Both the position numbers and the translations under genes were made by a program. The notes beneath the pieces are model-generated. The model ran no database searches, was not told where the DNA came from, and worked only from the letters and a program-made list of their open reading frames with translations. Below are positions 1 through 64,000 of a stretch of DNA of 64,000 nucleotides, piece after piece; within the stretch, counting starts at the first letter, position 1; each line of letters opens with the position of its first letter. The stretch is from a virus: IMG/VR virus record IMGVR_UViG_3300035701_000003; one strand, given 5' to 3'.

Positions 1-7
1 GGTAAAA

Positions 8-1036
8 ATGCAACAGATAACAGCGGGAGGATATGGCATATATGTAAGTAGTAGAGTTGCGCAAGGTTGTAACGTTATTTATTTAGATAAAGTGCAAGTT
101 ATTTGGAATTTAAATGGAACGGGAAGTAGTAGCACAGAGCAATTTGGTATAAAGGTAGATGGTTATGGTGGAGGTACAAGTTATGTTGATTCTGTTTTCA
201 TAATAAATTCATACGTACAAAATATAAGAACTGTTCCATCTATAAATGTTCAATGTGACGGAATAGTATTGCAGAATTTGTCAAACATTTTTGTTCTAAA
301 CAACAAAGTGGTAGTTAATAATGATACTCCTGGTAGGAATGATACTCCGCATAATGACCCTATAGGCGTAAACGCTTCTATTTATAATCTTACGATAGCT
401 AACAACATACTTATCAATTCTCAAGATGTCAACACTTGTTCTAATGGTATTATATTAGGAGCCTTATCTGGTAAGTTCGATATGTATAACAACGTATTAG
501 CAACTCCATTCTTTGGCTGGACTAATGGCGAAGTACCGCAGTCCTTATCTATTTATAGTGTAACTACTGGTACTTATTTTTATATTTATAACAATACCTT
601 CGAAGGTGGTTCAAGTCCTTATGTAGTCATGTCCAGGAATTCTAATAACCCTTATGTATACTTTAAGAATAATATAGTAGCCGCGCGAGAATCCGGAAGT
701 TTTAGGGTAGCTTTTGAAAACAGTACTCCTACTTGGAATCAGATTAATGGTAATCTTTATACTACTTACGCGAAGAGTAGTAGCAACGGTTTAATCAACG
801 GATACTCTATGACTACATTAAGAACTACTTACGGAGCCGAAACAGTCGGTATAGGGTCTGATAGATGGAATATAGCGGAATCTAGTTTGTTTAATAACTA
901 CCTTAATTACGATTATTCATTGAAGGATGGTTCCCCGGCTATCGACAAGGGAGTTTATCTTGGGCCTCCTTACGATAAAGATATAACTGGAAAGACTAGA
1001 AGTAATCCTCCCGATATTGGGGCCTATGAAAAATAA
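8..1036 (+). CDS. Right-handed beta-helix (pectin lyase-like) protein, 5' truncated by window edge
   Basis: Asn/Ile-rich beta-helix rungs and C-terminal 'LKDGSPAIDKG...DITGKTR...DIGAYEK' (choice-of-anchor-Q-like) motif; paralogous to the last domain of 1055..5062. Confidence 0.75.
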   Translation: MQQITAGGYGIYVSSRVAQGCNVIYLDKVQVIWNLNGTGSSSTEQFGIKVDGYGGGTSYVDSVFIINSYVQNIRTVPSINVQCDGIVLQNLSNIFVLNNKVVVNNDTPGRNDTPHNDPIGVNASIYNLTIANNILINSQDVNTCSNGIILGALSGKFDMYNNVLATPFFGWTNGEVPQSLSIYSVTTGTYFYIYNNTFEGGSSPYVVMSRNSNNPYVYFKNNIVAARESGSFRVAFENSTPTWNQINGNLYTTYAKSSSNGLINGYSMTTLRTTYGAETVGIGSDRWNIAESSLFNNYLNYDYSLKDGSPAIDKGVYLGPPYDKDITGKTRSNPPDIGAYEK

Positions 1037-1054
1037 ACAAGATAAGGTTTAATT

Positions 1055-4000
1055 ATGTATAGAAAAGTAAATGCTTTTTTAAGAACATTATTATATATAG
1101 TAATATCTTTTATGATAACTGGGGGAACTTTCCCCCAGGTTCATAAAATTATTATAGGTAATAAAATAAGTGGGCCCTCTCAAGTAGATTCTCTTCCCAG
1201 TACTTTTGTATTTAATGATATTACTGGAGCTGAACTATCTACTCTTTATACTTCCAATGGAGTAACTTTAACCAATTTTGATAGTGCTTACGCTTACGGA
1301 GGTGGAAAGGAATTTAGAGTAAACTTAGGAAGTTGGGGAAGTTCTTATAAGAGGGTTCACCGCGATGACGTAGTATACATTAGAAATACATCTTCCGGTT
1401 CTTATTTAACTACCGTGAATGCTACGCTAACTGTTGGAGGAGTTAGCGATGTTTATTCTATTACTACTAAGGCTTCTATTATAGATACCATACCTGCCGA
1501 TTTTCAATTCGCAGATCAACTTAATGCGGAACTATCCACTTTGTATTCCTCAAATGGTATAACCTTAAATGCTTTTGATAGCTCCTACGCCTATGCAGCT
1601 GGTAAAGAATTTAAAGTAAACTCCGGTAGTTTTAGTTCTACTATAAGAAGAGTTCATCGTAACGATATTGTATACATTAGAAATACTTCTTCAAGTTCTT
1701 ATTCAACTATAGTTAATGCTACCTTAAACATAGGGGGGGTAACTGATGTTTATTCTATTACTACTAAGGCCCCACCAGATACAATACCGGCTAGTTTTGT
1801 ATTTACTCCTGTTACTAATGCTGCTTTATCTACTCTTTACACTTCTAATGGCGTAACTTTAACTAGTCTCGATAGTGCTTATGCTTATGCTACTGGTAAA
1901 GAATTTAAAGTAAATTCTGGTAGTTTTAGTTCTACTATAAGAAGAGTTCATGGTAATGATGTAGTATACATTAGAAATACTTCTTCAGGTTCTTATTCAA
2001 CTACCGTTACAGCTACTCTAACCGTAGGTGGCGTGGGAGGAATTTATTCTATTACAACATCGACTGCTCCCGATACTGTCCCCGCGACTTTTGCATTTAA
2101 TGATATTACTGGAGCTGAACTATCTACCCTTTATACTTCTAATACTATAACTTTAACCAATTTTGATAGTGCTTACGCATACGCAGCGGGTAAATTATTT
2201 CAAGTAAATTCTGGAAGTTTCAGCGCTACTAGAAGAAAAGTTTATAATAATAATACCGTACGTATTCAAAATACTTCTTCTAGTTCTTACTTAACTACAG
2301 TAGATGCTACTTTAACAGTGGGGGGTATAAGTGATACTTATTCTATTACTACTAGATCTGCTACTCCTCCTCTTTATGTGGAAGGAGGGCATTTTATTTC
2401 CAAAAATGGTTCTAATACAGTTCCTTATAATACCTGGGCTAAAGCTTGTACCAACTGGACTGCTAGTAGCCCCCTTTGGCCATATTTAAATATCGGTGAC
2501 ACTATTTGGGTTGATGGTGGAGCCGATTCGACTAATTATACTGGCGTCGTACAAATCGATAATAAAACAGGGACCGCAGCTTTACCAATTGTGATTACTA
2601 AGGGTATATCTCCTGGGCATAATGGAGAAGTATGGTTTGATGGACAAGATGCTACTAATAAGAATTTTATTCTCCACGGATGTAAGTATATGAAAGTACA
2701 AAGAATCAATACTTATCGCGGTGGTATATTAATTGACGAAAATGGTTCTTCTCTTGTAAATGTAATTTATCTCGATAGTATAAAAGTAAGAAATTCCTAT
2801 ACTCAAGGAATAGAAATATCAGGATACCCAGCTACTTCCAATGTAGATTCTGTACTTGTAAGATGGTGCGATATACGTAATGATAGAGTAACCTCTACCG
2901 AAACCGATGGTATAGCTTTTTCATTCATGACTAATTTCTTCGCTCTAAATAATAATATCTATGTAAACAATCAAAATGCATCTCATGTTGATTGCATAAT
3001 GGGTTATGCTTCTGTAAGCGGGCAGTCAATAACGAACGTTACTATAGCGAGAAATCATATGATAAATTACTCCCAGAAGACGGGGTATCCCAGTAACGCT
3101 GATAATGGCGTTATTATGTCTGAATTAGTAGGGACTATAAAGATTTATGATAATTTTCTTGCAGAACCGAGATTTGACTCTAATGCTGGTATAGGATTCT
3201 TTACTACAGGAACTAACTTCCTTTTATATTTTTATAATAATACTGTTGTAACCAATACTTCCAATAATGCTTTACAGATTGCTACTTATGCAGGTACTAT
3301 AAATCCTGCATCAGAAATTAAGAATAATATTTTTTATTCAAAGGCAAGTAGTTCTGCTTATGAATTTAGTTCTAGTATAACAGCGGCTAATATAAACTAT
3401 AATTGTTATTATTACACTACTGGTAATACTTCTATTTGTAATTACGGAGGCACTAAAAATTTAGCTCAAATGAAAACTGCAGGAGCCGAGACTAATGGAA
3501 TAAATACAAATCCATTACTTGCTAATCCTAATTATGCTAATATAGCTCATTTTGATGATAGACTACAGGCAGGTTCCCCTTGTATAAATATAGGACTTAA
3601 TACTTTAGGCTCCGATTACGCAAAGGATAGAGTAGACTATATCAGAACTGGTTCTTGGGATATGGGAGATTACGAATATGCTCCTCTTTATGTCGAACAT
3701 GGACATTTTATTTCTCCTAACGGAAGTAATACATCTCCATATGATACTTGGCAGAAAGCTCAAACTACTGTTTCTAGTTCTAGTATATGGAGTCAAGTTA
3801 CAGCTGGTGATACTGTTTGGGTAGATGGTGGGGTAGGCTATGATTCTTTAGTATATAATACTAATATGGATATTCAAACGAGCGGAAATGCTAATGCTTT
3901 AGTAGTTGTGAGAGCTGGAAAAACACCCGGGCACTACGGTAAGGTTGTAATAGCAGGAAGTACTTCTGGTACTAATATTACTATTCAAGATAGAAAGTAT

Positions 4001-5062
4001 CTTAAACTCGAGAAAATAACAGTTAGAATGCAAAATGGAACTAATCAAGGTATTTATATAAGAGGTAACAATACTTCAGAAGGACTTAATGTTATATATA
4101 TAGATAGTTGTACTGTTACTTGTTATGATAAAAATTTCACAACTTGGTTAATGCGTATAGATGGTTACCCCGGCCCCGGTACAACTAGACTCGATTCTGT
4201 TTTTGTAAGATATGGATTTTATAGAAATTGGATGATAACTCCGCAGGACATTCAAAAGGACGCTATTATAGCACAGTATGCGCAAAATATATTTATTATA
4301 GGAAACGATGTTGCTGTTATGAATGATTATAATGTTTTCGATACACAAGCTCATAATGATTGCTTTGCAACCGACAATATTTGCAAGAACGTTACTATAG
4401 CATTTAATAGATTATTTAACTGGCAGGCGAACAACGGGAGATCCCAAGTTCTTATTTGTAGTGTTGATGGATTTTTTAAAATTTATGCAAATATAATAGC
4501 TTCACCTTATTTTAGAATAAATGGTCAGGCTTGGCCCTCTACTTTAAATATGGGAGGGTCCAGTAATTCTCCAACTTGTTACATTTTCAATAATACCTTT
4601 ATAGGGGGTTCTAATCCTTACGTAGTTCAGATAGACGGCGCTATAAATACCCCACAGACTCGTCTTAAGAATAATATTATTTATTCTATGTACCCGTGTG
4701 ATTCTGGTACTAACCCCCGAGTTCATTTTAGAACAACTTCCCCGACTTGGAATTATATAGATGGTAACTTATATGCGGAATATTCCGATGGAAGTACTAA
4801 TAATTTGATTAGTAGTTATACCATGACTCAATTAAGAGCCTCTCCAAGATTCGCTGAAAGTATAGGTATTGGTTCTGATAGATGGAATATATCAAACTCA
4901 ACTATATTTACAAATATAGCTACTTGGGATTTAACATTAAAGGTAGGTTCCGCCGCTATTGATAAAGGAGTAGATTTAACTGGTGAGGGCGTAGAATATA
5001 CAAAAGATATTACAGGAAAGACTAGAACAGGTTCTTGGGATATTGGAGCTTACGAAAAGTAA
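1055..5062 (+). CDS. 1335-aa protein: hydrophobic N-terminus, four Ig-like repeats, two beta-helix domains (possible polysaccharide-binding/depolymerase protein)
   Basis: N-terminus MYRKVNAFLRTLLYIVISFMITGG; four ~97-aa repeats; two domains starting PLYVE(G/H)GHFIS.NGSNT.PY.TW.KA and ending (D)xGxYE. Confidence 0.75.
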   Translation: MYRKVNAFLRTLLYIVISFMITGGTFPQVHKIIIGNKISGPSQVDSLPSTFVFNDITGAELSTLYTSNGVTLTNFDSAYAYGGGKEFRVNLGSWGSSYKRVHRDDVVYIRNTSSGSYLTTVNATLTVGGVSDVYSITTKASIIDTIPADFQFADQLNAELSTLYSSNGITLNAFDSSYAYAAGKEFKVNSGSFSSTIRRVHRNDIVYIRNTSSSSYSTIVNATLNIGGVTDVYSITTKAPPDTIPASFVFTPVTNAALSTLYTSNGVTLTSLDSAYAYATGKEFKVNSGSFSSTIRRVHGNDVVYIRNTSSGSYSTTVTATLTVGGVGGIYSITTSTAPDTVPATFAFNDITGAELSTLYTSNTITLTNFDSAYAYAAGKLFQVNSGSFSATRRKVYNNNTVRIQNTSSSSYLTTVDATLTVGGISDTYSITTRSATPPLYVEGGHFISKNGSNTVPYNTWAKACTNWTASSPLWPYLNIGDTIWVDGGADSTNYTGVVQIDNKTGTAALPIVITKGISPGHNGEVWFDGQDATNKNFILHGCKYMKVQRINTYRGGILIDENGSSLVNVIYLDSIKVRNSYTQGIEISGYPATSNVDSVLVRWCDIRNDRVTSTETDGIAFSFMTNFFALNNNIYVNNQNASHVDCIMGYASVSGQSITNVTIARNHMINYSQKTGYPSNADNGVIMSELVGTIKIYDNFLAEPRFDSNAGIGFFTTGTNFLLYFYNNTVVTNTSNNALQIATYAGTINPASEIKNNIFYSKASSSAYEFSSSITAANINYNCYYYTTGNTSICNYGGTKNLAQMKTAGAETNGINTNPLLANPNYANIAHFDDRLQAGSPCINIGLNTLGSDYAKDRVDYIRTGSWDMGDYEYAPLYVEHGHFISPNGSNTSPYDTWQKAQTTVSSSSIWSQVTAGDTVWVDGGVGYDSLVYNTNMDIQTSGNANALVVVRAGKTPGHYGKVVIAGSTSGTNITIQDRKYLKLEKITVRMQNGTNQGIYIRGNNTSEGLNVIYIDSCTVTCYDKNFTTWLMRIDGYPGPGTTRLDSVFVRYGFYRNWMITPQDIQKDAIIAQYAQNIFIIGNDVAVMNDYNVFDTQAHNDCFATDNICKNVTIAFNRLFNWQANNGRSQVLICSVDGFFKIYANIIASPYFRINGQAWPSTLNMGGSSNSPTCYIFNNTFIGGSNPYVVQIDGAINTPQTRLKNNIIYSMYPCDSGTNPRVHFRTTSPTWNYIDGNLYAEYSDGSTNNLISSYTMTQLRASPRFAESIGIGSDRWNISNSTIFTNIATWDLTLKVGSAAIDKGVDLTGEGVEYTKDITGKTRTGSWDIGAYEK
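1180..2360 (+). repeat. Four tandem ~290-bp coding repeats (Ig-like/beta-sandwich units)
   Basis: Repeated F.F.....A.LSTLY.SN..TL..(F/L)DS.YAY..GK.F.VN.GS....R NTSS.SY.T...ATL..GG....YSITT; bounds approximate. Confidence 0.85.
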
Positions 5063-6555
5063 TGAAGAACTGGAGACAAATATTAGGTTGGCAAGTTCAG
5101 AATAGTTATACTGTTGAAGAAATGATAACGATGTTAGCTCCTCACCAAATATGGAAGGACGCTCGAGACTACTCTTATCTTTTTATGATAGGTGATGTAA
5201 TTGAAGTTGTATGGAAAGAGAAGGATTCTGGCGGGGAACCGCGGTATGTTATACAAGAGGCCATATGGGCAAGTTCTCTTCACAGTAGAGTATCTCCTGG
5301 TTGTTTCGCTTATCTTTATCTAGATGCCGGCCCTTTTGAATTATTGAGTGAAGAAGATATAAATAAACTCTCTTGGCAAGTATTCTTAGGAGATATAGAC
5401 CCTATGGACAGAGGTATTATGGCTAGTTTACTAACCGCTGACGATGATCATGTAGTAGCTTTATTATGCATACCTTCCGATACTACTATAGATGATATAG
5501 CTAAAGATATGATCGATTCGGGGTTTACTGAAGAAGCTTTTTTGTTTCAAGATATGGTAAAAAGAGCAAAAGGAGTAGCATGGGAGGCTACCGATGAATT
5601 CTCTAACGTAATGAGAATAGAGGAAATTAAAAGATATTATAAAGTACATTATCCCAACGACGAACTAAACTTTATTCCCGACTGGTTGAAGGTTAAAAAG
5701 GCTTTTAAGGAGATAGTAGATAGTTATAACCTTCCTGATAAAGAATCCTCTAAACTATCATGGCAAGATTCGACTTATGGTGGTAAATATGATATTGGTG
5801 CTTTAGTATTTGACCCGCTATCTAAAAGATTTGGTAAGGTTACTTTTGTAGGACCTTTAAGTAAAGTAGAAGGACTAGATAAGGGTAAACAAGTTTATTT
5901 AACAAAATATAAAATAAGAAACGAGAAAAAAGATATTCCTTCAGAAGATGACCCTACCGTAATGCTTTTGGACTTAAACGTAGGATTCGCCCACTATGAA
6001 GGAAATATACAATCTCCCAACGAATTTATGACTATAGACCCTCCTAAGACTGTTATAAGAGGTTTAACAAGTGGTGTTAAGAAGGTAAAGAAACTGCCAG
6101 AGGAAGGGGATTCCCACGAAGATATATTCGAAACTTCTTCCCCCAATCATACTTACTTTAAAGACGCTAGACTTTCTTTAGAAGTAGTTGGACAAGGAAT
6201 ATTCAAACTATCATGGCAAATACAAGAACCAGTTTTAAAAGTAGGGGATAAAGTAAAGATAATAGCATTTCTTAAAAAATTAAGAGATTTGGATATTGTT
6301 TTTTACGCTCGGAATACTGACGAATTCGATCCAAATACTATTTATGAGGTAGCATCTATAGATACTAGCGAGGTTGGAACGATGGGTATTTATAGTGATA
6401 ACATGTGGGTAAACATAAGAGAAAACTCAATGGGGGCTGGTTGGTGGATTCCTTATCATTATTGGCAGGAATTTTTAGAGATAGTAGAATCTAAAGAAGC
6501 ATCTTTAACACCCGCTGATAAAGAAGAATGGCTACAAATAATAGAAGGGGGATAA
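5062..6555 (+). CDS. Modular linker-motif protein (putative internal head polyprotein)
   Basis: Likely start is the ATG at 5062 overlapping the upstream TAA (TAATG); begins MKNWRQILGWQ; three KLSW linkers; SH3-like units. Confidence 0.7.
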   Translation: MKNWRQILGWQVQNSYTVEEMITMLAPHQIWKDARDYSYLFMIGDVIEVVWKEKDSGGEPRYVIQEAIWASSLHSRVSPGCFAYLYLDAGPFELLSEEDINKLSWQVFLGDIDPMDRGIMASLLTADDDHVVALLCIPSDTTIDDIAKDMIDSGFTEEAFLFQDMVKRAKGVAWEATDEFSNVMRIEEIKRYYKVHYPNDELNFIPDWLKVKKAFKEIVDSYNLPDKESSKLSWQDSTYGGKYDIGALVFDPLSKRFGKVTFVGPLSKVEGLDKGKQVYLTKYKIRNEKKDIPSEDDPTVMLLDLNVGFAHYEGNIQSPNEFMTIDPPKTVIRGLTSGVKKVKKLPEEGDSHEDIFETSSPNHTYFKDARLSLEVVGQGIFKLSWQIQEPVLKVGDKVKIIAFLKKLRDLDIVFYARNTDEFDPNTIYEVASIDTSEVGTMGIYSDNMWVNIRENSMGAGWWIPYHYWQEFLEIVESKEASLTPADKEEWLQIIEGG

Positions 6556-6557
6556 TA

Positions 6558-7334
6558 ATGGCTAAGCAAACGTCTAAAAAAACTATAACTTCTTCCCAGA
6601 AGTATACTTCTAAAGATTGTGAAGTTATAAAGAAATGTATCAATTCTGGGGTAAATGGTTTAAGGAAAGAAATACTACCCCGTATCGAAAATATCGATAA
6701 AAGATATAAAGATCAATATGAAAGCACTAAAAGAATAATAGTGGATGTTGATTTAATGATGGTAAAGCGTCAAGAGCATACCGAAAAAATAGTGGGGTTA
6801 GTAGAAAAGGAGTTAAAGTGTGTGTCTGAGAAACAAGATAGCGTAGTGACCAGTATTAATACTTCCATGGGGTCTTTACATAAAAAGTTTGACGATCATA
6901 TAGTTGATGAAAATCTAACTTTTAAGGATATAAAAGTTACTTTAACTGATATACGCGATCACGGTACAAAACTTGCACGTGATATAGATGATAAACTTGA
7001 CCATATTAATGTTAACGGTGGAGTATTTCCTTTGAATGAGGCCTTTCAATTTATATATACCCAAAGTACAGAAACCCATCAGAAGTTAGACGAAGTTTAT
7101 GCTCTAGTAGCTCCTATGCAAGCTCGTAAGAAATGGTGGGAAGCTTCTAAGGAACTTATTAAGCGAAATGGTTTACTACATTTTGTGTTTAATACTAAAG
7201 TAGGCGCTATACTAGGAATATCCACTTTACTTTTAATAATAAATACTATTCTAGTAGATGTATTTAGGGTAAACTTTGATATTAAAAGTATATTTACTTG
7301 GATACTTAACCTTATTAAAGGAGTAACAAAATGA
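6558..7334 (+). CDS. Coiled-coil protein with C-terminal transmembrane segment
   Basis: ATG at 6558 after GGGGG; hydrophobic C-terminus VGAILGISTLLLIINTILV. Confidence 0.65.
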   Translation: MAKQTSKKTITSSQKYTSKDCEVIKKCINSGVNGLRKEILPRIENIDKRYKDQYESTKRIIVDVDLMMVKRQEHTEKIVGLVEKELKCVSEKQDSVVTSINTSMGSLHKKFDDHIVDENLTFKDIKVTLTDIRDHGTKLARDIDDKLDHINVNGGVFPLNEAFQFIYTQSTETHQKLDEVYALVAPMQARKKWWEASKELIKRNGLLHFVFNTKVGAILGISTLLLIINTILVDVFRVNFDIKSIFTWILNLIKGVTK

Positions 7335-7834
7335 TAACTTACTGGAATCAATTTATAGCTACATTCAAGGATATTTTATTAGCATCTTTGTTCTTTGCTA
7401 TATGCGCATTTTTAAATGCTTCTATGGATGTAACTAAAGATAAATTTTCTTCTAGTGTTTACAGTAAAATCTCCGAACCCGGCACTGCCACTTATAAATA
7501 CTTTGAAAGTGACTGGAGAAACAAATGGGAAACCTGGCCAGATGGGGGGTTAATATTGGATAAGGATGGTAATAAGATTCCAAAATGGTTTTTAGGAATA
7601 CATATTGTACCTTTGAATCACCCCATGTTTTTTGATAGTTGGCATCTGTTTAAATCTGCAATGGTATTTTTCTTTGGAGTAACATTAATTGTTCTTTATT
7701 TTAAAGCTGCTAAAATTATATTTAAATTTAATAAGTGGTATTACTGGGTCGTATTAGGAATAGTGTTAGTATGGTTCTTTCTCGACTGGAATATTGTGTT
7801 TAATCTATTTTATGATCATTGGCTAATGGTATGA
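7331..7834 (+). CDS. Multi-pass membrane protein
   Basis: Three to four hydrophobic stretches; ATGA-coupled at both ends. Confidence 0.65.
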   Translation: MITYWNQFIATFKDILLASLFFAICAFLNASMDVTKDKFSSSVYSKISEPGTATYKYFESDWRNKWETWPDGGLILDKDGNKIPKWFLGIHIVPLNHPMFFDSWHLFKSAMVFFFGVTLIVLYFKAAKIIFKFNKWYYWVVLGIVLVWFFLDWNIVFNLFYDHWLMV

Positions 7835-10023
7835 ATGAACCGGACTTAAAACTAAGTTGGAAAGTTGAGATACTTCCGGACTCTAAAGAAATTCTTAAGG
7901 ATAAATCATGGAGCGATTCTAATTATGAAAAACAGACTCAATACTGGGTGGACGATGCTCGAGTGAAATCAGAAGCCTACCAAAAATATATTTTCTTTAT
8001 AATAGATAACGGGCATATAACACCAAGTTCTCATAGTATTTTTAATGCTTACATAAATGAGAATAAAGATAATTTAACTATAGAGGAGATAGCACAAGCT
8101 TTAAATGACTTATGGCCTACCACCGACGAAGATTCTAAGGACTTTTTACTGTATAATGCTCGAAGATTAGGAATAAAAGAATCCTCCTCCAAATTAAGTT
8201 GGCAAGTACAAGAGCCTTCCTCCTTCGAGGAACTGGTTGGATATTTAATACATTATGGTAGTCCCCTTTCTCACAGTTACTACCGTAATGAATATGGCGT
8301 AATAACTAGTGTGGTAACATCCGACGACCCCAAATATAAGGATACAATTTTACTCTGGGGGTTTTGGGCGGGTTCTGCTGAAGACGCTTTATATTATTAC
8401 GAACACCCCCAGAAGCTAGTCGAATCTAGATTACCTTCTTTTTGGCCCGTGCCCCTTACCGATTTTGATAAAATAAAAGTTATTAAAGAAGTAACTATTT
8501 CTTCTCTTAAACTCTCCTGGCAGACCTTTAATATCTATGAAGGTAAATATAGAGAAGGACCTGGTTTCGATTATATAGTTACTAAGGATGGTAAACCTTT
8601 TTCTCACGTTACTTCTCTCGCTATAGAAAATCATTCTCCTACTGGATTCGCTTGGGGTTACGGTGGTTCTGGACCCTCTCAACTCGCACTCGCCATCCTT
8701 TATGATCATACTAATGATGCTGAATTTGCTAAAAAATGGAGATGGGCATTTAAGGATGATTATACTTCCAAATGGCCCTCTAATAGAGATTGGCAATTAT
8801 CCGGAGATGAAATAGATAATTGGATAAACGAAAAGACTATACAAAAGGAATCCTGGGTTATTAGAAGAACTCTCTCTAAAGGCGAAATAAGAGACTTGAT
8901 AACTTCGGTAGGTTTAACTCCTATTAATTTCTACATGGGCAAACGAACTAGAAGAGTAGACGCTGGTTACTTAGTAAATGATAAATGGGAAAATATCCCT
9001 GGGGAAATGATTGAGAAATTAAAAAGTGAACTGTCGGCTCTTACTCCGGAAGGGAGAATAGAGCAATCAAGGTATAAAGGAAAAAGTATAATAGTAAAAG
9101 TCCCTGTTTATAGAGATACCCCTAACTTGCCTTGGAGGGAAGTTAAAAAACAATTAAAAGCTTTAGGGTTTGATAGAATAGATGTTATAACAGGAACCAC
9201 CGAAATAAGAGTGGATGTTTGGGGAATAGACGACCTTCATCCTACTCATAGAAGGGAAATGGTTCGTGAAATTACTACTATATTAAGACAATTCAATCCT
9301 AATTTTAAAGCCTATGAAACCAACTTACCAGGTTACTTTACCTTTACAGCACCAATAAAAATACAAGAATATCCAGATGAAGTTACTTCTAGTTTAGAAA
9401 AAGAATCTTGGGCTATGACTAAGAATATGAGTAAGCAACGCTTAAGGGAAATAATAAATGAAGTAGGTTTAACTGCTTTAAACCTTTATATAGGACGCCG
9501 CCAAAGAAAAGCGTTTGTAGGTTATAGACCTAATAATAGATGGGAAAATATACCTCCGGAAACCGTACAGCTTTTGAAAGATAGACTAGAACAAGAAGCC
9601 CCCGATACGGAAGTACAATTCCCCATTACCAGTCCTTATTTTCAATATTTAGGCCCCCGCGTAAGTGAAAAAGCCAAAAAGTTTCTAGTTATTTTCGTAT
9701 CTATAAAAAGAGATAGACAATTGCTTCCAGTAAAAGAAGTTAAGGATGCTATTAAAGAGAAATTTCCTCAGTATGAAGTTAGACTTTTTACTCGAACTAA
9801 TGAAATAGAAATTTCTATTGATACTCCTTGGAATATAGAAGGTAGATCCGAAAATTTAAGAGGGCCGACTAAAGAAGCAAGATGCCAAGAATTACTAAAT
9901 ATATTAAAACAGTTTAATACTAATACTATAATATCACCGTCTAATAATTGGCGGAGGAACGAATCTGGATATCATTTCCTTATTCCCTTTTCTCCTTATC
10001 AAGAATATGTTACTGGAGAATGA
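7831..10023 (+). CDS. Modular linker-motif protein with a DUF6166-like unit and two paralogous C-terminal domains
   Basis: Three KLSW and two KESW linkers; HSPTGFAWGYGGSGPSQLALAIL resembles DUF6166 (from recall); ATGA overlap at 7831. Confidence 0.7.
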   Translation: MNEPDLKLSWKVEILPDSKEILKDKSWSDSNYEKQTQYWVDDARVKSEAYQKYIFFIIDNGHITPSSHSIFNAYINENKDNLTIEEIAQALNDLWPTTDEDSKDFLLYNARRLGIKESSSKLSWQVQEPSSFEELVGYLIHYGSPLSHSYYRNEYGVITSVVTSDDPKYKDTILLWGFWAGSAEDALYYYEHPQKLVESRLPSFWPVPLTDFDKIKVIKEVTISSLKLSWQTFNIYEGKYREGPGFDYIVTKDGKPFSHVTSLAIENHSPTGFAWGYGGSGPSQLALAILYDHTNDAEFAKKWRWAFKDDYTSKWPSNRDWQLSGDEIDNWINEKTIQKESWVIRRTLSKGEIRDLITSVGLTPINFYMGKRTRRVDAGYLVNDKWENIPGEMIEKLKSELSALTPEGRIEQSRYKGKSIIVKVPVYRDTPNLPWREVKKQLKALGFDRIDVITGTTEIRVDVWGIDDLHPTHRREMVREITTILRQFNPNFKAYETNLPGYFTFTAPIKIQEYPDEVTSSLEKESWAMTKNMSKQRLREIINEVGLTALNLYIGRRQRKAFVGYRPNNRWENIPPETVQLLKDRLEQEAPDTEVQFPITSPYFQYLGPRVSEKAKKFLVIFVSIKRDRQLLPVKEVKDAIKEKFPQYEVRLFTRTNEIEISIDTPWNIEGRSENLRGPTKEARCQELLNILKQFNTNTIISPSNNWRRNESGYHFLIPFSPYQEYVTGE

Positions 10024-10027
10024 ATGA

Positions 10028-10855
10028 ATGAATGAATTAGTTGCTTTAAGTAAAAGACATCCCCTTTGTAAAATATGCACTGTATTCGAAGACGACCTCC
10101 TTAACGACATTACCCTTGATATAGTATTACAAAGGAAAACGTATAAAGAAATATGTGAATGTTACTCTAAACTATTACCCCCTAACATCCCTGATATAAA
10201 CGATATTAATGTTAGAAATCACAAAAGACATTGCGATCCTGGCTTACTAGCTAAGGAATACTTACAACAACAGGGTATGGCTATTACTCCAGGTGAGATT
10301 GCTGTAAAGTTATACGCAGAAATTTATAAGGATGAGATTGATAAGAACAACACATTAAATGAATTGTATAGAGAAAGAATCAAAAATATGCAATCTCTTC
10401 AATTAGTGCTAGATGAAAAGCATTTAAGAGCCGATGAATTGGAAAGAACTTTACAAAAAGCAAAAGATGAAAGACAACCAGATTCTGTTATAAACGATAT
10501 GGCTTACCGGTTAAAGGAAATACAAGGTGATATAAGATCCTATATTAAGCAGATAGATTCCATGCAAGGGGAAGTTCAAGATGTAATATTAAAAGAGAAG
10601 CAGGCTGAAAAGACCCCGATGGAAGGGACTATCTATGTTACTCAAAACTATGTAAATATATTTCAAGTTCATATGCAATCCTTTCTTGATGAATTAGTAC
10701 CTTCAATGTTACAAGAGTTTAGAGATATTCCCGAAAGAGGAAAGAAAACCATACAACTAATTACATCTTGTATGGATAGACATATTGGCTCTGCTCTTGA
10801 TGAAACTAAGTTATTAAAGTATACAAAAGGTAAAAAAATATTAAATGGAGACTAG
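10028..10855 (+). CDS. Terminase small subunit (probable)
   Basis: N-terminal HPLCKIC...NHKRHC helical/HTH-like region, coiled coil, position upstream of TerL. Confidence 0.55.
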   Translation: MNELVALSKRHPLCKICTVFEDDLLNDITLDIVLQRKTYKEICECYSKLLPPNIPDINDINVRNHKRHCDPGLLAKEYLQQQGMAITPGEIAVKLYAEIYKDEIDKNNTLNELYRERIKNMQSLQLVLDEKHLRADELERTLQKAKDERQPDSVINDMAYRLKEIQGDIRSYIKQIDSMQGEVQDVILKEKQAEKTPMEGTIYVTQNYVNIFQVHMQSFLDELVPSMLQEFRDIPERGKKTIQLITSCMDRHIGSALDETKLLKYTKGKKILNGD

Positions 10856-11216
10856 ATATACCGATACTAAGAGTAGAGGGTTGAAGATTTTATCTTGGCA
10901 AGTACAACTGCTTACTTGGGGCGATTTTCTAAAAGAGGTAGGCCCCAATCAAATTTGGGAAGCCAAGAATGGTCCGGGACTCGCGGGGCATTATTTACAT
11001 ACTACTATAGAATCTAATACGTATCCTCTTTGGATGACCCATATAGATATTACAAGGGCGCTATGGTTACCTCAAGTGGATTACTCTTTATCCGATGACG
11101 ACCACCATGCTTATAGGTTAATACAACTATATTTTGTATTTATAGGTTATAAAACCTATATTCTTATTACCGCTTGCGTTGTCGAGTCCCGCGGACCTTT
11201 TATGAGGGTTAAATAA
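10845..11216 (+). CDS. Small linker-motif protein between the terminase genes
   Basis: LKILSWQVQ near N-terminus; P.QIW segment resembles the first unit of the 5062 ORF. Confidence 0.6.
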   Translation: METRYTDTKSRGLKILSWQVQLLTWGDFLKEVGPNQIWEAKNGPGLAGHYLHTTIESNTYPLWMTHIDITRALWLPQVDYSLSDDDHHAYRLIQLYFVFIGYKTYILITACVVESRGPFMRVK

Positions 11217-11231
11217 AATTTTAGAGGGCAA

Positions 11232-13745
11232 TTGTCTAAAATTATAAGTTTCTCAGACTACGCTAACGATCTTATCGATAGTTCCATATCTTCTTACGGA
11301 GAAATAGAACCGTTAGATGCCTTTGCATTTATAACCTCTTCAGATTATTTAAACGAAGATCCTACCCCCTTTCAAAGTTTAGCTATTAAAACTCTTTACA
11401 ATCTTTGGGGTATATATCCCCCTATCTTAGAGGAAGAAGAACTAATAAGAATTCTCTACAGAGATTGGAATATAAAAGTAGAATTAGATAGAGAAGACCC
11501 TGTTACTCATTTTATAATGGTTTTAGGTCGAAGGAGTACTAAATGCTTAACGGGAGATTCCGAAATAATAGATGCTAATATGGGGAAGATTTATAAGTTA
11601 GGAGATTTATATGAATATAATTTACATCCCCCGATTTTTACATTAAAGAATGATTTTAAATTTACTAAAACTACTGATTACAGAGTACTTGATAATGGAA
11701 TTAAACCCTGTTATAAAATATTAACTAAGACTGGGAGAACCTTAGAGTGTACTGATAACGAACCCTTTTTAACAATTGAGGGATGGAAAGAACTTAAAGA
11801 TCTAAAAGAAAAAGATAGAATAGCTGTACCTTCTGTTTTACCTATCTTTGTAACTGATAAAGTTATAACGAAGAACGCAGCTAAAATGGATAATGCTTTT
11901 ATTACTTCTATCCCGAAAGAAATTTGGAATTATGTAGATAAGATAAGAATCGGAAAAGGATTAAAGAAACAGGATATACGAAAAGTGAAAAAGATTAGTG
12001 AATACTTAGACGATACCTATCTTAAGAACTTAGTTAAAGCTGATGTAATTTGGGATCCTATTAAAAGTATCGAGTACGTTGGGAAGAAGCAAACTTACGA
12101 TTTAAACGTGCCAGATACTCATAATTTTATAGCTAATAATATTGTAGTACATAATAGTACTTTAGCATCTTTCTTTGCTACTTATGCTCTTTACACCCTT
12201 ATATGTAGAGGTAATCCCCAAAAATATTATGGAATAAGAGAAAGGCATCCTATTTATGTAACTCACGTGGCTGCTAAAGGAAAACAGGCAGAAAGCGTTT
12301 TTATACTAACTAAAGATAATCTGAGAAAAGTTCCTTTCTTTGACCCTTACTTAGATTTTGATAAAGATAGTCTTACAGAACTCCGACTTTTTACTCCTTA
12401 CGATAAATACCTTAACGATCAGATTAAACAGATGAATATATTACTTCCAAGAGGAGAACTTAAAAAGCCGAAGAGGCCCGGTTCGTTATATGCGAAATCT
12501 ATTACTACATCCGCAGCTACTAATAGAGGCGATGCTACTTTTATGTTAATGCTTTCCGAGTTTGCGCACTTCTTAAGGGCTAGGATGGATCCTTCTAAAA
12601 CAGCAGACCAGGTAGCGGAAGAAAACCCTCAGAGTGATTATGCTATTTATAAAGCTTTAGTACCCGCTGTTAAAGACTTTGGAGAAGATGGTAAGATTAT
12701 ATTGGAGTCATCCCCTGCAGAAAAAGGTGGGGAAATGTATAGACATTATGGTATTGCTGGAGGTTCCGAACAAGAAGGTGGGCAGACTATGGAGAGGGAA
12801 GTAGGTTATGCTTTATTACAATTACCTACTTGGGCCGCGAGACCCAGTATATCAAGAGAATCATTAGCATCTGAATTTAGGAGCGATTCAGTGGGGGCCA
12901 ACGCTGAATATGGGGCTCATTTTCTTAATCCTTCTATGGCTTTTATATCTGAGAACGTTATAAATAGTATTCCTCAACCGGAAAGGGGTATAATACTTAG
13001 AAATCCAAGTAACTGGAGATTCGTTATATGTTTAGATCCAGGGGGAAAGGCTAAAGTTAAAGTGGCCGATACTTACGCTTTAGGATGGGGGCACGCTGAC
13101 GTTAAACCCGACGAAAGAGATACCACTTATTGGATAGATGGATTTAAAGGATGGGATGCTATTCCAAAAGATATAGGTTTTGGGAAAATAGAAACAATAC
13201 CTGTGGACCCCAACGAAGTTTTGAACTATTTAATAGAGTTAATAAAAGACTTAGGAGGGAGAAACTTTGTATTAGAAATATGTTATGATCAATGGCAAAA
13301 CCAACAAGCTGTATCTTCTCTTCAAGCTATAGGATTACCGGCTATCGAGACTACTTTTACTAATCCTTACAAAGGTCAGATGTATGGAGATTTCCTTTCT
13401 AAAGCCGAACACGGTCAAGTAAAAATGTATGGTCAAGATACCGAAGGTTGGGTAGATAGATGGAAACTGGAAATGAAATACTTACAAAGAATAATATCTG
13501 GTAAGTATACTTATTTTAAACATCCCGATTCTGGCCCCGTAAGGCACGATGACTTCGCCGATGTTGCGAGTAACATTGTTCACAGACTTTCTATTTGGAG
13601 TTATCCTACTAAAGAAACTACCGAAAGAAACATATTAGACAAACAAGGTAGACCAGTACGAAAACGAACTACTGTATATCCAGTAAAAGGGCCTGGTTTA
13701 TATAGAGGAAGTCCATTGGGCGGTAGAACTTCAGGAGGGCGTTAA
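11232..13745 (+). CDS. terL: Terminase large subunit, intein-interrupted
   Basis: Walker A GRRSTK|S split by intein; Walker B-like LMLSEFAH; ESSP coupling motif; RNase H-like nuclease ICLDPG...D and C-terminal HDDFAD. Confidence 0.9.
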   Translation: MSKIISFSDYANDLIDSSISSYGEIEPLDAFAFITSSDYLNEDPTPFQSLAIKTLYNLWGIYPPILEEEELIRILYRDWNIKVELDREDPVTHFIMVLGRRSTKCLTGDSEIIDANMGKIYKLGDLYEYNLHPPIFTLKNDFKFTKTTDYRVLDNGIKPCYKILTKTGRTLECTDNEPFLTIEGWKELKDLKEKDRIAVPSVLPIFVTDKVITKNAAKMDNAFITSIPKEIWNYVDKIRIGKGLKKQDIRKVKKISEYLDDTYLKNLVKADVIWDPIKSIEYVGKKQTYDLNVPDTHNFIANNIVVHNSTLASFFATYALYTLICRGNPQKYYGIRERHPIYVTHVAAKGKQAESVFILTKDNLRKVPFFDPYLDFDKDSLTELRLFTPYDKYLNDQIKQMNILLPRGELKKPKRPGSLYAKSITTSAATNRGDATFMLMLSEFAHFLRARMDPSKTADQVAEENPQSDYAIYKALVPAVKDFGEDGKIILESSPAEKGGEMYRHYGIAGGSEQEGGQTMEREVGYALLQLPTWAARPSISRESLASEFRSDSVGANAEYGAHFLNPSMAFISENVINSIPQPERGIILRNPSNWRFVICLDPGGKAKVKVADTYALGWGHADVKPDERDTTYWIDGFKGWDAIPKDIGFGKIETIPVDPNEVLNYLIELIKDLGGRNFVLEICYDQWQNQQAVSSLQAIGLPAIETTFTNPYKGQMYGDFLSKAEHGQVKMYGQDTEGWVDRWKLEMKYLQRIISGKYTYFKHPDSGPVRHDDFADVASNIVHRLSIWSYPTKETTERNILDKQGRPVRKRTTVYPVKGPGLYRGSPLGGRTSGGR
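11544..12155 (+). mobile_element. Mini-intein (204 aa, no endonuclease) in TerL Walker A
   Basis: Starts CLTGDSEI, ends HNFIANNIVVHN followed by Ser(+1); DnaB-type intein blocks; no LAGLIDADG motifs. Confidence 0.93.
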
Positions 13746-13746
13746 T

Positions 13747-13759
13747 CGTGTATATTATA
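13747..13759 (+). promoter_or_regulatory. CGTGTATATTATA copy 1 (putative early promoter)
   Basis: Exact intergenic 13-mer, also at 15060 and 27464, each upstream of accessory genes. Confidence 0.6.
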
Positions 13760-13910
13760 TATAAACATTTATGTTTAACTATTTATAAGGTATTAAGTTG
13801 AAACTTTTTATTAGTGTTTTTATACTTATTGTTCTATGGATATTACTATTATGCATAGTAAACTAATAGAATGATATTGAAGTCATTTACAACTTAGGAG
13901 AAAATAAATT

Positions 13911-14324
13911 ATGACAAAAAAATTAGAAGATAAGTTATTTGAAAAATACCCTAAAATCTTTCGTCAAAAAGATTTGGATATGAAACAAACCGCAATGTGT
14001 TGGGGAATCGAGTGCGGAGATGGCTGGTATATGTTGCTTGATGTAATGTGCCATTTATTACAATGGGATACCGACCACAATAATTCCAAAAAAGGAAATA
14101 ACGAAGGTAGAAACCCTCAAATTGAGGTAGTCCAAGTAAAAGAAAAGTGGGGTGAACTTAGATTTTATACTACTGGTTATAATGACCATCAAAGTGGAAT
14201 AATAAGTTTCGCTGAAAGTATGTCGCACCACATTTGTGAAAATTGCGGATCTACGGACGATGTGCAAGAAACAAAAACAAGTTGGATAAGAAATTTGTGT
14301 AAAAAATGTAGAGAGACAAAATAA
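13911..14324 (+). CDS. Conserved phage hypothetical protein (QVKEKWGELRFY family)
   Basis: ECGDGW and QVKEKWGELRFY motifs, C-terminal CxxC..C; AGGAG RBS. Confidence 0.75.
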   Translation: MTKKLEDKLFEKYPKIFRQKDLDMKQTAMCWGIECGDGWYMLLDVMCHLLQWDTDHNNSKKGNNEGRNPQIEVVQVKEKWGELRFYTTGYNDHQSGIISFAESMSHHICENCGSTDDVQETKTSWIRNLCKKCRETK

Positions 14325-14636
14325 ATGATACCTGAAGATGATATTATAAAAGTTTTGATAAAAGATTACGGATGGAAAGTTGAAGAAGACTTCGGTTTTA
14401 TGAGTAAAGAACTAATCAGAAACGTAGCGAAGATAGTAGAAGATAAGGTTAAGAGTGGTGTTGATAAAGATTTATTAAAGAAATTTTTAATATGGTGCTA
14501 TAGAGTAGCTAAAATTGATGTAGTAGACCCCGAAATAAACATTGAGGTTAAAGGCTATAGTAGTAAAGATTCCGTTCCTATTTGGGATTTAGAGAAATTA
14601 GTTTCGCAATTTTTGCTGGAAAATAAATATGGATAA
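14325..14636 (+). CDS. Hypothetical protein
   Basis: ORF tightly packed in operon. Confidence 0.6.
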   Translation: MIPEDDIIKVLIKDYGWKVEEDFGFMSKELIRNVAKIVEDKVKSGVDKDLLKKFLIWCYRVAKIDVVDPEINIEVKGYSSKDSVPIWDLEKLVSQFLLENKYG

Positions 14637-14865
14637 GGAAAGGATAAAAGAATTAGCGGGATTAGCCGGATTTAAATACTCGCACGACGGGCCTGATTAT
14701 GTTTGTTTTAAAAGTGAGAATACTAATATAATTCTTGTTTATACTTCTACTGGGGAACTGAGCCTTTTACGAAGGTTATTTAAAGAATGTAGAATTGCTG
14801 GTCAAATAAAATTACGACTGGAATACGAGAAACTTATGAATCCTTTTAACTATCACCTACTCTAA
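14629..14865 (+). CDS. Hypothetical protein
   Basis: Overlaps upstream stop; operon packing. Confidence 0.55.
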   Translation: MDKERIKELAGLAGFKYSHDGPDYVCFKSENTNIILVYTSTGELSLLRRLFKECRIAGQIKLRLEYEKLMNPFNYHLL

Positions 14866-15059
14866 TATGATTGAAAGTATCTTACATTTTATCGGTATAT
14901 GTCCTGATAGCCTTTCACACCCTAATCTTCTTAATCTTTTAACACTTGGTATCTTAGTCTCCATTGGAGCGAAACTTAAGTTTTTTTATTATAAATCACG
15001 AAAAATTGTTAAAAATCTTGGTTTTTAGTCTAAAAACAACTTCCTTATTTGAGCGAATT

Positions 15060-15072
15060 CGTGTATATTATA
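15060..15072 (+). promoter_or_regulatory. CGTGTATATTATA copy 2
   Basis: Exact 13-mer about 20 nt upstream of ORF 15093. Confidence 0.6.
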
Positions 15073-15092
15073 GATAGAAATAATAATAATTT

Positions 15093-15461
15093 ATGCGAAA
15101 GGATGCAAAAATGAATCAAGTTAAATTACCCCCTAGAAGGAATAATGAATTAAAAAAGGATTTAATTATCTGTCCTACTTGCAAAGGCGAAGGTACTAGA
15201 GCAGTAGTAGCTAAAATATTGGACGAGAAGGGTTGGTATGATGCCCCCCCTGTTGTGATGAGTTGTAGTCTTTGTGAAGGAAAAAAAGTAGTGAGTAAAA
15301 AGTGGCTAGAAGCAAGAGAGGAAGCTTATAAAGATTTTTGGTGTGCCTGTAAAGGAGATGCTCTAAGAGATTCTATATACTATGCCGATGGAGAGCACCT
15401 GGGATGTTCAAAACATCATTACAGATGCAGAACTTGTGGGAAGGTAACACAGGTAGGTTAA
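15093..15461 (+). CDS. DnaJ-type zinc-finger protein
   Basis: CPTCKGEG and CSLCEGKK motifs plus a second C/H cluster. Confidence 0.7.
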   Translation: MRKDAKMNQVKLPPRRNNELKKDLIICPTCKGEGTRAVVAKILDEKGWYDAPPVVMSCSLCEGKKVVSKKWLEAREEAYKDFWCACKGDALRDSIYYADGEHLGCSKHHYRCRTCGKVTQVG

Positions 15462-15462
15462 A

Positions 15463-16017
15463 ATGACTATATCAGACCAATTAGAATATTCGTCCGCCAT
15501 CGTTTTTGGGATTGACTTTGAGATAAATGTTATGCCAAAGAATATGTTACACGTAGTATTTGATAACCCTATACCATCCATAGCTGAAATGGAAAAGTAT
15601 GGTCTTACTTCCAGCGATGCTCAAAATGAACATGACGTTTTAATACACCGTAAGAATCATAAATACGAATCAAAGCCAAGTAAAAAAGATAGGGAGAAGA
15701 AATTTACTTTTAGAACAGAACACCCAACTGGACAATGGTGTTCCTTTTTCCCGGATAGCTATCATATCAAATTAAAAAGAAAAGAAGTTGGAAGTATTAC
15801 TGATGGAGTTCCTTATAAAATTAGTTTGCAGGTAATTAAAAAGGATATTAACGAAGATGGTAATCCTAATTGTCCTTGGAAATGGATTACTCTAAAGAAG
15901 GAATCTCAGACCTTACAAGAAGCGAAAGATTTTTTGAATAGGTATATTGATAAAATTTTAGCAAAGTATAAATTATATTTAGGCGATGAAATTGAAATTA
16001 ATAATGGATATAAGTAG
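15463..16017 (+). CDS. Hypothetical protein
   Basis: 184-aa ORF, operon packing. Confidence 0.6.
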   Translation: MTISDQLEYSSAIVFGIDFEINVMPKNMLHVVFDNPIPSIAEMEKYGLTSSDAQNEHDVLIHRKNHKYESKPSKKDREKKFTFRTEHPTGQWCSFFPDSYHIKLKRKEVGSITDGVPYKISLQVIKKDINEDGNPNCPWKWITLKKESQTLQEAKDFLNRYIDKILAKYKLYLGDEIEINNGYK

Positions 16018-16264
16018 AGGTAACATATTTTACAATCAAGTAATTCCCGAAGACGAGCTTTGGGAAGATACTTTAAAAAGAAATGGCTTAAAGATAATTC
16101 AATTACATAAGCCTTCTCAAAGCATTTACGGAGAGAAGTTGAACGTGTGTATTATGGAAGTGAAGGAAGTGAAGGAAGGGGAACTAGTTATTGTTGAGAA
16201 TGGTGATAAAACTATAGATGAAATAAAAACTTTGTTAAAGGAGTCAAGTATATCAAAACAATAA
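15986..16264 (+). CDS. Hypothetical protein
   Basis: ORF in operon; start uncertain. Confidence 0.5.
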   Translation: MKLKLIMDISRGNIFYNQVIPEDELWEDTLKRNGLKIIQLHKPSQSIYGEKLNVCIMEVKEVKEGELVIVENGDKTIDEIKTLLKESSISKQ

Positions 16265-16436
16265 AAGTATTAACAAATCTTTTTTTTAGGGATACTACAG
16301 TTGCCGTTGGCAATAATAATCCATTTTTTAATAGCGATAGTCGTGGCTATAATTATTACTGGTTATAATATCGAAAATAGAAAGCCGGGCAATTGGATAT
16401 TAACTTGGGGGGCATATACACAAGCCAAAGGAAGAG

Positions 16437-16871
16437 ATGCGAATTAATTTAGTTCCCCCTTTTGAATTAACAGATCAGCACCTGGTAGCTGAATATTGTG
16501 AGATTTTAATGCTTTGCGGTATCTTGCAAAGAACTTTACATAGTAAAAAAGGATTTCAAGTAACTAAAGTGCCAAAGGAATTTACTTTAGGTAAGGGGCA
16601 TGCGTATTTCTTCTATAACAAAGGAGTATATTTACATAATAGATTTGTAACTCTCAAGACTGAAATGTTGAGAAGAGGAATTAATACGAATAAGAGTTTT
16701 CCAATCAATATGTGGCCGAAGGAATTGTTAAATAACTGGACTCCAACTTTCAAAGATTTAAGTATAATAAGGAAGCGAATTTCTGAAAGGCTTAAAGGAA
16801 AACCAGGGTGGTATAAAAAAAATAAACTCTTAATAGATAACTTTATAAATAGATTTGAGGATGTTGCTTGA
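16437..16871 (+). CDS. denV: Pyrimidine-dimer DNA glycosylase (T4 endonuclease V family)
   Basis: MRINLVPP.ELTDQHLVAEY.E and FTLGKGH..FFYNK..YL..RF..L..EM.RRG match the DenV pattern. Confidence 0.9.
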   Translation: MRINLVPPFELTDQHLVAEYCEILMLCGILQRTLHSKKGFQVTKVPKEFTLGKGHAYFFYNKGVYLHNRFVTLKTEMLRRGINTNKSFPINMWPKELLNNWTPTFKDLSIIRKRISERLKGKPGWYKKNKLLIDNFINRFEDVA

Positions 16872-17206
16872 GCGAATCTGGTTCTCTAACACACGAGGAG
16901 ATAAAGCGGAAGACCTGGCCCGATGAGAATACTGAAATAGGATTTGGTAGAAGTTCTAAACAGTTATCAAGTATGTTACTACCCTTTATACTTGCAAGTG
17001 GGATGACCAGCGCCGGCCTTGCGGGACTTAAAGGTACTTCTAAATTTGACTACCCCCTCAAGAAAACGAGAAAATGCCTGCTACCAGAATGTAATGTTAC
17101 TTATTCTGGTGGGGATAATGTTTGTTGTTGTTCTAAAGAACACTTCCTTTTACTCCGCCAAAGACAAAAGGCGGCTCGTAAAGAAGAACAAAAGAAAAAA
17201 GGTTAA
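16868..17206 (+). CDS. Hypothetical protein with Cys cluster
   Basis: CLLPEC...CCCSKEH. Confidence 0.5.
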   Translation: MSESGSLTHEEIKRKTWPDENTEIGFGRSSKQLSSMLLPFILASGMTSAGLAGLKGTSKFDYPLKKTRKCLLPECNVTYSGGDNVCCCSKEHFLLLRQRQKAARKEEQKKKG

Positions 17207-17556
17207 TGATGTCTAAGATAGACGAGCATACTTTAGAGAATGTTAAAATTATTAATAATAATTTTCACGAATTTTGTAAACAGAATAATATAGTCTGCGC
17301 TTTCACTTTATTTAATATGACGGATAGTGGTTATATGGCTACTCTGGAAATGGTACCTGTTTTGAAGAATCCAGAAATACTTGATGATATGGTACCTCTT
17401 GAACGTCTTTTTTATAACGAACTTTTAGAGGTATGGGGACTAATGGAAACTTCTTTTAAGACAGGGGTTTACAATTTACAACGCCTTCTGGAAGAGCGCT
17501 ATAGCGATGTTAAATTAGATGTTTATTCTAGTGATAATGAGGAGATAACTACGTGA
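17206..17556 (+). CDS. Hypothetical protein
   Basis: Stop/start coupling. Confidence 0.55.
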   Translation: MMSKIDEHTLENVKIINNNFHEFCKQNNIVCAFTLFNMTDSGYMATLEMVPVLKNPEILDDMVPLERLFYNELLEVWGLMETSFKTGVYNLQRLLEERYSDVKLDVYSSDNEEITT

Positions 17557-17834
17557 AACTTTATAATTGCCCCAATCGTAAGTGGGTTATAGTTAAAGGG
17601 TCTGGTAGTATTGATACTGCTAATATAAAGATACTACCAGCGACTCTTCCAGTAGAAAAAGAAGAGGAGATATTTTTTGATCATGTTGATGGTATGTATT
17701 CTTTTTGTTTGAATAAAGAAGGACAAATATGTTATATAGCTGCTTGGACGGAAGTAGAAGTATGTAAAGAACAAAGGAAACTGCCAAAAGAAAAAGAGAT
17801 AGTAGAAATCCAAAATAAGGATCGACGTGTTTAA
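17553..17834 (+). CDS. Hypothetical protein
   Basis: GTGA coupling; FFDHVDGMYSFC motif. Confidence 0.55.
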   Translation: MKLYNCPNRKWVIVKGSGSIDTANIKILPATLPVEKEEEIFFDHVDGMYSFCLNKEGQICYIAAWTEVEVCKEQRKLPKEKEIVEIQNKDRRV

Positions 17835-17839
17835 TATTA

Positions 17840-19315
17840 ATGAAACAAATAAAATGCAGGAATACTAAGATGCGAAAAAATCAAATTTTTGAAGTAGACA
17901 TCGAAGGTTTAAGACAACTTCAAGAAGGCAAACCTAAGTGGATTATCATCCGCGAACTCCTCCAAAACGCAATAGATGAAGATATTAACGAATGTATTAT
18001 TTCTATGGAATACAAGAGGGGTAAATTACTTCTTACTGTAGAAGATGATTCCCCAACCGGCTTTCAAGACCTTACTGATATTTATACTCTTTTCAAAGAT
18101 ACCTATAAACGCTCTGACGTTACTAAAAGGGGTAGATTTAACTTTGGAGAAAAACAAGTATTATGCCTCGCTGACTTTGCAGAGATAATTACCACGACCG
18201 GCGGTTACCATTTCGATATGATTAAAGGTATAAAAACTCCTTTACGAACACGAAGGCAAAAAGGCAGTTCCGTTTATATAGAGGCGAGAATGTCTAAGAA
18301 CGAATACTTTTCATGTAAAGAATATTGTAATCAAATATTAATACCTCCCGGTATAAGCTTTTACCTTAATGAAACTAATGAGCCTATGTTACAATTTTCT
18401 TATCAGGCTCCAGATATGTCATTCCCCGCTAACCTTCCTACAGAAATAAAGATGGAAGGCAAGATGAAAAAGGTTACACAGGCTACCCTTATAAATCTTC
18501 ATAAAAAGGAAGGAGTTGCTTATATTTATGAAATGGGGATTCCTATTTGTGAAATTGATTGTGCCTATTCTATTGACGTTCAGCAGAAGGTACCACTATC
18601 TTCCGATAGAGATACCGTCGACTCTAAATACTTAAAACTTCTTTACGGAGAAGTTCTTAACTATACTATAAAAGAAATTAAGTCTGAACAAAGTTCCAAC
18701 CTTTGGGTAAGAGAAGGGTTCGTATCTTCCAGAACTAGTAAAGAAGTTAGAAAAGAAGTACTAGAAAAACGCTTCGGAGAAAAATCCTTAATAGCTAACC
18801 CTATGGATAAGCGAAGCATGGATGAGGCTATTACTAATAACTATAATGTAGTATATGGTTCCGAGATGAGTAAGGAGGAGTGGGGTATTATAAGAGAAGA
18901 AGAATTAATGGAGAGTACTTCTTCTAAATTCAAAATGCGTTTGGTAGACAGCAAGTGTATAGAAGGCACTGAGGTTCAGAAAAAAGTAGGAGAGTTTTGC
19001 GTAAAAATAGCTTACGAGTTTCTTAGTACTTTACCACTTAAAGTATCCTTTTATGATGCACCCGAAGCTACAGTGATGGCCGACTTTGATAGAGACGCTT
19101 ATCACTTAAGATTTAATGTAGCTAAAATACCAACGACTTACTGGCATATAGGTAGTGGTAAAATTGATAATTGGAAATTACTTGATTTGATTATTCATGA
19201 GTTGGGGCACTATCGTGGAATGCATTACGAACAATCCTATCATGAATGTATTACGATGTTAGGTAGTAGGTTGGCCGTGAAAGCTTTGCGAGACCCAGCG
19301 TGGTTTAATATTTAA
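17840..19315 (+). CDS. GHKL (Hsp90/MutL-like) ATPase fused to C-terminal HExxH zincin-like domain
   Basis: RELLQNAIDE, VEDDSPTG and RGRFNFGEK GHKL motifs; IIHELGH near C-terminus. Confidence 0.8.
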   Translation: MKQIKCRNTKMRKNQIFEVDIEGLRQLQEGKPKWIIIRELLQNAIDEDINECIISMEYKRGKLLLTVEDDSPTGFQDLTDIYTLFKDTYKRSDVTKRGRFNFGEKQVLCLADFAEIITTTGGYHFDMIKGIKTPLRTRRQKGSSVYIEARMSKNEYFSCKEYCNQILIPPGISFYLNETNEPMLQFSYQAPDMSFPANLPTEIKMEGKMKKVTQATLINLHKKEGVAYIYEMGIPICEIDCAYSIDVQQKVPLSSDRDTVDSKYLKLLYGEVLNYTIKEIKSEQSSNLWVREGFVSSRTSKEVRKEVLEKRFGEKSLIANPMDKRSMDEAITNNYNVVYGSEMSKEEWGIIREEELMESTSSKFKMRLVDSKCIEGTEVQKKVGEFCVKIAYEFLSTLPLKVSFYDAPEATVMADFDRDAYHLRFNVAKIPTTYWHIGSGKIDNWKLLDLIIHELGHYRGMHYEQSYHECITMLGSRLAVKALRDPAWFNI

Positions 19316-19325
19316 GGAGTATGAA

Positions 19326-19502
19326 ATGAAAAAAGAAGTTAACGAAACTAAGGTAAAGTTTATTCTTCGCATACTAGCTGAGAACAACCTTCTTACCAGA
19401 CAACTAATATATGCTATAAGCGCTATATATGATATTGACTCTATGGTAATAGTGAAAAGGGAAGAATACTCTTACAGTTATGAAACATCTAATAAAGGAT
19501 GA
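19326..19502 (+). CDS. Small hypothetical protein (not in ORF track)
   Basis: AAGGAG RBS, MKKEVNETKVKFILRILAENN..., ATGA-coupled to 19499. Confidence 0.5.
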   Translation: MKKEVNETKVKFILRILAENNLLTRQLIYAISAIYDIDSMVIVKREEYSYSYETSNKG

Positions 19503-19732
19503 ACAATTTATATAAACAGTGTTTAATAAAGTATGAAAGTGGAGCTCTTTCTACTGTATGGATACCTTTAAAGTTCGCTGAAAAGGGAAAGGATATTATA
19601 GTAGGTAAGTATAATATAGATGGAGTAAGCGTTAAAGTAGTCAGGGTATACAACGGGGTTAGTTTAGAGGAAGAACAAATAAACTTAAATAAAAAATCTA
19701 AATTTGATAGTATAAAGGAGATGCAAAAATGA
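19499..19732 (+). CDS. Hypothetical protein
   Basis: ATGA coupling. Confidence 0.55.
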   Translation: MNNLYKQCLIKYESGALSTVWIPLKFAEKGKDIIVGKYNIDGVSVKVVRVYNGVSLEEEQINLNKKSKFDSIKEMQK

Positions 19733-20052
19733 ACCTAAATGAATGGATCAAAAATAAAGTAAAATCTGAGAACTCTTGTCTTGGATTTTCTATCAGATAT
19801 AATGCTCATTATATTAACCTTTATCTTGAACCCCCTAAGAACTTTTACGCATTCAAAAAGTATTTTGATTCTAAGTTATCTACTAAAGAAGTAAACCTTG
19901 GAATAACTATAAAAGTCGAGCAGAAGGAGTTTCATAAGTTTATATTAGGAGGCGTGAAGTTGATAACTAAAGATGCGTTTGGTACTTTTAAAAGATCAAG
20001 AATGCAGTTAACCTTATGGACATCTCCAAATTTCGTTTCTATTAGGCCTTAA
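19729..20052 (+). CDS. Hypothetical protein
   Basis: ATGA coupling, AAGGAG RBS. Confidence 0.55.
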   Translation: MNLNEWIKNKVKSENSCLGFSIRYNAHYINLYLEPPKNFYAFKKYFDSKLSTKEVNLGITIKVEQKEFHKFILGGVKLITKDAFGTFKRSRMQLTLWTSPNFVSIRP

Positions 20053-20176
20053 AATACGTCTTATTTCAAGCATAAATGGTCTATAAACAACTTCTATAGT
20101 AAACATGGTATAAAGTATAGGTTTAACGAATAACAACTGAAAAACTAATTTATAAAGATTATGATTACAAATAACA

Positions 20177-20521
20177 ATGGTTAATATATCCCCTTCTCAT
20201 TACAAACCTTTAAGCGCTAAAATACCCTTAGGTGACCTTTCCTTCAATTTAGATGGCGAAAAGAGTTTTGATAAAGTACCTTCTTTGAAAGATATTTTAC
20301 TTTCTCAAGAAGTATTTTTGGATTTCGAAATAAAAATAAAAGATTGTAAGTATCAAATTAATACTTCTAAAGGGAAAATGCAAAAAGCGAAAGTAGTAAG
20401 TTTCGATGGCAAATACTTTTCCTTCGTTAGCTTTAACTACACGTGTTTTATAATAACGAAAGCTGTCAAAGCATCCGATTATTGTTTATTGGGAAATATT
20501 TTATATAAAGTTCGGAAATAA
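20177..20521 (+). CDS. Hypothetical protein
   Basis: ORF, operon packing. Confidence 0.5.
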   Translation: MVNISPSHYKPLSAKIPLGDLSFNLDGEKSFDKVPSLKDILLSQEVFLDFEIKIKDCKYQINTSKGKMQKAKVVSFDGKYFSFVSFNYTCFIITKAVKASDYCLLGNILYKVRK

Positions 20522-20522
20522 A

Positions 20523-20747
20523 GTGACTTCTATAAGAGTATTAAAAACCCCTAAACGCGGGGAAAAATATTACTACATTGGATGTAGTTTAGGTTTATTC
20601 TCTGTAAAAGAAGAAATTTTTGCTGATGACACAACGGATCAACTGCGTTTGAAGCATTATAACATGTTTGAATTTTCTAGAGATGCTGAAAAAGTGCTTA
20701 AAGAAGTTACTAAGATTTTTGAGGATATAGGAGGTAATAAGTTTTGA
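20523..20747 (+). CDS. Hypothetical protein
   Basis: ORF, coupled to the next gene. Confidence 0.5.
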   Translation: MTSIRVLKTPKRGEKYYYIGCSLGLFSVKEEIFADDTTDQLRLKHYNMFEFSRDAEKVLKEVTKIFEDIGGNKF

Positions 20748-22147
20748 ATAAATATATTTCCTGGAAACTTTTAATAGTTATAGTAGGAGTTATTTGGGCG
20801 TACTCTTCTCATTGGCTTACCGATGATATTTTTATTACCTTTAGATATATCGATAATTTATTAGCTGGTAATGGATTAGTTTACAACGTAGGAGAAAGAG
20901 TTGAAGGGTTTACACATCCATTGTGGTTGACTATGTTAATTCCCTTTCATCCTAATCTTGAATTAGGCGCTCAATTACTCGGGCTATTCTCCTTTGCCGG
21001 AGTGATCTTTCTTCTGACTCGTTCCGGTTGGTTAGCTGCAGCTCTAGTTGTATGTAATATGGATATGCGAATATGGGCAACTGGCGGACTTGAAACGATG
21101 TTCTTTACGTTCCTGATACTTTTATCTGTTTGGGCAGTTCGAGAAAAGAAGAATTGGGTAGGTTGGGTACTATTAGCTATAGTATTAACGAGACCCGATG
21201 GACTTCTAGTAGCAGGTATAGTACTATTATTTACTGGATGGAAGACTGGGAAACCTTTATTACTACTGATTCCCTTTTTAGCCCTAAGATATTTTTACTA
21301 TGGAGACTTATTACCTAATACTTATTACGCTAAATCTGGAGGTAATTTTTTATTTTCTACAGGACTTTATTACATCTGGATTTATATATCTGTCCATGTA
21401 AGTATCTTTTTAGTATTAGCGGGTTTCAAGTTTATTAAGAAAAAAGAAATAGCATTACCAATGGCCCTTATATTTGGCTATCTATTTTTATTTGTAGTAA
21501 TGGTAGGCGGCGATTTTATGTACGGGAGATTTATTACACCAGTAGTACCTTTGATTTATTTTGTTATAGAATACTTTCTACAAACATATAAGAACGTTTT
21601 TATACTTGCTACAGTATTATTATTATCCTTTGTAATCGAAACCGGTCTTAGACAGAATTTGTTTTATGATAACAATCAACATAAACCAGCTTTTATATTA
21701 CATGGTATTACCGATGAAAGTTGGTATTGGACCCACGATTTAGGTAATGGATTTAGTATTAGGGATATGGATAAGATGTCAGGAACAAGTATTAAAAATC
21801 TTTTCGGGGATACTAGATATGTAGTGTTACTTAGAAGCCAATGCGCTTTTGCTTATTACTTGGGAGTAAAACAAACTTGTGTCATGAGTGAGGGTCTAAC
21901 CGATAAATATATCGCTAGATTACCTAGTAATGGCGAGGGTAGAGTAGGGCATGAACGAAAAGCACCCGTGGGATATATTCAAAGGCGCGGGGCCCAATTT
22001 TTATTTAGTAGGGCGCGTTTGAGCGATTACTACCCCGATAAACCCAACATAGGAGGCTTATTCGCCAACTTTCCAATCGGTAATGGATTTCAGATACATG
22101 GAGAAATTTTGAAATACGATTCTTTAGTAGCTTTATTATTCAAATGA
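20744..22147 (+). CDS. Polytopic membrane glycosyltransferase, GT-C fold (arabinofuranosyl/mannosyltransferase-like)
   Basis: DDIFITFRYIDNLLAGNGLVYNVGERVEGFTHPLW, GLET, TRPDG, LPNTYYAK, GGDFM.GRF motifs; about 10 TM segments; GGAGG RBS before TTG. Confidence 0.85.
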   Translation: MNKYISWKLLIVIVGVIWAYSSHWLTDDIFITFRYIDNLLAGNGLVYNVGERVEGFTHPLWLTMLIPFHPNLELGAQLLGLFSFAGVIFLLTRSGWLAAALVVCNMDMRIWATGGLETMFFTFLILLSVWAVREKKNWVGWVLLAIVLTRPDGLLVAGIVLLFTGWKTGKPLLLLIPFLALRYFYYGDLLPNTYYAKSGGNFLFSTGLYYIWIYISVHVSIFLVLAGFKFIKKKEIALPMALIFGYLFLFVVMVGGDFMYGRFITPVVPLIYFVIEYFLQTYKNVFILATVLLLSFVIETGLRQNLFYDNNQHKPAFILHGITDESWYWTHDLGNGFSIRDMDKMSGTSIKNLFGDTRYVVLLRSQCAFAYYLGVKQTCVMSEGLTDKYIARLPSNGEGRVGHERKAPVGYIQRRGAQFLFSRARLSDYYPDKPNIGGLFANFPIGNGFQIHGEILKYDSLVALLFK

Positions 22148-22218
22148 ATAGGTTGTTTGGTTTTAAATCGGAGAAAAACGAAAATACTAGACGACTTAAC
22201 TTATAAATAGGAGGTAAT

Positions 22219-22533
22219 ATGAAAAATAGCATGAGGGACAGAATAATAAATTGTTTAAACTTATTAAAAGAAGAAACTAATAAAAGACTCACAATCTATA
22301 ATCAAGGCATAGATTTAATTAATTATGAAAATAATTATACAAAAGTTGCATTGGATTTGATTACATTTAATCTATTTTTAATGAATAAAAAAACTAAAAA
22401 AAGTGAAGAAGATATAAAAGAGGAAATCGGGTGGTGGTTATATGAAGATGTCGAAAAGAAATATTGGGTGGGTAAAAAAGAATATGATGTAAAGGATGCT
22501 AAAGATTTTATAAAATTCATGTTGGAGAAATGA
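22219..22533 (+). CDS. Hypothetical protein
   Basis: AGGAGG RBS; IGWWLYE motif. Confidence 0.6.
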   Translation: MKNSMRDRIINCLNLLKEETNKRLTIYNQGIDLINYENNYTKVALDLITFNLFLMNKKTKKSEEDIKEEIGWWLYEDVEKKYWVGKKEYDVKDAKDFIKFMLEK

Positions 22534-22725
22534 ATATGACACAATTACAAGTAAAAAGATTATTAAGACAAAATAAACTAAAATGGAGCGGTTTTTCTAA
22601 ATGGATGAATGGTCAAACTGTTAAAATGAAATTTGGTAAAATTGATTACTATTCGGCCGATGTTCTTAGATATATAGATATGAAAATTAAAAAAAAATAA
22701 AATACAACTTAAAATATGGTATATT

Positions 22726-23042
22726 ATGAATTGGATGTTAATAAAAGAGAAATACAAAAAGGGATATAGATTGTGGATGCAAAACGAATTCCCTGATATT
22801 GAGGAAGATTCATTAACCCTTATGGGTTTACCAGAAAATTATAACAATAGAAATCTCTACGACTTCTTTGATGAGCAGGGGATATATATATAAACGTATA
22901 TAAATACTCTGCCAAATGGTGGGCTTGTGATATTGCCTCAAAGAAAGTAGATGAATCAGAAATACAATTCCATTCTCACACACTCGCAGAAGAACAAGCA
23001 TTTCTTAAAGCGTTTGAAATATTAGAGGAGAAGCTAAAGTGA
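22726..23042 (+). pseudogene. Small gene frameshifted in an (AT)5 run
   Basis: Reads ...LYDFFDEQGIYI then TAA at 22891; deleting one AT restores INVYKYSAKWW...AEEQAFLKAFEILEEKLK. Confidence 0.6.
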
Positions 23043-23096
23043 AGCGAAACAGAAAAGTAACTATATTTAATAGATAACAAATTAGGAAGTTTAATT

Positions 23097-23390
23097 ATGA
23101 TAGAAGATTTAACACCTTTGATAGAAGCCGCTACTAATGAATTTCAAATTACTTTGAATTACTTAAAAAAGACTACCGGAGAATTTGTAACTCACACTGG
23201 CGGTATTTATGAAATAGGCCCCGACAAGAACACAGGAGCAACTGTTATATGGTTATGGGATACTGCGCTAAATGATACTATAAGAAAATTTTTGCCAGAG
23301 AATGTTCAAAGTTTTCAAGTATTAGGTATCAAGTTTTTTAGACCACAACCATGGCCTATTAAAATTAATGGGGCTATAGTAGTACCTTAA
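23097..23390 (+). CDS. Hypothetical protein
   Basis: ORF with AGGA RBS. Confidence 0.55.
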   Translation: MIEDLTPLIEAATNEFQITLNYLKKTTGEFVTHTGGIYEIGPDKNTGATVIWLWDTALNDTIRKFLPENVQSFQVLGIKFFRPQPWPIKINGAIVVP

Positions 23391-23579
23391 ATGCCCTTAC
23401 GTTTTATTTATCATATTTACAAGACCTCTGAAAAGAGTTTATGCGGTAAACCTCATAAAGATATATTAGGGATAGATATGGATTACGATCAAATTCTAAA
23501 AGTGGTAGAAGAAGCTAATGGATTTATTAGTTTATGCAAGATTTGTGAATCTATAAAAAAGAAGGAAGAAAAGAAATGA
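23391..23579 (+). CDS. Small zinc-binding hypothetical protein
   Basis: H...LCG...LCKIC. Confidence 0.5.
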   Translation: MPLRFIYHIYKTSEKSLCGKPHKDILGIDMDYDQILKVVEEANGFISLCKICESIKKKEEKK

Positions 23580-24121
23580 AATTATGTATTATAATTGATG
23601 GAGAAGAATTATTTTTCGATGCTAAAACATTTGAAATAACTAACAACCGTTATGGAGACGTCGATGTAGCGATTGAGGTTTGTACCGAAGATTATATTAA
23701 AAGTCCCTTACTGCCCGCGGTTGATACAAATATTAAGTACAAAGTGCCTGGTTTAAGAAAACCCTCACGCGGGGGTATTTCTAGCGACACTACTGAAACT
23801 TTTCCTACCAAGTTTCCTTTAGTAGATGTTAAGGATAACTTATTATTTATTTTAAGAGCCGAACGTAACCTACATGTGGTAGGGGCATTGAACCCAGAAG
23901 AAGGTTACGAAGCCGTGGAGAAAGTTATAGTGACCCCTGCTATATCTTGGAATAATGATAACTATTATGAAACGATGGAGAATCTAATTAAAAACTTAGT
24001 AAAAACAGAAAAGGAAATTATAGGGGAAGATTTCTTTCTTATATTAGAAGCACCTATGGTGTTAAATAATTTAAAAGAATGTTACGTTGAAGAAAAAGTT
24101 AAAATATTTAAGAAAAAATAA
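23576..24121 (+). CDS. Hypothetical protein
   Basis: ATGA coupling. Confidence 0.55.
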   Translation: MKLCIIIDGEELFFDAKTFEITNNRYGDVDVAIEVCTEDYIKSPLLPAVDTNIKYKVPGLRKPSRGGISSDTTETFPTKFPLVDVKDNLLFILRAERNLHVVGALNPEEGYEAVEKVIVTPAISWNNDNYYETMENLIKNLVKTEKEIIGEDFFLILEAPMVLNNLKECYVEEKVKIFKKK

Positions 24122-24473
24122 CGTAAGAGGTTCCCTTTGGAAAATGGGACCTTTATCCCGACTTCGTTTCGATAAAATCTCTGAATTGTATCATAACGAG
24201 TTGTTTACTGTAGTTCCTCGAAGCGTTGATATAAGACAAGGTATATTTCCTGATGATCAAGGCATGAATAAAAAGAGTGTTATATTATGGGATAATGTTT
24301 TCAGTTTAATCACGTTTCCGGATGACAAATATAAAATTATTTCCGTTGAAATCCCCCACTATATTAAGTATTCTAGATTACACCGTTTAATAGGATCTAC
24401 CTATACCCTCCCTTATATTTCCAACAAATGGAAATTAGAAGAAGTTACTTCTTTACCTTTGTATAGCACTTAA
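24087..24473 (+). CDS. Hypothetical protein
   Basis: ORF; start uncertain. Confidence 0.45.
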   Translation: MKKKLKYLRKNNVRGSLWKMGPLSRLRFDKISELYHNELFTVVPRSVDIRQGIFPDDQGMNKKSVILWDNVFSLITFPDDKYKIISVEIPHYIKYSRLHRLIGSTYTLPYISNKWKLEEVTSLPLYST

Positions 24474-24723
24474 AAGTTCACGTGTGTTTTAAAGTATATA
24501 AGTTTTAACTATTAAGATAGGAATTATATGTATGTATTTGTTATAGGAATACTTTGTTTTATAACGGGAATTTTTGTATCCCCTTTTGTTTCTATCAAAT
24601 CAGCTTTTCTAATTGGAAGAGTAGCCGGTTTTTGCGAAGGTTTAATTAAAAAAGTTAAATAAAAAAGAGAAAAGTTATTCTGTTAAGGAGTAACGTTTTT
24701 ATTTCACAAATAGAGGTAATCTT

Positions 24724-25470
24724 ATGAAAGCGACTACTAAATTGCTTATTAAATCACTAACCTTCTGCTTCGCGGTAACTGCCTTGTTTTATGTAGCTTG
24801 TCTTAAAATCTTTATACCGAGTGTTCAGGGACTACCGACGAATCCTTATACTTCTAATTCTTATGAGTTATCTTTAGTTAATGCTGACTTGGGTATGTAT
24901 GATTACATTTCTGATGTTACTAAGTTAACTATATTAACTGCTATGGATTCCGCTCACAAAAAATTCCCCGATGTGCCTATTGGGTTAATGCACGCTATTA
25001 CTAGAACCGAATCTGAGTATCGTTTCTGGATTGATCATCCTATTGTTAAAGTTAGTGTAAAAGGGAAATTAGTAACTACTAACGCTATAGGTTTAGGTGG
25101 AGTTATATGGGACTTTTGGAGTGATTCTCTTATTGCTCACGGCATAGCTTATAACAGATCTGACCTTTATATTCCCAATGTTGGTATAATGGCGGAGGCG
25201 TGTATATTACATATTATAATTAAAGATGTGATGAGCAATTTACCGAAAGAAACTAGTATTCTTTCACGAATACAATCTCAATATTATGGCGCCTATAGTA
25301 ATATATATATGAGTAGGATGCAACAAGTAACTTCCGACCTTTGGATGAAGCGAATGGCAAGAGAGATAAAGGACGTGTATTTAAACATTAATAAGTTGGT
25401 AGTACCACTAACGGATACTATACCGAGTTGTTATAAAATTTCGGAAGGGCAAAAGGAGTTAAAGAAATGA
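24724..25470 (+). CDS. Lytic transglycosylase (SLT/lysozyme-like) with N-terminal membrane anchor
   Basis: AITRTESEYR catalytic Glu motif, AIGLGGV, N-terminal hydrophobic helix. Confidence 0.7.
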   Translation: MKATTKLLIKSLTFCFAVTALFYVACLKIFIPSVQGLPTNPYTSNSYELSLVNADLGMYDYISDVTKLTILTAMDSAHKKFPDVPIGLMHAITRTESEYRFWIDHPIVKVSVKGKLVTTNAIGLGGVIWDFWSDSLIAHGIAYNRSDLYIPNVGIMAEACILHIIIKDVMSNLPKETSILSRIQSQYYGAYSNIYMSRMQQVTSDLWMKRMAREIKDVYLNINKLVVPLTDTIPSCYKISEGQKELKK

Positions 25471-25667
25471 TAATGTTTATATCGGGCTGGATAGTTGGTT
25501 ATATAGTTATTATAGTAGCACTTTGGATGGGTATTAGTTATATATTCAAAGAACAGGAAGAAATGAAAGATATACAAACCGAATCTGATTTATTTAATTT
25601 TAGGAAGAAGAAATGATTCGGGTAATAATAGCAGTTGTTATTATACTTTATTTATTTAACTAAATCT

Positions 25668-26426
25668 ATGAATAATGTACCTTTTGATCTTTTAGGTAAA
25701 TCACCTTGTAAATATCATATAGCCTTTACAGGTTCTTTAACTGCTGGTAAGAGTACTTCCGCCCAAGCTGCTCAATTTCTTTTATCCCCTTTTTATAAAG
25801 TACATGTGTGTCATTTTGCTTACGACTTAAAGAAAATAGCTACTGAACATTTTGGGTGGGACGGCAAGAAGGATGATAAAGGAAGGCGGTTATTACAAGC
25901 TATAGGTCAAGAAGTAGGAAGAGATTATGACCCTTGGATATGGGTAAGAAAGTCCTTAGAAAGAGAAAGAGAATTATTTGGGGCTAGAATAGGTCAGGAA
26001 GATTGTATTGCTATTTATGATGATTTAAGGTATGATAATGAGGCAGCTTGGATTAAAGATGTTACAGCTGACTGCGCGGGTTTAATTATTTATGTAAGCG
26101 ATAATATTGAGAAGGATGCATCTGTTCTTAATCACGAGTCAGAGAGAGGACTTTCTTTTCATAAGGCTAACTACCGCATCCACAATAATTATAATGCAGT
26201 CGCTTTGGTAAACGCTATTTGGGCTATGCTAAATAGTTATGGATTTCATACTTTAAGAAGGGATATAGAAACTTCTCCTATTGAAAATGTCTTAAAAGAT
26301 AAGTGCCCTTATCATTTTGTAGTGTACGGGAGGTTATATGCGTGGGTAACCTCCCCCCACTTTATGGCAGACGAAGTTACTATTTGTCCTCATTGTAAAT
26401 TTATATTATCCAATAAAAAGGAGTAA
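25668..26426 (+). CDS. Deoxynucleoside monophosphate kinase (T4 gp1-like)
   Basis: P-loop GSLTAGKST, FAYDLK, RRLLQAIGQEVGR, DDLRYDNEA. Confidence 0.85.
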   Translation: MNNVPFDLLGKSPCKYHIAFTGSLTAGKSTSAQAAQFLLSPFYKVHVCHFAYDLKKIATEHFGWDGKKDDKGRRLLQAIGQEVGRDYDPWIWVRKSLERERELFGARIGQEDCIAIYDDLRYDNEAAWIKDVTADCAGLIIYVSDNIEKDASVLNHESERGLSFHKANYRIHNNYNAVALVNAIWAMLNSYGFHTLRRDIETSPIENVLKDKCPYHFVVYGRLYAWVTSPHFMADEVTICPHCKFILSNKKE

Positions 26427-26429
26427 TAA

Positions 26430-27233
26430 ATGCCAGACGAATCGACAAAAAAATGTAATTGTATTTGGTGGGCTTTAGGTACCCTCGTAATAGCCTGTTT
26501 AGGGGTACTACTTTATATGCACGTTCTCACTCTTCAAAAGAATTTAGAAATAGCCCGTCAAAACCTTGCGGCAGCGAAGGATTCTGTACGTTATTATCAA
26601 ACTCAGTATGGTATATTTACTCAAAAATACGTGAGAGTAATTACAGATAAAGATAGTTTAGCTCAACTCTTAGAAAAACAAAATAGGGAATTAGTAGTAT
26701 ATCAGGAAATGAATACACGATTACTTTTACAGTTAAAAGAAACTCAATCTCACGTAACACAAATAGATGAAAATACCTTAATGTCGCCTATTTATAACAC
26801 TTACAGAGATCCGGGGTTAGTAGTTAATATTTATGATACCGTAACCTTTAGAAGAGCTAATTTAGAAGCGCCTTGGGTTTCTTATAGTAAACCTACCGTG
26901 GAAGCTTTAATGTATTACAGAATGGTAATCTTTAAAGACGAAAAGGGATTATTAACCGGTTCTGTTGAAACTTTCTCTCCTTATCTTAAAGCTACTAAAC
27001 TCTCCACAAGTATAGTAGATAACTATATTCCCCCTTCTTGCACCGACGAATTTCCCAAAGTATTTGGTTTTTCTATGGGGGGTAGTAGCCAATCTGTAGA
27101 CCTTGGTATCTTTCTACGTGTTGGTTCTTGGGGTATTAACCCCGCTTATTCTTTTATGATGCGATCCTATGAGGGGTTCCATCCTAAAGCATATGATAAA
27201 TTAAGATTAAACATTGTTAAATTTATATGGTGA
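26430..27233 (+). CDS. Membrane-anchored coiled-coil protein (spanin-like?)
   Basis: N-terminal TM helix, coiled coil, C-terminal beta-rich tail. Confidence 0.5.
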   Translation: MPDESTKKCNCIWWALGTLVIACLGVLLYMHVLTLQKNLEIARQNLAAAKDSVRYYQTQYGIFTQKYVRVITDKDSLAQLLEKQNRELVVYQEMNTRLLLQLKETQSHVTQIDENTLMSPIYNTYRDPGLVVNIYDTVTFRRANLEAPWVSYSKPTVEALMYYRMVIFKDEKGLLTGSVETFSPYLKATKLSTSIVDNYIPPSCTDEFPKVFGFSMGGSSQSVDLGIFLRVGSWGINPAYSFMMRSYEGFHPKAYDKLRLNIVKFIW

Positions 27234-27236
27234 CTT

Positions 27237-27458
27237 ATGCCAAAAGGTATTTTAAAATTTGATTTAAGCGATGCTTTTGAAGAAGAGCTGTTTAAATTGG
27301 CTGTAAAAAGCAAAGATTTTTATTTTGCTGTTCAAGAATTTGATCAATATCTTAGAACAGAAGCTAAATATATGAATGATAAAAAAGCCCGAGAAATGAG
27401 AGAGTTATTATATGCTTACTTAGGGGATCATGGTGTAAATTTAGACATGCTATCATGA
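27237..27458 (+). CDS. Conserved small phage hypothetical protein
   Basis: MPKGILKFDL...FDQYLRTEAKY...RELL pattern. Confidence 0.6.
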   Translation: MPKGILKFDLSDAFEEELFKLAVKSKDFYFAVQEFDQYLRTEAKYMNDKKAREMRELLYAYLGDHGVNLDMLS

Positions 27459-27463
27459 AATAA

Positions 27464-27476
27464 CGTGTATATTATA
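27464..27476 (+). promoter_or_regulatory. CGTGTATATTATA copy 3
   Basis: Exact 13-mer, intergenic, 5 nt before ORF 27482. Confidence 0.55.
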
Positions 27477-27481
27477 CTCAT

Positions 27482-27781
27482 ATGATAGAAGCATATACAA
27501 AAAAAGATAAAAAAGTCTATTCTTTTAATACGAATAACGTTAACGGGGTACTTTATAAATTAAGCGCTTTGAAAATAATTAACACTATTAAATATTTACT
27601 AATAACTACTTTTGAAAATTTATCTACTTATTATTGTAGTAATTGCAAGAAGAGAAGTTACTTTGAAACAAGTATCTTGTTCTTAGATCTTATTTGTAAA
27701 CATTGTAATACTGATAACAATTTATTTTTCGTAGGGTTTAAACCTTCCGAGAAAGGGGTAAAACATAGATATGATATTTGA
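27482..27781 (+). CDS. Zinc-ribbon protein
   Basis: CSNC...CKHC. Confidence 0.55.
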   Translation: MIEAYTKKDKKVYSFNTNNVNGVLYKLSALKIINTIKYLLITTFENLSTYYCSNCKKRSYFETSILFLDLICKHCNTDNNLFFVGFKPSEKGVKHRYDI

Positions 27782-28136
27782 ATTCTCCTCCGAATTACCT
27801 ATAGAAGATTCTACTATAATATTAAAGCATCTTAAAAGTGAAATAGTTACTATAAAAGATTTTGAAGGTAACGAAAGTAAATGTGCTCAATGTATGATGC
27901 CTTTGAAAAACGGCGAAAGAGTATTGCTTTTATATGATACTATAATCCAAGACCAGCAAATAGAAATGAATAAAGAACTTTATATAGTTCATATAAAGAA
28001 TTCCGCGGGGAATCTTTGTTTAGAAGAATTCATTTCTAGATTATTAAATAGCCATTCTCTCCCGGATGGATCTACTGGTGGTAGTGGCGAGTTAACTATT
28101 GTGGGCCCCATCGTAAGCACCCCCAATCCTACCTAA
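27771..28136 (+). CDS. Hypothetical zinc-finger-like protein
   Basis: CAQC...H...C. Confidence 0.5.
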   Translation: MIFEFSSELPIEDSTIILKHLKSEIVTIKDFEGNESKCAQCMMPLKNGERVLLLYDTIIQDQQIEMNKELYIVHIKNSAGNLCLEEFISRLLNSHSLPDGSTGGSGELTIVGPIVSTPNPT

Positions 28137-28260
28137 ATGTGATAAACATTTAGATTTTGTTATATATTAGTTATAAAAGTTTAACTTATTAAGTATAATG
28201 AAGTCTTCCTCCTTAAAATCCAATTGACGACTTAGAGAATTTTATGAGGATAATGTAAAA

Positions 28261-30498
28261 ATGGTTCCACTAGATCCTAAATTCTCTTCTGAAACTTTTG
28301 ACTCTATTAACTGGGAGTTAGATAATATTTTTACCTATGGAGCTAAAGACAACTATGATATTATTTCTAAACTTGTTATGAAGAGTTCTTTAGAAGACAC
28401 TTTAAATATTAAGAATAATATTCTTTCCTACAAAGATTTCCCCGAGCGTATAAGAAAATTTACTAGAAATTACTTCGTTAGAGAGATAGAAGAGTTTCCA
28501 GATTTAGTAGAACATCTTGGTACTTTAAAAGTATTTGCAGCTGAAAGACCTCATTATTATGATGCTGATATAGGAGCCGAATACTTTGAGACGCCTAATT
28601 TAATTTTATCTTATATTCCTTTGGATAACCTTTTTACTACGTATGCTAATGGTTTAGTTCACGAAATAGTACATTGCGTTCAGTACTTCTTGCAAAAGAA
28701 AGGAGTAGATGAGACAACACCCGACTATAATAATATTTGTTATAGTAAAGATAGTAAGTTCTATTTAGAAGATAAAGGAGAGAAGAAAGCTAAGGATGCT
28801 GAACTTGCCTTTGTTAAAGAAGCATGGCAAATACAACCCGACTTCGAAGAATTCGAAAAAATACTAAAACAACGCGGTTACTCTTATTATATTGATAACT
28901 ATACTCTTATTATAGATTATAAAGGTTCTGTTAATCTTCCTTTTCTTACTACTCTTCCTGATAACATACAGTTTAATAATAAAGGTTTTGTTTATCTTTA
29001 TTCTCTTACTACTCTTACTACTCTTCCTGATAACATACAGTTTAATAATAAAGGTTATGTTTATCTTTCTTCTCTTACTACTCTTACTACTCTTCCTGAT
29101 AACATACAGTTTAATAATAAAGGTTATGTTGATCTTTCTTCTCTTACTACTCTTCCTGATAGCATACAGTTTAATAATAAAGGTTCTGTTTATCTTCCTT
29201 TTCTTACTCAATTACCTGAGAACAAATATGATATATTTAAGAATGAAGGAATAGTATACTTATACTATAACCTCAGAAACGATAACTGGTCTAGATTCGA
29301 CCCAAGATTAAGAGAAGGTAGTTTGAAATTAGGTTGGCAAATACAACCAGAAACTCTAGATGATTTTATTGGGTGTTTAGTAGATTATGAAGGTGCTGAA
29401 GCTATAGAATCTATAAATAGATTCGGATTGATTACTCGTATAGAAAAATCTGATAGGCCGGGCGATGAACCCGGTACCTTAAAAGTTTGGGGATATTGGT
29501 CCGATGACCCGGAATATGTTATGTATATGGTTCACTATTTTAATAGGGACAGATACTTTGCTGAAACTTTTTGGCCTATGCTTCCAGAAGATGCTAATAA
29601 ATTGAAAGTTTTAAAGAGAGTAATTAATTCTTCTCTTAAATTTTCTTGGTCTCAATTTCCCGCCTTTATTCAAGATTTACAAGAAGGGGATATTATTTGG
29701 GATGACGGTAACGATAAGTATAGAATTAAAAAAATAAATTATGAAGATAAAGAAGTATTATTAGAAGAAGTATTCGCCTCTGGTAATTTTGATGCGCCTT
29801 TTTGGATTAACGAACAAGATATGCTAGAACATGGTTTTTATAAAGACCCTCCCCACGAGAGATTTCGAAGGGGTATGGAGAGTTCCCTTAAATTTTCTTC
29901 TCTTACTGATAAAAACGAACAGCTTTTCAATCAACGCTATAAAAACTATGGGGAAGATGGTGGAAATCTCTTCTGGAGTGATAAAGAGAATCAATATAAA
30001 AGATTCAAGTTACTATCCGATATTGGTATACTTAATGAAGCCACCATATTAGATGTCGGTGTGGGGTTTGGCGATTTACTGGATTACTTCGAAGAAAGCA
30101 ATATTAAACCTGAAAAGTACTTGGGAATTGACGTCGTTCCCGCTATAATTCAAATAGCAAAGAAAAAACATACAGAATATCCTTTTTATGTTAGAGATAT
30201 AGTTAAAGAACCCTTTCCCGAGAATTCCTTTGATTTTTGTATAGGTTCGGGTTTATTTGCACTTAATGATAAGGACTGGAGTGAATCTGTTGTAAATTTA
30301 GTTAAATCTATGTATAATACTTGTAAAAAAGGAGTTGCTGTTAACTTTCTTTCTGGTAAAGTATTAAGTGATATGTTTAGGACTACTACTAAGGAAGAAA
30401 TATTTAAGTTGACTAAAGATAATGTTACAAATGATATGAAGATTATAGAGTCTAATGATATAGAAGATATCACCCTTTATTTGTATAAACAGGAGTAA
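28261..30498 (+). CDS. Modular linker-motif protein: HExxH metallopeptidase unit, LRR cassette, two small units, class I SAM methyltransferase
   Basis: LVHEIVH; 20-aa LRRs; ILDVGVGFGD...YLGIDVV...FDFCIGSGLF; linkers KEAW, KLGW, KFSW, KFSS. Confidence 0.8.
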   Translation: MVPLDPKFSSETFDSINWELDNIFTYGAKDNYDIISKLVMKSSLEDTLNIKNNILSYKDFPERIRKFTRNYFVREIEEFPDLVEHLGTLKVFAAERPHYYDADIGAEYFETPNLILSYIPLDNLFTTYANGLVHEIVHCVQYFLQKKGVDETTPDYNNICYSKDSKFYLEDKGEKKAKDAELAFVKEAWQIQPDFEEFEKILKQRGYSYYIDNYTLIIDYKGSVNLPFLTTLPDNIQFNNKGFVYLYSLTTLTTLPDNIQFNNKGYVYLSSLTTLTTLPDNIQFNNKGYVDLSSLTTLPDSIQFNNKGSVYLPFLTQLPENKYDIFKNEGIVYLYYNLRNDNWSRFDPRLREGSLKLGWQIQPETLDDFIGCLVDYEGAEAIESINRFGLITRIEKSDRPGDEPGTLKVWGYWSDDPEYVMYMVHYFNRDRYFAETFWPMLPEDANKLKVLKRVINSSLKFSWSQFPAFIQDLQEGDIIWDDGNDKYRIKKINYEDKEVLLEEVFASGNFDAPFWINEQDMLEHGFYKDPPHERFRRGMESSLKFSSLTDKNEQLFNQRYKNYGEDGGNLFWSDKENQYKRFKLLSDIGILNEATILDVGVGFGDLLDYFEESNIKPEKYLGIDVVPAIIQIAKKKHTEYPFYVRDIVKEPFPENSFDFCIGSGLFALNDKDWSESVVNLVKSMYNTCKKGVAVNFLSGKVLSDMFRTTTKEEIFKLTKDNVTNDMKIIESNDIEDITLYLYKQE
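28822..29340 (+). repeat. LRR cassette copy A (five 60-66 bp units)
   Basis: Unit aaaggtNNtgttNatcttNNttctcttactactcttcctgataacatacagtttaataat. Confidence 0.9.
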
Positions 30499-30500
30499 GA

Positions 30501-33500
30501 TTGGATAAGGTTTTTGTAAGTAAAGTTTCCGCTTTACTTAATAACAGAGAAGGCAGACCGATTAATGAAGAAGATATTTATCAATATTTAACTTCTCAAG
30601 GTTATCCTATATCGTCTATGGAGGATTTAAAAATCGACCTCCACGAGATGTATAGTAAAGGTTTCATTTATCCTTACCAAGGTTATTGGTATCCCACCTA
30701 TCATTCCGAAGTTTGTGGTGCTGCTAATATTTCTCCAGATTCTAAAAATACTTTTAGATATCCAGCGGTTCAATATAGTTCTTTATTAACTAACTATGAA
30801 AAAGTAAAACCCGAAACTAGAGATAAATATAAGGAGGAGTGGAAAGATAAATTAACTAAGTATTATGATTACTTTAAGAAGAGCCATCCTGAGTATAGTA
30901 ACTTCTTTAAGTGGGTAGACCAAAGTTCGCCTAATTATTATGAATTTATAAAAGACGCTATGGCTATATTCTTACAAATGAATATGGAGCATAATAATAT
31001 TAAATACCCTGGTACTCAGTATTCCATCCCCGATGAGTTGACTACTATAGAGCACGCTATGAACGAGGCTGTTTATAGATTAACTACTTTTATGAAGAAG
31101 GAACATGGGGCTAAAGTTATTTCCCCGGACATTTATAGAAAAGCTTATGATAATGTAGCTGAGTTATCTGCTGAGATTCAATCTAAATTTATACTGGAAG
31201 TAATTTCTACTTCTCCTTCTGGTACTGTTATATCAGCAGATACTGTTAAAAAGTTTACTGAAACGGCTTTAAAGAAAAATCTTCCTAAGGAAGTCTCTCC
31301 TGATTTCTTTCTTAACGTAATAGAAGGAAAGTTGTCTAATCTAAAGCATTCTAAAGAAAAAGGGGTATTTTTATATAATACTTCAGCAACTACTATTGCT
31401 ACTTACTTACAAGATGCTTTACTTAAGAGTCCCGAATTTGTTAGTGCTTGGAATACCTTTATGAAAACTAAAGGTGGTTTCCAGGGTAAAGCCGATCAAA
31501 TAACTACTAAAGTTTGGTCTGGTATTACAGCACCTGGTATTGATTTCTTTAAAGAAAAAGGATTAGATTTAGAGAAAGTAACTATAAGTAATTCTAATCT
31601 TAGTAATTGCAATTTTACTAACGCCGACCTTTCTGGAACTTCTATAACCAATTGTAACTTACGTGGTAGTTTATTTAAGGAGAGTGTTTTTAAACCCTCT
31701 ACTTTTACAGGTAATGATATTACTAAGATGGACGTAGACGGCGCTGTTTTAAGTAAAAATATAACGTGGGATGAGAATAAGGGGCAACCTATTAACTTAG
31801 TTTACCGAGAAGTATCTTATGATAAAAAGGACTTAGATAATATTGTAAAAAGCCCACAGGTATACTCTTACGCCTTCCCTTTGTCAGAGGCCGAAGAAGG
31901 AGACGCTTTAAATTTAGTTTATGCATTGAAGGGTTATTTAGATAGTCTTCAAATACTTAGTTTTAAAAAGAATAACTTACTTAAACTTGGATGGCAAATA
32001 CAACTCGAATTCTCTAAATTTGAAAATATTTTAAAAAATAAAAACTATTCTTATTATATTGATAACTATACCCTTATTATAAATCACAAAGGATATGTTG
32101 ACCTTGATGCTCTTACTCAATTACCTGAGAACATACAATTTAACAACAAAGGATATGTTAACCTTAATTCTCTTACTCAATTACCTGAGAACACGCAATT
32201 TAACAACAAAGGAGATGTTGAACTTCGCTCTCTTACTCAATTACCTGAGAACATACAATTTAACAATGAAGGATATGTTTCCCTTGATTCTCTTACTCAA
32301 TTACCTGAGAACATACAATTTAACAATGAAGGATATGTTTCCCTTGATGCTCTTACTCAATTACCTGAGAACAAATATAATATATTTAAGAATGAAGGGG
32401 AAGTATTATATAACCTCAGAAACTATATATGGTTGGAATTTGACCCAAGAGTAAGAGAAGGTAGTTTGAAATTAATTAAAACTTCTTCTTTATCTGATAA
32501 TGAAATAACTTCATTAAAGAGTTGGTTAGAGTCACCTGAAAATATTCCTGATATAGAAGCAGAAGATTTAAGGAAGTGGTTAGCTGATAAAAATAAATCT
32601 GGCGAATTAACCGAAGCTGGTTTTAATAGAAAAGATATTAATTTACTTTTTGGAAGAGCTTCTACTTTAACAGGAGGACCAAAAAAACCCCCTTCTGAAA
32701 TAGCCCGGGATAAACGAAATGAATTATCTCAGAATTTCGCTAAAGCATATGGAGGTAAAGATAGTATTCCTAAAACGGCTCTCCTTGGAGTACTAACTAA
32801 TAATGAAGGTAATTTATATGATTGGTTGCTGGACTTGCCTGATAAAGTTACTTATAAGGATATTTTTAACCTTTATCATGCATTACTATCTTCTCTTAAG
32901 CAATTCCACCTTACCTCTGGAGCGACTACTTTAACTAGGAAATACGAACACCTTCCTTATACTACTTATGTAACCGACCTTTCTGATACTGAACGGGGCG
33001 TATCCGGTAAAGGTACTCAATTTGGAGTAGCCTTAGTACCTATTTACAATCTTATGCCAAGTGGAGTAGCAGAGGTTGCTCAGAGAGCTGTACATGAGGG
33101 TACTACTCACATGTATGAAGGATTAGCTTTTTCTAGGATAGCTCCTGTAATATACCACGAAATTAGAAGTGGCGTAAAAGGAAAAATATTTAAAAAGGTT
33201 TGGGCTATAAGCGAGATGCAATCGGATTCTTACCAAAAGTCTGGTAAATCGGAGGACCCCGACTCTAAAGAAGTAGGCGACGAGCGAGAAAATTTACATA
33301 AAGAATATTATAAGACAGAGGCTGAATTAGATAAGGCTATGAAGAATTTTCGTAGATATACACATCATTGGCCTGAAAATTTATTAAATGCTATTATTGA
33401 ATTGGCCCAAAAGCACAACGTTGATGAAATTTGGATGCCTACTAGTAAGGATGTAGTTATGAAGACTGGCAAAAATGAATATACTCAAGAGGCTTGGTAT

Positions 33501-36500
33501 AAATATTATGATAGACCCGCTAAAACCTTCGGGGGTAAGTTAAAGAACGTCGGGGCAGATATATCACTAGACCCTGGTTCAAGTTATTCTCATAAAAGGG
33601 CAGAATGGTATGTAATTCCCGTGAAGAAACAGACTAAAGAAGGAAGTCTAAATTTTTCATCCCAAGATCCTTCCTTTAATGATTATGATTCTACTCGTAA
33701 TGATTTCTTTATGTACGATAAAGACCAACCCTCCGGTAATGACTCTCTTGATATGCAGCAGTCTTATTATACGGACTTAATGTATTTGAAGGATACTGAT
33801 AAAGAGAAAAAAGAAAGAGACTCTCTTGATTGGACTGGAAGAGAAAATTTACAATTAGGTTTCGGTTCTCTTAAACTCTCTTGGCAAGAGCAGCCTGAAG
33901 AACGTCACTTTTATGACATTTATATAAGAACAGAACAAGGTAGATTACTTCCTATTACTACTGTTTATGCAGTTGATAAGGAACAAGCCTTGAAAGAAGG
34001 TAAAAGTTCCGCACAAAGGTCTTCTATTGTCAGAAGAGTAATGAATTACGAGGAGAACTATACTTTTGTAGCAATAGAAAAAAAATCTTCTTCTCTCAAA
34101 TTTTCTAACGATATCTATTTTGATTCGACTCCTTCTGAAGATACTACTCCAGAAGAGAGAAACTTTACAAACCCCCTTCCCGATAAAAAACTTAGAAGAA
34201 CCGACCCTAAGAAATACGATAGGAGACATGATTGGTATTCTCAATCCCCAGACTCCGAAGTAAGTAATAGATATGATAATTCTATTCCTTTAGAGGCTAG
34301 TTTGAAATTAGGTTGGACTTTTCAACCTCCTGTAATAGCTAAAGATTTATATGAATCTGGAGAATGGTTAAAATATATTCCCCGCAGTATGAAACCCGCT
34401 AAATCTCGAAAGTATATAGTAGGGGAACCTGTTTACATTACAATTGGGGGTAACAAACCTGTTTATCCCGATGTTTTTTATTTCGTGGGTTCTTGTAATA
34501 GTCCCTATACTGGTTATTATATACTTGTTAATGATAAAGGAGAAATTAGAAGAAGTAATAATATTAAAAAAGTAGAAGAAGTCAATCCTAAACTTATTGA
34601 GAAATTGAGGAAAAAGAAAACTTCTTCTCTTAAATTAGGTTGGAGAACTACCCCGGAACTTGGTACTTTGGATGCTCTCAAGAATTTCATTTCTACTATG
34701 GAACCTAACGTTAGGTATAAATTTCCTAATTACCCTTATGAAGGAATAGAACTTGAATATGAGGATCCTGATGATGAAGGTATAATGCTATATACCTGGA
34801 CTTTGCAACGTAACTGGGATTACATACAAATGCCCGGACCAGTGTTTCCTTTGCATGGTAATATGGTAGTTTTTTGGAGAAAAAGGCAAAGTGCTGAAAA
34901 ATCTTTATACAAGGAATTGAAATGGTTCTATGATGAAACTACTGGGGAATTAAGCGAACGATGGAAAAATAAAAAGACCAGTTCTCTTCACTTTGGTTGG
35001 AAAATGCCCGAAAATATTAATGAAATTGCTAAAATGTTAGTAGCTCCTGAAAACTGGTATATAAGAACTTTTGTAAATAAAAAAACACGCGCGCTTATTC
35101 TTTATTTAGATGAGAAATTTATAGAAAAATACGAAAAAGGATATGATAGAATGAGGGCTATGGAATATTCGCCTCTTCCAAAGGGGACTCTCGATAGTGC
35201 TGTAAATAGTATTAAGGAGCAACTGGATAATTATGGAATGACTAACTATACTGTAAAGGTAGATAAAGACTTCCCGCATGCTATACGATTTTACTTTCCA
35301 ATAGAAAGAACTTCTCTTAAGACTCCTTGGAAAGACGTAATGAAGGAGATTAAGGAAAAATATGATAGATATGTTATGTGGGTTCAGAATAATATAGGTG
35401 GTTATTCTCTTTTAATTAGCCTGACACCGCGTAGCCCTAAATTAAAAGAAATAGTTGATTTATTAAGAGATCGTACTGGTATAGAACCCGAAGTAGTATC
35501 TCCAGGAGGACCTCCTCATTACGGACCCTCTACTAGAATTTATATTACAACTCCTATTACTTCTTCTCTTAAACTCGGCTGGCAGCTATTTAATGATATA
35601 GAAGTAGGCGATACAGTAGAAGTGATTAAAGAGATAAGTGATGGCAGTTATAGATTACACATTGGTACTAGAGGTGAGGTCGACAATATACAAACTAGCA
35701 CCCCTAGCTTTAATAGAATGGGTATAACTGTTTATATGTTTAGAGATAGAGATGTACAAAGACCAGAGCATTGGTATGTATTTTCAGATGAAGTAAAAAA
35801 GGTTACAGAAAGCTCTCTTCACTTTAGTTGGCAAGTACAACCAGATGTTAATAATCTTTCCGGAATAGATTTAGCCCGGGCGCTCTCTACAGATGGTTGG
35901 CGTTATGTATACGACTCCGGAGCGAGACATTTTTACTTAGAAAACGATAATAATCATTATATTATTTTCCTACCTTATGATTTTGAAAAAGATGAATCCG
36001 GCATTAGAGAAGAAATGGGCTTAGTGGCGGATCCTTATAAGAAATGGATGATACAAGTAGGAAATGAATTTAAAGGTACTATAGATATGGAATATGTACC
36101 TACTATAGCGGAAGCTATACGAATAATTGGGGAATGGAAACAGAAATACATCCGTAAAAACGACCCGAGAAGGGCGTCTCTTAAATTCTCTGATTTACAA
36201 GACTACCCTTGGGATGAAATAAAACATAACCTCGAACATCATTTTGATTACATTATAAATGAAAACCGAAAGAAATTCCCCGATGTAGAAGAGTATGTTA
36301 CTGATGAGATGATGGCGCAATTCGCCTACAAAACCTTTTTTATGGAATATAATATTCCAGGTGTGTGGAGAGGAGACCCTGAATTTGTTGATGAAGTAAA
36401 AAGAATTATTAAAGATGATTTAGGTTATAAGATTTACAGTCCTCCTTATATTGACTGGTTTCACTGGATACAAAAGGCCTGGGACGATATAAGATATTTT

Positions 36501-39221
36501 TTAAAGAACCAAAGAGAAAATATAGCCCCTGATATGAATGTTTCTGATCAAGAGTTAGCGAGGGACTGGTTAAAACTATGGCAAGAAGAGAAGCAAGTGC
36601 CAATGGATATTCAAAGAGCCGTTTGGTATCATAGTGTATTTCTAAAGGCTATTCAAATTATGTTCGAAGATAAGGGTTTAGGTGATGTATTAGGTACTGA
36701 ATATCAAGCACCCCAATCTCCAGAGGAAAGAACCGAACAGATTTTGAGACCGAATACTGGAGTTAACGAAGATGAAGGAGACATACCCGTTGATAGAGAA
36801 GGCAACCCAATACCGAAGGAGGAAGATATATGGGCAGGTACTAATTATAAACCTTCTAAAGAAGAAGTACCAACTGAAGAAGTTCCCGAAGTAAATACTG
36901 ATGAACTTTTAGATGAATTACATGATGCTATAAGTAAAGGAGATACAGCTAAGGCTGATGAGATAAAAAAGAAATTAAATGGATTACAAAGTAAATCCTC
37001 CTTAAAACTAGACGGAAATTATGATGATGAAGAAGAGAGAGAAGAAGATTATTTTAGCACTAAAGGGGACATCTCTCATTCTGATGAAAATGCTCTCATG
37101 GTAGTTTTGAATACTTACGGTAAAGACTTAAATATTAAAGATATCCAGAAGGAATTACTTATAAACGGTATTTTAGCAGAGCAATTACTAACCGATATCT
37201 TAGAAGAATCTTACCCCGATACATATTTATTAAAATTCTGGAGGGCTTTCCATAAAAAGTATCCGCAATGGGATTATATTTTAAAAAACAGTATGTTTGA
37301 TAGTGAGGGTAATCAAATACCTTTTCATAATATAAGAGAATCTTCTCTTAAACTATCTGGGCTTACTCCAGATGATATTTTTTCTGGTTATCCTTTTATA
37401 TATGATAAAAAAACACATCGGCTTTATGTAGGTGAATATAACAGCACTCATCAGGAGATGCCTGAGCTATATTCTGGGGAATTAAAAGAATACGGGGTAG
37501 GTTTACAGAGACAGGAAGATCTGCAAGATAACTACAATATGGGAATAAAATACATACAGGGGAGAGTTTCTGGCGGTAAAGACACCGTAGCTTTTTGGGA
37601 GCAATCATCTCCTACTGTAGATAATAAAGATGATTATACCGATTGTATCTTTCAACTTCAACAAAAGGAAGTAGTAGGTTCAAATCCTTACATATACTTT
37701 ACAGGAGGTTATAAAAGATCCTTTAAAGATTTTGTAGAGTTTCCGGCAAGAGAAGCAAGTCTTAAACTCTCTTGGCAAGTACAACCAGAAACTAAAATAG
37801 AAGTTGGTGGTATAAAACATAGAATACTTCAAGTTATTTGGAAGTCTCCGGATCATATAGGTAAGTATATTGATATACAACCTGTTTACGGGCAAGCTTT
37901 TCAATACTTCAGTCAATTACAAGATAAAGGATGTGTAGAGAGAGTAGCGCCTGGTAGGTATGCGCTTACTCTTACGGGTAGAACGATTCTCGAAATTTTA
38001 AATGGTAGAAAAGCTTCCTTAAAGTTTAGTTGGGAAGTACAACCTGAAACATATACTGTATCCCCCGAAGACTGGAATAAGCATTTAGAAGAAACCGTAT
38101 TGTATTTAACGACAGTGCAGTTCCGTTCCGAGGCTCTTTTTTGGAGGGTTATGAGAGGAATTGCTTCTACTAATCATACTGTACTTACACCTGAATTACT
38201 TTATGCAGGAGATTCTTATAAAGACGCTAAAAAGTTTGTTAATGAATATGTAAACTATGATTTTTATTTTATATCGAGAGGGGAATACGATTATTTACAG
38301 AAAAATAAGAAGCAATCCAGTCTCGTGTTTAATATAGATAAGAAAGGACAAGAAAATGAGCAAAATAGTGGAAGCCAAACGCCCCAAATCCCCCAAGAAA
38401 CCCAAATACAATTGGAAGAGAAGCACCACGAGAAAGCTAATGAAGAAACATCACAGCACCTTCAAAAAACTGTCATAAGTTATCCTACTCTTTATGATAT
38501 AATAAGGGAGCACGATGATATAATACAAGAATTCGGAGGGCTTCAGGGGATATTAGCCGGTGGAGAAAATAGAATAGAAGCAGCTATCGGCAGAATGCAA
38601 TCCGGTTTTGGTGATCTAGAGTTCTATGTTAGTGTTTTAGAAAAAGCTGCTGTACTATGCCATTCAATAGTTACGACGCATCCCTTTAATGACGCAAATA
38701 AAAGAATTGCTTTTATGTCTGTAGTACATTTCTTATATGATAACGGGTTTGCTTTGGGGGAAGCGGATACTTTTGGGGATATTATTATACAAGTAGCTGA
38801 TAACAACGCTGGTTATGAACATTTGATTCAATGGTTACAGGCTAATGCTAAAGAAATAGAAAGTACTCAAGGAGAAACTTTAGAGAAACTAACTTGGAAA
38901 GTACTCGACCCTCAAGCAGAGGAAATTGATGTAATTCAAAAACTCTTTCCCGGAGCTAAGTTAATAGTTTTTGATAATATAGATGGTCAAGGAACCTCAG
39001 AAGTTAACGTTCTAGTTAAGGATTTCTTGAAAAAGTTTCCGGCCGAAACTGATTACTTTTTGGATGATTGGAAAGAAACAGAATATGGAGGATATACCTG
39101 GAATATTAGTGATGATGATCGTATGTATATATCTACTTTTATTCACGGCCCGAGCGAAGAAAACACAATGTCTAGTCTCATATTAAAAAATACAATATTA
39201 GAATTTAAAGAAGGTGAATGA
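30501..39221 (+). CDS. 2906-aa polyvalent linker-motif polyprotein (pentapeptide repeats, LRR cassette, EMQSD domain, SH3-like units, Doc domain)
   Basis: About 18 linker instances; SNLSNCNFTNADLSG pentapeptides; ISEMQSD...WPENLL..IIELA.KHNVDEIWMP; HPFNDANKR; TTG start. Confidence 0.85.
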   Translation: MDKVFVSKVSALLNNREGRPINEEDIYQYLTSQGYPISSMEDLKIDLHEMYSKGFIYPYQGYWYPTYHSEVCGAANISPDSKNTFRYPAVQYSSLLTNYEKVKPETRDKYKEEWKDKLTKYYDYFKKSHPEYSNFFKWVDQSSPNYYEFIKDAMAIFLQMNMEHNNIKYPGTQYSIPDELTTIEHAMNEAVYRLTTFMKKEHGAKVISPDIYRKAYDNVAELSAEIQSKFILEVISTSPSGTVISADTVKKFTETALKKNLPKEVSPDFFLNVIEGKLSNLKHSKEKGVFLYNTSATTIATYLQDALLKSPEFVSAWNTFMKTKGGFQGKADQITTKVWSGITAPGIDFFKEKGLDLEKVTISNSNLSNCNFTNADLSGTSITNCNLRGSLFKESVFKPSTFTGNDITKMDVDGAVLSKNITWDENKGQPINLVYREVSYDKKDLDNIVKSPQVYSYAFPLSEAEEGDALNLVYALKGYLDSLQILSFKKNNLLKLGWQIQLEFSKFENILKNKNYSYYIDNYTLIINHKGYVDLDALTQLPENIQFNNKGYVNLNSLTQLPENTQFNNKGDVELRSLTQLPENIQFNNEGYVSLDSLTQLPENIQFNNEGYVSLDALTQLPENKYNIFKNEGEVLYNLRNYIWLEFDPRVREGSLKLIKTSSLSDNEITSLKSWLESPENIPDIEAEDLRKWLADKNKSGELTEAGFNRKDINLLFGRASTLTGGPKKPPSEIARDKRNELSQNFAKAYGGKDSIPKTALLGVLTNNEGNLYDWLLDLPDKVTYKDIFNLYHALLSSLKQFHLTSGATTLTRKYEHLPYTTYVTDLSDTERGVSGKGTQFGVALVPIYNLMPSGVAEVAQRAVHEGTTHMYEGLAFSRIAPVIYHEIRSGVKGKIFKKVWAISEMQSDSYQKSGKSEDPDSKEVGDERENLHKEYYKTEAELDKAMKNFRRYTHHWPENLLNAIIELAQKHNVDEIWMPTSKDVVMKTGKNEYTQEAWYKYYDRPAKTFGGKLKNVGADISLDPGSSYSHKRAEWYVIPVKKQTKEGSLNFSSQDPSFNDYDSTRNDFFMYDKDQPSGNDSLDMQQSYYTDLMYLKDTDKEKKERDSLDWTGRENLQLGFGSLKLSWQEQPEERHFYDIYIRTEQGRLLPITTVYAVDKEQALKEGKSSAQRSSIVRRVMNYEENYTFVAIEKKSSSLKFSNDIYFDSTPSEDTTPEERNFTNPLPDKKLRRTDPKKYDRRHDWYSQSPDSEVSNRYDNSIPLEASLKLGWTFQPPVIAKDLYESGEWLKYIPRSMKPAKSRKYIVGEPVYITIGGNKPVYPDVFYFVGSCNSPYTGYYILVNDKGEIRRSNNIKKVEEVNPKLIEKLRKKKTSSLKLGWRTTPELGTLDALKNFISTMEPNVRYKFPNYPYEGIELEYEDPDDEGIMLYTWTLQRNWDYIQMPGPVFPLHGNMVVFWRKRQSAEKSLYKELKWFYDETTGELSERWKNKKTSSLHFGWKMPENINEIAKMLVAPENWYIRTFVNKKTRALILYLDEKFIEKYEKGYDRMRAMEYSPLPKGTLDSAVNSIKEQLDNYGMTNYTVKVDKDFPHAIRFYFPIERTSLKTPWKDVMKEIKEKYDRYVMWVQNNIGGYSLLISLTPRSPKLKEIVDLLRDRTGIEPEVVSPGGPPHYGPSTRIYITTPITSSLKLGWQLFNDIEVGDTVEVIKEISDGSYRLHIGTRGEVDNIQTSTPSFNRMGITVYMFRDRDVQRPEHWYVFSDEVKKVTESSLHFSWQVQPDVNNLSGIDLARALSTDGWRYVYDSGARHFYLENDNNHYIIFLPYDFEKDESGIREEMGLVADPYKKWMIQVGNEFKGTIDMEYVPTIAEAIRIIGEWKQKYIRKNDPRRASLKFSDLQDYPWDEIKHNLEHHFDYIINENRKKFPDVEEYVTDEMMAQFAYKTFFMEYNIPGVWRGDPEFVDEVKRIIKDDLGYKIYSPPYIDWFHWIQKAWDDIRYFLKNQRENIAPDMNVSDQELARDWLKLWQEEKQVPMDIQRAVWYHSVFLKAIQIMFEDKGLGDVLGTEYQAPQSPEERTEQILRPNTGVNEDEGDIPVDREGNPIPKEEDIWAGTNYKPSKEEVPTEEVPEVNTDELLDELHDAISKGDTAKADEIKKKLNGLQSKSSLKLDGNYDDEEEREEDYFSTKGDISHSDENALMVVLNTYGKDLNIKDIQKELLINGILAEQLLTDILEESYPDTYLLKFWRAFHKKYPQWDYILKNSMFDSEGNQIPFHNIRESSLKLSGLTPDDIFSGYPFIYDKKTHRLYVGEYNSTHQEMPELYSGELKEYGVGLQRQEDLQDNYNMGIKYIQGRVSGGKDTVAFWEQSSPTVDNKDDYTDCIFQLQQKEVVGSNPYIYFTGGYKRSFKDFVEFPAREASLKLSWQVQPETKIEVGGIKHRILQVIWKSPDHIGKYIDIQPVYGQAFQYFSQLQDKGCVERVAPGRYALTLTGRTILEILNGRKASLKFSWEVQPETYTVSPEDWNKHLEETVLYLTTVQFRSEALFWRVMRGIASTNHTVLTPELLYAGDSYKDAKKFVNEYVNYDFYFISRGEYDYLQKNKKQSSLVFNIDKKGQENEQNSGSQTPQIPQETQIQLEEKHHEKANEETSQHLQKTVISYPTLYDIIREHDDIIQEFGGLQGILAGGENRIEAAIGRMQSGFGDLEFYVSVLEKAAVLCHSIVTTHPFNDANKRIAFMSVVHFLYDNGFALGEADTFGDIIIQVADNNAGYEHLIQWLQANAKEIESTQGETLEKLTWKVLDPQAEEIDVIQKLFPGAKLIVFDNIDGQGTSEVNVLVKDFLKKFPAETDYFLDDWKETEYGGYTWNISDDDRMYISTFIHGPSEENTMSSLILKNTILEFKEGE
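31992..32475 (+). repeat. LRR cassette copy B (five 60-bp units)
   Basis: Unit ggaNatgttNNNcttNNNNctcttactcaattacctgagaacatacaatttaacaa. Confidence 0.9.
38470..38860 (+). other. Doc-family (Fic superfamily) domain within the 2906-aa protein
   Basis: EKAAVLCHSIVTTHPFNDANKRIAF; motif at 38679-38705 matches the Doc consensus HxFxDANKR. Confidence 0.88.
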
Positions 39222-41218
39222 ATATGGCAAAACCACGAATAACCGGCGGACCACCGAAAATTATATTGCCAGGCGCGGAGAGTAATTTCAAACAAGTTAT
39301 AGCGTCTCAAAATGAAGGGACCCCGGGAAATAAATTTGCTAACGCTGCTAAGGCCCCTGTAAGAGGTTACGGTAATACTAATATTTCGCGAGACTCTATT
39401 CTCAAAACAGCTTCTTATTTAGATGTAACTAGAAATGCCCCTTTATTTAATGATCCGCGTTACACCAGTAGTACCCTTTCTATTCCTACAGATAATAGAA
39501 CTTTGCATGGTTTATATCGTTTCTTCACGGAAACTGACCCTATCGTAGGAGCCTCTTTAAAGATGCATTCGGAGTTACCGCTGGCTAATGTTGCCCTTGG
39601 TACTTGTGAGGACGAGGGTATTCAAAGACATTTCGATGCTATGTGGGATAGAATTAACGGTACTAAGTTATTAACAGATATGGTATCTGAGTATTATGAA
39701 ATTGGAGATTGCTTCCCCTTCGGCGCGTTTAATGAAACCGATTATATGTGGGATCAATTTGCTATTTTGAACCCCGATTATGTTAAGATAGAATCTACCT
39801 GGTTGAATCAAAATCCTTTAATTAAACTTATTCCAGACGAGAACTTAAAGAAAATAGTACAAACGAGAAGTCCAAGATTTATTTATGATCAACTTCCGCA
39901 AGAAATAGTCCGTTACGTATTATTTAATAGAGAGATTCCTTTAGACCCTAATAATGTATTTCATATTTCTCACGCAAAGAGACCTTATGAATTAAGAGGC
40001 AGGTCTTTAATAAAGAGAATTCTCAAAACGTTAATGTTAGAAGATAGATTTAATCAAGCCAATTTTGCATTAGCTACTAGGCACGCAGTTCCTTTGACTG
40101 TAGTTAAGGTCGGCGATCCTACTACTGGTTGGACGCCCAATGAAGAAGAATTAAACGCTGTGAGAGATTTGTTCGCCGCGTGGGAGTTGGACCCAAATTT
40201 TAGCATCTTCTACCACTATGGGATTGACGTTCAATTTTACGGCTCTAATGGAAGGGCGCTCCCAGTAGGCCCGGAACTAGATAGAATATATAGATTAAAG
40301 TTTATTGGATTACAAGTTCACGAACAGTTACTAGCTGGCGGCGGTGGTAGTTACTCTCAAGCTTATATTAATTTGGAAGTACAAAGACAAAGATATTTAA
40401 ATTTACAATTAAAACTCGAACAATTTTTACACGAAGGTTTATTTAAACCTGTTGCCGACCTTTGCGGTTTCTATAGAGTCCATAATAGTACTACTTCTGG
40501 ACATGGTGGTGTTAAGAAATACTCTTACGGTAAAGAAGATGATTTCCAAAAGAGATTATTAAAGCAGTTTACTACTTTAAGAGATTTAAAAGATAACGAG
40601 GAATTTTTAAGATACGTCAGAAGTAAGTTAGCTGAGTATGAAGAGAATACTAATAAACAAGAAAGAGAATATGTATTTCCTAAGATTGATTGGGGGGCAA
40701 TGTCTGCAGCTAGTGATGAGAATCTAAAGAATTATGTTAAATGGTTATCGAAAGAAAGACCTTATTTAATAGATGATGCTACCTTGGCTAGACTAGCTAA
40801 ATTAGATAGAGATACTCAAGAAGATGCTTATATAGAAGATTTAAGAAGAGCTAAGACTAGATTTACAGAAGTTAATAAAGAAGGTTTATTACCTTTTGCA
40901 CAATCAAGAACTGGTAAAGGCGGTGGAGACTTTGGAGGAGATGTTGGAATGCCTTTGGATATGGGCGGGATGCCCGCTGGGGGAGGACCTGGGGCTGGAG
41001 GACTTGGAGAAGGTGAAGTTCCTAATGTTCCTGCCGGGGCCGGTGGACCTCCCGAGACAGCCGGTGGTCAAGTAGCACCTGCTGGAACAGAAGCTTCTAT
41101 AAAAGAAAGTACCGTTTTAGATGATAGGTTCATTACTAGTGAAAATAAATCATTACTAAAAGAAAAAGAGAACTGGAGTAAAGCTATTGCTGAAGCTATT
41201 ATTATAAAACCAGAATAG
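39218..41218 (+). CDS. Portal protein
   Basis: LYRFFTETDPIVGASL..HSE, LNPDYV, HISH...YELRGRSLI; immediately upstream of the prohead protease; Gly-rich tail. Confidence 0.85.
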   Translation: MNMAKPRITGGPPKIILPGAESNFKQVIASQNEGTPGNKFANAAKAPVRGYGNTNISRDSILKTASYLDVTRNAPLFNDPRYTSSTLSIPTDNRTLHGLYRFFTETDPIVGASLKMHSELPLANVALGTCEDEGIQRHFDAMWDRINGTKLLTDMVSEYYEIGDCFPFGAFNETDYMWDQFAILNPDYVKIESTWLNQNPLIKLIPDENLKKIVQTRSPRFIYDQLPQEIVRYVLFNREIPLDPNNVFHISHAKRPYELRGRSLIKRILKTLMLEDRFNQANFALATRHAVPLTVVKVGDPTTGWTPNEEELNAVRDLFAAWELDPNFSIFYHYGIDVQFYGSNGRALPVGPELDRIYRLKFIGLQVHEQLLAGGGGSYSQAYINLEVQRQRYLNLQLKLEQFLHEGLFKPVADLCGFYRVHNSTTSGHGGVKKYSYGKEDDFQKRLLKQFTTLRDLKDNEEFLRYVRSKLAEYEENTNKQEREYVFPKIDWGAMSAASDENLKNYVKWLSKERPYLIDDATLARLAKLDRDTQEDAYIEDLRRAKTRFTEVNKEGLLPFAQSRTGKGGGDFGGDVGMPLDMGGMPAGGGPGAGGLGEGEVPNVPAGAGGPPETAGGQVAPAGTEASIKESTVLDDRFITSENKSLLKEKENWSKAIAEAIIIKPE

Positions 41219-41237
41219 TTTTTAAGGAGTAAAAGAA

Positions 41238-42248
41238 ATGTTAATAAAACAAGCCATACAAGAAGTTAGAGCTATCCCTTTGAATTCTATATACTCTAAA
41301 CAGGAGAAAAGAGTAGTTCCTATAAATACAAATGAGTTTCGATATCTTCGATTTAGAGCTATTGGTAATATGGAGGTATCCGGTTTTAATGGAAATCTTG
41401 ATGGTTTTCCTTATGAGTACTTTGAAGATGATGAACCCGGGTATGGCTATAAATCTTTTAGAGGGAAGAGAGCCCATCATGAACACAATAGTAATCTTGG
41501 AGTAGTAGGTAGTATAGGAGATTTACCAGATGCTTATTTAAATAAATTTAATTACCCAGAAGATGTACCTGAAAAGAAATGGGCTTCCTTATTAAATAAA
41601 GTATCTGATTCTAAGAGAATAGCTATTTTACAGATGCCCGGTCAAAAGTTAGGGGATATAGAAGTGTTGATGCGTATAGATACTACTCTTTTGAAAAGTT
41701 CTTCTTTAGATAAAAAAGTAAAACAAGCTCTCGAAAGAATAGTTAGGATGATAGACACCGGCCAGAGTTTAAGTTGTTCTATGGGTACTAACGTTCAGTA
41801 CAGTGTTTGCAGCGCTTGTGGTAATGAGGCGAGATTCGCATCGGATTATTGCAACCACCTTTCTAAGAGAAAAGGCGCTTTAACAGTAGTTACTGCTAAT
41901 GAATTGAGAGACCTTTTAGATAAAGGAATACTAAGACCTGAGTGGTTAAAACATATTACTACTTCTAAATACGATGCTAAGGATGTAGTGGAAGGAATTA
42001 GTAATAGAGGTGTTCCCGTAAAGAATGGAGAATTAAATCATAAACTATCCTTCTTTGAATTATCTATTGTTGGAATCCCCGCATTTCTCGATGCAAAAAT
42101 GTTAGAGAAACTGGCAAAGAAAGCCGAAGGCGATAGAAAGACTTATTTAGATTTATTGCGAAAAGAAATAGGAGATGATAACTTATTAGATATTTATGGG
42201 TTGTTACAAGATGATGGTATAATTTCAAGTCAATGTCAAGTATACTAA
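41238..42248 (+). CDS. Prohead maturation protease
   Basis: N.DGF, FRGKRAHHEH, SCSMGT...SVCSACGN..C.HL and FFELSIVGIPA motifs; lies after the portal gene. Confidence 0.8.
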   Translation: MLIKQAIQEVRAIPLNSIYSKQEKRVVPINTNEFRYLRFRAIGNMEVSGFNGNLDGFPYEYFEDDEPGYGYKSFRGKRAHHEHNSNLGVVGSIGDLPDAYLNKFNYPEDVPEKKWASLLNKVSDSKRIAILQMPGQKLGDIEVLMRIDTTLLKSSSLDKKVKQALERIVRMIDTGQSLSCSMGTNVQYSVCSACGNEARFASDYCNHLSKRKGALTVVTANELRDLLDKGILRPEWLKHITTSKYDAKDVVEGISNRGVPVKNGELNHKLSFFELSIVGIPAFLDAKMLEKLAKKAEGDRKTYLDLLRKEIGDDNLLDIYGLLQDDGIISSQCQVY

Positions 42249-42249
42249 A

Positions 42250-42573
42250 ATGGAAAAGACGTCTTTAAGTTTTGAAGATTACTTAAATACAGATATTTCT
42301 GATGTTATTTATAAAGATCACAAGTATAATTTATCTAATAAAACTGTTAATATTATTGTTACTAGTCCTTTTGACGTAGAAGACGATACAAATAACCTAA
42401 TATCTCTAGAAGCTGGTGATAGACTAATTATAACAGGATTACGGCCGGATTTTTATGAGATGAAATACAATGAAATTACAGTTTATCAACATTATAAAAT
42501 AGTAGATAAAAATACTGTACTAAGTAAGCAAATAGAAGGTAATTGGAGAGAGGTGTTACAATGTTTAAAATGA
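42250..42573 (+). CDS. Hypothetical protein (SH3-like; C-terminal NWREVL motif)
   Basis: LEAGDRLII segment; GNWREVL. Confidence 0.55.
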   Translation: MEKTSLSFEDYLNTDISDVIYKDHKYNLSNKTVNIIVTSPFDVEDDTNNLISLEAGDRLIITGLRPDFYEMKYNEITVYQHYKIVDKNTVLSKQIEGNWREVLQCLK

Positions 42574-43415
42574 CTATTAAAAAAATCGGAAACCTTTATC
42601 AAATAGATGATAATGAGACTCCTATAGACTCTGCGACCCTCAGAAACACATTGGCATCTCTTACTAATTCTGATGATCCTAAGGTAAGTAAAATAATGGA
42701 TGATATTGATGAAAAAGAAGAGACTTCTTTAGAAATTCAAGGTAGCAAAGGAGTGGTAGTTGATTTATATGAAGTAGATTATCAATCAGCAGACCCTATG
42801 AAAGAAACTCAAAATTTAGCGAAGAGTTTAAATGAAAAAAGAGATTTTGTAACTCAATATTTGTTTCCGGATAGTACTACTGATGATGTTTTAGTGGGAT
42901 TAAGGCAAGATGTTTTAAAAGGACAGGATCAATCCCAACCAACTAGAGGTCCCCAGGAACAAGAACCTGCGAGACTTTCCAATTTAGAAAGTATGAGTTC
43001 TCTTTTTCAACTTTCTTACGCCAGAGACTTAAGTGAGGACCAGAAACAAGATATCTTAGAAACACAGACTATTTCTTCAAATCTACTCTTTAGTAATCTT
43101 AAACTACAGCAGGATAATTGGGTTAGACTAAAAGCTAAAAGTAACAAGTTAAATATAGAAGCCCTCATTGGAACCGATACTTTCAGATATTTAATATCTT
43201 TACAAAAAGAAAGAGATGTGGAACATTACAGTATAGATTATGCTTCTTTAGTTAAATTAGGAGTTAATCCTTTGGATTTAATTGATGTAGTAGAAGCGTG
43301 CCAGTTGGGGAGTCCTAGTAAAGTAGATGAAGATACTACATTAGATCAATTAATAAATGCATGCCAAGAACCGATAATACAAATATATGGCAGAAAGGTA
43401 AAGAGAAGTGGATAA
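42561..43415 (+). CDS. Hypothetical head-region protein
   Basis: ATG at 42561 after GAGG. Confidence 0.6.
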   Translation: MFKMTIKKIGNLYQIDDNETPIDSATLRNTLASLTNSDDPKVSKIMDDIDEKEETSLEIQGSKGVVVDLYEVDYQSADPMKETQNLAKSLNEKRDFVTQYLFPDSTTDDVLVGLRQDVLKGQDQSQPTRGPQEQEPARLSNLESMSSLFQLSYARDLSEDQKQDILETQTISSNLLFSNLKLQQDNWVRLKAKSNKLNIEALIGTDTFRYLISLQKERDVEHYSIDYASLVKLGVNPLDLIDVVEACQLGSPSKVDEDTTLDQLINACQEPIIQIYGRKVKRSG

Positions 43416-45474
43416 GTTAGAAGGTACAATTTTAGCAGATTACGACACTATTTACTTTGACCTCGATAAGACACTATGGGAGTGTTATACTTCTCAAGGT
43501 ACTAGTATCGGCGCTTATGATATGACTCCTCCTTTTGAATTAAAGACTGGAGTTATGATTAAGGATATAGAAGGAAATTTTTGTAAACTTCAAGACGGTA
43601 TTAGAACTATATTACGGTTGCTAGATGAAAGAAACACTAATATGGGTACTTTAAGTAGCGGAGAGGCAGAGAACGTAACCTCAGGCGCTCAACCTTCTGT
43701 TTTACTTCTTAAGAAATTTGATTTATATGGTTACTTTAATATGGGCGTTGTTTGTAAAAGAGGAATCGATAAAAGAGAATACGCTCTTCCTTTTGGAAAG
43801 ACTTTACTTATAGACGACGACGACGAAAATTTAGATAGCGTAAAAGAAAACGAATTAGTAGATATTTTAGATAGGAAGGCTTTTGAAGATTGGGATCAAT
43901 TACTACAAAAGAAAACAAGTAATTTAGTTTTAGGTTTATATTCTTTTTTAACTAAAAGAGCCCAAAAAGAATTTGAGTTTCGTTCTGGGGCTAGTATATT
44001 ATTAGACTTATATAAAGCTGAACTTGATTATACCCCGGCTAAAAGGAAACAAGGCGGCGAAGAAGAAGTATCCGATGAAGAAAACGTAAGATTTTTACAA
44101 AGTAAAAGTAATATACCAAGGTTATTTGAGGAGGCTGTTCAATATTTAAGAAATATGTTAAATGATACTATAGAATATAGTTCTAAAAGATCCGACTATA
44201 TCACGGATAGCCAACTAGTAATAACTACCTTCAGTGAAGCTTTGCGAGTATTAAACGAAACTTCTAAATATATTTATAATGCAGATCACTGGCCTCAAGT
44301 TTTTATAGTTATAGATAACGTAATAAATCTCATGCATACTGATATGACTTTTATAGAGCATATATTATTATCTGATGAATCTACTTTAAGTAAATCTTAT
44401 GAAGAACATATTGGAGCTGAAGCTATTACTTTCGAAGATAAAGATGACTTTGGATATTATCTTAATAAATTACAAGAAGAGTGGAATGAGTTTAAAGATT
44501 TTCTTATCCAGCAAGGTAAGAGTCTCCAGTTTACTTCCGAATCTAGTAAGTTATCTTGGCAAGAACATTTAGACCCGGAAAAGATTTATAATGGGGATAT
44601 TGAGATGCCAGACCTTTTTTGGGAAGATATTCCTGATAAAGTACGGTGGTATTGTGAGGGTAGGGGTATATCTTATAGAGAAATGCCAGAAGCTATTAAG
44701 ACTAGTTTTGATACTGCCCTATTAAAGTGGGAAGCACGTTGGGAAAAGGAAAAGAAAAAACTTTCTTGGCAAACGCAACCCGAAGGCATGACAGAGGAGC
44801 AATTTTGGCAGATAATGGGCGCTAGTGATACACCGGCTAATGTTAGAAAGAGATTAAGAATGCTTACCCCCGAGCAATTGATTGTATATCAGGATATGTT
44901 TAATATTTTATTTACTAAAATGTTACCAGTTGTCCAGGATGAATGGATGGAAGCAAGTTCTGATAGTTTAGATTATTCTATATTTAATGTTATATATTCA
45001 GGGAAAGATGACTATTATTATGTTCTTGCTCATCCACGGTATATAAACAACGTAGGTGAATATGAAGAGGTTTCTTACTTTGCAGGAGAAATTTATGAGG
45101 AAAAAACTGGGGATGATAAGGCTTTTTGGGATGGTATTAAACCTTATGGAAGTTTGAAACTTGGTTGGCAAATACAACCCGAAGAACAAAATCCAAATTT
45201 ATCTTTTCAGTATGATTTAATTAAAAAAGCTATAGAGAAGTTAGACTTCCTTGATTTTGGAGAACAGGATTTAGTACAGGATGCTATTTATGAAGCTAAA
45301 GAATACTTCGAAATGATAGGTAGTAATTACAATCTAAAAAATTTAAATCAAACTATGAATTTACTTGATAGAGTATACCAAATGTGCGGCATACCTTCTT
45401 TCCCTACAACTGAAGAAACTAGAAATCTAAGCAAAGCTCAAACTATAATAGATACTTTGATGGATAAGTTATAA
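43408..45474 (+). CDS. Linker-motif protein with N-terminal HAD phosphatase (MDP-1-like)
   Basis: YFDLDKTLW (DxDxT), LSS, LLIDDD; linkers KLSW x2 and KLGW. Confidence 0.8.
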   Translation: MDKLEGTILADYDTIYFDLDKTLWECYTSQGTSIGAYDMTPPFELKTGVMIKDIEGNFCKLQDGIRTILRLLDERNTNMGTLSSGEAENVTSGAQPSVLLLKKFDLYGYFNMGVVCKRGIDKREYALPFGKTLLIDDDDENLDSVKENELVDILDRKAFEDWDQLLQKKTSNLVLGLYSFLTKRAQKEFEFRSGASILLDLYKAELDYTPAKRKQGGEEEVSDEENVRFLQSKSNIPRLFEEAVQYLRNMLNDTIEYSSKRSDYITDSQLVITTFSEALRVLNETSKYIYNADHWPQVFIVIDNVINLMHTDMTFIEHILLSDESTLSKSYEEHIGAEAITFEDKDDFGYYLNKLQEEWNEFKDFLIQQGKSLQFTSESSKLSWQEHLDPEKIYNGDIEMPDLFWEDIPDKVRWYCEGRGISYREMPEAIKTSFDTALLKWEARWEKEKKKLSWQTQPEGMTEEQFWQIMGASDTPANVRKRLRMLTPEQLIVYQDMFNILFTKMLPVVQDEWMEASSDSLDYSIFNVIYSGKDDYYYVLAHPRYINNVGEYEEVSYFAGEIYEEKTGDDKAFWDGIKPYGSLKLGWQIQPEEQNPNLSFQYDLIKKAIEKLDFLDFGEQDLVQDAIYEAKEYFEMIGSNYNLKNLNQTMNLLDRVYQMCGIPSFPTTEETRNLSKAQTIIDTLMDKL

Positions 45475-45476
45475 TT

Positions 45477-48400
45477 ATGGGAAATTTCTGGAAAATATTT
45501 TCGCTTGAATTACCTAAAGGAGAAGACTATTCTGATTATTACGATTCTATAGATGTTTCACCTCCTGAAACAGAAAATTGGAGTCCTACTGAAAGAAAAA
45601 GAAAAATAAACCCTCTGAAGTTTCGTTCTGAAGATGATGATAATATGATGTTTTTTGAAAAAGGTTTACATCAAACTATAAACAACCCCGAATCAGAACG
45701 TCCTCTTACACCTTACGGCGGATTAAACTTTTCTACTCCTGATTACTGGATATCTCCTACTGGAAATAGTATACTATCTACTCCCGATCATATCAGAAGT
45801 ATTTTTAAATATCTAGGACAGATAGATTCCACACTACTCGATAATTTTAAAGAAGGCAAAGACGTAGAAGAAATTATTCAAAAGGTTATTGCTAAAGGTT
45901 GGATTAGAGTTATAACAGATAACATGGTAGCACACTTTGAAGTTTCTAGGTTTACACCTCGAGAGAAACATCTTATCGAAGATTTTTTAGTTGCTAAAAC
46001 CATAGATAAATTAGCAATATATACTACCGGTGGTATAAAGATTTTTGAAGGCACTGCAGGAGAGTTTTTTGATTTTGATAAATTCAGTAGTTTGAAACTA
46101 GGATGGAGAGTACCTCAAGTAGGAGATGAAATATATAATAACATAACCGGCGAGATCGGAAGACTTGTTGCTATAGGAACCCCTTCTGAATTACGGAACT
46201 GGGCCGCGTGGAATCTAAAGAATGACTTTCATTTTCATATATCCGACGTGATAGACGGGGCTTTAGTAAGCGAAGATAAGCAATATTGTATAGTTAGATC
46301 TTTAGGAGGAAAGTACTATGACCTTTTACCTTTAGAAGAAGTAGACTTAAATAAATTCTCCTGGCAAATAAGTTACGAAAATAAACTAGAAGAAATAGAC
46401 GATCTTTGTCACTACATAACTGACGATAGCGGTTATACTTGGGAGCATGGAATTACTTTAAAAGATTTAAGAAGAGTATGGCCGGAATTTCTTAACGAAT
46501 ATAATATTAATTTCTTATATTCTAGGGGAGGAATGTTTGTATTATATGAAGATATTGAGAAATCTATTAAAGAGAACTGGAAAAAACTCTCCTGGCAAGT
46601 GCAGGAGGAATTCAGACTTTTATCTCCTCAAGAATTACAGAGATCTTATTATAAATTAAGAGGGCTCGAGGATACTTTTAGTTATAATATAAATCCCACT
46701 CCCGGTAATCCTATTTTAAAAATCTTACTTAGTTTAACTCCAACTAGTGGATGGTTTAATACGAATGCTTATGTATTTGAAAAAAGTGGTAAATATTTTG
46801 AAGTTGTGTTATATAAACCCGACGCGCGAATTACTATTCATAATGATCAATCCCGGGAACTCGAGAATTATTTACGTGCTATAAGCACTACTGGTTCTTT
46901 TAAATTCAGTAAAAAAGAACCAAGTGACGCTCAATTAGATGCAGGTAACTATAAGAAGAAATATGTAAAGAAAGATGGTTTAGATATTTCAATTGAAAAT
47001 GAAAAAGGTTCTACAAGGTCTGGTACTGATAAGGATGGTAAAGAGTGGTCGACGAAGATGAAAAACGACTACGGTTACATTAAAGGTACCGTAGGTAAAG
47101 ATAAGGACCATTTAGATTGTTTTCTTTCTAATGACTATAAAGAAGACCAACTTGTATTTATAATAAACCAAACTACAGAAGGCGGAAGATTCGATGAGCA
47201 TAAAATAATGTTAGGTTTTGCTAATAAAAAAGATGCTGAGGATGCCTATCTTGATAACTATGAAAAAGGATGGAAGAATTACAAAGATATTGCTGAAATG
47301 TCTATGGACGACTTTAAGGAGTGGTCAAAACATAAAACTAAAACAAAAGAACCCGCAGAAGAGATAAAAAAAGAATCTTGGAAACTTCCTGATTTACAGA
47401 CTTCCTTAAAACCAGGCGCTGTTTTTAGAATGCAATTTTTCGGTTCCCCTAATTATCAATATTTTTATATTAAAGAGTTAAAAGGCATAATTAAAGATTA
47501 TTTTAAAACTGAGTTTCCAGAACATACTTCCGAAGATTTCAACGATGTTAATTTACAACAATATTATGGTATTTACTCTGCTAAGTCTTTAGGTGAATTG
47601 ATAGAAAGGTATAAACTCGGATATTTTACTTCTGGGTTAGGTATTTTCTTAAGTCCTAATTGGCTAGATGATATGGAATATTTGGGGCAGATAGAAGACG
47701 TAATTAAAAATTATGATACTACTAACAAACAATCTTCTCTTAAATTTTCCGACCCTCTTACTTATACTGATAAAAGTGATATTGACGAAGATAAAAAAGA
47801 ATTTGACGATAGGGCCTTAGTTTTTCAGCAAGCAGAACCTCTTGTTCCAGAGGCGCCTAAAGATACTATGTGGATTGAACCCTCTGAAAAAGATTTTCCA
47901 CGTCCCGGTAACGAACTTGAACTAATGCATCTGGATACTGATGACAATACTATTTTACAGAACGAAGTTCCGAGAAAGAAGACTATAGCATGGCAAATAC
48001 AACCCGACTTCGAGGAATTCGAAAAAATACTAAAACAACGCGGTTACTCTTATTATATTGATAACTATACTCTTATTATAGATTATAAAGGTTCTGTTTA
48101 TCTTTATTCTCTTACTACTCTTCCTGATAACATACAGTTTAATAATAAAGGTTATGTTGATCTTTCTTCTCTTACTACTCTTCCTGATAGCATACAGTTT
48201 AATAACGAAGGTTATGTTGATCTTCCTTCTCTTACTACTCTTCCTGATAACATACAGTTTAATAATAAAGGATATGTTAACCTTAATTCTCTTACTCAAT
48301 TACCTGAGAACACGCAATTTAACAACAAAGGAGATGTTGAACTTCGCTTTCTTACTCAATTACCTGAGAACATACAATTTAACAATGAAGGATATGTTTC

Positions 48401-49484
48401 CCTTCGCTCTCTTACTCAATTACCTGAGAACATACAATTTAACAATGAAGGATATGTTTCCCTTGATTCTCTTACTCAATTACCTGAGAACAAATATGAT
48501 ATATTTAAGAATGAAGGAATAGTATACTTATACTATAACCTCAGAAACGATAACTGGTCTAGATTCGACCCAAGATTAAGAGAAGGTAATTTGAAATTAG
48601 GTTGGCAAACTCCCAAAGCATATGAGCCGTCTCCTCGAGAAAAATTATCTCCTTGGTTTCAATCTTATACCGCCGTTTTAGAATATCCTCCCGGAACGCT
48701 CGGTGAGGAAGAAGGTTGGTCTGAAGAATTTGATATATATGCTATAAATGAATATTACGCGAAACAATTTGCTGAAGAATACGCTAAAGATATTTATATA
48801 TCTGGTTATAAACTAAAAGTAGAACTTAATTTTGGAATATCTTCTTCCCTTAAACTTGGTTGGCAAATACAAGAAGAATTTGAACGAGGAGATGTAGTGA
48901 GTTTCGAGTATACCTCCACAGGAAGTGACAAGACTTATACTGCTATTGGTAACTATTGGGGTAGGGATAATAGCAATACTAAATATCCGGTAGTATTAGA
49001 AAACGTTTATTATGGTTTATTACCTATTACGCGCATAGGGACTATAAGAATAGCTGATAACGTTCCTTTATATTTAATACGTAAGACTACTACTTCTTCT
49101 TTAAAATTAGCGTGGGAGGCCGCAAGAAGTGTATGGTTAGGCTACTGGGCAATACCTGGTAATCAAGATATAAATCCAAACAGAGAACAGGAGAACTGGA
49201 CTACTATTATTTACGCTGATACGGATGACTTTAAAAAAGCAGTAGATGTAATGAAAGAGAAATTTACGAATTACCTAAAGATGCATTTCCCCGAAGCTTA
49301 TAGAACTGGTTTTCACTTTAATACTGGTTACTTATGGGCTCTTAATAGTGAAAAACTTACAAATTTAACTAAAATTTTATCAAAGGAAGAAATTAATAAT
49401 TTTATGAATGATAGTATAGTAGTAGTTGACAAGAAACCCTTCCCGGTAACCGTAAGCGGTGGTGGAGCTATAACAAGATTATGA
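45477..49484 (+). CDS. 1335-aa polyvalent linker-motif polyprotein with inorganic pyrophosphatase-like domain and LRR cassette
   Basis: ISIENEKGSTRSG...YGYIKGTVGKDKDHLDCF...DEHKIMLGF; about 10 linkers. Confidence 0.85.
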   Translation: MGNFWKIFSLELPKGEDYSDYYDSIDVSPPETENWSPTERKRKINPLKFRSEDDDNMMFFEKGLHQTINNPESERPLTPYGGLNFSTPDYWISPTGNSILSTPDHIRSIFKYLGQIDSTLLDNFKEGKDVEEIIQKVIAKGWIRVITDNMVAHFEVSRFTPREKHLIEDFLVAKTIDKLAIYTTGGIKIFEGTAGEFFDFDKFSSLKLGWRVPQVGDEIYNNITGEIGRLVAIGTPSELRNWAAWNLKNDFHFHISDVIDGALVSEDKQYCIVRSLGGKYYDLLPLEEVDLNKFSWQISYENKLEEIDDLCHYITDDSGYTWEHGITLKDLRRVWPEFLNEYNINFLYSRGGMFVLYEDIEKSIKENWKKLSWQVQEEFRLLSPQELQRSYYKLRGLEDTFSYNINPTPGNPILKILLSLTPTSGWFNTNAYVFEKSGKYFEVVLYKPDARITIHNDQSRELENYLRAISTTGSFKFSKKEPSDAQLDAGNYKKKYVKKDGLDISIENEKGSTRSGTDKDGKEWSTKMKNDYGYIKGTVGKDKDHLDCFLSNDYKEDQLVFIINQTTEGGRFDEHKIMLGFANKKDAEDAYLDNYEKGWKNYKDIAEMSMDDFKEWSKHKTKTKEPAEEIKKESWKLPDLQTSLKPGAVFRMQFFGSPNYQYFYIKELKGIIKDYFKTEFPEHTSEDFNDVNLQQYYGIYSAKSLGELIERYKLGYFTSGLGIFLSPNWLDDMEYLGQIEDVIKNYDTTNKQSSLKFSDPLTYTDKSDIDEDKKEFDDRALVFQQAEPLVPEAPKDTMWIEPSEKDFPRPGNELELMHLDTDDNTILQNEVPRKKTIAWQIQPDFEEFEKILKQRGYSYYIDNYTLIIDYKGSVYLYSLTTLPDNIQFNNKGYVDLSSLTTLPDSIQFNNEGYVDLPSLTTLPDNIQFNNKGYVNLNSLTQLPENTQFNNKGDVELRFLTQLPENIQFNNEGYVSLRSLTQLPENIQFNNEGYVSLDSLTQLPENKYDIFKNEGIVYLYYNLRNDNWSRFDPRLREGNLKLGWQTPKAYEPSPREKLSPWFQSYTAVLEYPPGTLGEEEGWSEEFDIYAINEYYAKQFAEEYAKDIYISGYKLKVELNFGISSSLKLGWQIQEEFERGDVVSFEYTSTGSDKTYTAIGNYWGRDNSNTKYPVVLENVYYGLLPITRIGTIRIADNVPLYLIRKTTTSSLKLAWEAARSVWLGYWAIPGNQDINPNREQENWTTIIYADTDDFKKAVDVMKEKFTNYLKMHFPEAYRTGFHFNTGYLWALNSEKLTNLTKILSKEEINNFMNDSIVVVDKKPFPVTVSGGGAITRL
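47988..48610 (+). repeat. LRR cassette copy C (seven units; mosaic of copies A and B)
   Basis: 5' and 3' ends near-identical to copy A; middle near-identical to copy B. Confidence 0.9.
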
Positions 49485-49505
49485 AATAATATAAGGAATT
49501 AAGTT

Positions 49506-50429
49506 ATGAACTGGAGAAAGATTTTCTCAAAATCCGAACATATTAAAGATAGTTTTAAAAACTATAAAATACCCGATTCTAAAGGGGAACTTCCAAATAG
49601 GGCGGATTTCTCTGGAGACAAGTTTCCTAAATCTGGGGACTCCGCGAAGGTGGAGTTAAACGCATGGCATGCTGGTAATAGTACTTACAAAAAAGATAAA
49701 GGAGTAGAAGATAAATCTAAAATACCTTCTCCTATTATTGAAGAAAAGAATCGAAGAGAATTTGTTGGTGATAAAACCATGGAGAGAAGAAGTGGCTGGA
49801 GAGGTAATTTAATGACATTGGGCGAAGTTACTTTTCGACAAAGAAAGGATGGCGATATTGAAATAGATGTTTCTGATACTAATAAAAATACCTTCGAGGA
49901 TAAAGAACTCGAACCCCTTACTGATATTAAAACTGAATCTAATTGGAGAAGCGTTCTTTCTATGGGGGGCGAACCCAATATAGAATTTACCAGAAAGGAA
50001 GATGGAGTATACAAACTTTTAGTTACTCAACCCAATGTTAGCCATCCACAACCGGAAGTAGCGGAGGAGAACAATATTAATCAAAACGATACACTCTCCC
50101 CAACACCGCCACAACCTGGGGCGATTACGCCCTCATCGCCTCAGGATCTTACTCCAACTACTTCTTCTAAAGATTGCGGTTCTTCTTCTAAAGATATGAA
50201 GGAATGGGTAATTCGAAAGGATGGTAATTTAAGTTTAATTGGCAGAGAATGCGCTGATAAAGCCGGTATTTTTATAATAAATAATAATAGTTCCAAATTT
50301 GGTAAGAGAGCTTCTCAGACAACTATCGAACAAGAAGTTATAGAGAAAAAAGGAAGGACTTGGCGCGAATTAATTAATCAGTCTGTATGGGAATACCGAT
50401 TTGAGGAACTTGTTAAAAATGGTAAATAA
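49506..50429 (+). CDS. Head-region protein sharing a motif with the scaffold-like protein
   Basis: MNWRKIFS leader; ADFSGDKFP...KVELNAW matches ADFTGDKWP...EVELRNW in the 51666 ORF. Confidence 0.65.
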   Translation: MNWRKIFSKSEHIKDSFKNYKIPDSKGELPNRADFSGDKFPKSGDSAKVELNAWHAGNSTYKKDKGVEDKSKIPSPIIEEKNRREFVGDKTMERRSGWRGNLMTLGEVTFRQRKDGDIEIDVSDTNKNTFEDKELEPLTDIKTESNWRSVLSMGGEPNIEFTRKEDGVYKLLVTQPNVSHPQPEVAEENNINQNDTLSPTPPQPGAITPSSPQDLTPTTSSKDCGSSSKDMKEWVIRKDGNLSLIGRECADKAGIFIINNNSSKFGKRASQTTIEQEVIEKKGRTWRELINQSVWEYRFEELVKNGK

Positions 50430-51261
50430 AATTTACAACTGTTTAATTTGTAATAAAACTTTAATTAAACAACAAAAAAAGTACTGTTCTAAAATTTGCG
50501 CCGATTTGGCTAAGAAGGGGGTAATAAGACCCCACTTAAAAGAAACAAAAGAAAAGATAAGTAAAACTTTGATGGGGCATTTTGTATCCGACATTACTAG
50601 AGAAAAGATAAGTAAGAAAAATAAGGGTAGAAAATTATCGGAGGAACATAAGAAAAAGGTGAGTGAATCTCTTAAAGGAGAAAAAGCTTACTGGTATGGT
50701 AAGAAGTTACCAGAGGAAATTAGGGAAAAATTAAGTTTAGCTAAATTAGGAAAGAAATTATCTTTTGAACATCGTCAAAAAATAAGCGAAGGGCATAAAG
50801 GTAAAAAACTTTCTGAAGTTACTAGATATAAAATTAGTCAAAAAGCTTTGGAAAGATTACGAAATGGAAATTATAGTAGTTGGCGGCAGAAGTCTCCTTC
50901 TAAAACTGAAAAGTCATGGGGCGATTTAGTAGAAAGGATATTCGATATAACTTTAGAACCTTCTTTTTGGGTAGAAGGTAGATGTTTTGATTTTAGGTTT
51001 AATAATTATCTATTTGAGATAGATGGAGGTTACTATCATTCCTTTGAAGAAAGCGTAGAACGCGACGAATTAAAAAACAGAATAGCTATAGATAATGGCT
51101 ATATTATATATAGATTTAATGCTGATAATTCTAAAGAAGCTGTTTCTTCAATAAGAGAAAATATGGAATTACTGCAAAATATATTTAAAGGTTCTTTTCA
51201 AAAAAATAACGAAGCCGTTTGGATTTCGAAGTATGAAAAGTTATTAACTAAAGGTTCCTGA
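50419..51261 (+). mobile_element. Free-standing homing endonuclease-like gene (Zn finger, NUMOD3 repeats, C-terminal PD-(D/E)xK/DUF559-like nuclease)
   Basis: CLICNK..YCSKIC; repeated (L/H)SEE(H/T)(K/R).KIS; FDFRFNNYLFEIDGGYYH. Confidence 0.75.
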
Positions 51262-51540
51262 TTGGATGATTTAACTTTTAATACAGATTTATCTTTTCAA
51301 GATTTTTCTGATGATGAAGTAGATGATGCTATTTCTGCTATTACTTCTTCCTTAAAATTTGAAGCTACCAACGGTTCTTTTTTACAACCTCTTAAAGCAT
51401 CAGAAAAACTTATTAAAGCCTTTCGCAAAAGACAATCTGAAATAGAGGAACTACTAAAGCAAAGCAATCTCGAAAAATCAAAACGTGGCGAGTTGTATTT
51501 AGAATTAAGGGTAATTAAGAAATCTTTAGAGGACATTTAA
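51262..51540 (+). CDS. Small acidic/coiled protein with SSLKF motif
   Basis: TTG start; TSSLKFE. Confidence 0.45.
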   Translation: MDDLTFNTDLSFQDFSDDEVDDAISAITSSLKFEATNGSFLQPLKASEKLIKAFRKRQSEIEELLKQSNLEKSKRGELYLELRVIKKSLEDI

Positions 51541-51568
51541 CTTTTCTGCTTGCCAGAAGTCTCCCACC

Positions 51569-51600
51569 TTGAAATTTTCGAAGTTTCACCTATATATAAT
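51569..51600 (+). promoter_or_regulatory. Possible sigma70-like promoter upstream of the scaffold operon
   Basis: TTGAAA at 51569, then 16-18 nt, then TATATA/TATAAT. Confidence 0.35.
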
Positions 51601-51665
51601 TTATAAATTACCAATATTTTGTAGAAGCTCTCGAGAATTTTAAACATTATTTTAAGGAGATTAAG

Positions 51666-53363
51666 ATGAACCTTCCAGAAAAACCAGCCATAATTCAATC
51701 CTTAGCGGATATGGAAAAAGAATTGAATGACTCCAAAAAAACAGTTGAAGCTTTTATGGACGACATTGATAATCTTTCTCCTGATGATATGCAATTTGAT
51801 AATAAGGACGAATCCTTAGGTGAAGAGGATAAGGAAAAGATTAGTGAGATAAAAACTCCAGAAGACGCCAAGAAAGTCCTCAAAACTGTGAAAGATGACG
51901 TTGATAATGTTATCAATAGTTTAGATGGGTTAGCCGGACAGACCCAAGAAGAAAAGAGTGCCAGCAAGTTTAAACGTTTTAATGAGAAGTATGCTAACGC
52001 TATAATGACCCTTTCTCAAAATGCGGATAAAGCTATCCAGGACGCCCAGGATGTATTACGTCATTGGGGCTTTTTAAGGAAAGCTAAAAAGATCGCGAAG
52101 AAAGTAACTCCAAGTACCTCCACTCCAGTATTAGCTACTTTGAATGAAGCTTTAGCAAGCGTTGAACAGACTGCTAAATGGTTGGATACAATGGCAGGCC
52201 ACTTTGGGTACATAAGAAAAGATGCTACAGCTGTTCCTCCTACCGGAGCTGACTTTACTGGTGATAAATGGCCTGAAGGTAAAAATCCAGCTGAAGTTGA
52301 ACTAAGGAATTGGCAATCAGGAGCTGATAAATTTAAAAGGGATAAGAAATTTGAAGACGCTCGTCCTAATGCTTCTGACGAAAATAGACTCAATACAGTT
52401 GATTATCCGCGAAGTGATAAACCTTTCGTGAACGCTTTTTTCCACCCTGTAGAAAATAATAAATTTGGTTCCTATTGGGAAGTAGTGGATACTAAGAGTA
52501 ACAAGAAATTAGTTGCAAGTTTTGTTAATTTACCTAAAGAATTATTCCCAAAGAACCTTCCTAAGAATGATATGACCTTCCAGCAGTTTGCGAGTCCTGC
52601 TTATGGTAATTCTATTGTAACCGCTGTTATTGAACGTGGAATAGACGCTGTCAAGAAAGAATTGGATGCCGCTGAAAGCGCTTTGGATAAAACCACCTTG
52701 AATAAAGTAGCTGCTGCAGATAAAGGTAATTTAAGAAAGTATTACACTGATGCTTATGGGGATGCTGGTTACGCTGGAGAATTAACTAAAGGTGCTGAAA
52801 AAGAAATGAATATTGGTTACACTCCTAAAGACGATTCCGTAAAGAATAAAAAAGAAGAAACCAAAGACGGTCCTGGCAAGATATCATCTGAAAAGGCAGA
52901 TCCTGAAGTATTAAAAGCAAAGGCACGAAGGGCTGTAAATTTAGCAAGAAAGCTTTCAAGCCGCGGAGCTTTGCCATTTACCTATGAATCTATTTATAAG
53001 AAAGCCGAAGAATTAATGGAACTTCCTGATGATCAATTTCAGGCAAAAGATCAAGCGCTTGATGATATTCCAGTTATAAATGAAGCCGCTCTTAAGGAAG
53101 CCCATATTCCTGATACCGAGATAGGTATTGTAGGTAATACCCCCGAAGGAGTAAGAGATCCTATGGCAAAAGTAACTACTGAAGATATCGATAAGAACGT
53201 AAAGAGTGATGCTACTATTAGTAAGGCTTCTTCTTTGATTCCTCAAACCTTTATAGATAATGATAAAAAAGGCTATCAGTTCGTGTTTAAGTCTATAAAA
53301 CAGAAACTCGAGGAAAAAGGAATTACATCTGATAAATTAAGAATTGCTAATAATAGACAATAA
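51666..53363 (+). CDS. Capsid scaffold-like protein
   Basis: Acidic coiled coils; AAGGAG RBS; position upstream of the decoration and capsid genes. Confidence 0.65.
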   Translation: MNLPEKPAIIQSLADMEKELNDSKKTVEAFMDDIDNLSPDDMQFDNKDESLGEEDKEKISEIKTPEDAKKVLKTVKDDVDNVINSLDGLAGQTQEEKSASKFKRFNEKYANAIMTLSQNADKAIQDAQDVLRHWGFLRKAKKIAKKVTPSTSTPVLATLNEALASVEQTAKWLDTMAGHFGYIRKDATAVPPTGADFTGDKWPEGKNPAEVELRNWQSGADKFKRDKKFEDARPNASDENRLNTVDYPRSDKPFVNAFFHPVENNKFGSYWEVVDTKSNKKLVASFVNLPKELFPKNLPKNDMTFQQFASPAYGNSIVTAVIERGIDAVKKELDAAESALDKTTLNKVAAADKGNLRKYYTDAYGDAGYAGELTKGAEKEMNIGYTPKDDSVKNKKEETKDGPGKISSEKADPEVLKAKARRAVNLARKLSSRGALPFTYESIYKKAEELMELPDDQFQAKDQALDDIPVINEAALKEAHIPDTEIGIVGNTPEGVRDPMAKVTTEDIDKNVKSDATISKASSLIPQTFIDNDKKGYQFVFKSIKQKLEEKGITSDKLRIANNRQ

Positions 53364-53413
53364 TAAAGTTTTTCGTTTTTCGTTATAGTTAAAAATAAAT
53401 TTTTGGAGAAAAA

Positions 53414-53857
53414 ATGAGTAAAGTAATTGTGCTGAACGCCTTTGCAAAGGATTTCTTTCCAGTATCCGCTGCATCCAAGGTTACTACGTGGTTACCTGGT
53501 CAAGGGTTCATGTTTAACTCTACTGGAGAGTATATTGAAATAGCTAACTGTGATAGCACTATGTTTATAGCCGGAGACGACGAGGACGAATTAGCTACTC
53601 CTCCTACAGGTTCCATATTAACGGTTTATTATGGCTCTGGTACTAAACTTTTAATAGATCACTCTGAAGAAGTAGCTGCTTCTAGCGCCGCTAGAGTATA
53701 TGAATCTGAAGTAGCTTCTGCTGCGCCAAATGCTAACTTGTATATTGGACTTACTGGTAAATGGCAGACAACTTCTACTGGAGCTGTTAAAGGTAAGTTA
53801 TTCCAGGTTCCAAGTGCTTATAATAATTACACTATGGGTGTAATTCTTAGGTTCTAA
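53414..53857 (+). CDS. Capsid decoration/cement protein (probable)
   Basis: 147 aa, beta-rich, between scaffold and MCP. Confidence 0.6.
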   Translation: MSKVIVLNAFAKDFFPVSAASKVTTWLPGQGFMFNSTGEYIEIANCDSTMFIAGDDEDELATPPTGSILTVYYGSGTKLLIDHSEEVAASSAARVYESEVASAAPNANLYIGLTGKWQTTSTGAVKGKLFQVPSAYNNYTMGVILRF

Positions 53858-54029
53858 TTAGAACTTTAGCACAGTATCATTATTAGCCCTCAGTTACGAC
53901 TTCCTGGACGCAGCTGAGGGCATTTGATTTTGAAATTTATCACGCTTCCAGTTTATATCTGGAAGTTCTTGCGATGCTTAGATAAAAGTAACACAAAGTA
54001 TCGTTCATTAAACAAAAGGAGTAAATAGA
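53851..54029 (+). promoter_or_regulatory. Structured leader of the major capsid gene (palindrome plus three hairpins)
   Basis: GTTCTAATTAGAAC palindrome; stems GCCCTCAGTT/AGCTGAGGGC, CTTCCAG/CTGGAAG, GCGATGCTT/AAGTATCGT; AAGGAG RBS follows. Confidence 0.5.
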
Positions 54030-56311
54030 ATGATTCTATTGAATTCAAGGAAACCAGGTGAAGGATTTGCGCTTAAGAAAGAAGCTGCAAATGTTCCTTT
54101 AACGGATCCTTACAGAACTTATGAAAGGTCTGTAACAGACGACGATTCTATTTGGCAAGCTCTAACTACGGAAGCCGGCCGTCAAGCTCTCGGAGCTTAA
54201 TTATTGGGTTCCTAATTTCGCTATATGCTGGAACATCTCGTTATAACCTAGCCGTACTTAGTTTTAATAACTAAGTAAAAATCGGAGAGTAGAGACAATC
54301 AGCAGGAAAATAAAAGATGAGTAAGTTGACTTTTATGCTCCTCAGAGACTACACGCGAAACACTTTGGGATACTTTTCTAGAGTGAAGATATAGTCCGAA
54401 CTCTATAGCGATATAGAGAAGGTAACAGAAATGTTTACCTCCTTGCGAAAGTAAGAGTAACAAATTTGCAAATGGCTGTTCCTATTCGTGAAACTCTTGA
54501 CTACGTCGGTGTAGCAAGAAAGTTTTTCGAGATAGACGTATTAGCTCAAGGCCAGATAGCGCGTTATAGTCATAGCGCACTTTAAACTTTGCTATATGCT
54601 GGAAACCCTTAATAGACATTAGATACGGTGAAAACGTAATAATTCTAATGGCTAAGACAATCAGCAGGAAAGGAATATTTTCATATGGGAACTTTAGGTA
54701 AAAGATGGGAAGTCCCCCATCATCAAAAATATAAGAATATAGTTACTCGAGAAGTTTTAACAGATGCTACTATTAGAAGAATTTCTGATTATAAACTTTC
54801 GAAAGAATTAAAAGTTCCAGTAACTGCTATTCAGCACTACCGCTATAAATGGCAGATACCAAGCGCTCGGTATGATTCTGAGGTATCTAAGATGAGAGAT
54901 TATAAATTATCTCCTGAGGAAGTAGGGTTGATTATAGGCACTGTTCTTGGGGATGGTCATTTAAGTTATTCCCCCGAAAGAGACGAAGCTTTTCTTATTA
55001 TAATGCATTCTGAAAAACAGAAGGAATATGTATATCATAAATATGAAAAGTTAAAAAAACTTTGTTTAATGGATGTTAAGCAATCTTTGATAAGTAACGA
55101 TTACGTTCAAAATTCTGTAGTATATAGTTTTTCTACTATTTGGCATCCTGATTTAGCTAAATTGCATAAGATTATATATATAGATGGTAAAAAATCAGTT
55201 ACTAAAGAAGCTTTGAAGTTATTGACCATAGCTGGATTTGCTTGGTGGTTTTTTGATGATGGTGCTTTGGGCAAGAAATTACAACAGTATAGTTTAAGTA
55301 CTTGTCAATTCCCTTTAGACCAACAAAAGTTGATAAGAGAATTTTTATTTAAGAAATTAGGTATTTATTCTACTATAGTTAGATCCTACCATAGGCAGGC
55401 TCAAAAGTATTTTTATAGTTTGTATATACCTAAAAGATCTAATGAAACTTTAGTTAGTTATTTAAAATCTTTTTTAGTTCCCTGTATGGAATATAAAATA
55501 TGTTCCGTTCCTCAGAGACTGACACGCAAAGCTTCTAATAAAATAGAAGATGATACAGTCCGAACTTCATAGTGATATGAAGAGTGATACAGAAATGATA
55601 TCACCACTCCTGAAGGAGAAAGTAACAAGATAGTATGACAAAGATATAGACGTTCCTGCCTACGTTGTGTCAAAAAGAGGCAAGGTCAATGAGTGGAATG
55701 TAGAAGGTGAATATGTTGAACCAACTACTTGGGAAATTTTCTCTCCAGCTCAAATCAGATTATCTCAAATCCAACAGAGAAGGTTTAATATTCTTGATCG
55801 TACTCAGGAAAAGATCAGAATTCAAACCCAGATTCAGGAAGACGACCAGTTCTTGGCATTGTTAAATACTACAACTGCTGCTAATACTACTAACAATCCT
55901 TTGACTACCGGCACTTCTGGTTGTGATAAAGCCTTCTTGAACGATGTAACCGCTGTTATTATGGATCATGACTTACCATGTTATGGTTTGTTAATGAGAT
56001 TTGATTCCTTTAAGGATATCAGAGGTTGGGATAATACGGATTTAGATCCCGTAACGATGCGTGAGATTTTAGAAACCGGTTTATACGGACAAATTTGGGG
56101 TATAGATATCATAGTAAGTAGAAGGGTTACTAAAGGACAAGTTTATGCGATAGCTGAACCGAGATTCTTTGGAGTAATGCCTATAAGAACTGAAATGATA
56201 TTAATGCCTGATGACAATCCAAAACAGGCTACTATTGGATATGTTGGCTACGAAGAACTCGGAATGGCCGCCGTAGTTTCCAATGGTGTCGCCAAAGGAT
56301 ATCATAATTAA
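54030..56311 (+). CDS. Major capsid protein, three exons (54030-54197, 54469-54564, 55634-56311; 313 aa spliced)
   Basis: Spliced reading ...GRQALGA|QMAVPIRETLDYVGVARKFFEIDVLAQGQIAR|YDKDIDVPAYVVSKRG...RRFNILDRTQEKIRIQTQIQED is continuous and matches the large-phage MCP pattern. Confidence 0.92.
54198..54468 (+). ncRNA. Group I intron 1 in MCP (271 nt, no ORF)
   Basis: P1 GGAGCU/GGUUCC with U.G at the splice site; P AUGCUGGAA, Q AAUCAGCAGG, R CAGAGACUACACG, S AAGAUAUAGUCC; P3 UUUCGC/GCGAAA; terminal G 54468. Confidence 0.93.
54565..55633 (+). ncRNA. Group I intron 2 in MCP (1069 nt) carrying a LAGLIDADG endonuclease
   Basis: P1 GCGUUAU/AUAGCGC with U.G after exon 2; perfect P10 (GUCAUA with exon 3 UAUGAC); P/Q/R/S elements; P3 CUUUGC/GCAAAG; terminal G 55633. 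Confidence 0.93.
54685..55572 (+). CDS. Intron-encoded LAGLIDADG homing endonuclease (two-motif type)
   Basis: GLIIGTVLGDGHL and AWWFFDDGAL motifs; AAGGA RBS; starts after Q and runs into the intron core. Confidence 0.9.
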   Translation: MGTLGKRWEVPHHQKYKNIVTREVLTDATIRRISDYKLSKELKVPVTAIQHYRYKWQIPSARYDSEVSKMRDYKLSPEEVGLIIGTVLGDGHLSYSPERDEAFLIIMHSEKQKEYVYHKYEKLKKLCLMDVKQSLISNDYVQNSVVYSFSTIWHPDLAKLHKIIYIDGKKSVTKEALKLLTIAGFAWWFFDDGALGKKLQQYSLSTCQFPLDQQKLIREFLFKKLGIYSTIVRSYHRQAQKYFYSLYIPKRSNETLVSYLKSFLVPCMEYKICSVPQRLTRKASNKIEDDTVRTS

Positions 56312-56348
56312 GTCTCTTTTATTGATCAGATAGCAGATTAGAGATGGG

Positions 56349-56382
56349 AAGGTATGTATCGAAAGATACGTACCTTTTTTTA
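56349..56382 (+). terminator. Rho-independent terminator after MCP
   Basis: AGGTATGTATC-GAAA-GATACGTACCT stem-loop followed by a T run. Confidence 0.85.
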
Positions 56383-56456
56383 TGTTTCCTTCCTCGTATA
56401 GAAGTTTTTATGTTTTTAGCTATATTTTTTGTGAAGAACTATAAAAGAATTATCTT

Positions 56457-57098
56457 ATGAGTACTTGCGTTGATTTACGGCTTTATAATAAAATAGGTGT
56501 AAGAACCGAATATACTATTCCTGTTGACGTTAGCGAAACCCCAAACAATTCTTTAGCTGGTTTTATTATATATTGGAGTTGTAAGAGAACTCTTACTTCG
56601 CCCTCTTCTAGTATAACCCTTAATAGTTATATAAACACTTCGCAGTTATATATAACTGATGTTTCGGGGTCTGTAAAATTAATATTAAATTCTGCTAATA
56701 CTACTAACTTACCACCAGGTACTTATTATTGGACAATACGTTTAGAACAGCATAGCGGTTCCGTAAGATTAACTTATCCCGGCGTGGCTTACGGTGATAT
56801 AATATTTCAACGTTCTCTTGAAATGGGAACTCCTTATGATGAGGTGGATATGGGTCAATTATATGAGTACATAGAAGCTAATACTTCAGGAGGTGATTTC
56901 ACCGTAAACTTACCAGCTGTGGCTACTAGAACTGGTAAATTCTTTGTAATTAAAGCCGATAGTTTAATAAATGGAGTAGTTATTGTAGTTCCTTATGATT
57001 CTGAAACTATAGACGATCAAAGTAATTATATAATGAATGCTCCTTATGCGGCCTTGCAACTTTATAGCGATGGAAGTAAGTGGACTATCGTTAATTAA
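56457..57098 (+). CDS. Virion structural protein (Ig-like/BppU-N-like)
   Basis: beta-rich LNSANTTNLPPGTYYWTIRL; C-terminal TVNLPA...IK...YSDGSKW. Confidence 0.6.
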   Translation: MSTCVDLRLYNKIGVRTEYTIPVDVSETPNNSLAGFIIYWSCKRTLTSPSSSITLNSYINTSQLYITDVSGSVKLILNSANTTNLPPGTYYWTIRLEQHSGSVRLTYPGVAYGDIIFQRSLEMGTPYDEVDMGQLYEYIEANTSGGDFTVNLPAVATRTGKFFVIKADSLINGVVIVVPYDSETIDDQSNYIMNAPYAALQLYSDGSKWTIVN

Positions 57099-57113
57099 AA
57101 AGGAGAATATCTA

Positions 57114-57680
57114 ATGGCCTTTTCTGTTGCTCAAGAATATTTTATAAATTACTACCGAGGGATGCTAACTATGCAATTCCATAAAGTAGCGGGGTCTGAC
57201 TATGATGGTATAGCTAAACTAGGCGACGAGGAATTATGGGGAGATTTACGATTAGGAATTAACTTTTTTAATAGTTACCCCCCTATAGTTACTACTTATA
57301 GATTCGCGGACCTTTATAGTAACGTTGGGGACGCTGAAGATCCTATGGCTCCTGAAAATGAATCTTTAGCTTCTAGTTTAGTTGCTCCTGTTATGATGTG
57401 CGCTATGTTTTTTACTGGAATGCGATTGCAGTTCTTTGAGGCCGGAAAACATTTTGAATATAACGATAATGGTATTTATTTAGGTAGAAAAAAACAAGCC
57501 GATTATGCTAATATAGTTGGTGGTAGTATCCTTCAATATTTAAATGCTCAATTAGTTGTTATAAAGAAGACCTTAGGGTTTAGTAGAATTAAAGTTAAAG
57601 GCTTATTTAGTGGTATAATTTCTTATCCCAGAAGTCTTACACGTGGTTTACGAGGCACTCGCATGGGGTCTGGAATATGA
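57114..57680 (+). CDS. Head-tail connector/adaptor (probable)
   Basis: After MCP; FNSYPP and F.YNDNG motifs. Confidence 0.55.
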   Translation: MAFSVAQEYFINYYRGMLTMQFHKVAGSDYDGIAKLGDEELWGDLRLGINFFNSYPPIVTTYRFADLYSNVGDAEDPMAPENESLASSLVAPVMMCAMFFTGMRLQFFEAGKHFEYNDNGIYLGRKKQADYANIVGGSILQYLNAQLVVIKKTLGFSRIKVKGLFSGIISYPRSLTRGLRGTRMGSGI

Positions 57681-58477
57681 TAGAGTTTTATTCTGAAAAT
57701 TTAAAAAGTTACCCTTTATTTTTACAAATAGGTAACCGCTTAAAACTTTTTCAGGAAAATAATTTTGAAAATATGTGGAATTTATTTGTATCCTACGCCA
57801 CTAAAATGAAAAGAGTAGTAGGCAATGTTTCTTTTAGAAAAGATGTTGGTAATATTAATGTCATGGGGATTCGTTTTAATGACGAAGTATCTTTTAATTT
57901 AGGTCCTACTTATTATAATGATATATTAATTGTATCGCAAAATAAGACTAATGCTCTTTTTCCCTCTTTTTATATTTATAAAGTAACTATGGATCCTAAG
58001 AATAAAACCGATAAAATAGCTCATTTACTTTTAGGAGTTTATAATAGTTACGTAGTAAGACCCCACAAATGGATACCTTCTAGAACAGCTCTTTGTCAAG
58101 ATATAAACAACGTATTTATAGCACGCACTGATGCTTATGGTAATGTTATTAACGCTGTTCCTTATTCTGGTATCTTTGGTATAAATATTCACGATGCTGG
58201 GGGTTTCATCAACTCTAGTATAGGGTGTACTATATTAGAAAGGGATTCTCTGGATAATGGGTATCATTATGTAAAAAGTTTTAAACCCTTGTTAAAGACT
58301 GTTTCTAATAAAAAAGATGTTGTTTATTGCGTTACTTCTATTAAACTTTTAGAAGAGATATACTATACGTATATTTTGAAACAAGACTTAGAAAAGAATA
58401 GACTACCTAATTTTAGAATACCTGTAAGTCCTCCCTTAAATTGGTGGTCTAAATTTACTCTAAAGAGGGGGTGGTAA
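57677..58477 (+). CDS. L,D-transpeptidase-like (YkuD-type) peptidoglycan hydrolase/endolysin
   Basis: GIR...YNDILIV...TMDP...FGINIHDAG...NSSIGC, His-x15-Cys catalytic pattern. Confidence 0.7.
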   Translation: MIEFYSENLKSYPLFLQIGNRLKLFQENNFENMWNLFVSYATKMKRVVGNVSFRKDVGNINVMGIRFNDEVSFNLGPTYYNDILIVSQNKTNALFPSFYIYKVTMDPKNKTDKIAHLLLGVYNSYVVRPHKWIPSRTALCQDINNVFIARTDAYGNVINAVPYSGIFGINIHDAGGFINSSIGCTILERDSLDNGYHYVKSFKPLLKTVSNKKDVVYCVTSIKLLEEIYYTYILKQDLEKNRLPNFRIPVSPPLNWWSKFTLKRGW

Positions 58478-58480
58478 TAT

Positions 58481-59548
58481 TTGTTTTGGCGCTCCGAAAA
58501 TGAAATAACAGAAGAATTTGTTAAACTCTTCCAAAGAATCTTACGCTATCAGTTAACATGGACTAACGATGACTTTAGAATAGTTTCTTTAGAAGATGCT
58601 ACTCCTAAGGTATACGAAAAGTTTTTTGAAGATAATGAAAGATACCCTTCTGTAACTATCGGCGGCGGCGGTTTTACTAGAACTAGTCAAGCTATAAACA
58701 GTATGATTGGAAATTTCCAACACGCTATAACCTATTTTGGTACCAGAGGATTAGCTTTAGGTCTAGTAGATTACGAACATACTATAGCGGCTGCTGTACC
58801 CTCTGATGTGCTTACCACTGATATATTAAGCGGTATCGAAGTGTACTTGATTCCTTTTACTTTAGGCCAAAATGAGGATTCTTTAAACCTACATTTATAT
58901 AGAAACTACCAAACTACCCCTACTCTTATATCCAGCGCTTCTATAAACAAGATTCAGATTGCTATATATAAGAATTACTATTCTGAATTTTATCCTCAAG
59001 TGACTTTAACAGATAGTGACTATTGGGTAGTTTTTTCTACAAACACAGATAATAGTTACTACATAGGTATTGATACTACTGTTAATAATGTATTCGCCTA
59101 TTCTGGTACTAGAACCTCTGGAAGTATACATGGTTCTTTATATACACCTCCCGCTATAAGATTAGGCGGTGCTATCGAAGGTACTCTTACTATTAGATGC
59201 GCTGATAAAAACTCCACACAACGCCCAAGAGAAATTCTCGATATCTTAGCTAATTATACTGAGTTACTTAAACAATCTCAATTAACGAGAAATTCTGGAA
59301 CTAATATTACTACTTTAGCTTTAGCTGGGGAGGCTTTTACCGATGAATGGCTAGCTAAGGATATACGTATAAAGAATATAAGGCAAGGCGCTGGTATAGA
59401 ACGTAAACGTGGGGAAAACGATACTATATTTATTTTTGAATTAATAGTGGAATACTACGGGGAATGGCATGAGGATTATACTCAAGATACTCTTAAGGAT
59501 ATAGAAGTAGAACTTTTACCATTTACTCCTATTATTTACGGAGAATAA
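58481..59548 (+). CDS. Tail completion/neck protein (probable)
   Basis: E.YPSVTI motif; morphogenesis context; TTG start. Confidence 0.5.
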   Translation: MFWRSENEITEEFVKLFQRILRYQLTWTNDDFRIVSLEDATPKVYEKFFEDNERYPSVTIGGGGFTRTSQAINSMIGNFQHAITYFGTRGLALGLVDYEHTIAAAVPSDVLTTDILSGIEVYLIPFTLGQNEDSLNLHLYRNYQTTPTLISSASINKIQIAIYKNYYSEFYPQVTLTDSDYWVVFSTNTDNSYYIGIDTTVNNVFAYSGTRTSGSIHGSLYTPPAIRLGGAIEGTLTIRCADKNSTQRPREILDILANYTELLKQSQLTRNSGTNITTLALAGEAFTDEWLAKDIRIKNIRQGAGIERKRGENDTIFIFELIVEYYGEWHEDYTQDTLKDIEVELLPFTPIIYGE

Positions 59549-59555
59549 TTTAATT

Positions 59556-60704
59556 ATGCTTTTTAAGAGAAAATTTCCATCTGATATAAGATCTTCCACT
59601 GTTCAAAGAGATTTTAGTAGTTACTTACGCATTGGAGTAGTAGACCAAGTATACCCCGAAAGAGGAGTTTGTACTTTGAGATGGTTAGATAAACCAGGTT
59701 ACAGAGCCGAAGTTTTAATTACACAAGCTTCTCCAAAGTCTTGGGAGATTCCTGAAAAAGGTTCTGTAGTACTTGTAGGTTTCGATCCTTACGAAAGAGC
59801 GCGTATATTAAGATACATAAACTTAGGGCACGAAGAACGCATGCGAGAGATTAAGAGTTTACCTAAGATGAAGGAGGGGGAGAAATTATGGGAAGTAGGG
59901 GGAAGTTACTTTTATCTAAAACGCAATGGAGACGTTGTTATAAGTACCGCGAATCAAGGATACTTTCTTATAGAGAATAGCACGAGTACTTTTAAGAGTG
60001 AATCTGTTAACTGGAAAGTAACTACCGATGGCGGTATAATGTATAAAGGTATCATAAAGAGGTTTACAGATAACGGAGATGGTACTAAAAGTAACGAAGA
60101 AATTACTAATTTAGCAGGGGATAATCTTACTGAATTTCGATTAAGGTTAGTAGAAACCGCCGATGGTACTTTAGGTTTAAAAGGAATAGAAGATCCTTTT
60201 ATAGATTTAGTGATGGGAACTTATGTGGATGCCGATGGGAATATAGTGAATAAAAAGGATTCGCCTACTATAAATAATAATAAAGAAATTGCAGTTCGAA
60301 TCGTCCTAAAAAGCGGTATAAAACTGTTTATAGACAAAGAAGGAAGGTTGTCTATTGAAGGGGCTAAATTGAATATCAATAAAGCCAAAGTAGACGTTGA
60401 TGATCTAGATATTGCAGAAGGATTAGAAGAGAACGATTCTAGTTTAGGAACTAAAGGACAACATGTGGCTAGAGAACATGATGAAATAACTATTCCTATT
60501 TCTACAGCTTTTGTCGATGAGGAACATAGTGAGACTGTAAGTGTGAGTCCTGATAATATACAGGTATTGACTACTTTAGCTTCTGCTATTATGTCCCCAG
60601 CTGGACCCTGTACTTTGAATCCTGCTCTTTTATCAGATCCTTCCCTAAAATTAAAGGGTATTATTACCCAAGGGTCCTCTAATGTTTTAATAGGAGACGA
60701 ATAA
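59556..60704 (+). CDS. Baseplate spike/hub-like protein (gpV/gp5 N-terminal OB-like)
   Basis: RIGVVDQVYPERG...W...PEKGSVVLVGF. Confidence 0.6.
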   Translation: MLFKRKFPSDIRSSTVQRDFSSYLRIGVVDQVYPERGVCTLRWLDKPGYRAEVLITQASPKSWEIPEKGSVVLVGFDPYERARILRYINLGHEERMREIKSLPKMKEGEKLWEVGGSYFYLKRNGDVVISTANQGYFLIENSTSTFKSESVNWKVTTDGGIMYKGIIKRFTDNGDGTKSNEEITNLAGDNLTEFRLRLVETADGTLGLKGIEDPFIDLVMGTYVDADGNIVNKKDSPTINNNKEIAVRIVLKSGIKLFIDKEGRLSIEGAKLNINKAKVDVDDLDIAEGLEENDSSLGTKGQHVAREHDEITIPISTAFVDEEHSETVSVSPDNIQVLTTLASAIMSPAGPCTLNPALLSDPSLKLKGIITQGSSNVLIGDE

Positions 60705-60705
60705 A

Positions 60706-61158
60706 ATGAAAAATTGGAGAGAAGTACTTTTAAAATTGAGTTGGATCACCCAACCCTCTTTTTTTGATCAATCTTTTAATCATAATGAGTTTAGTAAACT
60801 TTTAAGAGATCTTTTAACAGAAGAAGGGCAATTTATTAGAGATAATAAAATTTATATTTACCCCGATCCTAATAGAATTAGCTTTGTATTCTACCCCGTG
60901 AAGACGGTATCCCACTTTATTTCTTGTAGAGTGTCCTTATATACGGCGTCTGTAAGAAGTAAACAACCTATGGATTATGTGGCTCAAGTAAGTTATCAAT
61001 ATAAAGGTTCTATTAAAGAAAAATTTGAAGGCGTTATTACTGATATAAATAGCGTAAGAGATATAGTTTCTAAAATGATTTCTCTTATTGAGAAAATTAA
61101 TTCTGAACTAGACATAAGGGATAATTCTGAACTAGACAGAAGGGAGGGTCGGTGGTAG
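60706..61158 (+). CDS. Single-unit linker-motif protein
   Basis: Begins MKNWREVLLKLSWITQP. Confidence 0.65.
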   Translation: MKNWREVLLKLSWITQPSFFDQSFNHNEFSKLLRDLLTEEGQFIRDNKIYIYPDPNRISFVFYPVKTVSHFISCRVSLYTASVRSKQPMDYVAQVSYQYKGSIKEKFEGVITDINSVRDIVSKMISLIEKINSELDIRDNSELDRREGRW

Positions 61159-61231
61159 ATATAATTATAGCCTTTAACGTAGATACTTTAACAGAAGGGG
61201 CAGAAAACACCCTTATAGGAGACGAGTAATT

Positions 61232-61567
61232 ATGGCACTTAGTGCAAGTAATTTAGCGAGTAATATAGTAACCGCTCTTTTGGATCTTCCCGTAGACCCT
61301 GCCAATCTTGAAGGTCCTAAATATTATACTGTAATGGCGGGTACTAATCCAAATCAAATAGACGTCCTGACTCAAACCTTCGAGGCACTAATAACAGAAT
61401 TGGTTGATTATATTATAGCAAACGCTGTTGTAACTGTATCTATGGCTACTCATACACATTCTGGTGTTACTACAGGGCCTGGTATTTCCGGACCACCTGT
61501 TCCTGGTACTGTTGAAACCGGAGACCCCGCCGCTATCCCTCCAATTATGCCAGGAGGAATTACTTAA
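61232..61567 (+). CDS. Small virion protein (spike-tip-like HxH)
   Basis: THTHSGV motif; GGAG RBS. Confidence 0.55.
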   Translation: MALSASNLASNIVTALLDLPVDPANLEGPKYYTVMAGTNPNQIDVLTQTFEALITELVDYIIANAVVTVSMATHTHSGVTTGPGISGPPVPGTVETGDPAAIPPIMPGGIT

Positions 61568-61623
61568 GATGTCTCTTAGTAGACGAATATATCTGCAAAC
61601 TAAAAGAGAAGAGGCTTACATAA

Positions 61624-62598
61624 ATGGTTGATGTTTTCAGTTGGCATGGATATGATACGGGTTTAGGAATTAATTCTAAACACATAGATTACATAAAAGA
61701 AAGTAATGTAGTTCAGAGTAGGATTTCCTCTACCCGCTGCTATTTACTACGTAGGAAATATTCGGGTGAGCAACACGGTACCGATATTAGTAGATTGCCA
61801 GTATATACTTATGTAGAAACTTCTCCTAATTATAGAGCCCAAATTTGGCCCTCTGGTTCTTTACAGCATCCAGATCTTAACCCCGAAGCTCATAGTAGAG
61901 AAGGGCACATACAAGTTTATATAGATAACGTTTTGGGTTCTAGAGTATTAGCCACAGCAGATCTTTTGGTTGATAATGATTACTGCGTAGTGAAAAGACA
62001 AGATAGAAGTGATGGTAGAGTAGAGATAATATTTAATAAAGATTTTAATCCTACTCTACATACTGTTGAATTAATATATTCTGATATGAATGTTGGAGTT
62101 AATCCAGCTTTTCTTAAAAGAGGCGATTCTGAAAATCAATCTTTACACGGTTGGTTACAATACACTGATAATTGTTACGACAACTATCAAGGGCGGCATC
62201 AGATTTTAGTAAGAATGCCCTTGACTACTAAAGATTTAGTAGTGAATGAAGAAGGTAGAGTAACTTTAGAAGAAAACGAATCTTGGATGATTTGGACACC
62301 TTACGTGAAAGATTTCGACGTTGTGGTAGTTCCTTCTTCAGAGTCTCCTAATGGTAGAGAGATGCGATTTGAAATCGTCAACAAGAAAGATAGCGTTATA
62401 CAAAGTAATTTAGTAAGCCAGAGATTTAAGTTGAAATATCTCGAAACTAGTGATGTTAGATATAAATTAGCTATTTATACTAGTGATACTACCGTAGAAT
62501 CCTTAGTTAGAGAGATCGATGTTACGTTGTGGAGATATATAGCAAGCGATCTTATTTATGATAGCGACTATGGCGTTTATATTTCAGAAGAACATTAA
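61624..62598 (+). CDS. Virion structural protein (head closure/neck-like)
   Basis: W..WTP...DFDVVV...RFEI motif; structural context. Confidence 0.5.
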   Translation: MVDVFSWHGYDTGLGINSKHIDYIKESNVVQSRISSTRCYLLRRKYSGEQHGTDISRLPVYTYVETSPNYRAQIWPSGSLQHPDLNPEAHSREGHIQVYIDNVLGSRVLATADLLVDNDYCVVKRQDRSDGRVEIIFNKDFNPTLHTVELIYSDMNVGVNPAFLKRGDSENQSLHGWLQYTDNCYDNYQGRHQILVRMPLTTKDLVVNEEGRVTLEENESWMIWTPYVKDFDVVVVPSSESPNGREMRFEIVNKKDSVIQSNLVSQRFKLKYLETSDVRYKLAIYTSDTTVESLVREIDVTLWRYIASDLIYDSDYGVYISEEH

Positions 62599-62610
62599 AG
62601 TTTATAATAA

Positions 62611-64000
62611 ATGATTCAGAAGCGAATTCCCGTATTAGAAACTTTTTCTTTTCAACCGCCTGTTAAAGGTAGGAGAAGTTCTTCTCCCGTTTCTCCTCTT
62701 AAAGGAGATCGTTATATTATAATATCTCCAGCTAGAGATAAATGGTATAGTAAAACTACTTGTATAACTTATTGTACCAACCCCTCTGGGCCTGTTTGGG
62801 CTTTTGATACCCCCAGAGAAGGTTGGTTGGTTTGGGTAGATGATGAAGATGTATTTTATTCTTTTAATGGTACTTCTTGGGTTAAATTTGAAACTGGAGG
62901 AGGGATTGGAAGTACAGGTCCTACTGGTTATACAGGTTATGCTGGAACTGATTCAATAGTAACAGGTCCTACTGGTTATACAGGTTATACTGGTCCTAAT
63001 ATAACTGGTCCTACTGGATACACTGGTTATATAGGATATACAGGAGCTAATTCAACAGTAACTGGTCCTACTGGTTATACAGGTTATACTGGTCCTAATA
63101 TTACAGGTTATACTGGTTATACAGGTTATACTGGAGCAAATTCAACTGTAACAGGTCCTACTGGATATACTGGTTATACAGGTTATACTGGAGCTAATTC
63201 AACAGTAACTGGTCCTACTGGTTATACAGGTTATACTGGTCCTAATATTACAGGTTATACTGGTTACACTGGTTATACTGGAGCTAATTCAACAGTAACA
63301 GGTCCTACTGGTTACACTGGTTACACAGGTCCTAATATAACTGGTTATACAGGTTACACTGGTCCTACTGGTTATACAGGTTATACTGGTCCTAATATAA
63401 CTGGTTATACAGGTTATACTGGTTATACTGGAGCTAATTCAACAGTAACTGGTCCTACTGGTTATACAGGTTATACTGGTTATACAGGTTATACTGGTCC
63501 TAATATAACTGGTTATACAGGTTATACTGGTTATACTGGAGCTAATTCAACAGTAACTGGTCCTACTGGATATACTGGTTATACTGGTCCTGCAAGTACT
63601 GTTACAGGTCCTACTGGATATACTGGATATACTGGATATACTGGTCCTATTGGTCTTCCTGGCGCTGGGATTGATTGGCAGGGAGCGTGGCAGGATTCCC
63701 CCACATCCTATTCTATAGATCAGGCTGTTTCTTATCAAGGTTCTTCTTATATTTCAAAGCAAAATCTTAATGTAGGACATTTACCTACAGATACAGGTTG
63801 GTGGGATGTTTGGGTGGCTATAGGTCCTACTGGTTATACAGGTTATACTGGTTATACAGGTTATACTGGAGCAAATTCAACTGTAACAGGTCCTACTGGA
63901 TATACTGGTTATACAGGTTATACTGGAGCTAATTCAACAGTAACTGGTCCTACTGGTTATACAGGTTATACTGGTCCTAATATTACAGGTTATACTGGTT
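62611..64000 (+). CDS. Collagen-like fibre protein (DUF2793-like N-terminus, Gly-Tyr-Thr/Gly-Pro-Thr repeats, CBM5/12-like insert), 3' truncated; not in ORF track
   Basis: Open from ATG 62611 to the window end: GDRYII...[15 protein letters not shown]; (GYT/GPT)n; WQGAW...Y...V.YQGSSY...P.DTGWW. Confidence 0.88.
62910..64000 (+). repeat. 9-bp-period collagen-coding tandem repeats
   Basis: actggttat/acaggttat/actggtcct units with recurring ggagctaattcaacagta and cctaatata spacers. Confidence 0.9.

Follow-up and report, generated by a model that had tools for sequence, protein, structure and literature searches.

Introduction

The capsid-targeting sequence (CTS) of phage T4 was reportedly described by Mullaney and Black in 1996 on the internal proteins IPI–III and Alt. 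In T4, phiKZ and SPN3US a single cleavage motif serves for all substrates, and the polyproteins of RNA viruses have protease-specific junction motifs, for example the picornavirus 3C and potyvirus NIa sites. The T4 CTS is a leader of 10 residues which sends unrelated proteins into the prohead and which gp21 then cuts off (PMC9026906). Head processing in phiKZ, 201phi2-1 and SPN3US takes place at S/A/G-x-E sites (PMC10052503, PMC5694885). Injection and processing have been predicted for polyvalent proteins, which combine unrelated conflict domains (Iyer, Burroughs, Anand, de Souza, Aravind 2017, PMC5512222). For the processing these authors propose autoprocessing by embedded MPTase domains; a common inter-domain peptide is not described in their paper, from which the word 'linker' is absent (PMC5512222).

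Here we describe a peptide tag in an uncultured giant phage. The analysis covers a stretch of 64,000 nt (the window) of the IMG/VR virus record IMGVR_UViG_3300035701_000003. All genes given below with their coordinates lie on the + strand.

Results

A six-frame scan of the window for [KH][LF][SGA]W yielded 29 matches distributed over two + frames and 0 in the remaining four frames, and 28 of the 29 are located inside ORFs of at least 60 aa. From composition only 0.8 matches would be expected against the 28 observed, and the top value in 1000 proteome shuffles was 5; the observation of the initial annotation is confirmed. The extended context S-S-L-K-[LF]-[SGA]-W-Q-x-Q-P-E is common to 27 of the 28 coding matches, and these are spread over the seven ORFs 5062, 7831, 28261, 30501 (9 copies), 43408, 45477 and 60706. 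A profile search added about 10 half-sites of the form SSLK[LF]S without W and 4 further sites with [SGA]WQxQ and without SSLK, so that all tag sites including half-sites amount to about 41. The initial annotation had arrived at about 27 copies, and at about 45 with variants, which comes close to our numbers. From its list of carriers seven ORFs have the full context and ORF 10845 has only [SGA]WQxQ without SSLK, whereas the site SSLKFE in ORF 51262 is doubtful, because this Lys is not conserved and is replaced by Ser or Cys in the orthologues of the relatives L002 and L003. The 28th coding match, HFGW in ORF 25635, has flanks without similarity and looks like a chance occurrence. It is the sole strict match in the block between 13.9 and 28.1 kb, which had been described as free of the tag.

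The codons used at the sites differ (TCT, TCC, TCA and AGT for Ser; CTC, CTA, CTT, TTA and TTG for Leu) and the mean pairwise nucleotide identity between tag copies is just 51%. Because of this low identity and the synonymous variation the copies are not recent DNA duplicates, and the tag is under selection at the peptide level, as already proposed from the codon variation. The motif shows strong conservation over a considerable length, and its Trp is invariant. Its conserved core is K-[LF]-[SGA]-W, the (S/A/G)-x-E cleavage motif is not present at the tag sites, and Asp or Glu is found at W+5 in about half of them. The stretch upstream of the tag is rich in Ser, Thr and Lys and is predicted with low confidence, consistent with disorder.

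Judged from the sequences of the sites, the tag is composite and consists of the three parts M-x-N-W-R-x-[IV]-[LF] (part N), S-S-L-K-[LF]-[SGA] (part A) and W-Q-x-Q-P-E (part B). Single-module proteins begin with part N as their leader, to which [SG]-W-Q-x-Q is added in this subclade, and in the large polyvalent proteins A and B together stand ahead of each further module. The polyproteins can therefore be described as strings of tag-plus-module units. The initial annotation had pictured a single linker; its inter-module joint stands, but the composite nature of the tag and the NWR leader on single-module proteins had been missed. ORFs 5062, 49506 and 60706 begin with this leader, as do small proteins of the relatives L002, L006, L009 and L010, and the pattern NW[RK]..[LIFVA] occurs 6 times against 0.78 expected. 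The N-termini concerned read MKNWRQILGWQVQ, MKNWREVLLKLSW and MNWRKIF in the window and MNSWRQILSWQ, MRNWRKTFSWQ, MSNWRQAL, MSNWRQVF, MENWRKLF and MNLKLSWNAQ in relatives. The leader and linker forms of the tag prove equivalent. Some proteins have tag-like C-terminal ends (..GKSLKFAEG or ..NWREVLQCLK), and in others the tag starts 2-4 residues after the start Met (MDTLKLSW, MVKLSW). Cutting at such a Met-proximal tag would free only a tiny peptide, an observation that counts against cutting.

The carriers have the makeup of polyvalent proteins, as the initial annotation had recognized, with at least two unrelated effector-type domains in each of four polypeptides. The 745-aa protein 28261 (28261..30498) consists of an HExxH module (residues 1-188, HExxH at residue 134), an LRR-like module, two small modules and a methyltransferase (553-700), with joints at aa 188 (part B only), 356, 460 and 541 (part A only). 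In the 2906-aa protein 30501 (30501..39221), which contains pentapeptide repeats (353-420) and a Fic/Doc domain (2652-2786), there are 9 full tags at aa 495, 1125, 1269, 1378, 1497, 1691, 1774, 2422 and 2508 and at least 5 half tags with part A only, at aa 654, 1197, 1890, 2166 and 2281. Protein 43408 (43408..45474, 688 aa) is composed of an HAD phosphatase (1-170) and a helical domain, a 70-aa module, DUF4240 (461-565) and a 102-aa module and is tagged at aa 381, 451 and 584. The 1335-aa protein 45477 (45477..49484) has tags at aa 207, 293, 370, 1040, 1126 and 1210 and half tags at aa 753 (A) and 838 (B); it combines the InPase domain, a signature domain of phage-type polyvalent proteins (461-654, PF18823, E 3e-51), with an LRR-like module (839-1042). 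The domains beside the tags that are backed by Pfam or PHROG are DUF6166, methyltransferase, pentapeptide, Fic/Doc, Acid_PPase (HAD), DUF4240 and InPase. Thus Doc, pyrophosphatase, HAD phosphatase, methyltransferase and DUF6166 are recovered as named initially and HExxH is present as a motif, while the LRR-like module is inferred from LTQLPEN repeats of 20 residues each.

The tag sites fall outside all Pfam domain matches, in agreement with the domain-boundary position noted at first. In protein 43408 the DUF4240 domain fits exactly between sites 451 and 584, and in the AlphaFold model of this protein, a check proposed with the initial annotation, sites 381 and 584 are located in inter-domain segments with a pLDDT below 50 (374-407 and 578-595) and the third site at a lower-confidence helix end. 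The modules have the size of a single domain (70-200 aa) and are mostly unrelated to each other, with only two paralogous module families. The motif is thus supported as a short joint between unrelated modules and not as a portion of a repeated domain.

Carriers of the tag flank the terminase (11232), portal (39218) and protease (41238) genes both here and in relatives. Upstream, the 497-aa multi-module protein 5062 (5062..6555) begins with the leader MKNWRQILGWQVQ (5068-5100) and has K-L-S-W at aa 102, 231 and 382 (DNA 5365, 5752 and 6205); neither Pfam nor PHROG gave a match for it. The multi-module protein 7831 (7831..10023, 730 aa) carries the near-N-terminal MNEPDLKLSWK and sites at aa 7, 121 and 227, and its DUF6166 domain (Pfam, E 1e-24, residues 251-337 numbered from the TTG start at 7819) begins about 10 aa past the third site. 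A small protein of 123 aa (10845..11216) has the leader-type tag ..GLKILSWQVQ at aa 13-21. The next gene (11232..13745) codes for the large terminase subunit (phrog_17415) with an intein (Intein_splicing, E 1e-21) and marks the tagged genes from 5062 to 11216 as packaging or head-proximal genes.

Further downstream the portal gene (39218..41218) has Bacillus phage G gp14 as its closest cultured relative (32% identity). It is followed by the gene of the prohead protease candidate (41238..42248, 336 aa). In its AlphaFold model (pLDDT 81.5) this protein shows the protease fold of T4 gp21 and herpesvirus assemblin, with T4 gp21 (5jbl, Z 8.6, rmsd 2.9, 131 residues aligned) and the VZV protease (Z 6.8) as best structural matches. 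The protein has the invariant residues His83 and Ser181 and a Cys3-His insertion (C191, C194, C205 and H207), and the PHROG match to head maturation proteases is weak. The assignment of 41238 as a protease made at the outset is confirmed with respect to the fold. A 107-aa head-cluster protein (42250..42573) ends with the leader-like peptide ..EGNWREVLQCLK, similar to a C-terminus in L009 (..SGWREALNVKLS), and a conserved 307-aa head-cluster protein (49506..50429) begins with MNWRKIF (part N only) and has a second NWRSVLS at aa 146; its orthologues in L009 and L010 have NWR-like N-termini. The 150-aa protein encoded at 60706..61158 begins with MKNWREVLLKLSWITQPS, which joins leader N, K-L-S-W and a portion of part B. 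In the capsid protein, the decoration protein, the portal, the protease and the scaffold-like 51666 protein we found neither tag nor half-tag. That the usual substrates of a prohead protease lack the tag counts against a link to the 41238 protease, as does the embedded HExxH module, a candidate rival protease.

The tag-bearing clade consists of uncultured jumbo phages with a distant relation to Bacillus phage G, and phage G gp19 (26%) gives the best match in the phage collection. Most relatives with a protease identity of 54% or more retain K-L-S-W (54-76% among those that have it); it is rare in L007 (61%), was not seen in L009 (58%) and is absent at 42-53% protease identity (L004, L005, L010 and L011). 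The NWR leader can be traced down to 53%, and the invariant Trp together with K-L-S-W persists over lineages with 54-100% protease identity and a GC content of 28-39%. The synteny of carriers and head genes is repeated in L003, L006 and L008. Homology to related metagenomic phages comes in blocks which end at tag sites, from which we conclude that the modules are shuffled there: 34 of 74 BLAST block ends lie within 10 aa of a tag site, compared to 7.4 (maximum 18) for random placement. Orthologues of the HAD module retain ASQKLSW[QE]xQPE near residue 390 and differ in their downstream modules, the LRR-like module, internal here, stands directly after an N-terminal MDTLKLSWK in L008, and the same module types are found as free, leader-bearing proteins in relatives.

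Discussion

We tentatively favor the reading, to which we give somewhat less than an even chance, that the tag is a composite short linear motif which would serve as an address and processing label for candidate virion cargo and is reused as inter-module joint, with cutting by the 41238 protease and injection of the effectors. That the proteins are packaged and cut, at which bond and by which enzyme, is what we infer in this reading. The tag would be recognized during prohead assembly like the T4 CTS and would then be cut, most plausibly at [LF]-[SGA]|W, by the gp21/assemblin-fold protease of 41238. One late gene could in this way give rise to many separate small effectors (Doc, a pentapeptide DNA mimic, phosphatases, pyrophosphatase, methyltransferase and others) that would be injected with the DNA. 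From the original view of these ORFs as cargo polyproteins the joint between modules, the selection on the peptide, the conservation, the fold of 41238 and the fit with polyvalent proteins are upheld, but cutting by this protease is weakened since its canonical substrates are free of the tag. The first modules of the four large polyproteins have no leader, which counts against our best reading.

As the NWR leader starts single-module proteins, the T4 CTS is the closest precedent. Both are short leaders common to otherwise unrelated proteins encoded near head genes, both have separable parts (targeting and processing in T4), and in both cases a gp21-fold protease is encoded by the phage. In contrast to T4, the tag recurs here inside single polypeptides as a joint between modules, NWRxIL, SSLK[LF][SG] and WQxQPE are unrelated to MKTYQEFIAE with its L/I-x-E, the capsid and scaffold-like proteins are without the motif, and the system is predicted from sequence. 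In phiKZ, 201phi2-1 and SPN3US numerous internal or ejection proteins, some of them with several sites, are trimmed by a prohead protease that belongs to the same fold class, as is only proposed here. Their sites comprise 3 residues ending in Glu, serve mostly for the removal of N-terminal propeptides and occur also in capsid and scaffold proteins, whereas the tag is 12-15 residues long, centered on Trp and placed between modules, with capsid and scaffold-like proteins lacking it. Polyvalent proteins as described so far share with our carriers the combination of unrelated domains (pentapeptide and Fic/Doc in 30501, Acid_PPase and DUF4240 in 43408, InPase and LRR-like in 45477, HExxH and methyltransferase in 28261), the presence of InPase and the location beside the head genes and upstream of the capsid gene; what sets the present proteins apart is one conserved tag at nearly every module boundary which is also found on free-standing proteins. 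The polyproteins of RNA viruses would be alike in the proposed working, in that a single translation product with a conserved junction peptide of 7-10 residues gives rise to separate functional proteins; they are evolutionarily unrelated, and here we deal with a dsDNA tailed phage whose products are putative virion cargo rather than replication proteins.

Because it has 12-15 residues compared to about 3 in the known prohead-protease sites, the tag could be a binding motif just as well as a cleavage site, and targeting without cleavage is possible. The copies might bind a component of head assembly (scaffold, portal, the inner capsid surface or the non-catalytic tail of the protease) so that whole polyvalent proteins are loaded uncut by avidity, comparable to the cargo-loading peptides of encapsulins or to the T4 CTS minus its processing half. 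This would suit the length, the strong conservation and the invariant Trp of the motif, its occurrence at N-terminal, internal and near-C-terminal positions (..GKSLKFAEG, ..NWREVLQCLK), the copies so close to the Met that a cut would gain little, and the canonical protease substrates without copies. We nevertheless regard an uncut docking motif as unlikely, given that the modules are of single-domain size and of types which are free and leader-bearing in relatives, suggesting separate action, that the domains have different targets in the cell, from which Iyer et al. 2017 argue for processing (PMC5512222), and that a hydrophobic residue followed by a small one on the P side resembles a protease site.

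If the tag is cut, another enzyme could be responsible, namely the zincin-like HExxH module of 28261 (residues 1-188), acting in cis or in trans, before packaging or after injection, in the role that Iyer et al. proposed for MPTase domains. Apart from the HExxH itself at residue 134, an Atlas feature search places the module near the SprT-like, DUF3920 and Zn_peptidase_2 clusters with scores of 0.92-0.94; these placements rest on 150-157 common features, fewer than true family members typically share, and Pfam gave no match even at E 5. Zincins commonly favor a large hydrophobic P1' residue, which would suit a cut before Trp, and a separate enzyme would account for the tag-free capsid, scaffold-like and portal proteins. 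Homologous modules exist within polyvalent proteins of L002 and L006, but none was found in the fetched, partial loci of the tag-bearing L003, L007 and L008, and we consider this enzyme quite improbable. A passive flexible joint or a recombination scar that travels with the shuffled modules and is recognized by no factor would agree with the module exchange at these joints and with the presumably disordered Ser/Thr/Lys-rich stretch, yet it is very improbable since the copies with 51% nucleotide identity and synonymous variation are not recent DNA duplicates, and since such a joint would neither hold the Trp and K-L-S-W over 54-100% protease identity and 28-39% GC nor sit at the extreme N-terminus of single-module proteins.

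The reading of the tag as address and processing label can be taken further. N-terminal Trp is in bacteria an N-end-rule degron read by ClpS. As the cut fragments would all begin with Trp, injected toxins such as Doc would, if this is true, have a short lifetime built in. We regard as doubtful the full version, in which a three-part code (NWRxIL, SSLK[LF][SG] and WQxQPE) would guide dozens of unrelated proteins into the prohead of a jumbo-phage clade and mark the cutting positions for a protease, with recruitment of new effectors by insertion of tag-plus-module units and short-lived Trp-start fragments. If the tag is a targeting and processing signal, it would show giant phages loading and releasing large, fast-changing injected sets for counter-defence and takeover from few genes, and would give a concrete answer to the question of Iyer et al. 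2017 how polyvalent proteins become working units. A portable packaging-and-release tag would be useful to load foreign proteins into phage capsids, as is the T4 CTS today. With about 40 module boundaries marked in the window alone, the tag provides a ready-made parser for new small effector domains in metagenomic phages.

The gene of the major capsid protein (54030..56311), in which we found no delta domain, has three exons (about 54030-54187, about 54419/54472-54567 and 55634-56311). It is split by two group I introns (Intron_gpI match of 77.8 bits at 54188-54418), the second of which bears a LAGLIDADG endonuclease gene.

Results and discussion

The peptide motif [KH][LF][SGA]W was found 29 times in a six-frame count of the window, in two plus-strand frames only and never in the remaining four frames. 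Within ORFs there are 28 matches compared with 0.8 expected by composition (highest of 1000 shuffles, 5), so that the count of about 27 in the initial annotation holds and the motif stands well above background in the window. The extended context S-S-L-K-[LF]-[SGA]-W-Q-x-Q-P-E, composed of part A (SSLK[LF][SGA]) and part B (WQxQPE), is common to 27 of the matches, which are located in ORFs 5062, 7831, 28261, 30501 (nine copies), 43408, 45477 and 60706 (ORFs are named by their start coordinate). The 13.9-28.1 kb block, described earlier as free of the motif, has one bare match in ORF 25635 but indeed none with the tag context. With a profile derived from the sites we also detected half-sites, about ten SSLK[LF]S without the Trp and four [SGA]WQxQ without SSLK. 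The codons of the tag copies vary freely and their nucleotide identity averages 51%. It is therefore the peptide and not the DNA which is conserved, as had been supposed from the synonymous codon variation.

The tagged ORFs were split at the tag sites and the resulting 46 pieces were compared all against all. Only two families of paralogous modules emerged: three copies of an LRR-like module, and two small modules that are paralogous to one another. A repeated domain that includes the motif is thereby ruled out. No tag site falls inside any Pfam or PHROG domain match: DUF4240 (residues 461-565) occupies the space between sites 451 and 584 of ORF 43408, and DUF6166 starts about ten residues past a tag site in ORF 7831. 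The proposed placement at domain boundaries thus agrees with the domain matches and with the mostly non-paralogous pieces. In the AlphaFold model of ORF 43408 (mean pLDDT 72; low-confidence segments 172-189, 374-407, 518-550 and 578-595), sites 381 and 584 lie within such segments; site 451 is located where a helix ends with lower confidence. As judged from the sequences, the tag is a joint between unrelated modules.

The tag is also found at N-termini, where it can take the form of a leader M-x-NWR-x-[IV]-[LF] (part N). ORF 5062 begins with MKNWRQILGWQVQ, ORF 60706 with MKNWREVLLKLSWITQPS, ORF 49506 with MNWRKIF and ORF 7831 with MNEPDLKLSWK; the pattern NW[RK]..[LIFVA] has 6 matches compared with 0.78 expected. 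Leaders in metagenomic relatives read MNSWRQILSWQ, MRNWRKTFSWQ, MDTLKLSWK, MVKLSWEF, MNLKLSWNAQ, MSNWRQAL, MSNWRQVF and MENWRKLF; they are borne by small proteins whose genes neighbour those of the portal and the protease. In more distant relatives the equivalent neighbourhood encodes many small proteins, among them a methyltransferase and a NUDIX protein, singly rather than as fusions. The LRR-like module, internal in the window, directly follows an N-terminal tag in relative L008. Since leader and linker are shared and modules occur both free and internally, the polyproteins look like concatenated tag-plus-module units. A small protein encoded 3′ of the protease gene ends with NWREVLQCLK (window 42541-42558) and its counterpart in L009 (5174-5638) with SGWREALNVKLS, so an N-type motif occurs at the C-terminus as well.

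The form of the tag differs among the relatives, given here with the identity of their protease to that of the window. L002 and L003 (72%) carry S-[SQ]-K-L-S-W-Q-x-Q-P-E, L006 (64%) carries SL[KR]FSW, L007 (61%) bears the tag two or three times and L008 (54%, GC 28%) has KKLSW[QAN]EPEN in nine copies within one protein. The strict site is absent from the 13 kb examined of L009 (58%), which has just ETLSWQG and KLAW, so that the tag occurs unevenly across the range of 54-64% protease identity. No K-L-S-W tag was found in L004 (51%), L005 (42%), L010 (53%) and L011 (45%), nor did a de novo 10-mer scan or regex detect a recurrent linker in L004, L005 and L011; L004 has two A-like TSAL[QK]F sites and nothing more. 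The first 45 kb of phage G contain no K-L-S-W-type motif except a lone KLAW without common context. The polyvalent proteins of L007 (3233-6592, 13696-14685 and 16146-17258) contain many MORN-like repeats (GQRHNTxGPA / YWVNGK) and few tags.

Sequence comparison clearly indicates that homologous modules vary both in the protein that holds them and in their order. In orthologues of the HAD module the tag is kept near residue 390 and the modules after it vary; two of them end directly past a half-tag (..GKSLKFAEG and ..GKGLKFMQQE). Internal BLAST block ends against relatives lie within 10 residues of a tag site in 34 of 74 cases, with 7.4 expected and 18 at most for random placement; the similarity of the motif itself may draw some ends toward the sites. 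Among HAD-module proteins of wider metagenomic relatives (alignment A3) many have S-x-L-x-[FL]-[GSN] directly past the HAD domain (~170) and several terminate there (..AKLHFNRG, ..SQLNFNMYQP), which suggests an older, looser part A.

For the ORF 41238 protein (41238-42248), suspected from the outset to be a protease, there are 112 metagenomic homologues, and the contigs that encode them reach 194 kb. No cultured phage encodes a close relative; phage G gp19 is 26% identical. The top structural match of its model (pLDDT 81.5) is T4 gp21 with Z 8.6 over 131/165 residues, followed by herpesvirus proteases with Z 5-6.8; these matches were recovered by the VIA-align wide search only. With Foldseek no PDB entry reached significance (T4 gp21 came fifth, at E 1.0), and a profile search against PDB sequences gave no match. 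All 28 homologues compared share His83 and Ser181. By its predicted gp21/assemblin fold and its gene position, 41238 is a prohead protease. The family has a conserved insertion, Cys-x2-Cys...Cys-x-His (C191, C194, C205, H207), which adjoins the Ser181 strand and looks like a zinc-binding knuckle; we know of no equivalent in T4 gp21. The homologues P0052, P0064, P0070 and P0106 have an intein (PF14890) in the gene (478 aa compared with ~336 aa).

The model with the best support is that of a composite tag for address and processing which is reused as inter-module joint of polyvalent proteins. The closest known logic is the capsid-targeting sequence (CTS) of T4. The tag would address proteins to the head and would then be cut by the 41238 protease between the small residue and the Trp, [LF]-[SGA]|W, a position deduced solely from the match of leader (..IL-G|W) and linker (..KL-S|W). 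That a protease cuts the tag, be it 41238 or an embedded module, we regard as fairly probable; for combined targeting and cleavage by 41238 the chance appears slightly below even. When this protease was modelled in complex with 36 residues of linker sequence (alignments A1 and A2), the prediction scored 0.00 and carries no weight either way.

Several observations speak against a simple cleavage story. In T4, phiKZ and SPN3US a single motif covers all prohead-protease substrates (PMC9026906, PMC10052503), whereas in the window we did not find the tag in the capsid protein, the decoration protein, the portal, the scaffold-like 51666 protein or the protease itself. Prohead-protease sites are generally shorter than this long tag, and some tag copies start only two to four residues past the start Met. 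A tag that docks its protein and is not cut is unlikely in our opinion. We consider it still less likely that the cut is made by an embedded zincin-like module. The HExxH module noted in the initial annotation (28261:1-188) resembles SprT-like zincins weakly in the Atlas, has homologues inside polyvalent proteins of L002 and L006, and is a candidate for the embedded processing proteases proposed by Iyer et al. (2017; PMC5512222); a Pfam search of the module gave no MPTase. A mere passive joint is quite improbable for a tag which also heads proteins.

Polyvalent proteins, the CTS and multi-site head processing were known previously. In the literature searched we found no description of a shared tag that separates the modules of phage polyvalent proteins and likewise stands at the start of free ones; the initial annotation knew of no described linker-delimited cargo array. 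The window offers a clear example, in which the tag is unusually long and well supported by comparison with relatives.

By its gene content the window (GC ~34%, all long ORFs on the plus strand) is assigned to a large tailed phage. It encodes a large terminase subunit with an intein (11232-13745, plus strand; Intein_splicing E 1e-21, residues 151-308), a portal (39218-41218, plus strand; nearest cultured relative Bacillus phage G gp14, 32% identity) and homing endonucleases. The major capsid protein gene (54030-56311, plus strand) has three exons and two group I introns, the first without an ORF (54188-54418; Rfam RF00028, 77.8 bits) and the second (~54568-55633) holding a LAGLIDADG homing endonuclease gene (54685-55572). 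ORF 51262 as a first capsid exon with a propeptide ending in SSLKF is ruled out by these exons and also by the Lys, which is not conserved; the site claimed in this ORF is doubtful. A NUMOD3-type homing endonuclease gene (50401-51261), missing at this place in L002, is inserted between 49506 and 51262, two conserved genes of the head cluster.

Follow-up and report, generated by a model that had tools for sequence, protein, structure and literature searches.

Two group I introns of separate lineages interrupt the major capsid gene of an uncultured large phage

In a 64-kb stretch of DNA of an uncultured large phage (here called the window, analysed at its full length), gene calling yields no more than a 214-aa fragment of the major capsid protein. 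This raises the question of where the remainder of the protein is encoded and how a complete product could be made from this locus. A sequence-only reading had noticed that the ORF track shows only the last 214 amino acids and had proposed that two related group I introns split the gene around a 96-nt exon. Our analysis shows that the locus is a phage major capsid gene of the HK97 fold, belonging to the family of Bacillus phage G gp27, that it is interrupted by two group I introns and that it is the sole major capsid gene in the window. Very probably both introns are self-splicing, the second is a mobile element and the first belongs to a separate lineage and has lost its endonuclease.

The capsid gene and its exon junctions

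The features of the locus, all on the plus strand, are:

54016..54021, +, ribosome-binding site AAGGAG, 8 nt upstream of the capsid ATG, read from the sequence
54030..54197, +, capsid exon 1, 56 codons, ending in U54197 of the P1 U.G pair
54198..54468, +, intron 1, group I, 271 nt, without endonuclease gene (Rfam RF00028, independent models, fold)
54469..54564, +, capsid exon 2, 96 nt, 32 codons, QMAVPIR...GQIAR
54565..55633, +, intron 2, group I, 1069 nt, with a homing endonuclease gene in the P6 loop (models R2 and R1)
54685..55572, +, gene for an I-SceI-like two-motif LAGLIDADG homing endonuclease, 295 aa (Pfam, PHROG, I-SceI structures)
55634..56311, +, capsid exon 3, 225 codons and stop
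56346..56389, +, terminator-like hairpin with a T run directly 3′ of the capsid gene (consensus scan only)

Joining the three exons yields an ORF of 942 nt that codes for 313 amino acids. The spliced product is 43% identical to phage G gp27 over 269 residues (7e-82), and the alignment is gap-free across both junctions. Approximately 100 uninterrupted metagenomic relatives likewise align to it without a gap at either junction; they read GRQALGAQMAVPIR and GQIARYDKDI continuously, and their alignment is gapless up to GRQALGA at the end of exon 1 and from YDKDI at the start of exon 3. In a tblastn search with the uninterrupted relative P0002, exon 1 covers residues 1-55, and the capsid start is conserved, since the relatives also open with MIL. 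Exon 2 is 74% identical in DNA to the intronless relative L007 and identical in 31 of 32 residues at the protein level, which shows that it is translated in this frame. The exon/intron boundaries are thereby established: the junctions GGAGCT/CAAATG and GCGCGT/TATGAC (slashes mark the splice sites) are correct to the nucleotide as first proposed, and so are the 96-nt middle exon and the 313-aa spliced ORF.

The assignment as major capsid protein was obtained with PHROGs and phage G, since a Pfam search with the three exons one by one gave no match. Exon 3 matches the PHROG 2522 major head protein (2e-42, profile positions 97-315) and phage G gp27 (4e-49), and exon 2 matches PHROG 2522 at positions 63-94. 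The profile of the capsid family matches chain A of PDB 6WKK, the gp27 major capsid protein of phage G, with 1e-84. The PF25209/PHROG 2522 family is thus homologous over its full length to the capsid protein of a solved virion. Window and phage G encode the same type of protein, whereas the phage G gene is uninterrupted and its N-terminus is about 30 codons shorter. An AlphaFold model of an uninterrupted relative has a mean pLDDT of 59 in the N-terminal half, which is too low for locating the insertion sites within the fold. A search of phage records for near-identical DNA gave no match, so that no cultured close relative exists.

Two ribozyme cores and one endonuclease

All 17 mapped introns of this capsid family are preceded by an exon U and end with a G, and most of them open with an in-frame stop codon. 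In intron 1 the first codon is an in-frame TAA and the terminal G is at position 54468; P1 is formed by 54192-54200 with 54204-54212 (9 bp), with the U54197.G54207 pair at the splice site, and P10 comprises only 3 bp. Intron 2 has an in-frame stop at 54583-54585 and its terminal G at 55633. Its P1 consists of 54561-54567 with 54572-54578 (7 bp), U54564.G54575 is located at the splice site, and a perfect P10 of 6 bp is formed by 54569-54574 with 55634-55639. The U.G pairs, the terminal Gs and the perfect P10 of intron 2 are thus all present where the sequence-only reading had placed them.

A check with group I covariance models had been suggested for this locus and supports both introns. Intron 1 is detected by Rfam RF00028 with 77.8 bits (E 5e-18; threshold 50 bits). 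Intron 2 gives a partial match of 24.5 bits, below the threshold, because the 840-nt ORF splits its core. For the same reason Rfam misses most of the introns in the loci of the relatives, where only two of about eight were detected. Therefore, we used models of the two intron halves, R1 and R2, which were built only from introns of other phages with the sequences of the window left out. These match all four halves with 61-112 bits (E 1e-12 to 7e-29): intron 1 scores 61.5 bits with R2 and 112 bits with R1, and intron 2 scores 101.6 bits with R2 (54555-54671) and 106.5 bits with R1 (55509-55639). There is no other half-model match in the 64-kb window below E 0.4. The free-energy fold of intron 1 recovers P1, P4-P6, P7/P8, P9, P9.1 and P9.2, with a z-score of -3.2.

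Covariation was analysed in 13 aligned homologous capsid-gene introns. Compensatory changes occur in five of six pairs of P3, three of four of P5, six of nine of P6, five of seven of P9 and all eight of P9.1, and P9.2 shows them too; P7 is invariant except for its end pair. Standard pairs make up 85% to 100% of the cells in P3, P5, P6, P9 and P9.1. Both introns of the window combine the P1 U.G pair, the terminal G with P10, the conserved core and compensatory changes, as expected of group I introns. Subgroup IA2, the type found in T4 td and Twort, is defined in the Michel-Westhof scheme by the hairpins P7.1/P7.2 between P7 and P3′, and the Twort introns carry this insert. In the two introns of the window and the 13 relatives P7.1 and P7.2 are absent: the P7 strand (GACUA) is separated from P3′ by 3-5 nt, which leaves no room for them. 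The R...S core pattern was dropped as a marker for a specific family, since it is the general group I R/S consensus. A scan of viral contigs with this pattern found 100 loci, 11 of them with this capsid gene, and is informative only on how widespread group I introns are among environmental phages, where they are common.

The endonuclease gene of intron 2 is intact and aligns over its full length to its orthologues. Its two LAGLIDADG motifs, LGDGHL (54946-54963, residues 88-93) and FFDDGA (55249-55266, residues 189-194), each contain a catalytic acidic residue. The protein matches Pfam PF03161 (8e-26, profile positions 3-167 of 168) and PHROG 11023 (1e-18). The ORF begins in the P6 loop, 13 nt past the Q element, and its last approximately 70 nt (about 25 codons) overlap P6′, P7, P3′, P8 and the start of P9. 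I-SceI from yeast mitochondria (PDB 1R7M) likewise belongs to PF03161, is a single chain with two acidic LAGLIDADG motifs and is encoded by a group I intron. The similarity to the I-SceI structures is weak (E 1e-6); the protein of the window has an additional N-terminal part of about 75 residues, and its predicted target is the capsid gene rather than rDNA. As first proposed, only intron 2 has an endonuclease, and no further copy of the intron family or the endonuclease turned up in the window when it was searched with motifs, with the half-models and, by tblastn, with the enzyme itself.

Lineages of the two introns and the spread of intron 1

The two introns had been described as related, which is correct at the level of the family but does not extend to a closer relationship. 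Their cores are 62-63% identical, much of this likeness is the universal P/Q/R/S consensus, and they fall into different, well-supported, site-specific clades. Intron 1 is part of a clade of site-1 introns with 97/99 support, and the closest partner of intron 2 in the tree is the intron at site 2 of the relative L009, with a core identity of 86-88%. Endonucleases from site 1 and site 2 are 34-40% identical, and site-2 orthologues share 42-61% identity among themselves; the enzyme of the window and the L009 ORF at site 2 share 60% identity over the full length. That intron 1 is a recent duplicate of intron 2 was ruled out by the core identity and the different clades.

The relatives differ in the occupation of the two sites. 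L005, L136 and L145 have a site-1 intron with its own endonuclease as the single intron, and L147 has an ORF-less site-1 intron alone. L009 carries three introns, among them a site-1 intron with a LAGLIDADG gene and an ORF-less middle intron. The two-intron layout of the window is also found in L004 and L010, and the capsid gene of L007 and many other relatives has no intron. At site 2, an intron is present in the window, L004, L009 and L010, whereas L005, L007 and most IMG/VR relatives have none there. Altogether, about one quarter of the related capsid genes are interrupted, at eight or more sites in the family and with up to three or more introns per gene.

Between the window and L009, intron 2 is 70% and exon 3 is 72% identical in DNA. 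A recent horizontal transfer of intron 2 was ruled out, since intron and exon have diverged alike, and the intron 2 element may now be inherited mostly vertically.

How did intron 1 come to be without an endonuclease? The best reading of these data is that intron 1 is a descendant of endonuclease-bearing site-1 introns, such as those in L005, L009, L136 and L145, which would have lost its endonuclease in situ. Together with the lone ORF-less intron of L147, these introns suggest that loss in situ would suffice, and it explains the data at least as well as the spread by co-conversion proposed in the sequence-only reading. In the latter case, intron 1 would spread mainly as a passenger when the endonuclease of intron 2 cuts an intron-less allele and the repair tract extends at least 96 bp upstream. 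The two insertion sites are 96 bp apart, and ORF-less capsid introns usually adjoin endonuclease-bearing ones, as they do in the window, in L004 and L010 and, for the middle intron, in L009. Spread by co-conversion is a serious possibility, with the balance leaning against it: the ORF-less site-1 intron of L147 is solitary, and intron 1 clusters with endonuclease-bearing site-1 introns, for which homing followed by loss of the ORF is sufficient. Both accounts are compatible with each other.

A broader and more tentative view, which we consider rather unlikely, is that a conserved stretch of 100 nt coding for the N-terminal arm is contested in phage G-type large phages and that the intron pair of the window is one linked cassette. 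Two sister lineages of introns with I-SceI-like genes would then have been retargeted to adjacent sites, at least five of them within codons 55-88 and more downstream. The enzyme of intron 2 would handicap co-infecting intron-less relatives by cutting their capsid gene, repair would bring in both introns, and the ORF-less intron 1 would survive as a hitch-hiker. Interference competition of this kind has reportedly been shown for the polymerase intron of PhiPA3.

Predicted expression, known systems and significance

We infer the following course of splicing, endonuclease action and spread. The capsid gene would be transcribed into a single precursor. Ribosomes on the unspliced RNA would halt at the TAA with which intron 1 opens or at the seventh codon of intron 2. 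Each ribozyme is expected to fold its own core, guanosine would drive the cut after the exon U of the P1 U.G pair, and the exons would be joined after the terminal G of each intron to give the 313-aa capsid protein. The introns are located in the most conserved N-terminal stretch of the protein and, if both have to be spliced, virion production would depend on the two splicing events. Intron 2, with its intact I-SceI-type LAGLIDADG gene, would act as a mobile element, and the ribosome-binding site of this gene probably lies within the P6 stem. The predicted target of the enzyme is the sequence ...GCNCGN/TAY... in capsid alleles that lack the intron, carried by co-infecting relatives, and repair would copy the intron into them. 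Synonymous variants of this site, AGA/TAC and CGA/TAT, occur naturally. Intron 1 belongs to a sister lineage in which other members keep a paralogous LAGLIDADG gene in the same loop; having probably lost this gene, it would persist by descent and possibly by co-conversion with intron 2, 96 bp away.

Splicing might also be irregular, with exon 1 joined directly to exon 3 or with one intron requiring the other or the LAGLIDADG protein as a maturase. In two phage genes with tandem group I introns, Twort orf142 and a polymerase gene of the Bastillevirinae, exon skipping has been documented (PMC11878797). In the window, the 96 nt of exon 2 are divisible by three, the exon 1-exon 3 junction is in frame and would yield 281 aa without residues 57-88, and the first bases of exon 3 could supply two of the three pairs in the P10 of intron 1. 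We nevertheless regard irregular splicing as improbable: no other part of the protein is as conserved as the 32 skipped residues, and therefore the skipped product is unlikely to be useful. In addition, each intron has a complete core, a P1 and a guide sequence of its own, and the sequence holds nothing that would require a helper. That the gene is dead or decaying, with insertions that are not removed and the capsid function supplied from elsewhere in the genome or by a helper, could appeal to splicing being read from the DNA and to a second-copy search that spans the 64-kb window, but is hardly credible, since each of the three exons is strongly constrained at the protein level (exon 2 with 31/32 residues at 74% DNA identity), both introns have a complete core whose helices show compensatory changes among the relatives, the layout is kept in the diverged phages L010 and L009, and the 64-kb structural module contains no second capsid copy.

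The earlier view that multi-intron late genes are reported rarely is out of date, as mycobacteriophage LittleE (PMC3706429) and crAss-like phages (PMC7886860) illustrate. The principle, capsid-gene introns and intron-rich huge phages, has already been published, and the window adds another case. For the LittleE capsid-gene intron, Pope et al. (2013, PMC3706429) demonstrated splicing with RT-PCR and with an N-terminal protein sequence that spans the junction. It likewise is a group I-type intron with a LAGLIDADG gene in the major capsid gene that is absent from close relatives. LittleE is a temperate siphovirus with one intron, an I-CreI-like endonuclease on the opposite strand and a capsid protein of 478 residues (PMC3706429), whereas in the window two introns stem from two lineages, the I-SceI-like gene lies in P6 on the same strand and the capsid is of the phage G type, all of this read from the DNA sequence. 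Yutin et al. (2021, PMC7886860) describe capsid genes in the Delta and Zeta groups of the crAss-like phages that are broken up by group I introns bearing endonuclease domains. These multi-intron major capsid genes were likewise found in uncultured phages by comparative genomics; they belong to another phage order and capsid family and are split into up to five fragments, often together with stop-codon recoding (PMC7886860), whereas neither recoding nor inteins were seen in the capsid gene of the window. Orf142 of Staphylococcus phage Twort (Landthaler and Shub, 1999) is also a late structural gene with several group I introns and short internal exons, in which exon skipping was observed, but it is a tail tube gene (PMC11878797) and not a capsid gene. 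In the huge Jug phages of the gut, the essential genes terL, nrdD and polymerase are commonly split by group I introns, and metatranscriptome reads confirm splicing (PMC12880540). A minority of their endonucleases are of the LAGLIDADG type; these phages form another clade, the reported example is not a capsid gene and their introns are mostly short and ORF-less (PMC12880540).

For gene annotation, only the 214-aa fragment is called in the window, and about one fifth to one quarter of the family members in public collections are mis-called in the same way; capsid-based taxonomy and protein clustering of these large phages therefore inherit truncated sequences. The capsid family represents a natural series for the target change of LAGLIDADG endonucleases and possibly for the persistence of ORF-less introns: it includes unoccupied sites, introns that keep or lack the ORF, genes with between one and three introns, and paralogous endonucleases whose sites are separated by 96 bp. 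If the introns are spliced as predicted, a large phage can rely on two ribozymes for the late gene that it expresses most heavily.

The capsid gene and its predicted spliced product

The capsid locus consists of one gene in three pieces, with an intron on either side of the second:

54030-56311, + strand, capsid gene, one gene in three pieces
54030-54197, + strand, exon 1, preceded by a strong AAGGAG site and ending in ...GGAGCT
54198-54468, + strand, intron 1, group I, 271 nt
54469-54564, + strand, exon 2, 96 nt
54565-55633, + strand, intron 2, group I, 1069 nt
54685-55572, + strand, endonuclease ORF in intron 2, 295 aa, PF03161 (8e-26), PHROG 11023
55634-56311, + strand, exon 3, containing the 214-aa ORF reported by gene callers

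Joined, the exons give 942 nt and 313 aa, as the sequence-only reading had proposed in place of the 214-aa ORF. Exons 2 and 3 are colinear, since they match successive positions (63-94 and 97-315) of PHROG 2522, a major head protein profile. Of the relatives, the best characterised is Bacillus phage G gp27, an uninterrupted protein to which the spliced product aligns over 269 residues (43% identity, 7e-82), gapless at both junctions, and the profile of the capsid family matches the phage G capsid protein of known structure (PDB 6WKK, 1e-84). These matches uphold the earlier claim of a major capsid gene in pieces around a 96-nt exon, and judged by homology the gene product is the major capsid protein.

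A search of 5.8 billion proteins retrieved 196 relatives. About 100 full-length ones are continuous through ...GRQALGAQMAVPIR... and ...GQIARYDKDI..., as is the predicted spliced product; both junctions fall where the protein is most conserved. Between exon 2 and the intronless relative L007, 25 of 96 bases differ, yet 31 of the 32 residues are the same; the exon is therefore translated in the predicted frame, which is possible only after splicing. The 64-kb window contains no second capsid gene copy.

Hairpins lie upstream (53886-53921; 8-bp GC-rich stem, 20-nt loop, then a T-rich tail) and downstream (56346-56389; 15 bp, terminator-like, with a T run) of the capsid gene, which suggests that it is its own transcription unit. 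Directly 5′ of it is a 147-aa ORF (53414-53857), syntenic in all relatives (147-152 aa), in the position of phage G gp26, a capsid decoration protein. This ORF has no Pfam or PHROG match; its counterpart in the related locus L005 has a short segment resembling the capsid protein N-terminus (E 0.03). Two genes before the capsid gene lies a candidate scaffold protein gene (51666-53363): an acidic, low-complexity ORF of 565 aa (571-576 aa in syntenic relatives) whose sole match, a faint one, is to a T7 virion assembly protein. In the phage G record (L001:397-2066) the endolysin CDS is annotated as a join of two pieces; at least one split gene close to the capsid gene is thus annotated in this cultured relative too.

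The two ribozymes and the endonuclease

Intron 1 matches Rfam RF00028 with 77.8 bits (E 5e-18), and its free-energy fold recovers P1, P4-P6, P7/P8, P9, P9.1 and P9.2 (z = -3.2). Rfam gives intron 2 no more than 24.5 bits, its core being divided by an 840-nt insert in P6. Two covariance models, one per intron half (5′ and 3′), were therefore built on the capsid-gene introns of other phages, with the window sequences left out. They matched the window at 54192-54309 (61.5 bits), 54555-54671 (101.6 bits), 54339-54474 (112 bits) and 55509-55639 (106.5 bits), and no further match with E < 0.4 was found in the whole 64 kb. Both introns are thus recognised independently as group I introns.

The splice-site rules also hold at the claimed positions. 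In intron 1 the U54197.G54207 pair lies in a 9-bp P1, the last base is G54468, and P10 is 3 bp long. In intron 2 the U54564.G54575 pair lies in a 7-bp P1, the last base is G55633, and P10 is perfect over 6 bp (54569-54574 with 55634-55639). Read on from the exons, intron 1 opens with an in-frame stop, and intron 2 has one as its seventh codon.

The intron 2 endonuclease weakly resembles I-SceI structures (1e-6) and contains both motifs, LGDGHL and FFDDGA, including the acidic residues. Its ORF looks intact, since orthologues align with it over the full length. The ribosome-binding site of the ORF lies in the P6 stem, and its last ~70 nt overlap P6′, P7, P3′, P8 and the beginning of P9. A 25-codon ORF in intron 1 (54317-54394) has its ATG within the P6 loop, at the start position of the sister introns' endonuclease genes, and may be the leftover of a deleted endonuclease gene.

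Occupied and empty sites in relatives

Sites 1 and 2, the positions of introns 1 and 2, are 96 bp apart and variously occupied.

Intron layouts at related capsid loci
L007/L008 and most IMG/VR loci: no intron
L005, L136, L145: site-1 intron with its own LAGLIDADG gene, site 2 empty
L147: lone ORF-less site-1 intron
L004 (99.8% identical to the window): two introns as in the window
L010: two introns as in the window, but the first 5 nt further downstream
L009: three introns within 100 nt, endonucleases in the outer two

The three group I introns of L009 (1028-4181) interrupt about 100 coding nt at A/Q, D/Y and R/Y, leaving internal exons of 33 and 63 nt. Paralogous LAGLIDADG genes occur in the two outer introns, and the 267-nt middle intron is ORF-less. 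Other relatives have additional insertion sites at codons ~78/79, 83/84, 133/134 and 226/227. Capsid loci are interrupted in 12 of 51 cases in IMG/VR, and ~21 of 120 protein cluster representatives are truncated precisely at intron sites. More distant family members in IMG/VR (L163, L167, L168-L170) are interrupted near codons 78/79, 133/134, ~150-160 and 226/227, some of their capsid genes being in at least four pieces. The inserts of L163 and L168-170 contain no relative of these LAGLIDADG genes and so may carry other endonuclease types.

Compensatory changes among 13 well-aligned capsid-gene introns affect 5 of 6 pairs in P3, 3 of 4 in P5, 6 of 9 in P6, 5 of 7 in P9 and all 8 in P9.1, and every mapped intron (17/17) follows an exon U and has a terminal G. 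Occupied sites are invariably flanked by GCT/CAA (site 1) or CGT/TAT (site 2). Empty sites have mixed synonymous codons, those of occupied sites recurring in just 11 of 33 and 7 of 37 cases. This pattern is consistent with a requirement for U preceding the splice site, and may also reflect endonuclease resistance or co-conversion.

Lineages of the introns

The two introns had been described as related. This holds at family level: their cores are 62-63% identical, much of which reflects the general P/Q/R/S consensus, and they represent separate, old, site-specific lineages. Intron 2 is closest to the site-2 intron of L009 (86-88% identity) and intron 1 to site-1 introns (71-75%). In a likelihood tree, intron 1 and endonuclease-bearing introns form a site-1 clade (support 97/99) apart from the clade of site-2, 1b, B and D introns. 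The endonucleases parallel this split, site-2 orthologues sharing 42-61% identity among themselves and 30-40% with site-1 enzymes. The core identities, the tree and the enzymes thus indicate old paralogues at separate target sites. An origin of intron 1 as a recent duplicate of intron 2 is rejected on the core identity and the separate clades.

Intron 1 is best read, from these comparisons, as a site-1 lineage intron that has lost its ORF. Its co-conversion with intron 2, as had been proposed, is possible and unnecessary to explain intron 1. Divergence between the window and L009 is about equal in intron 2 (70% DNA identity) and exon 3 (72% identity), a comparison giving no sign of a recent transfer of intron 2.

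Capsid-gene introns have precedents in mycobacteriophage LittleE, whose intron bears a LAGLIDADG gene and was experimentally shown to be spliced, and in lactococcal phage Tuc2009, cited in the same paper (PMC3706429). Capsid genes of crAss-like phages are in as many as five fragments (PMC7886860). In Jug huge phages the average is 18.5 group I introns per genome, and metatranscriptomes show splicing (PMC12880540); Twort orf142, a tail tube protein gene, undergoes exon skipping (PMC11878797). Capsid homology, ribozyme models and comparative loci bear out the observation and main reading made from the sequence, and we infer splicing and homing at the capsid locus. The added interest is modest: in this capsid family the N-terminal coding region is a hot spot for introns from two sister lineages of intron plus endonuclease.
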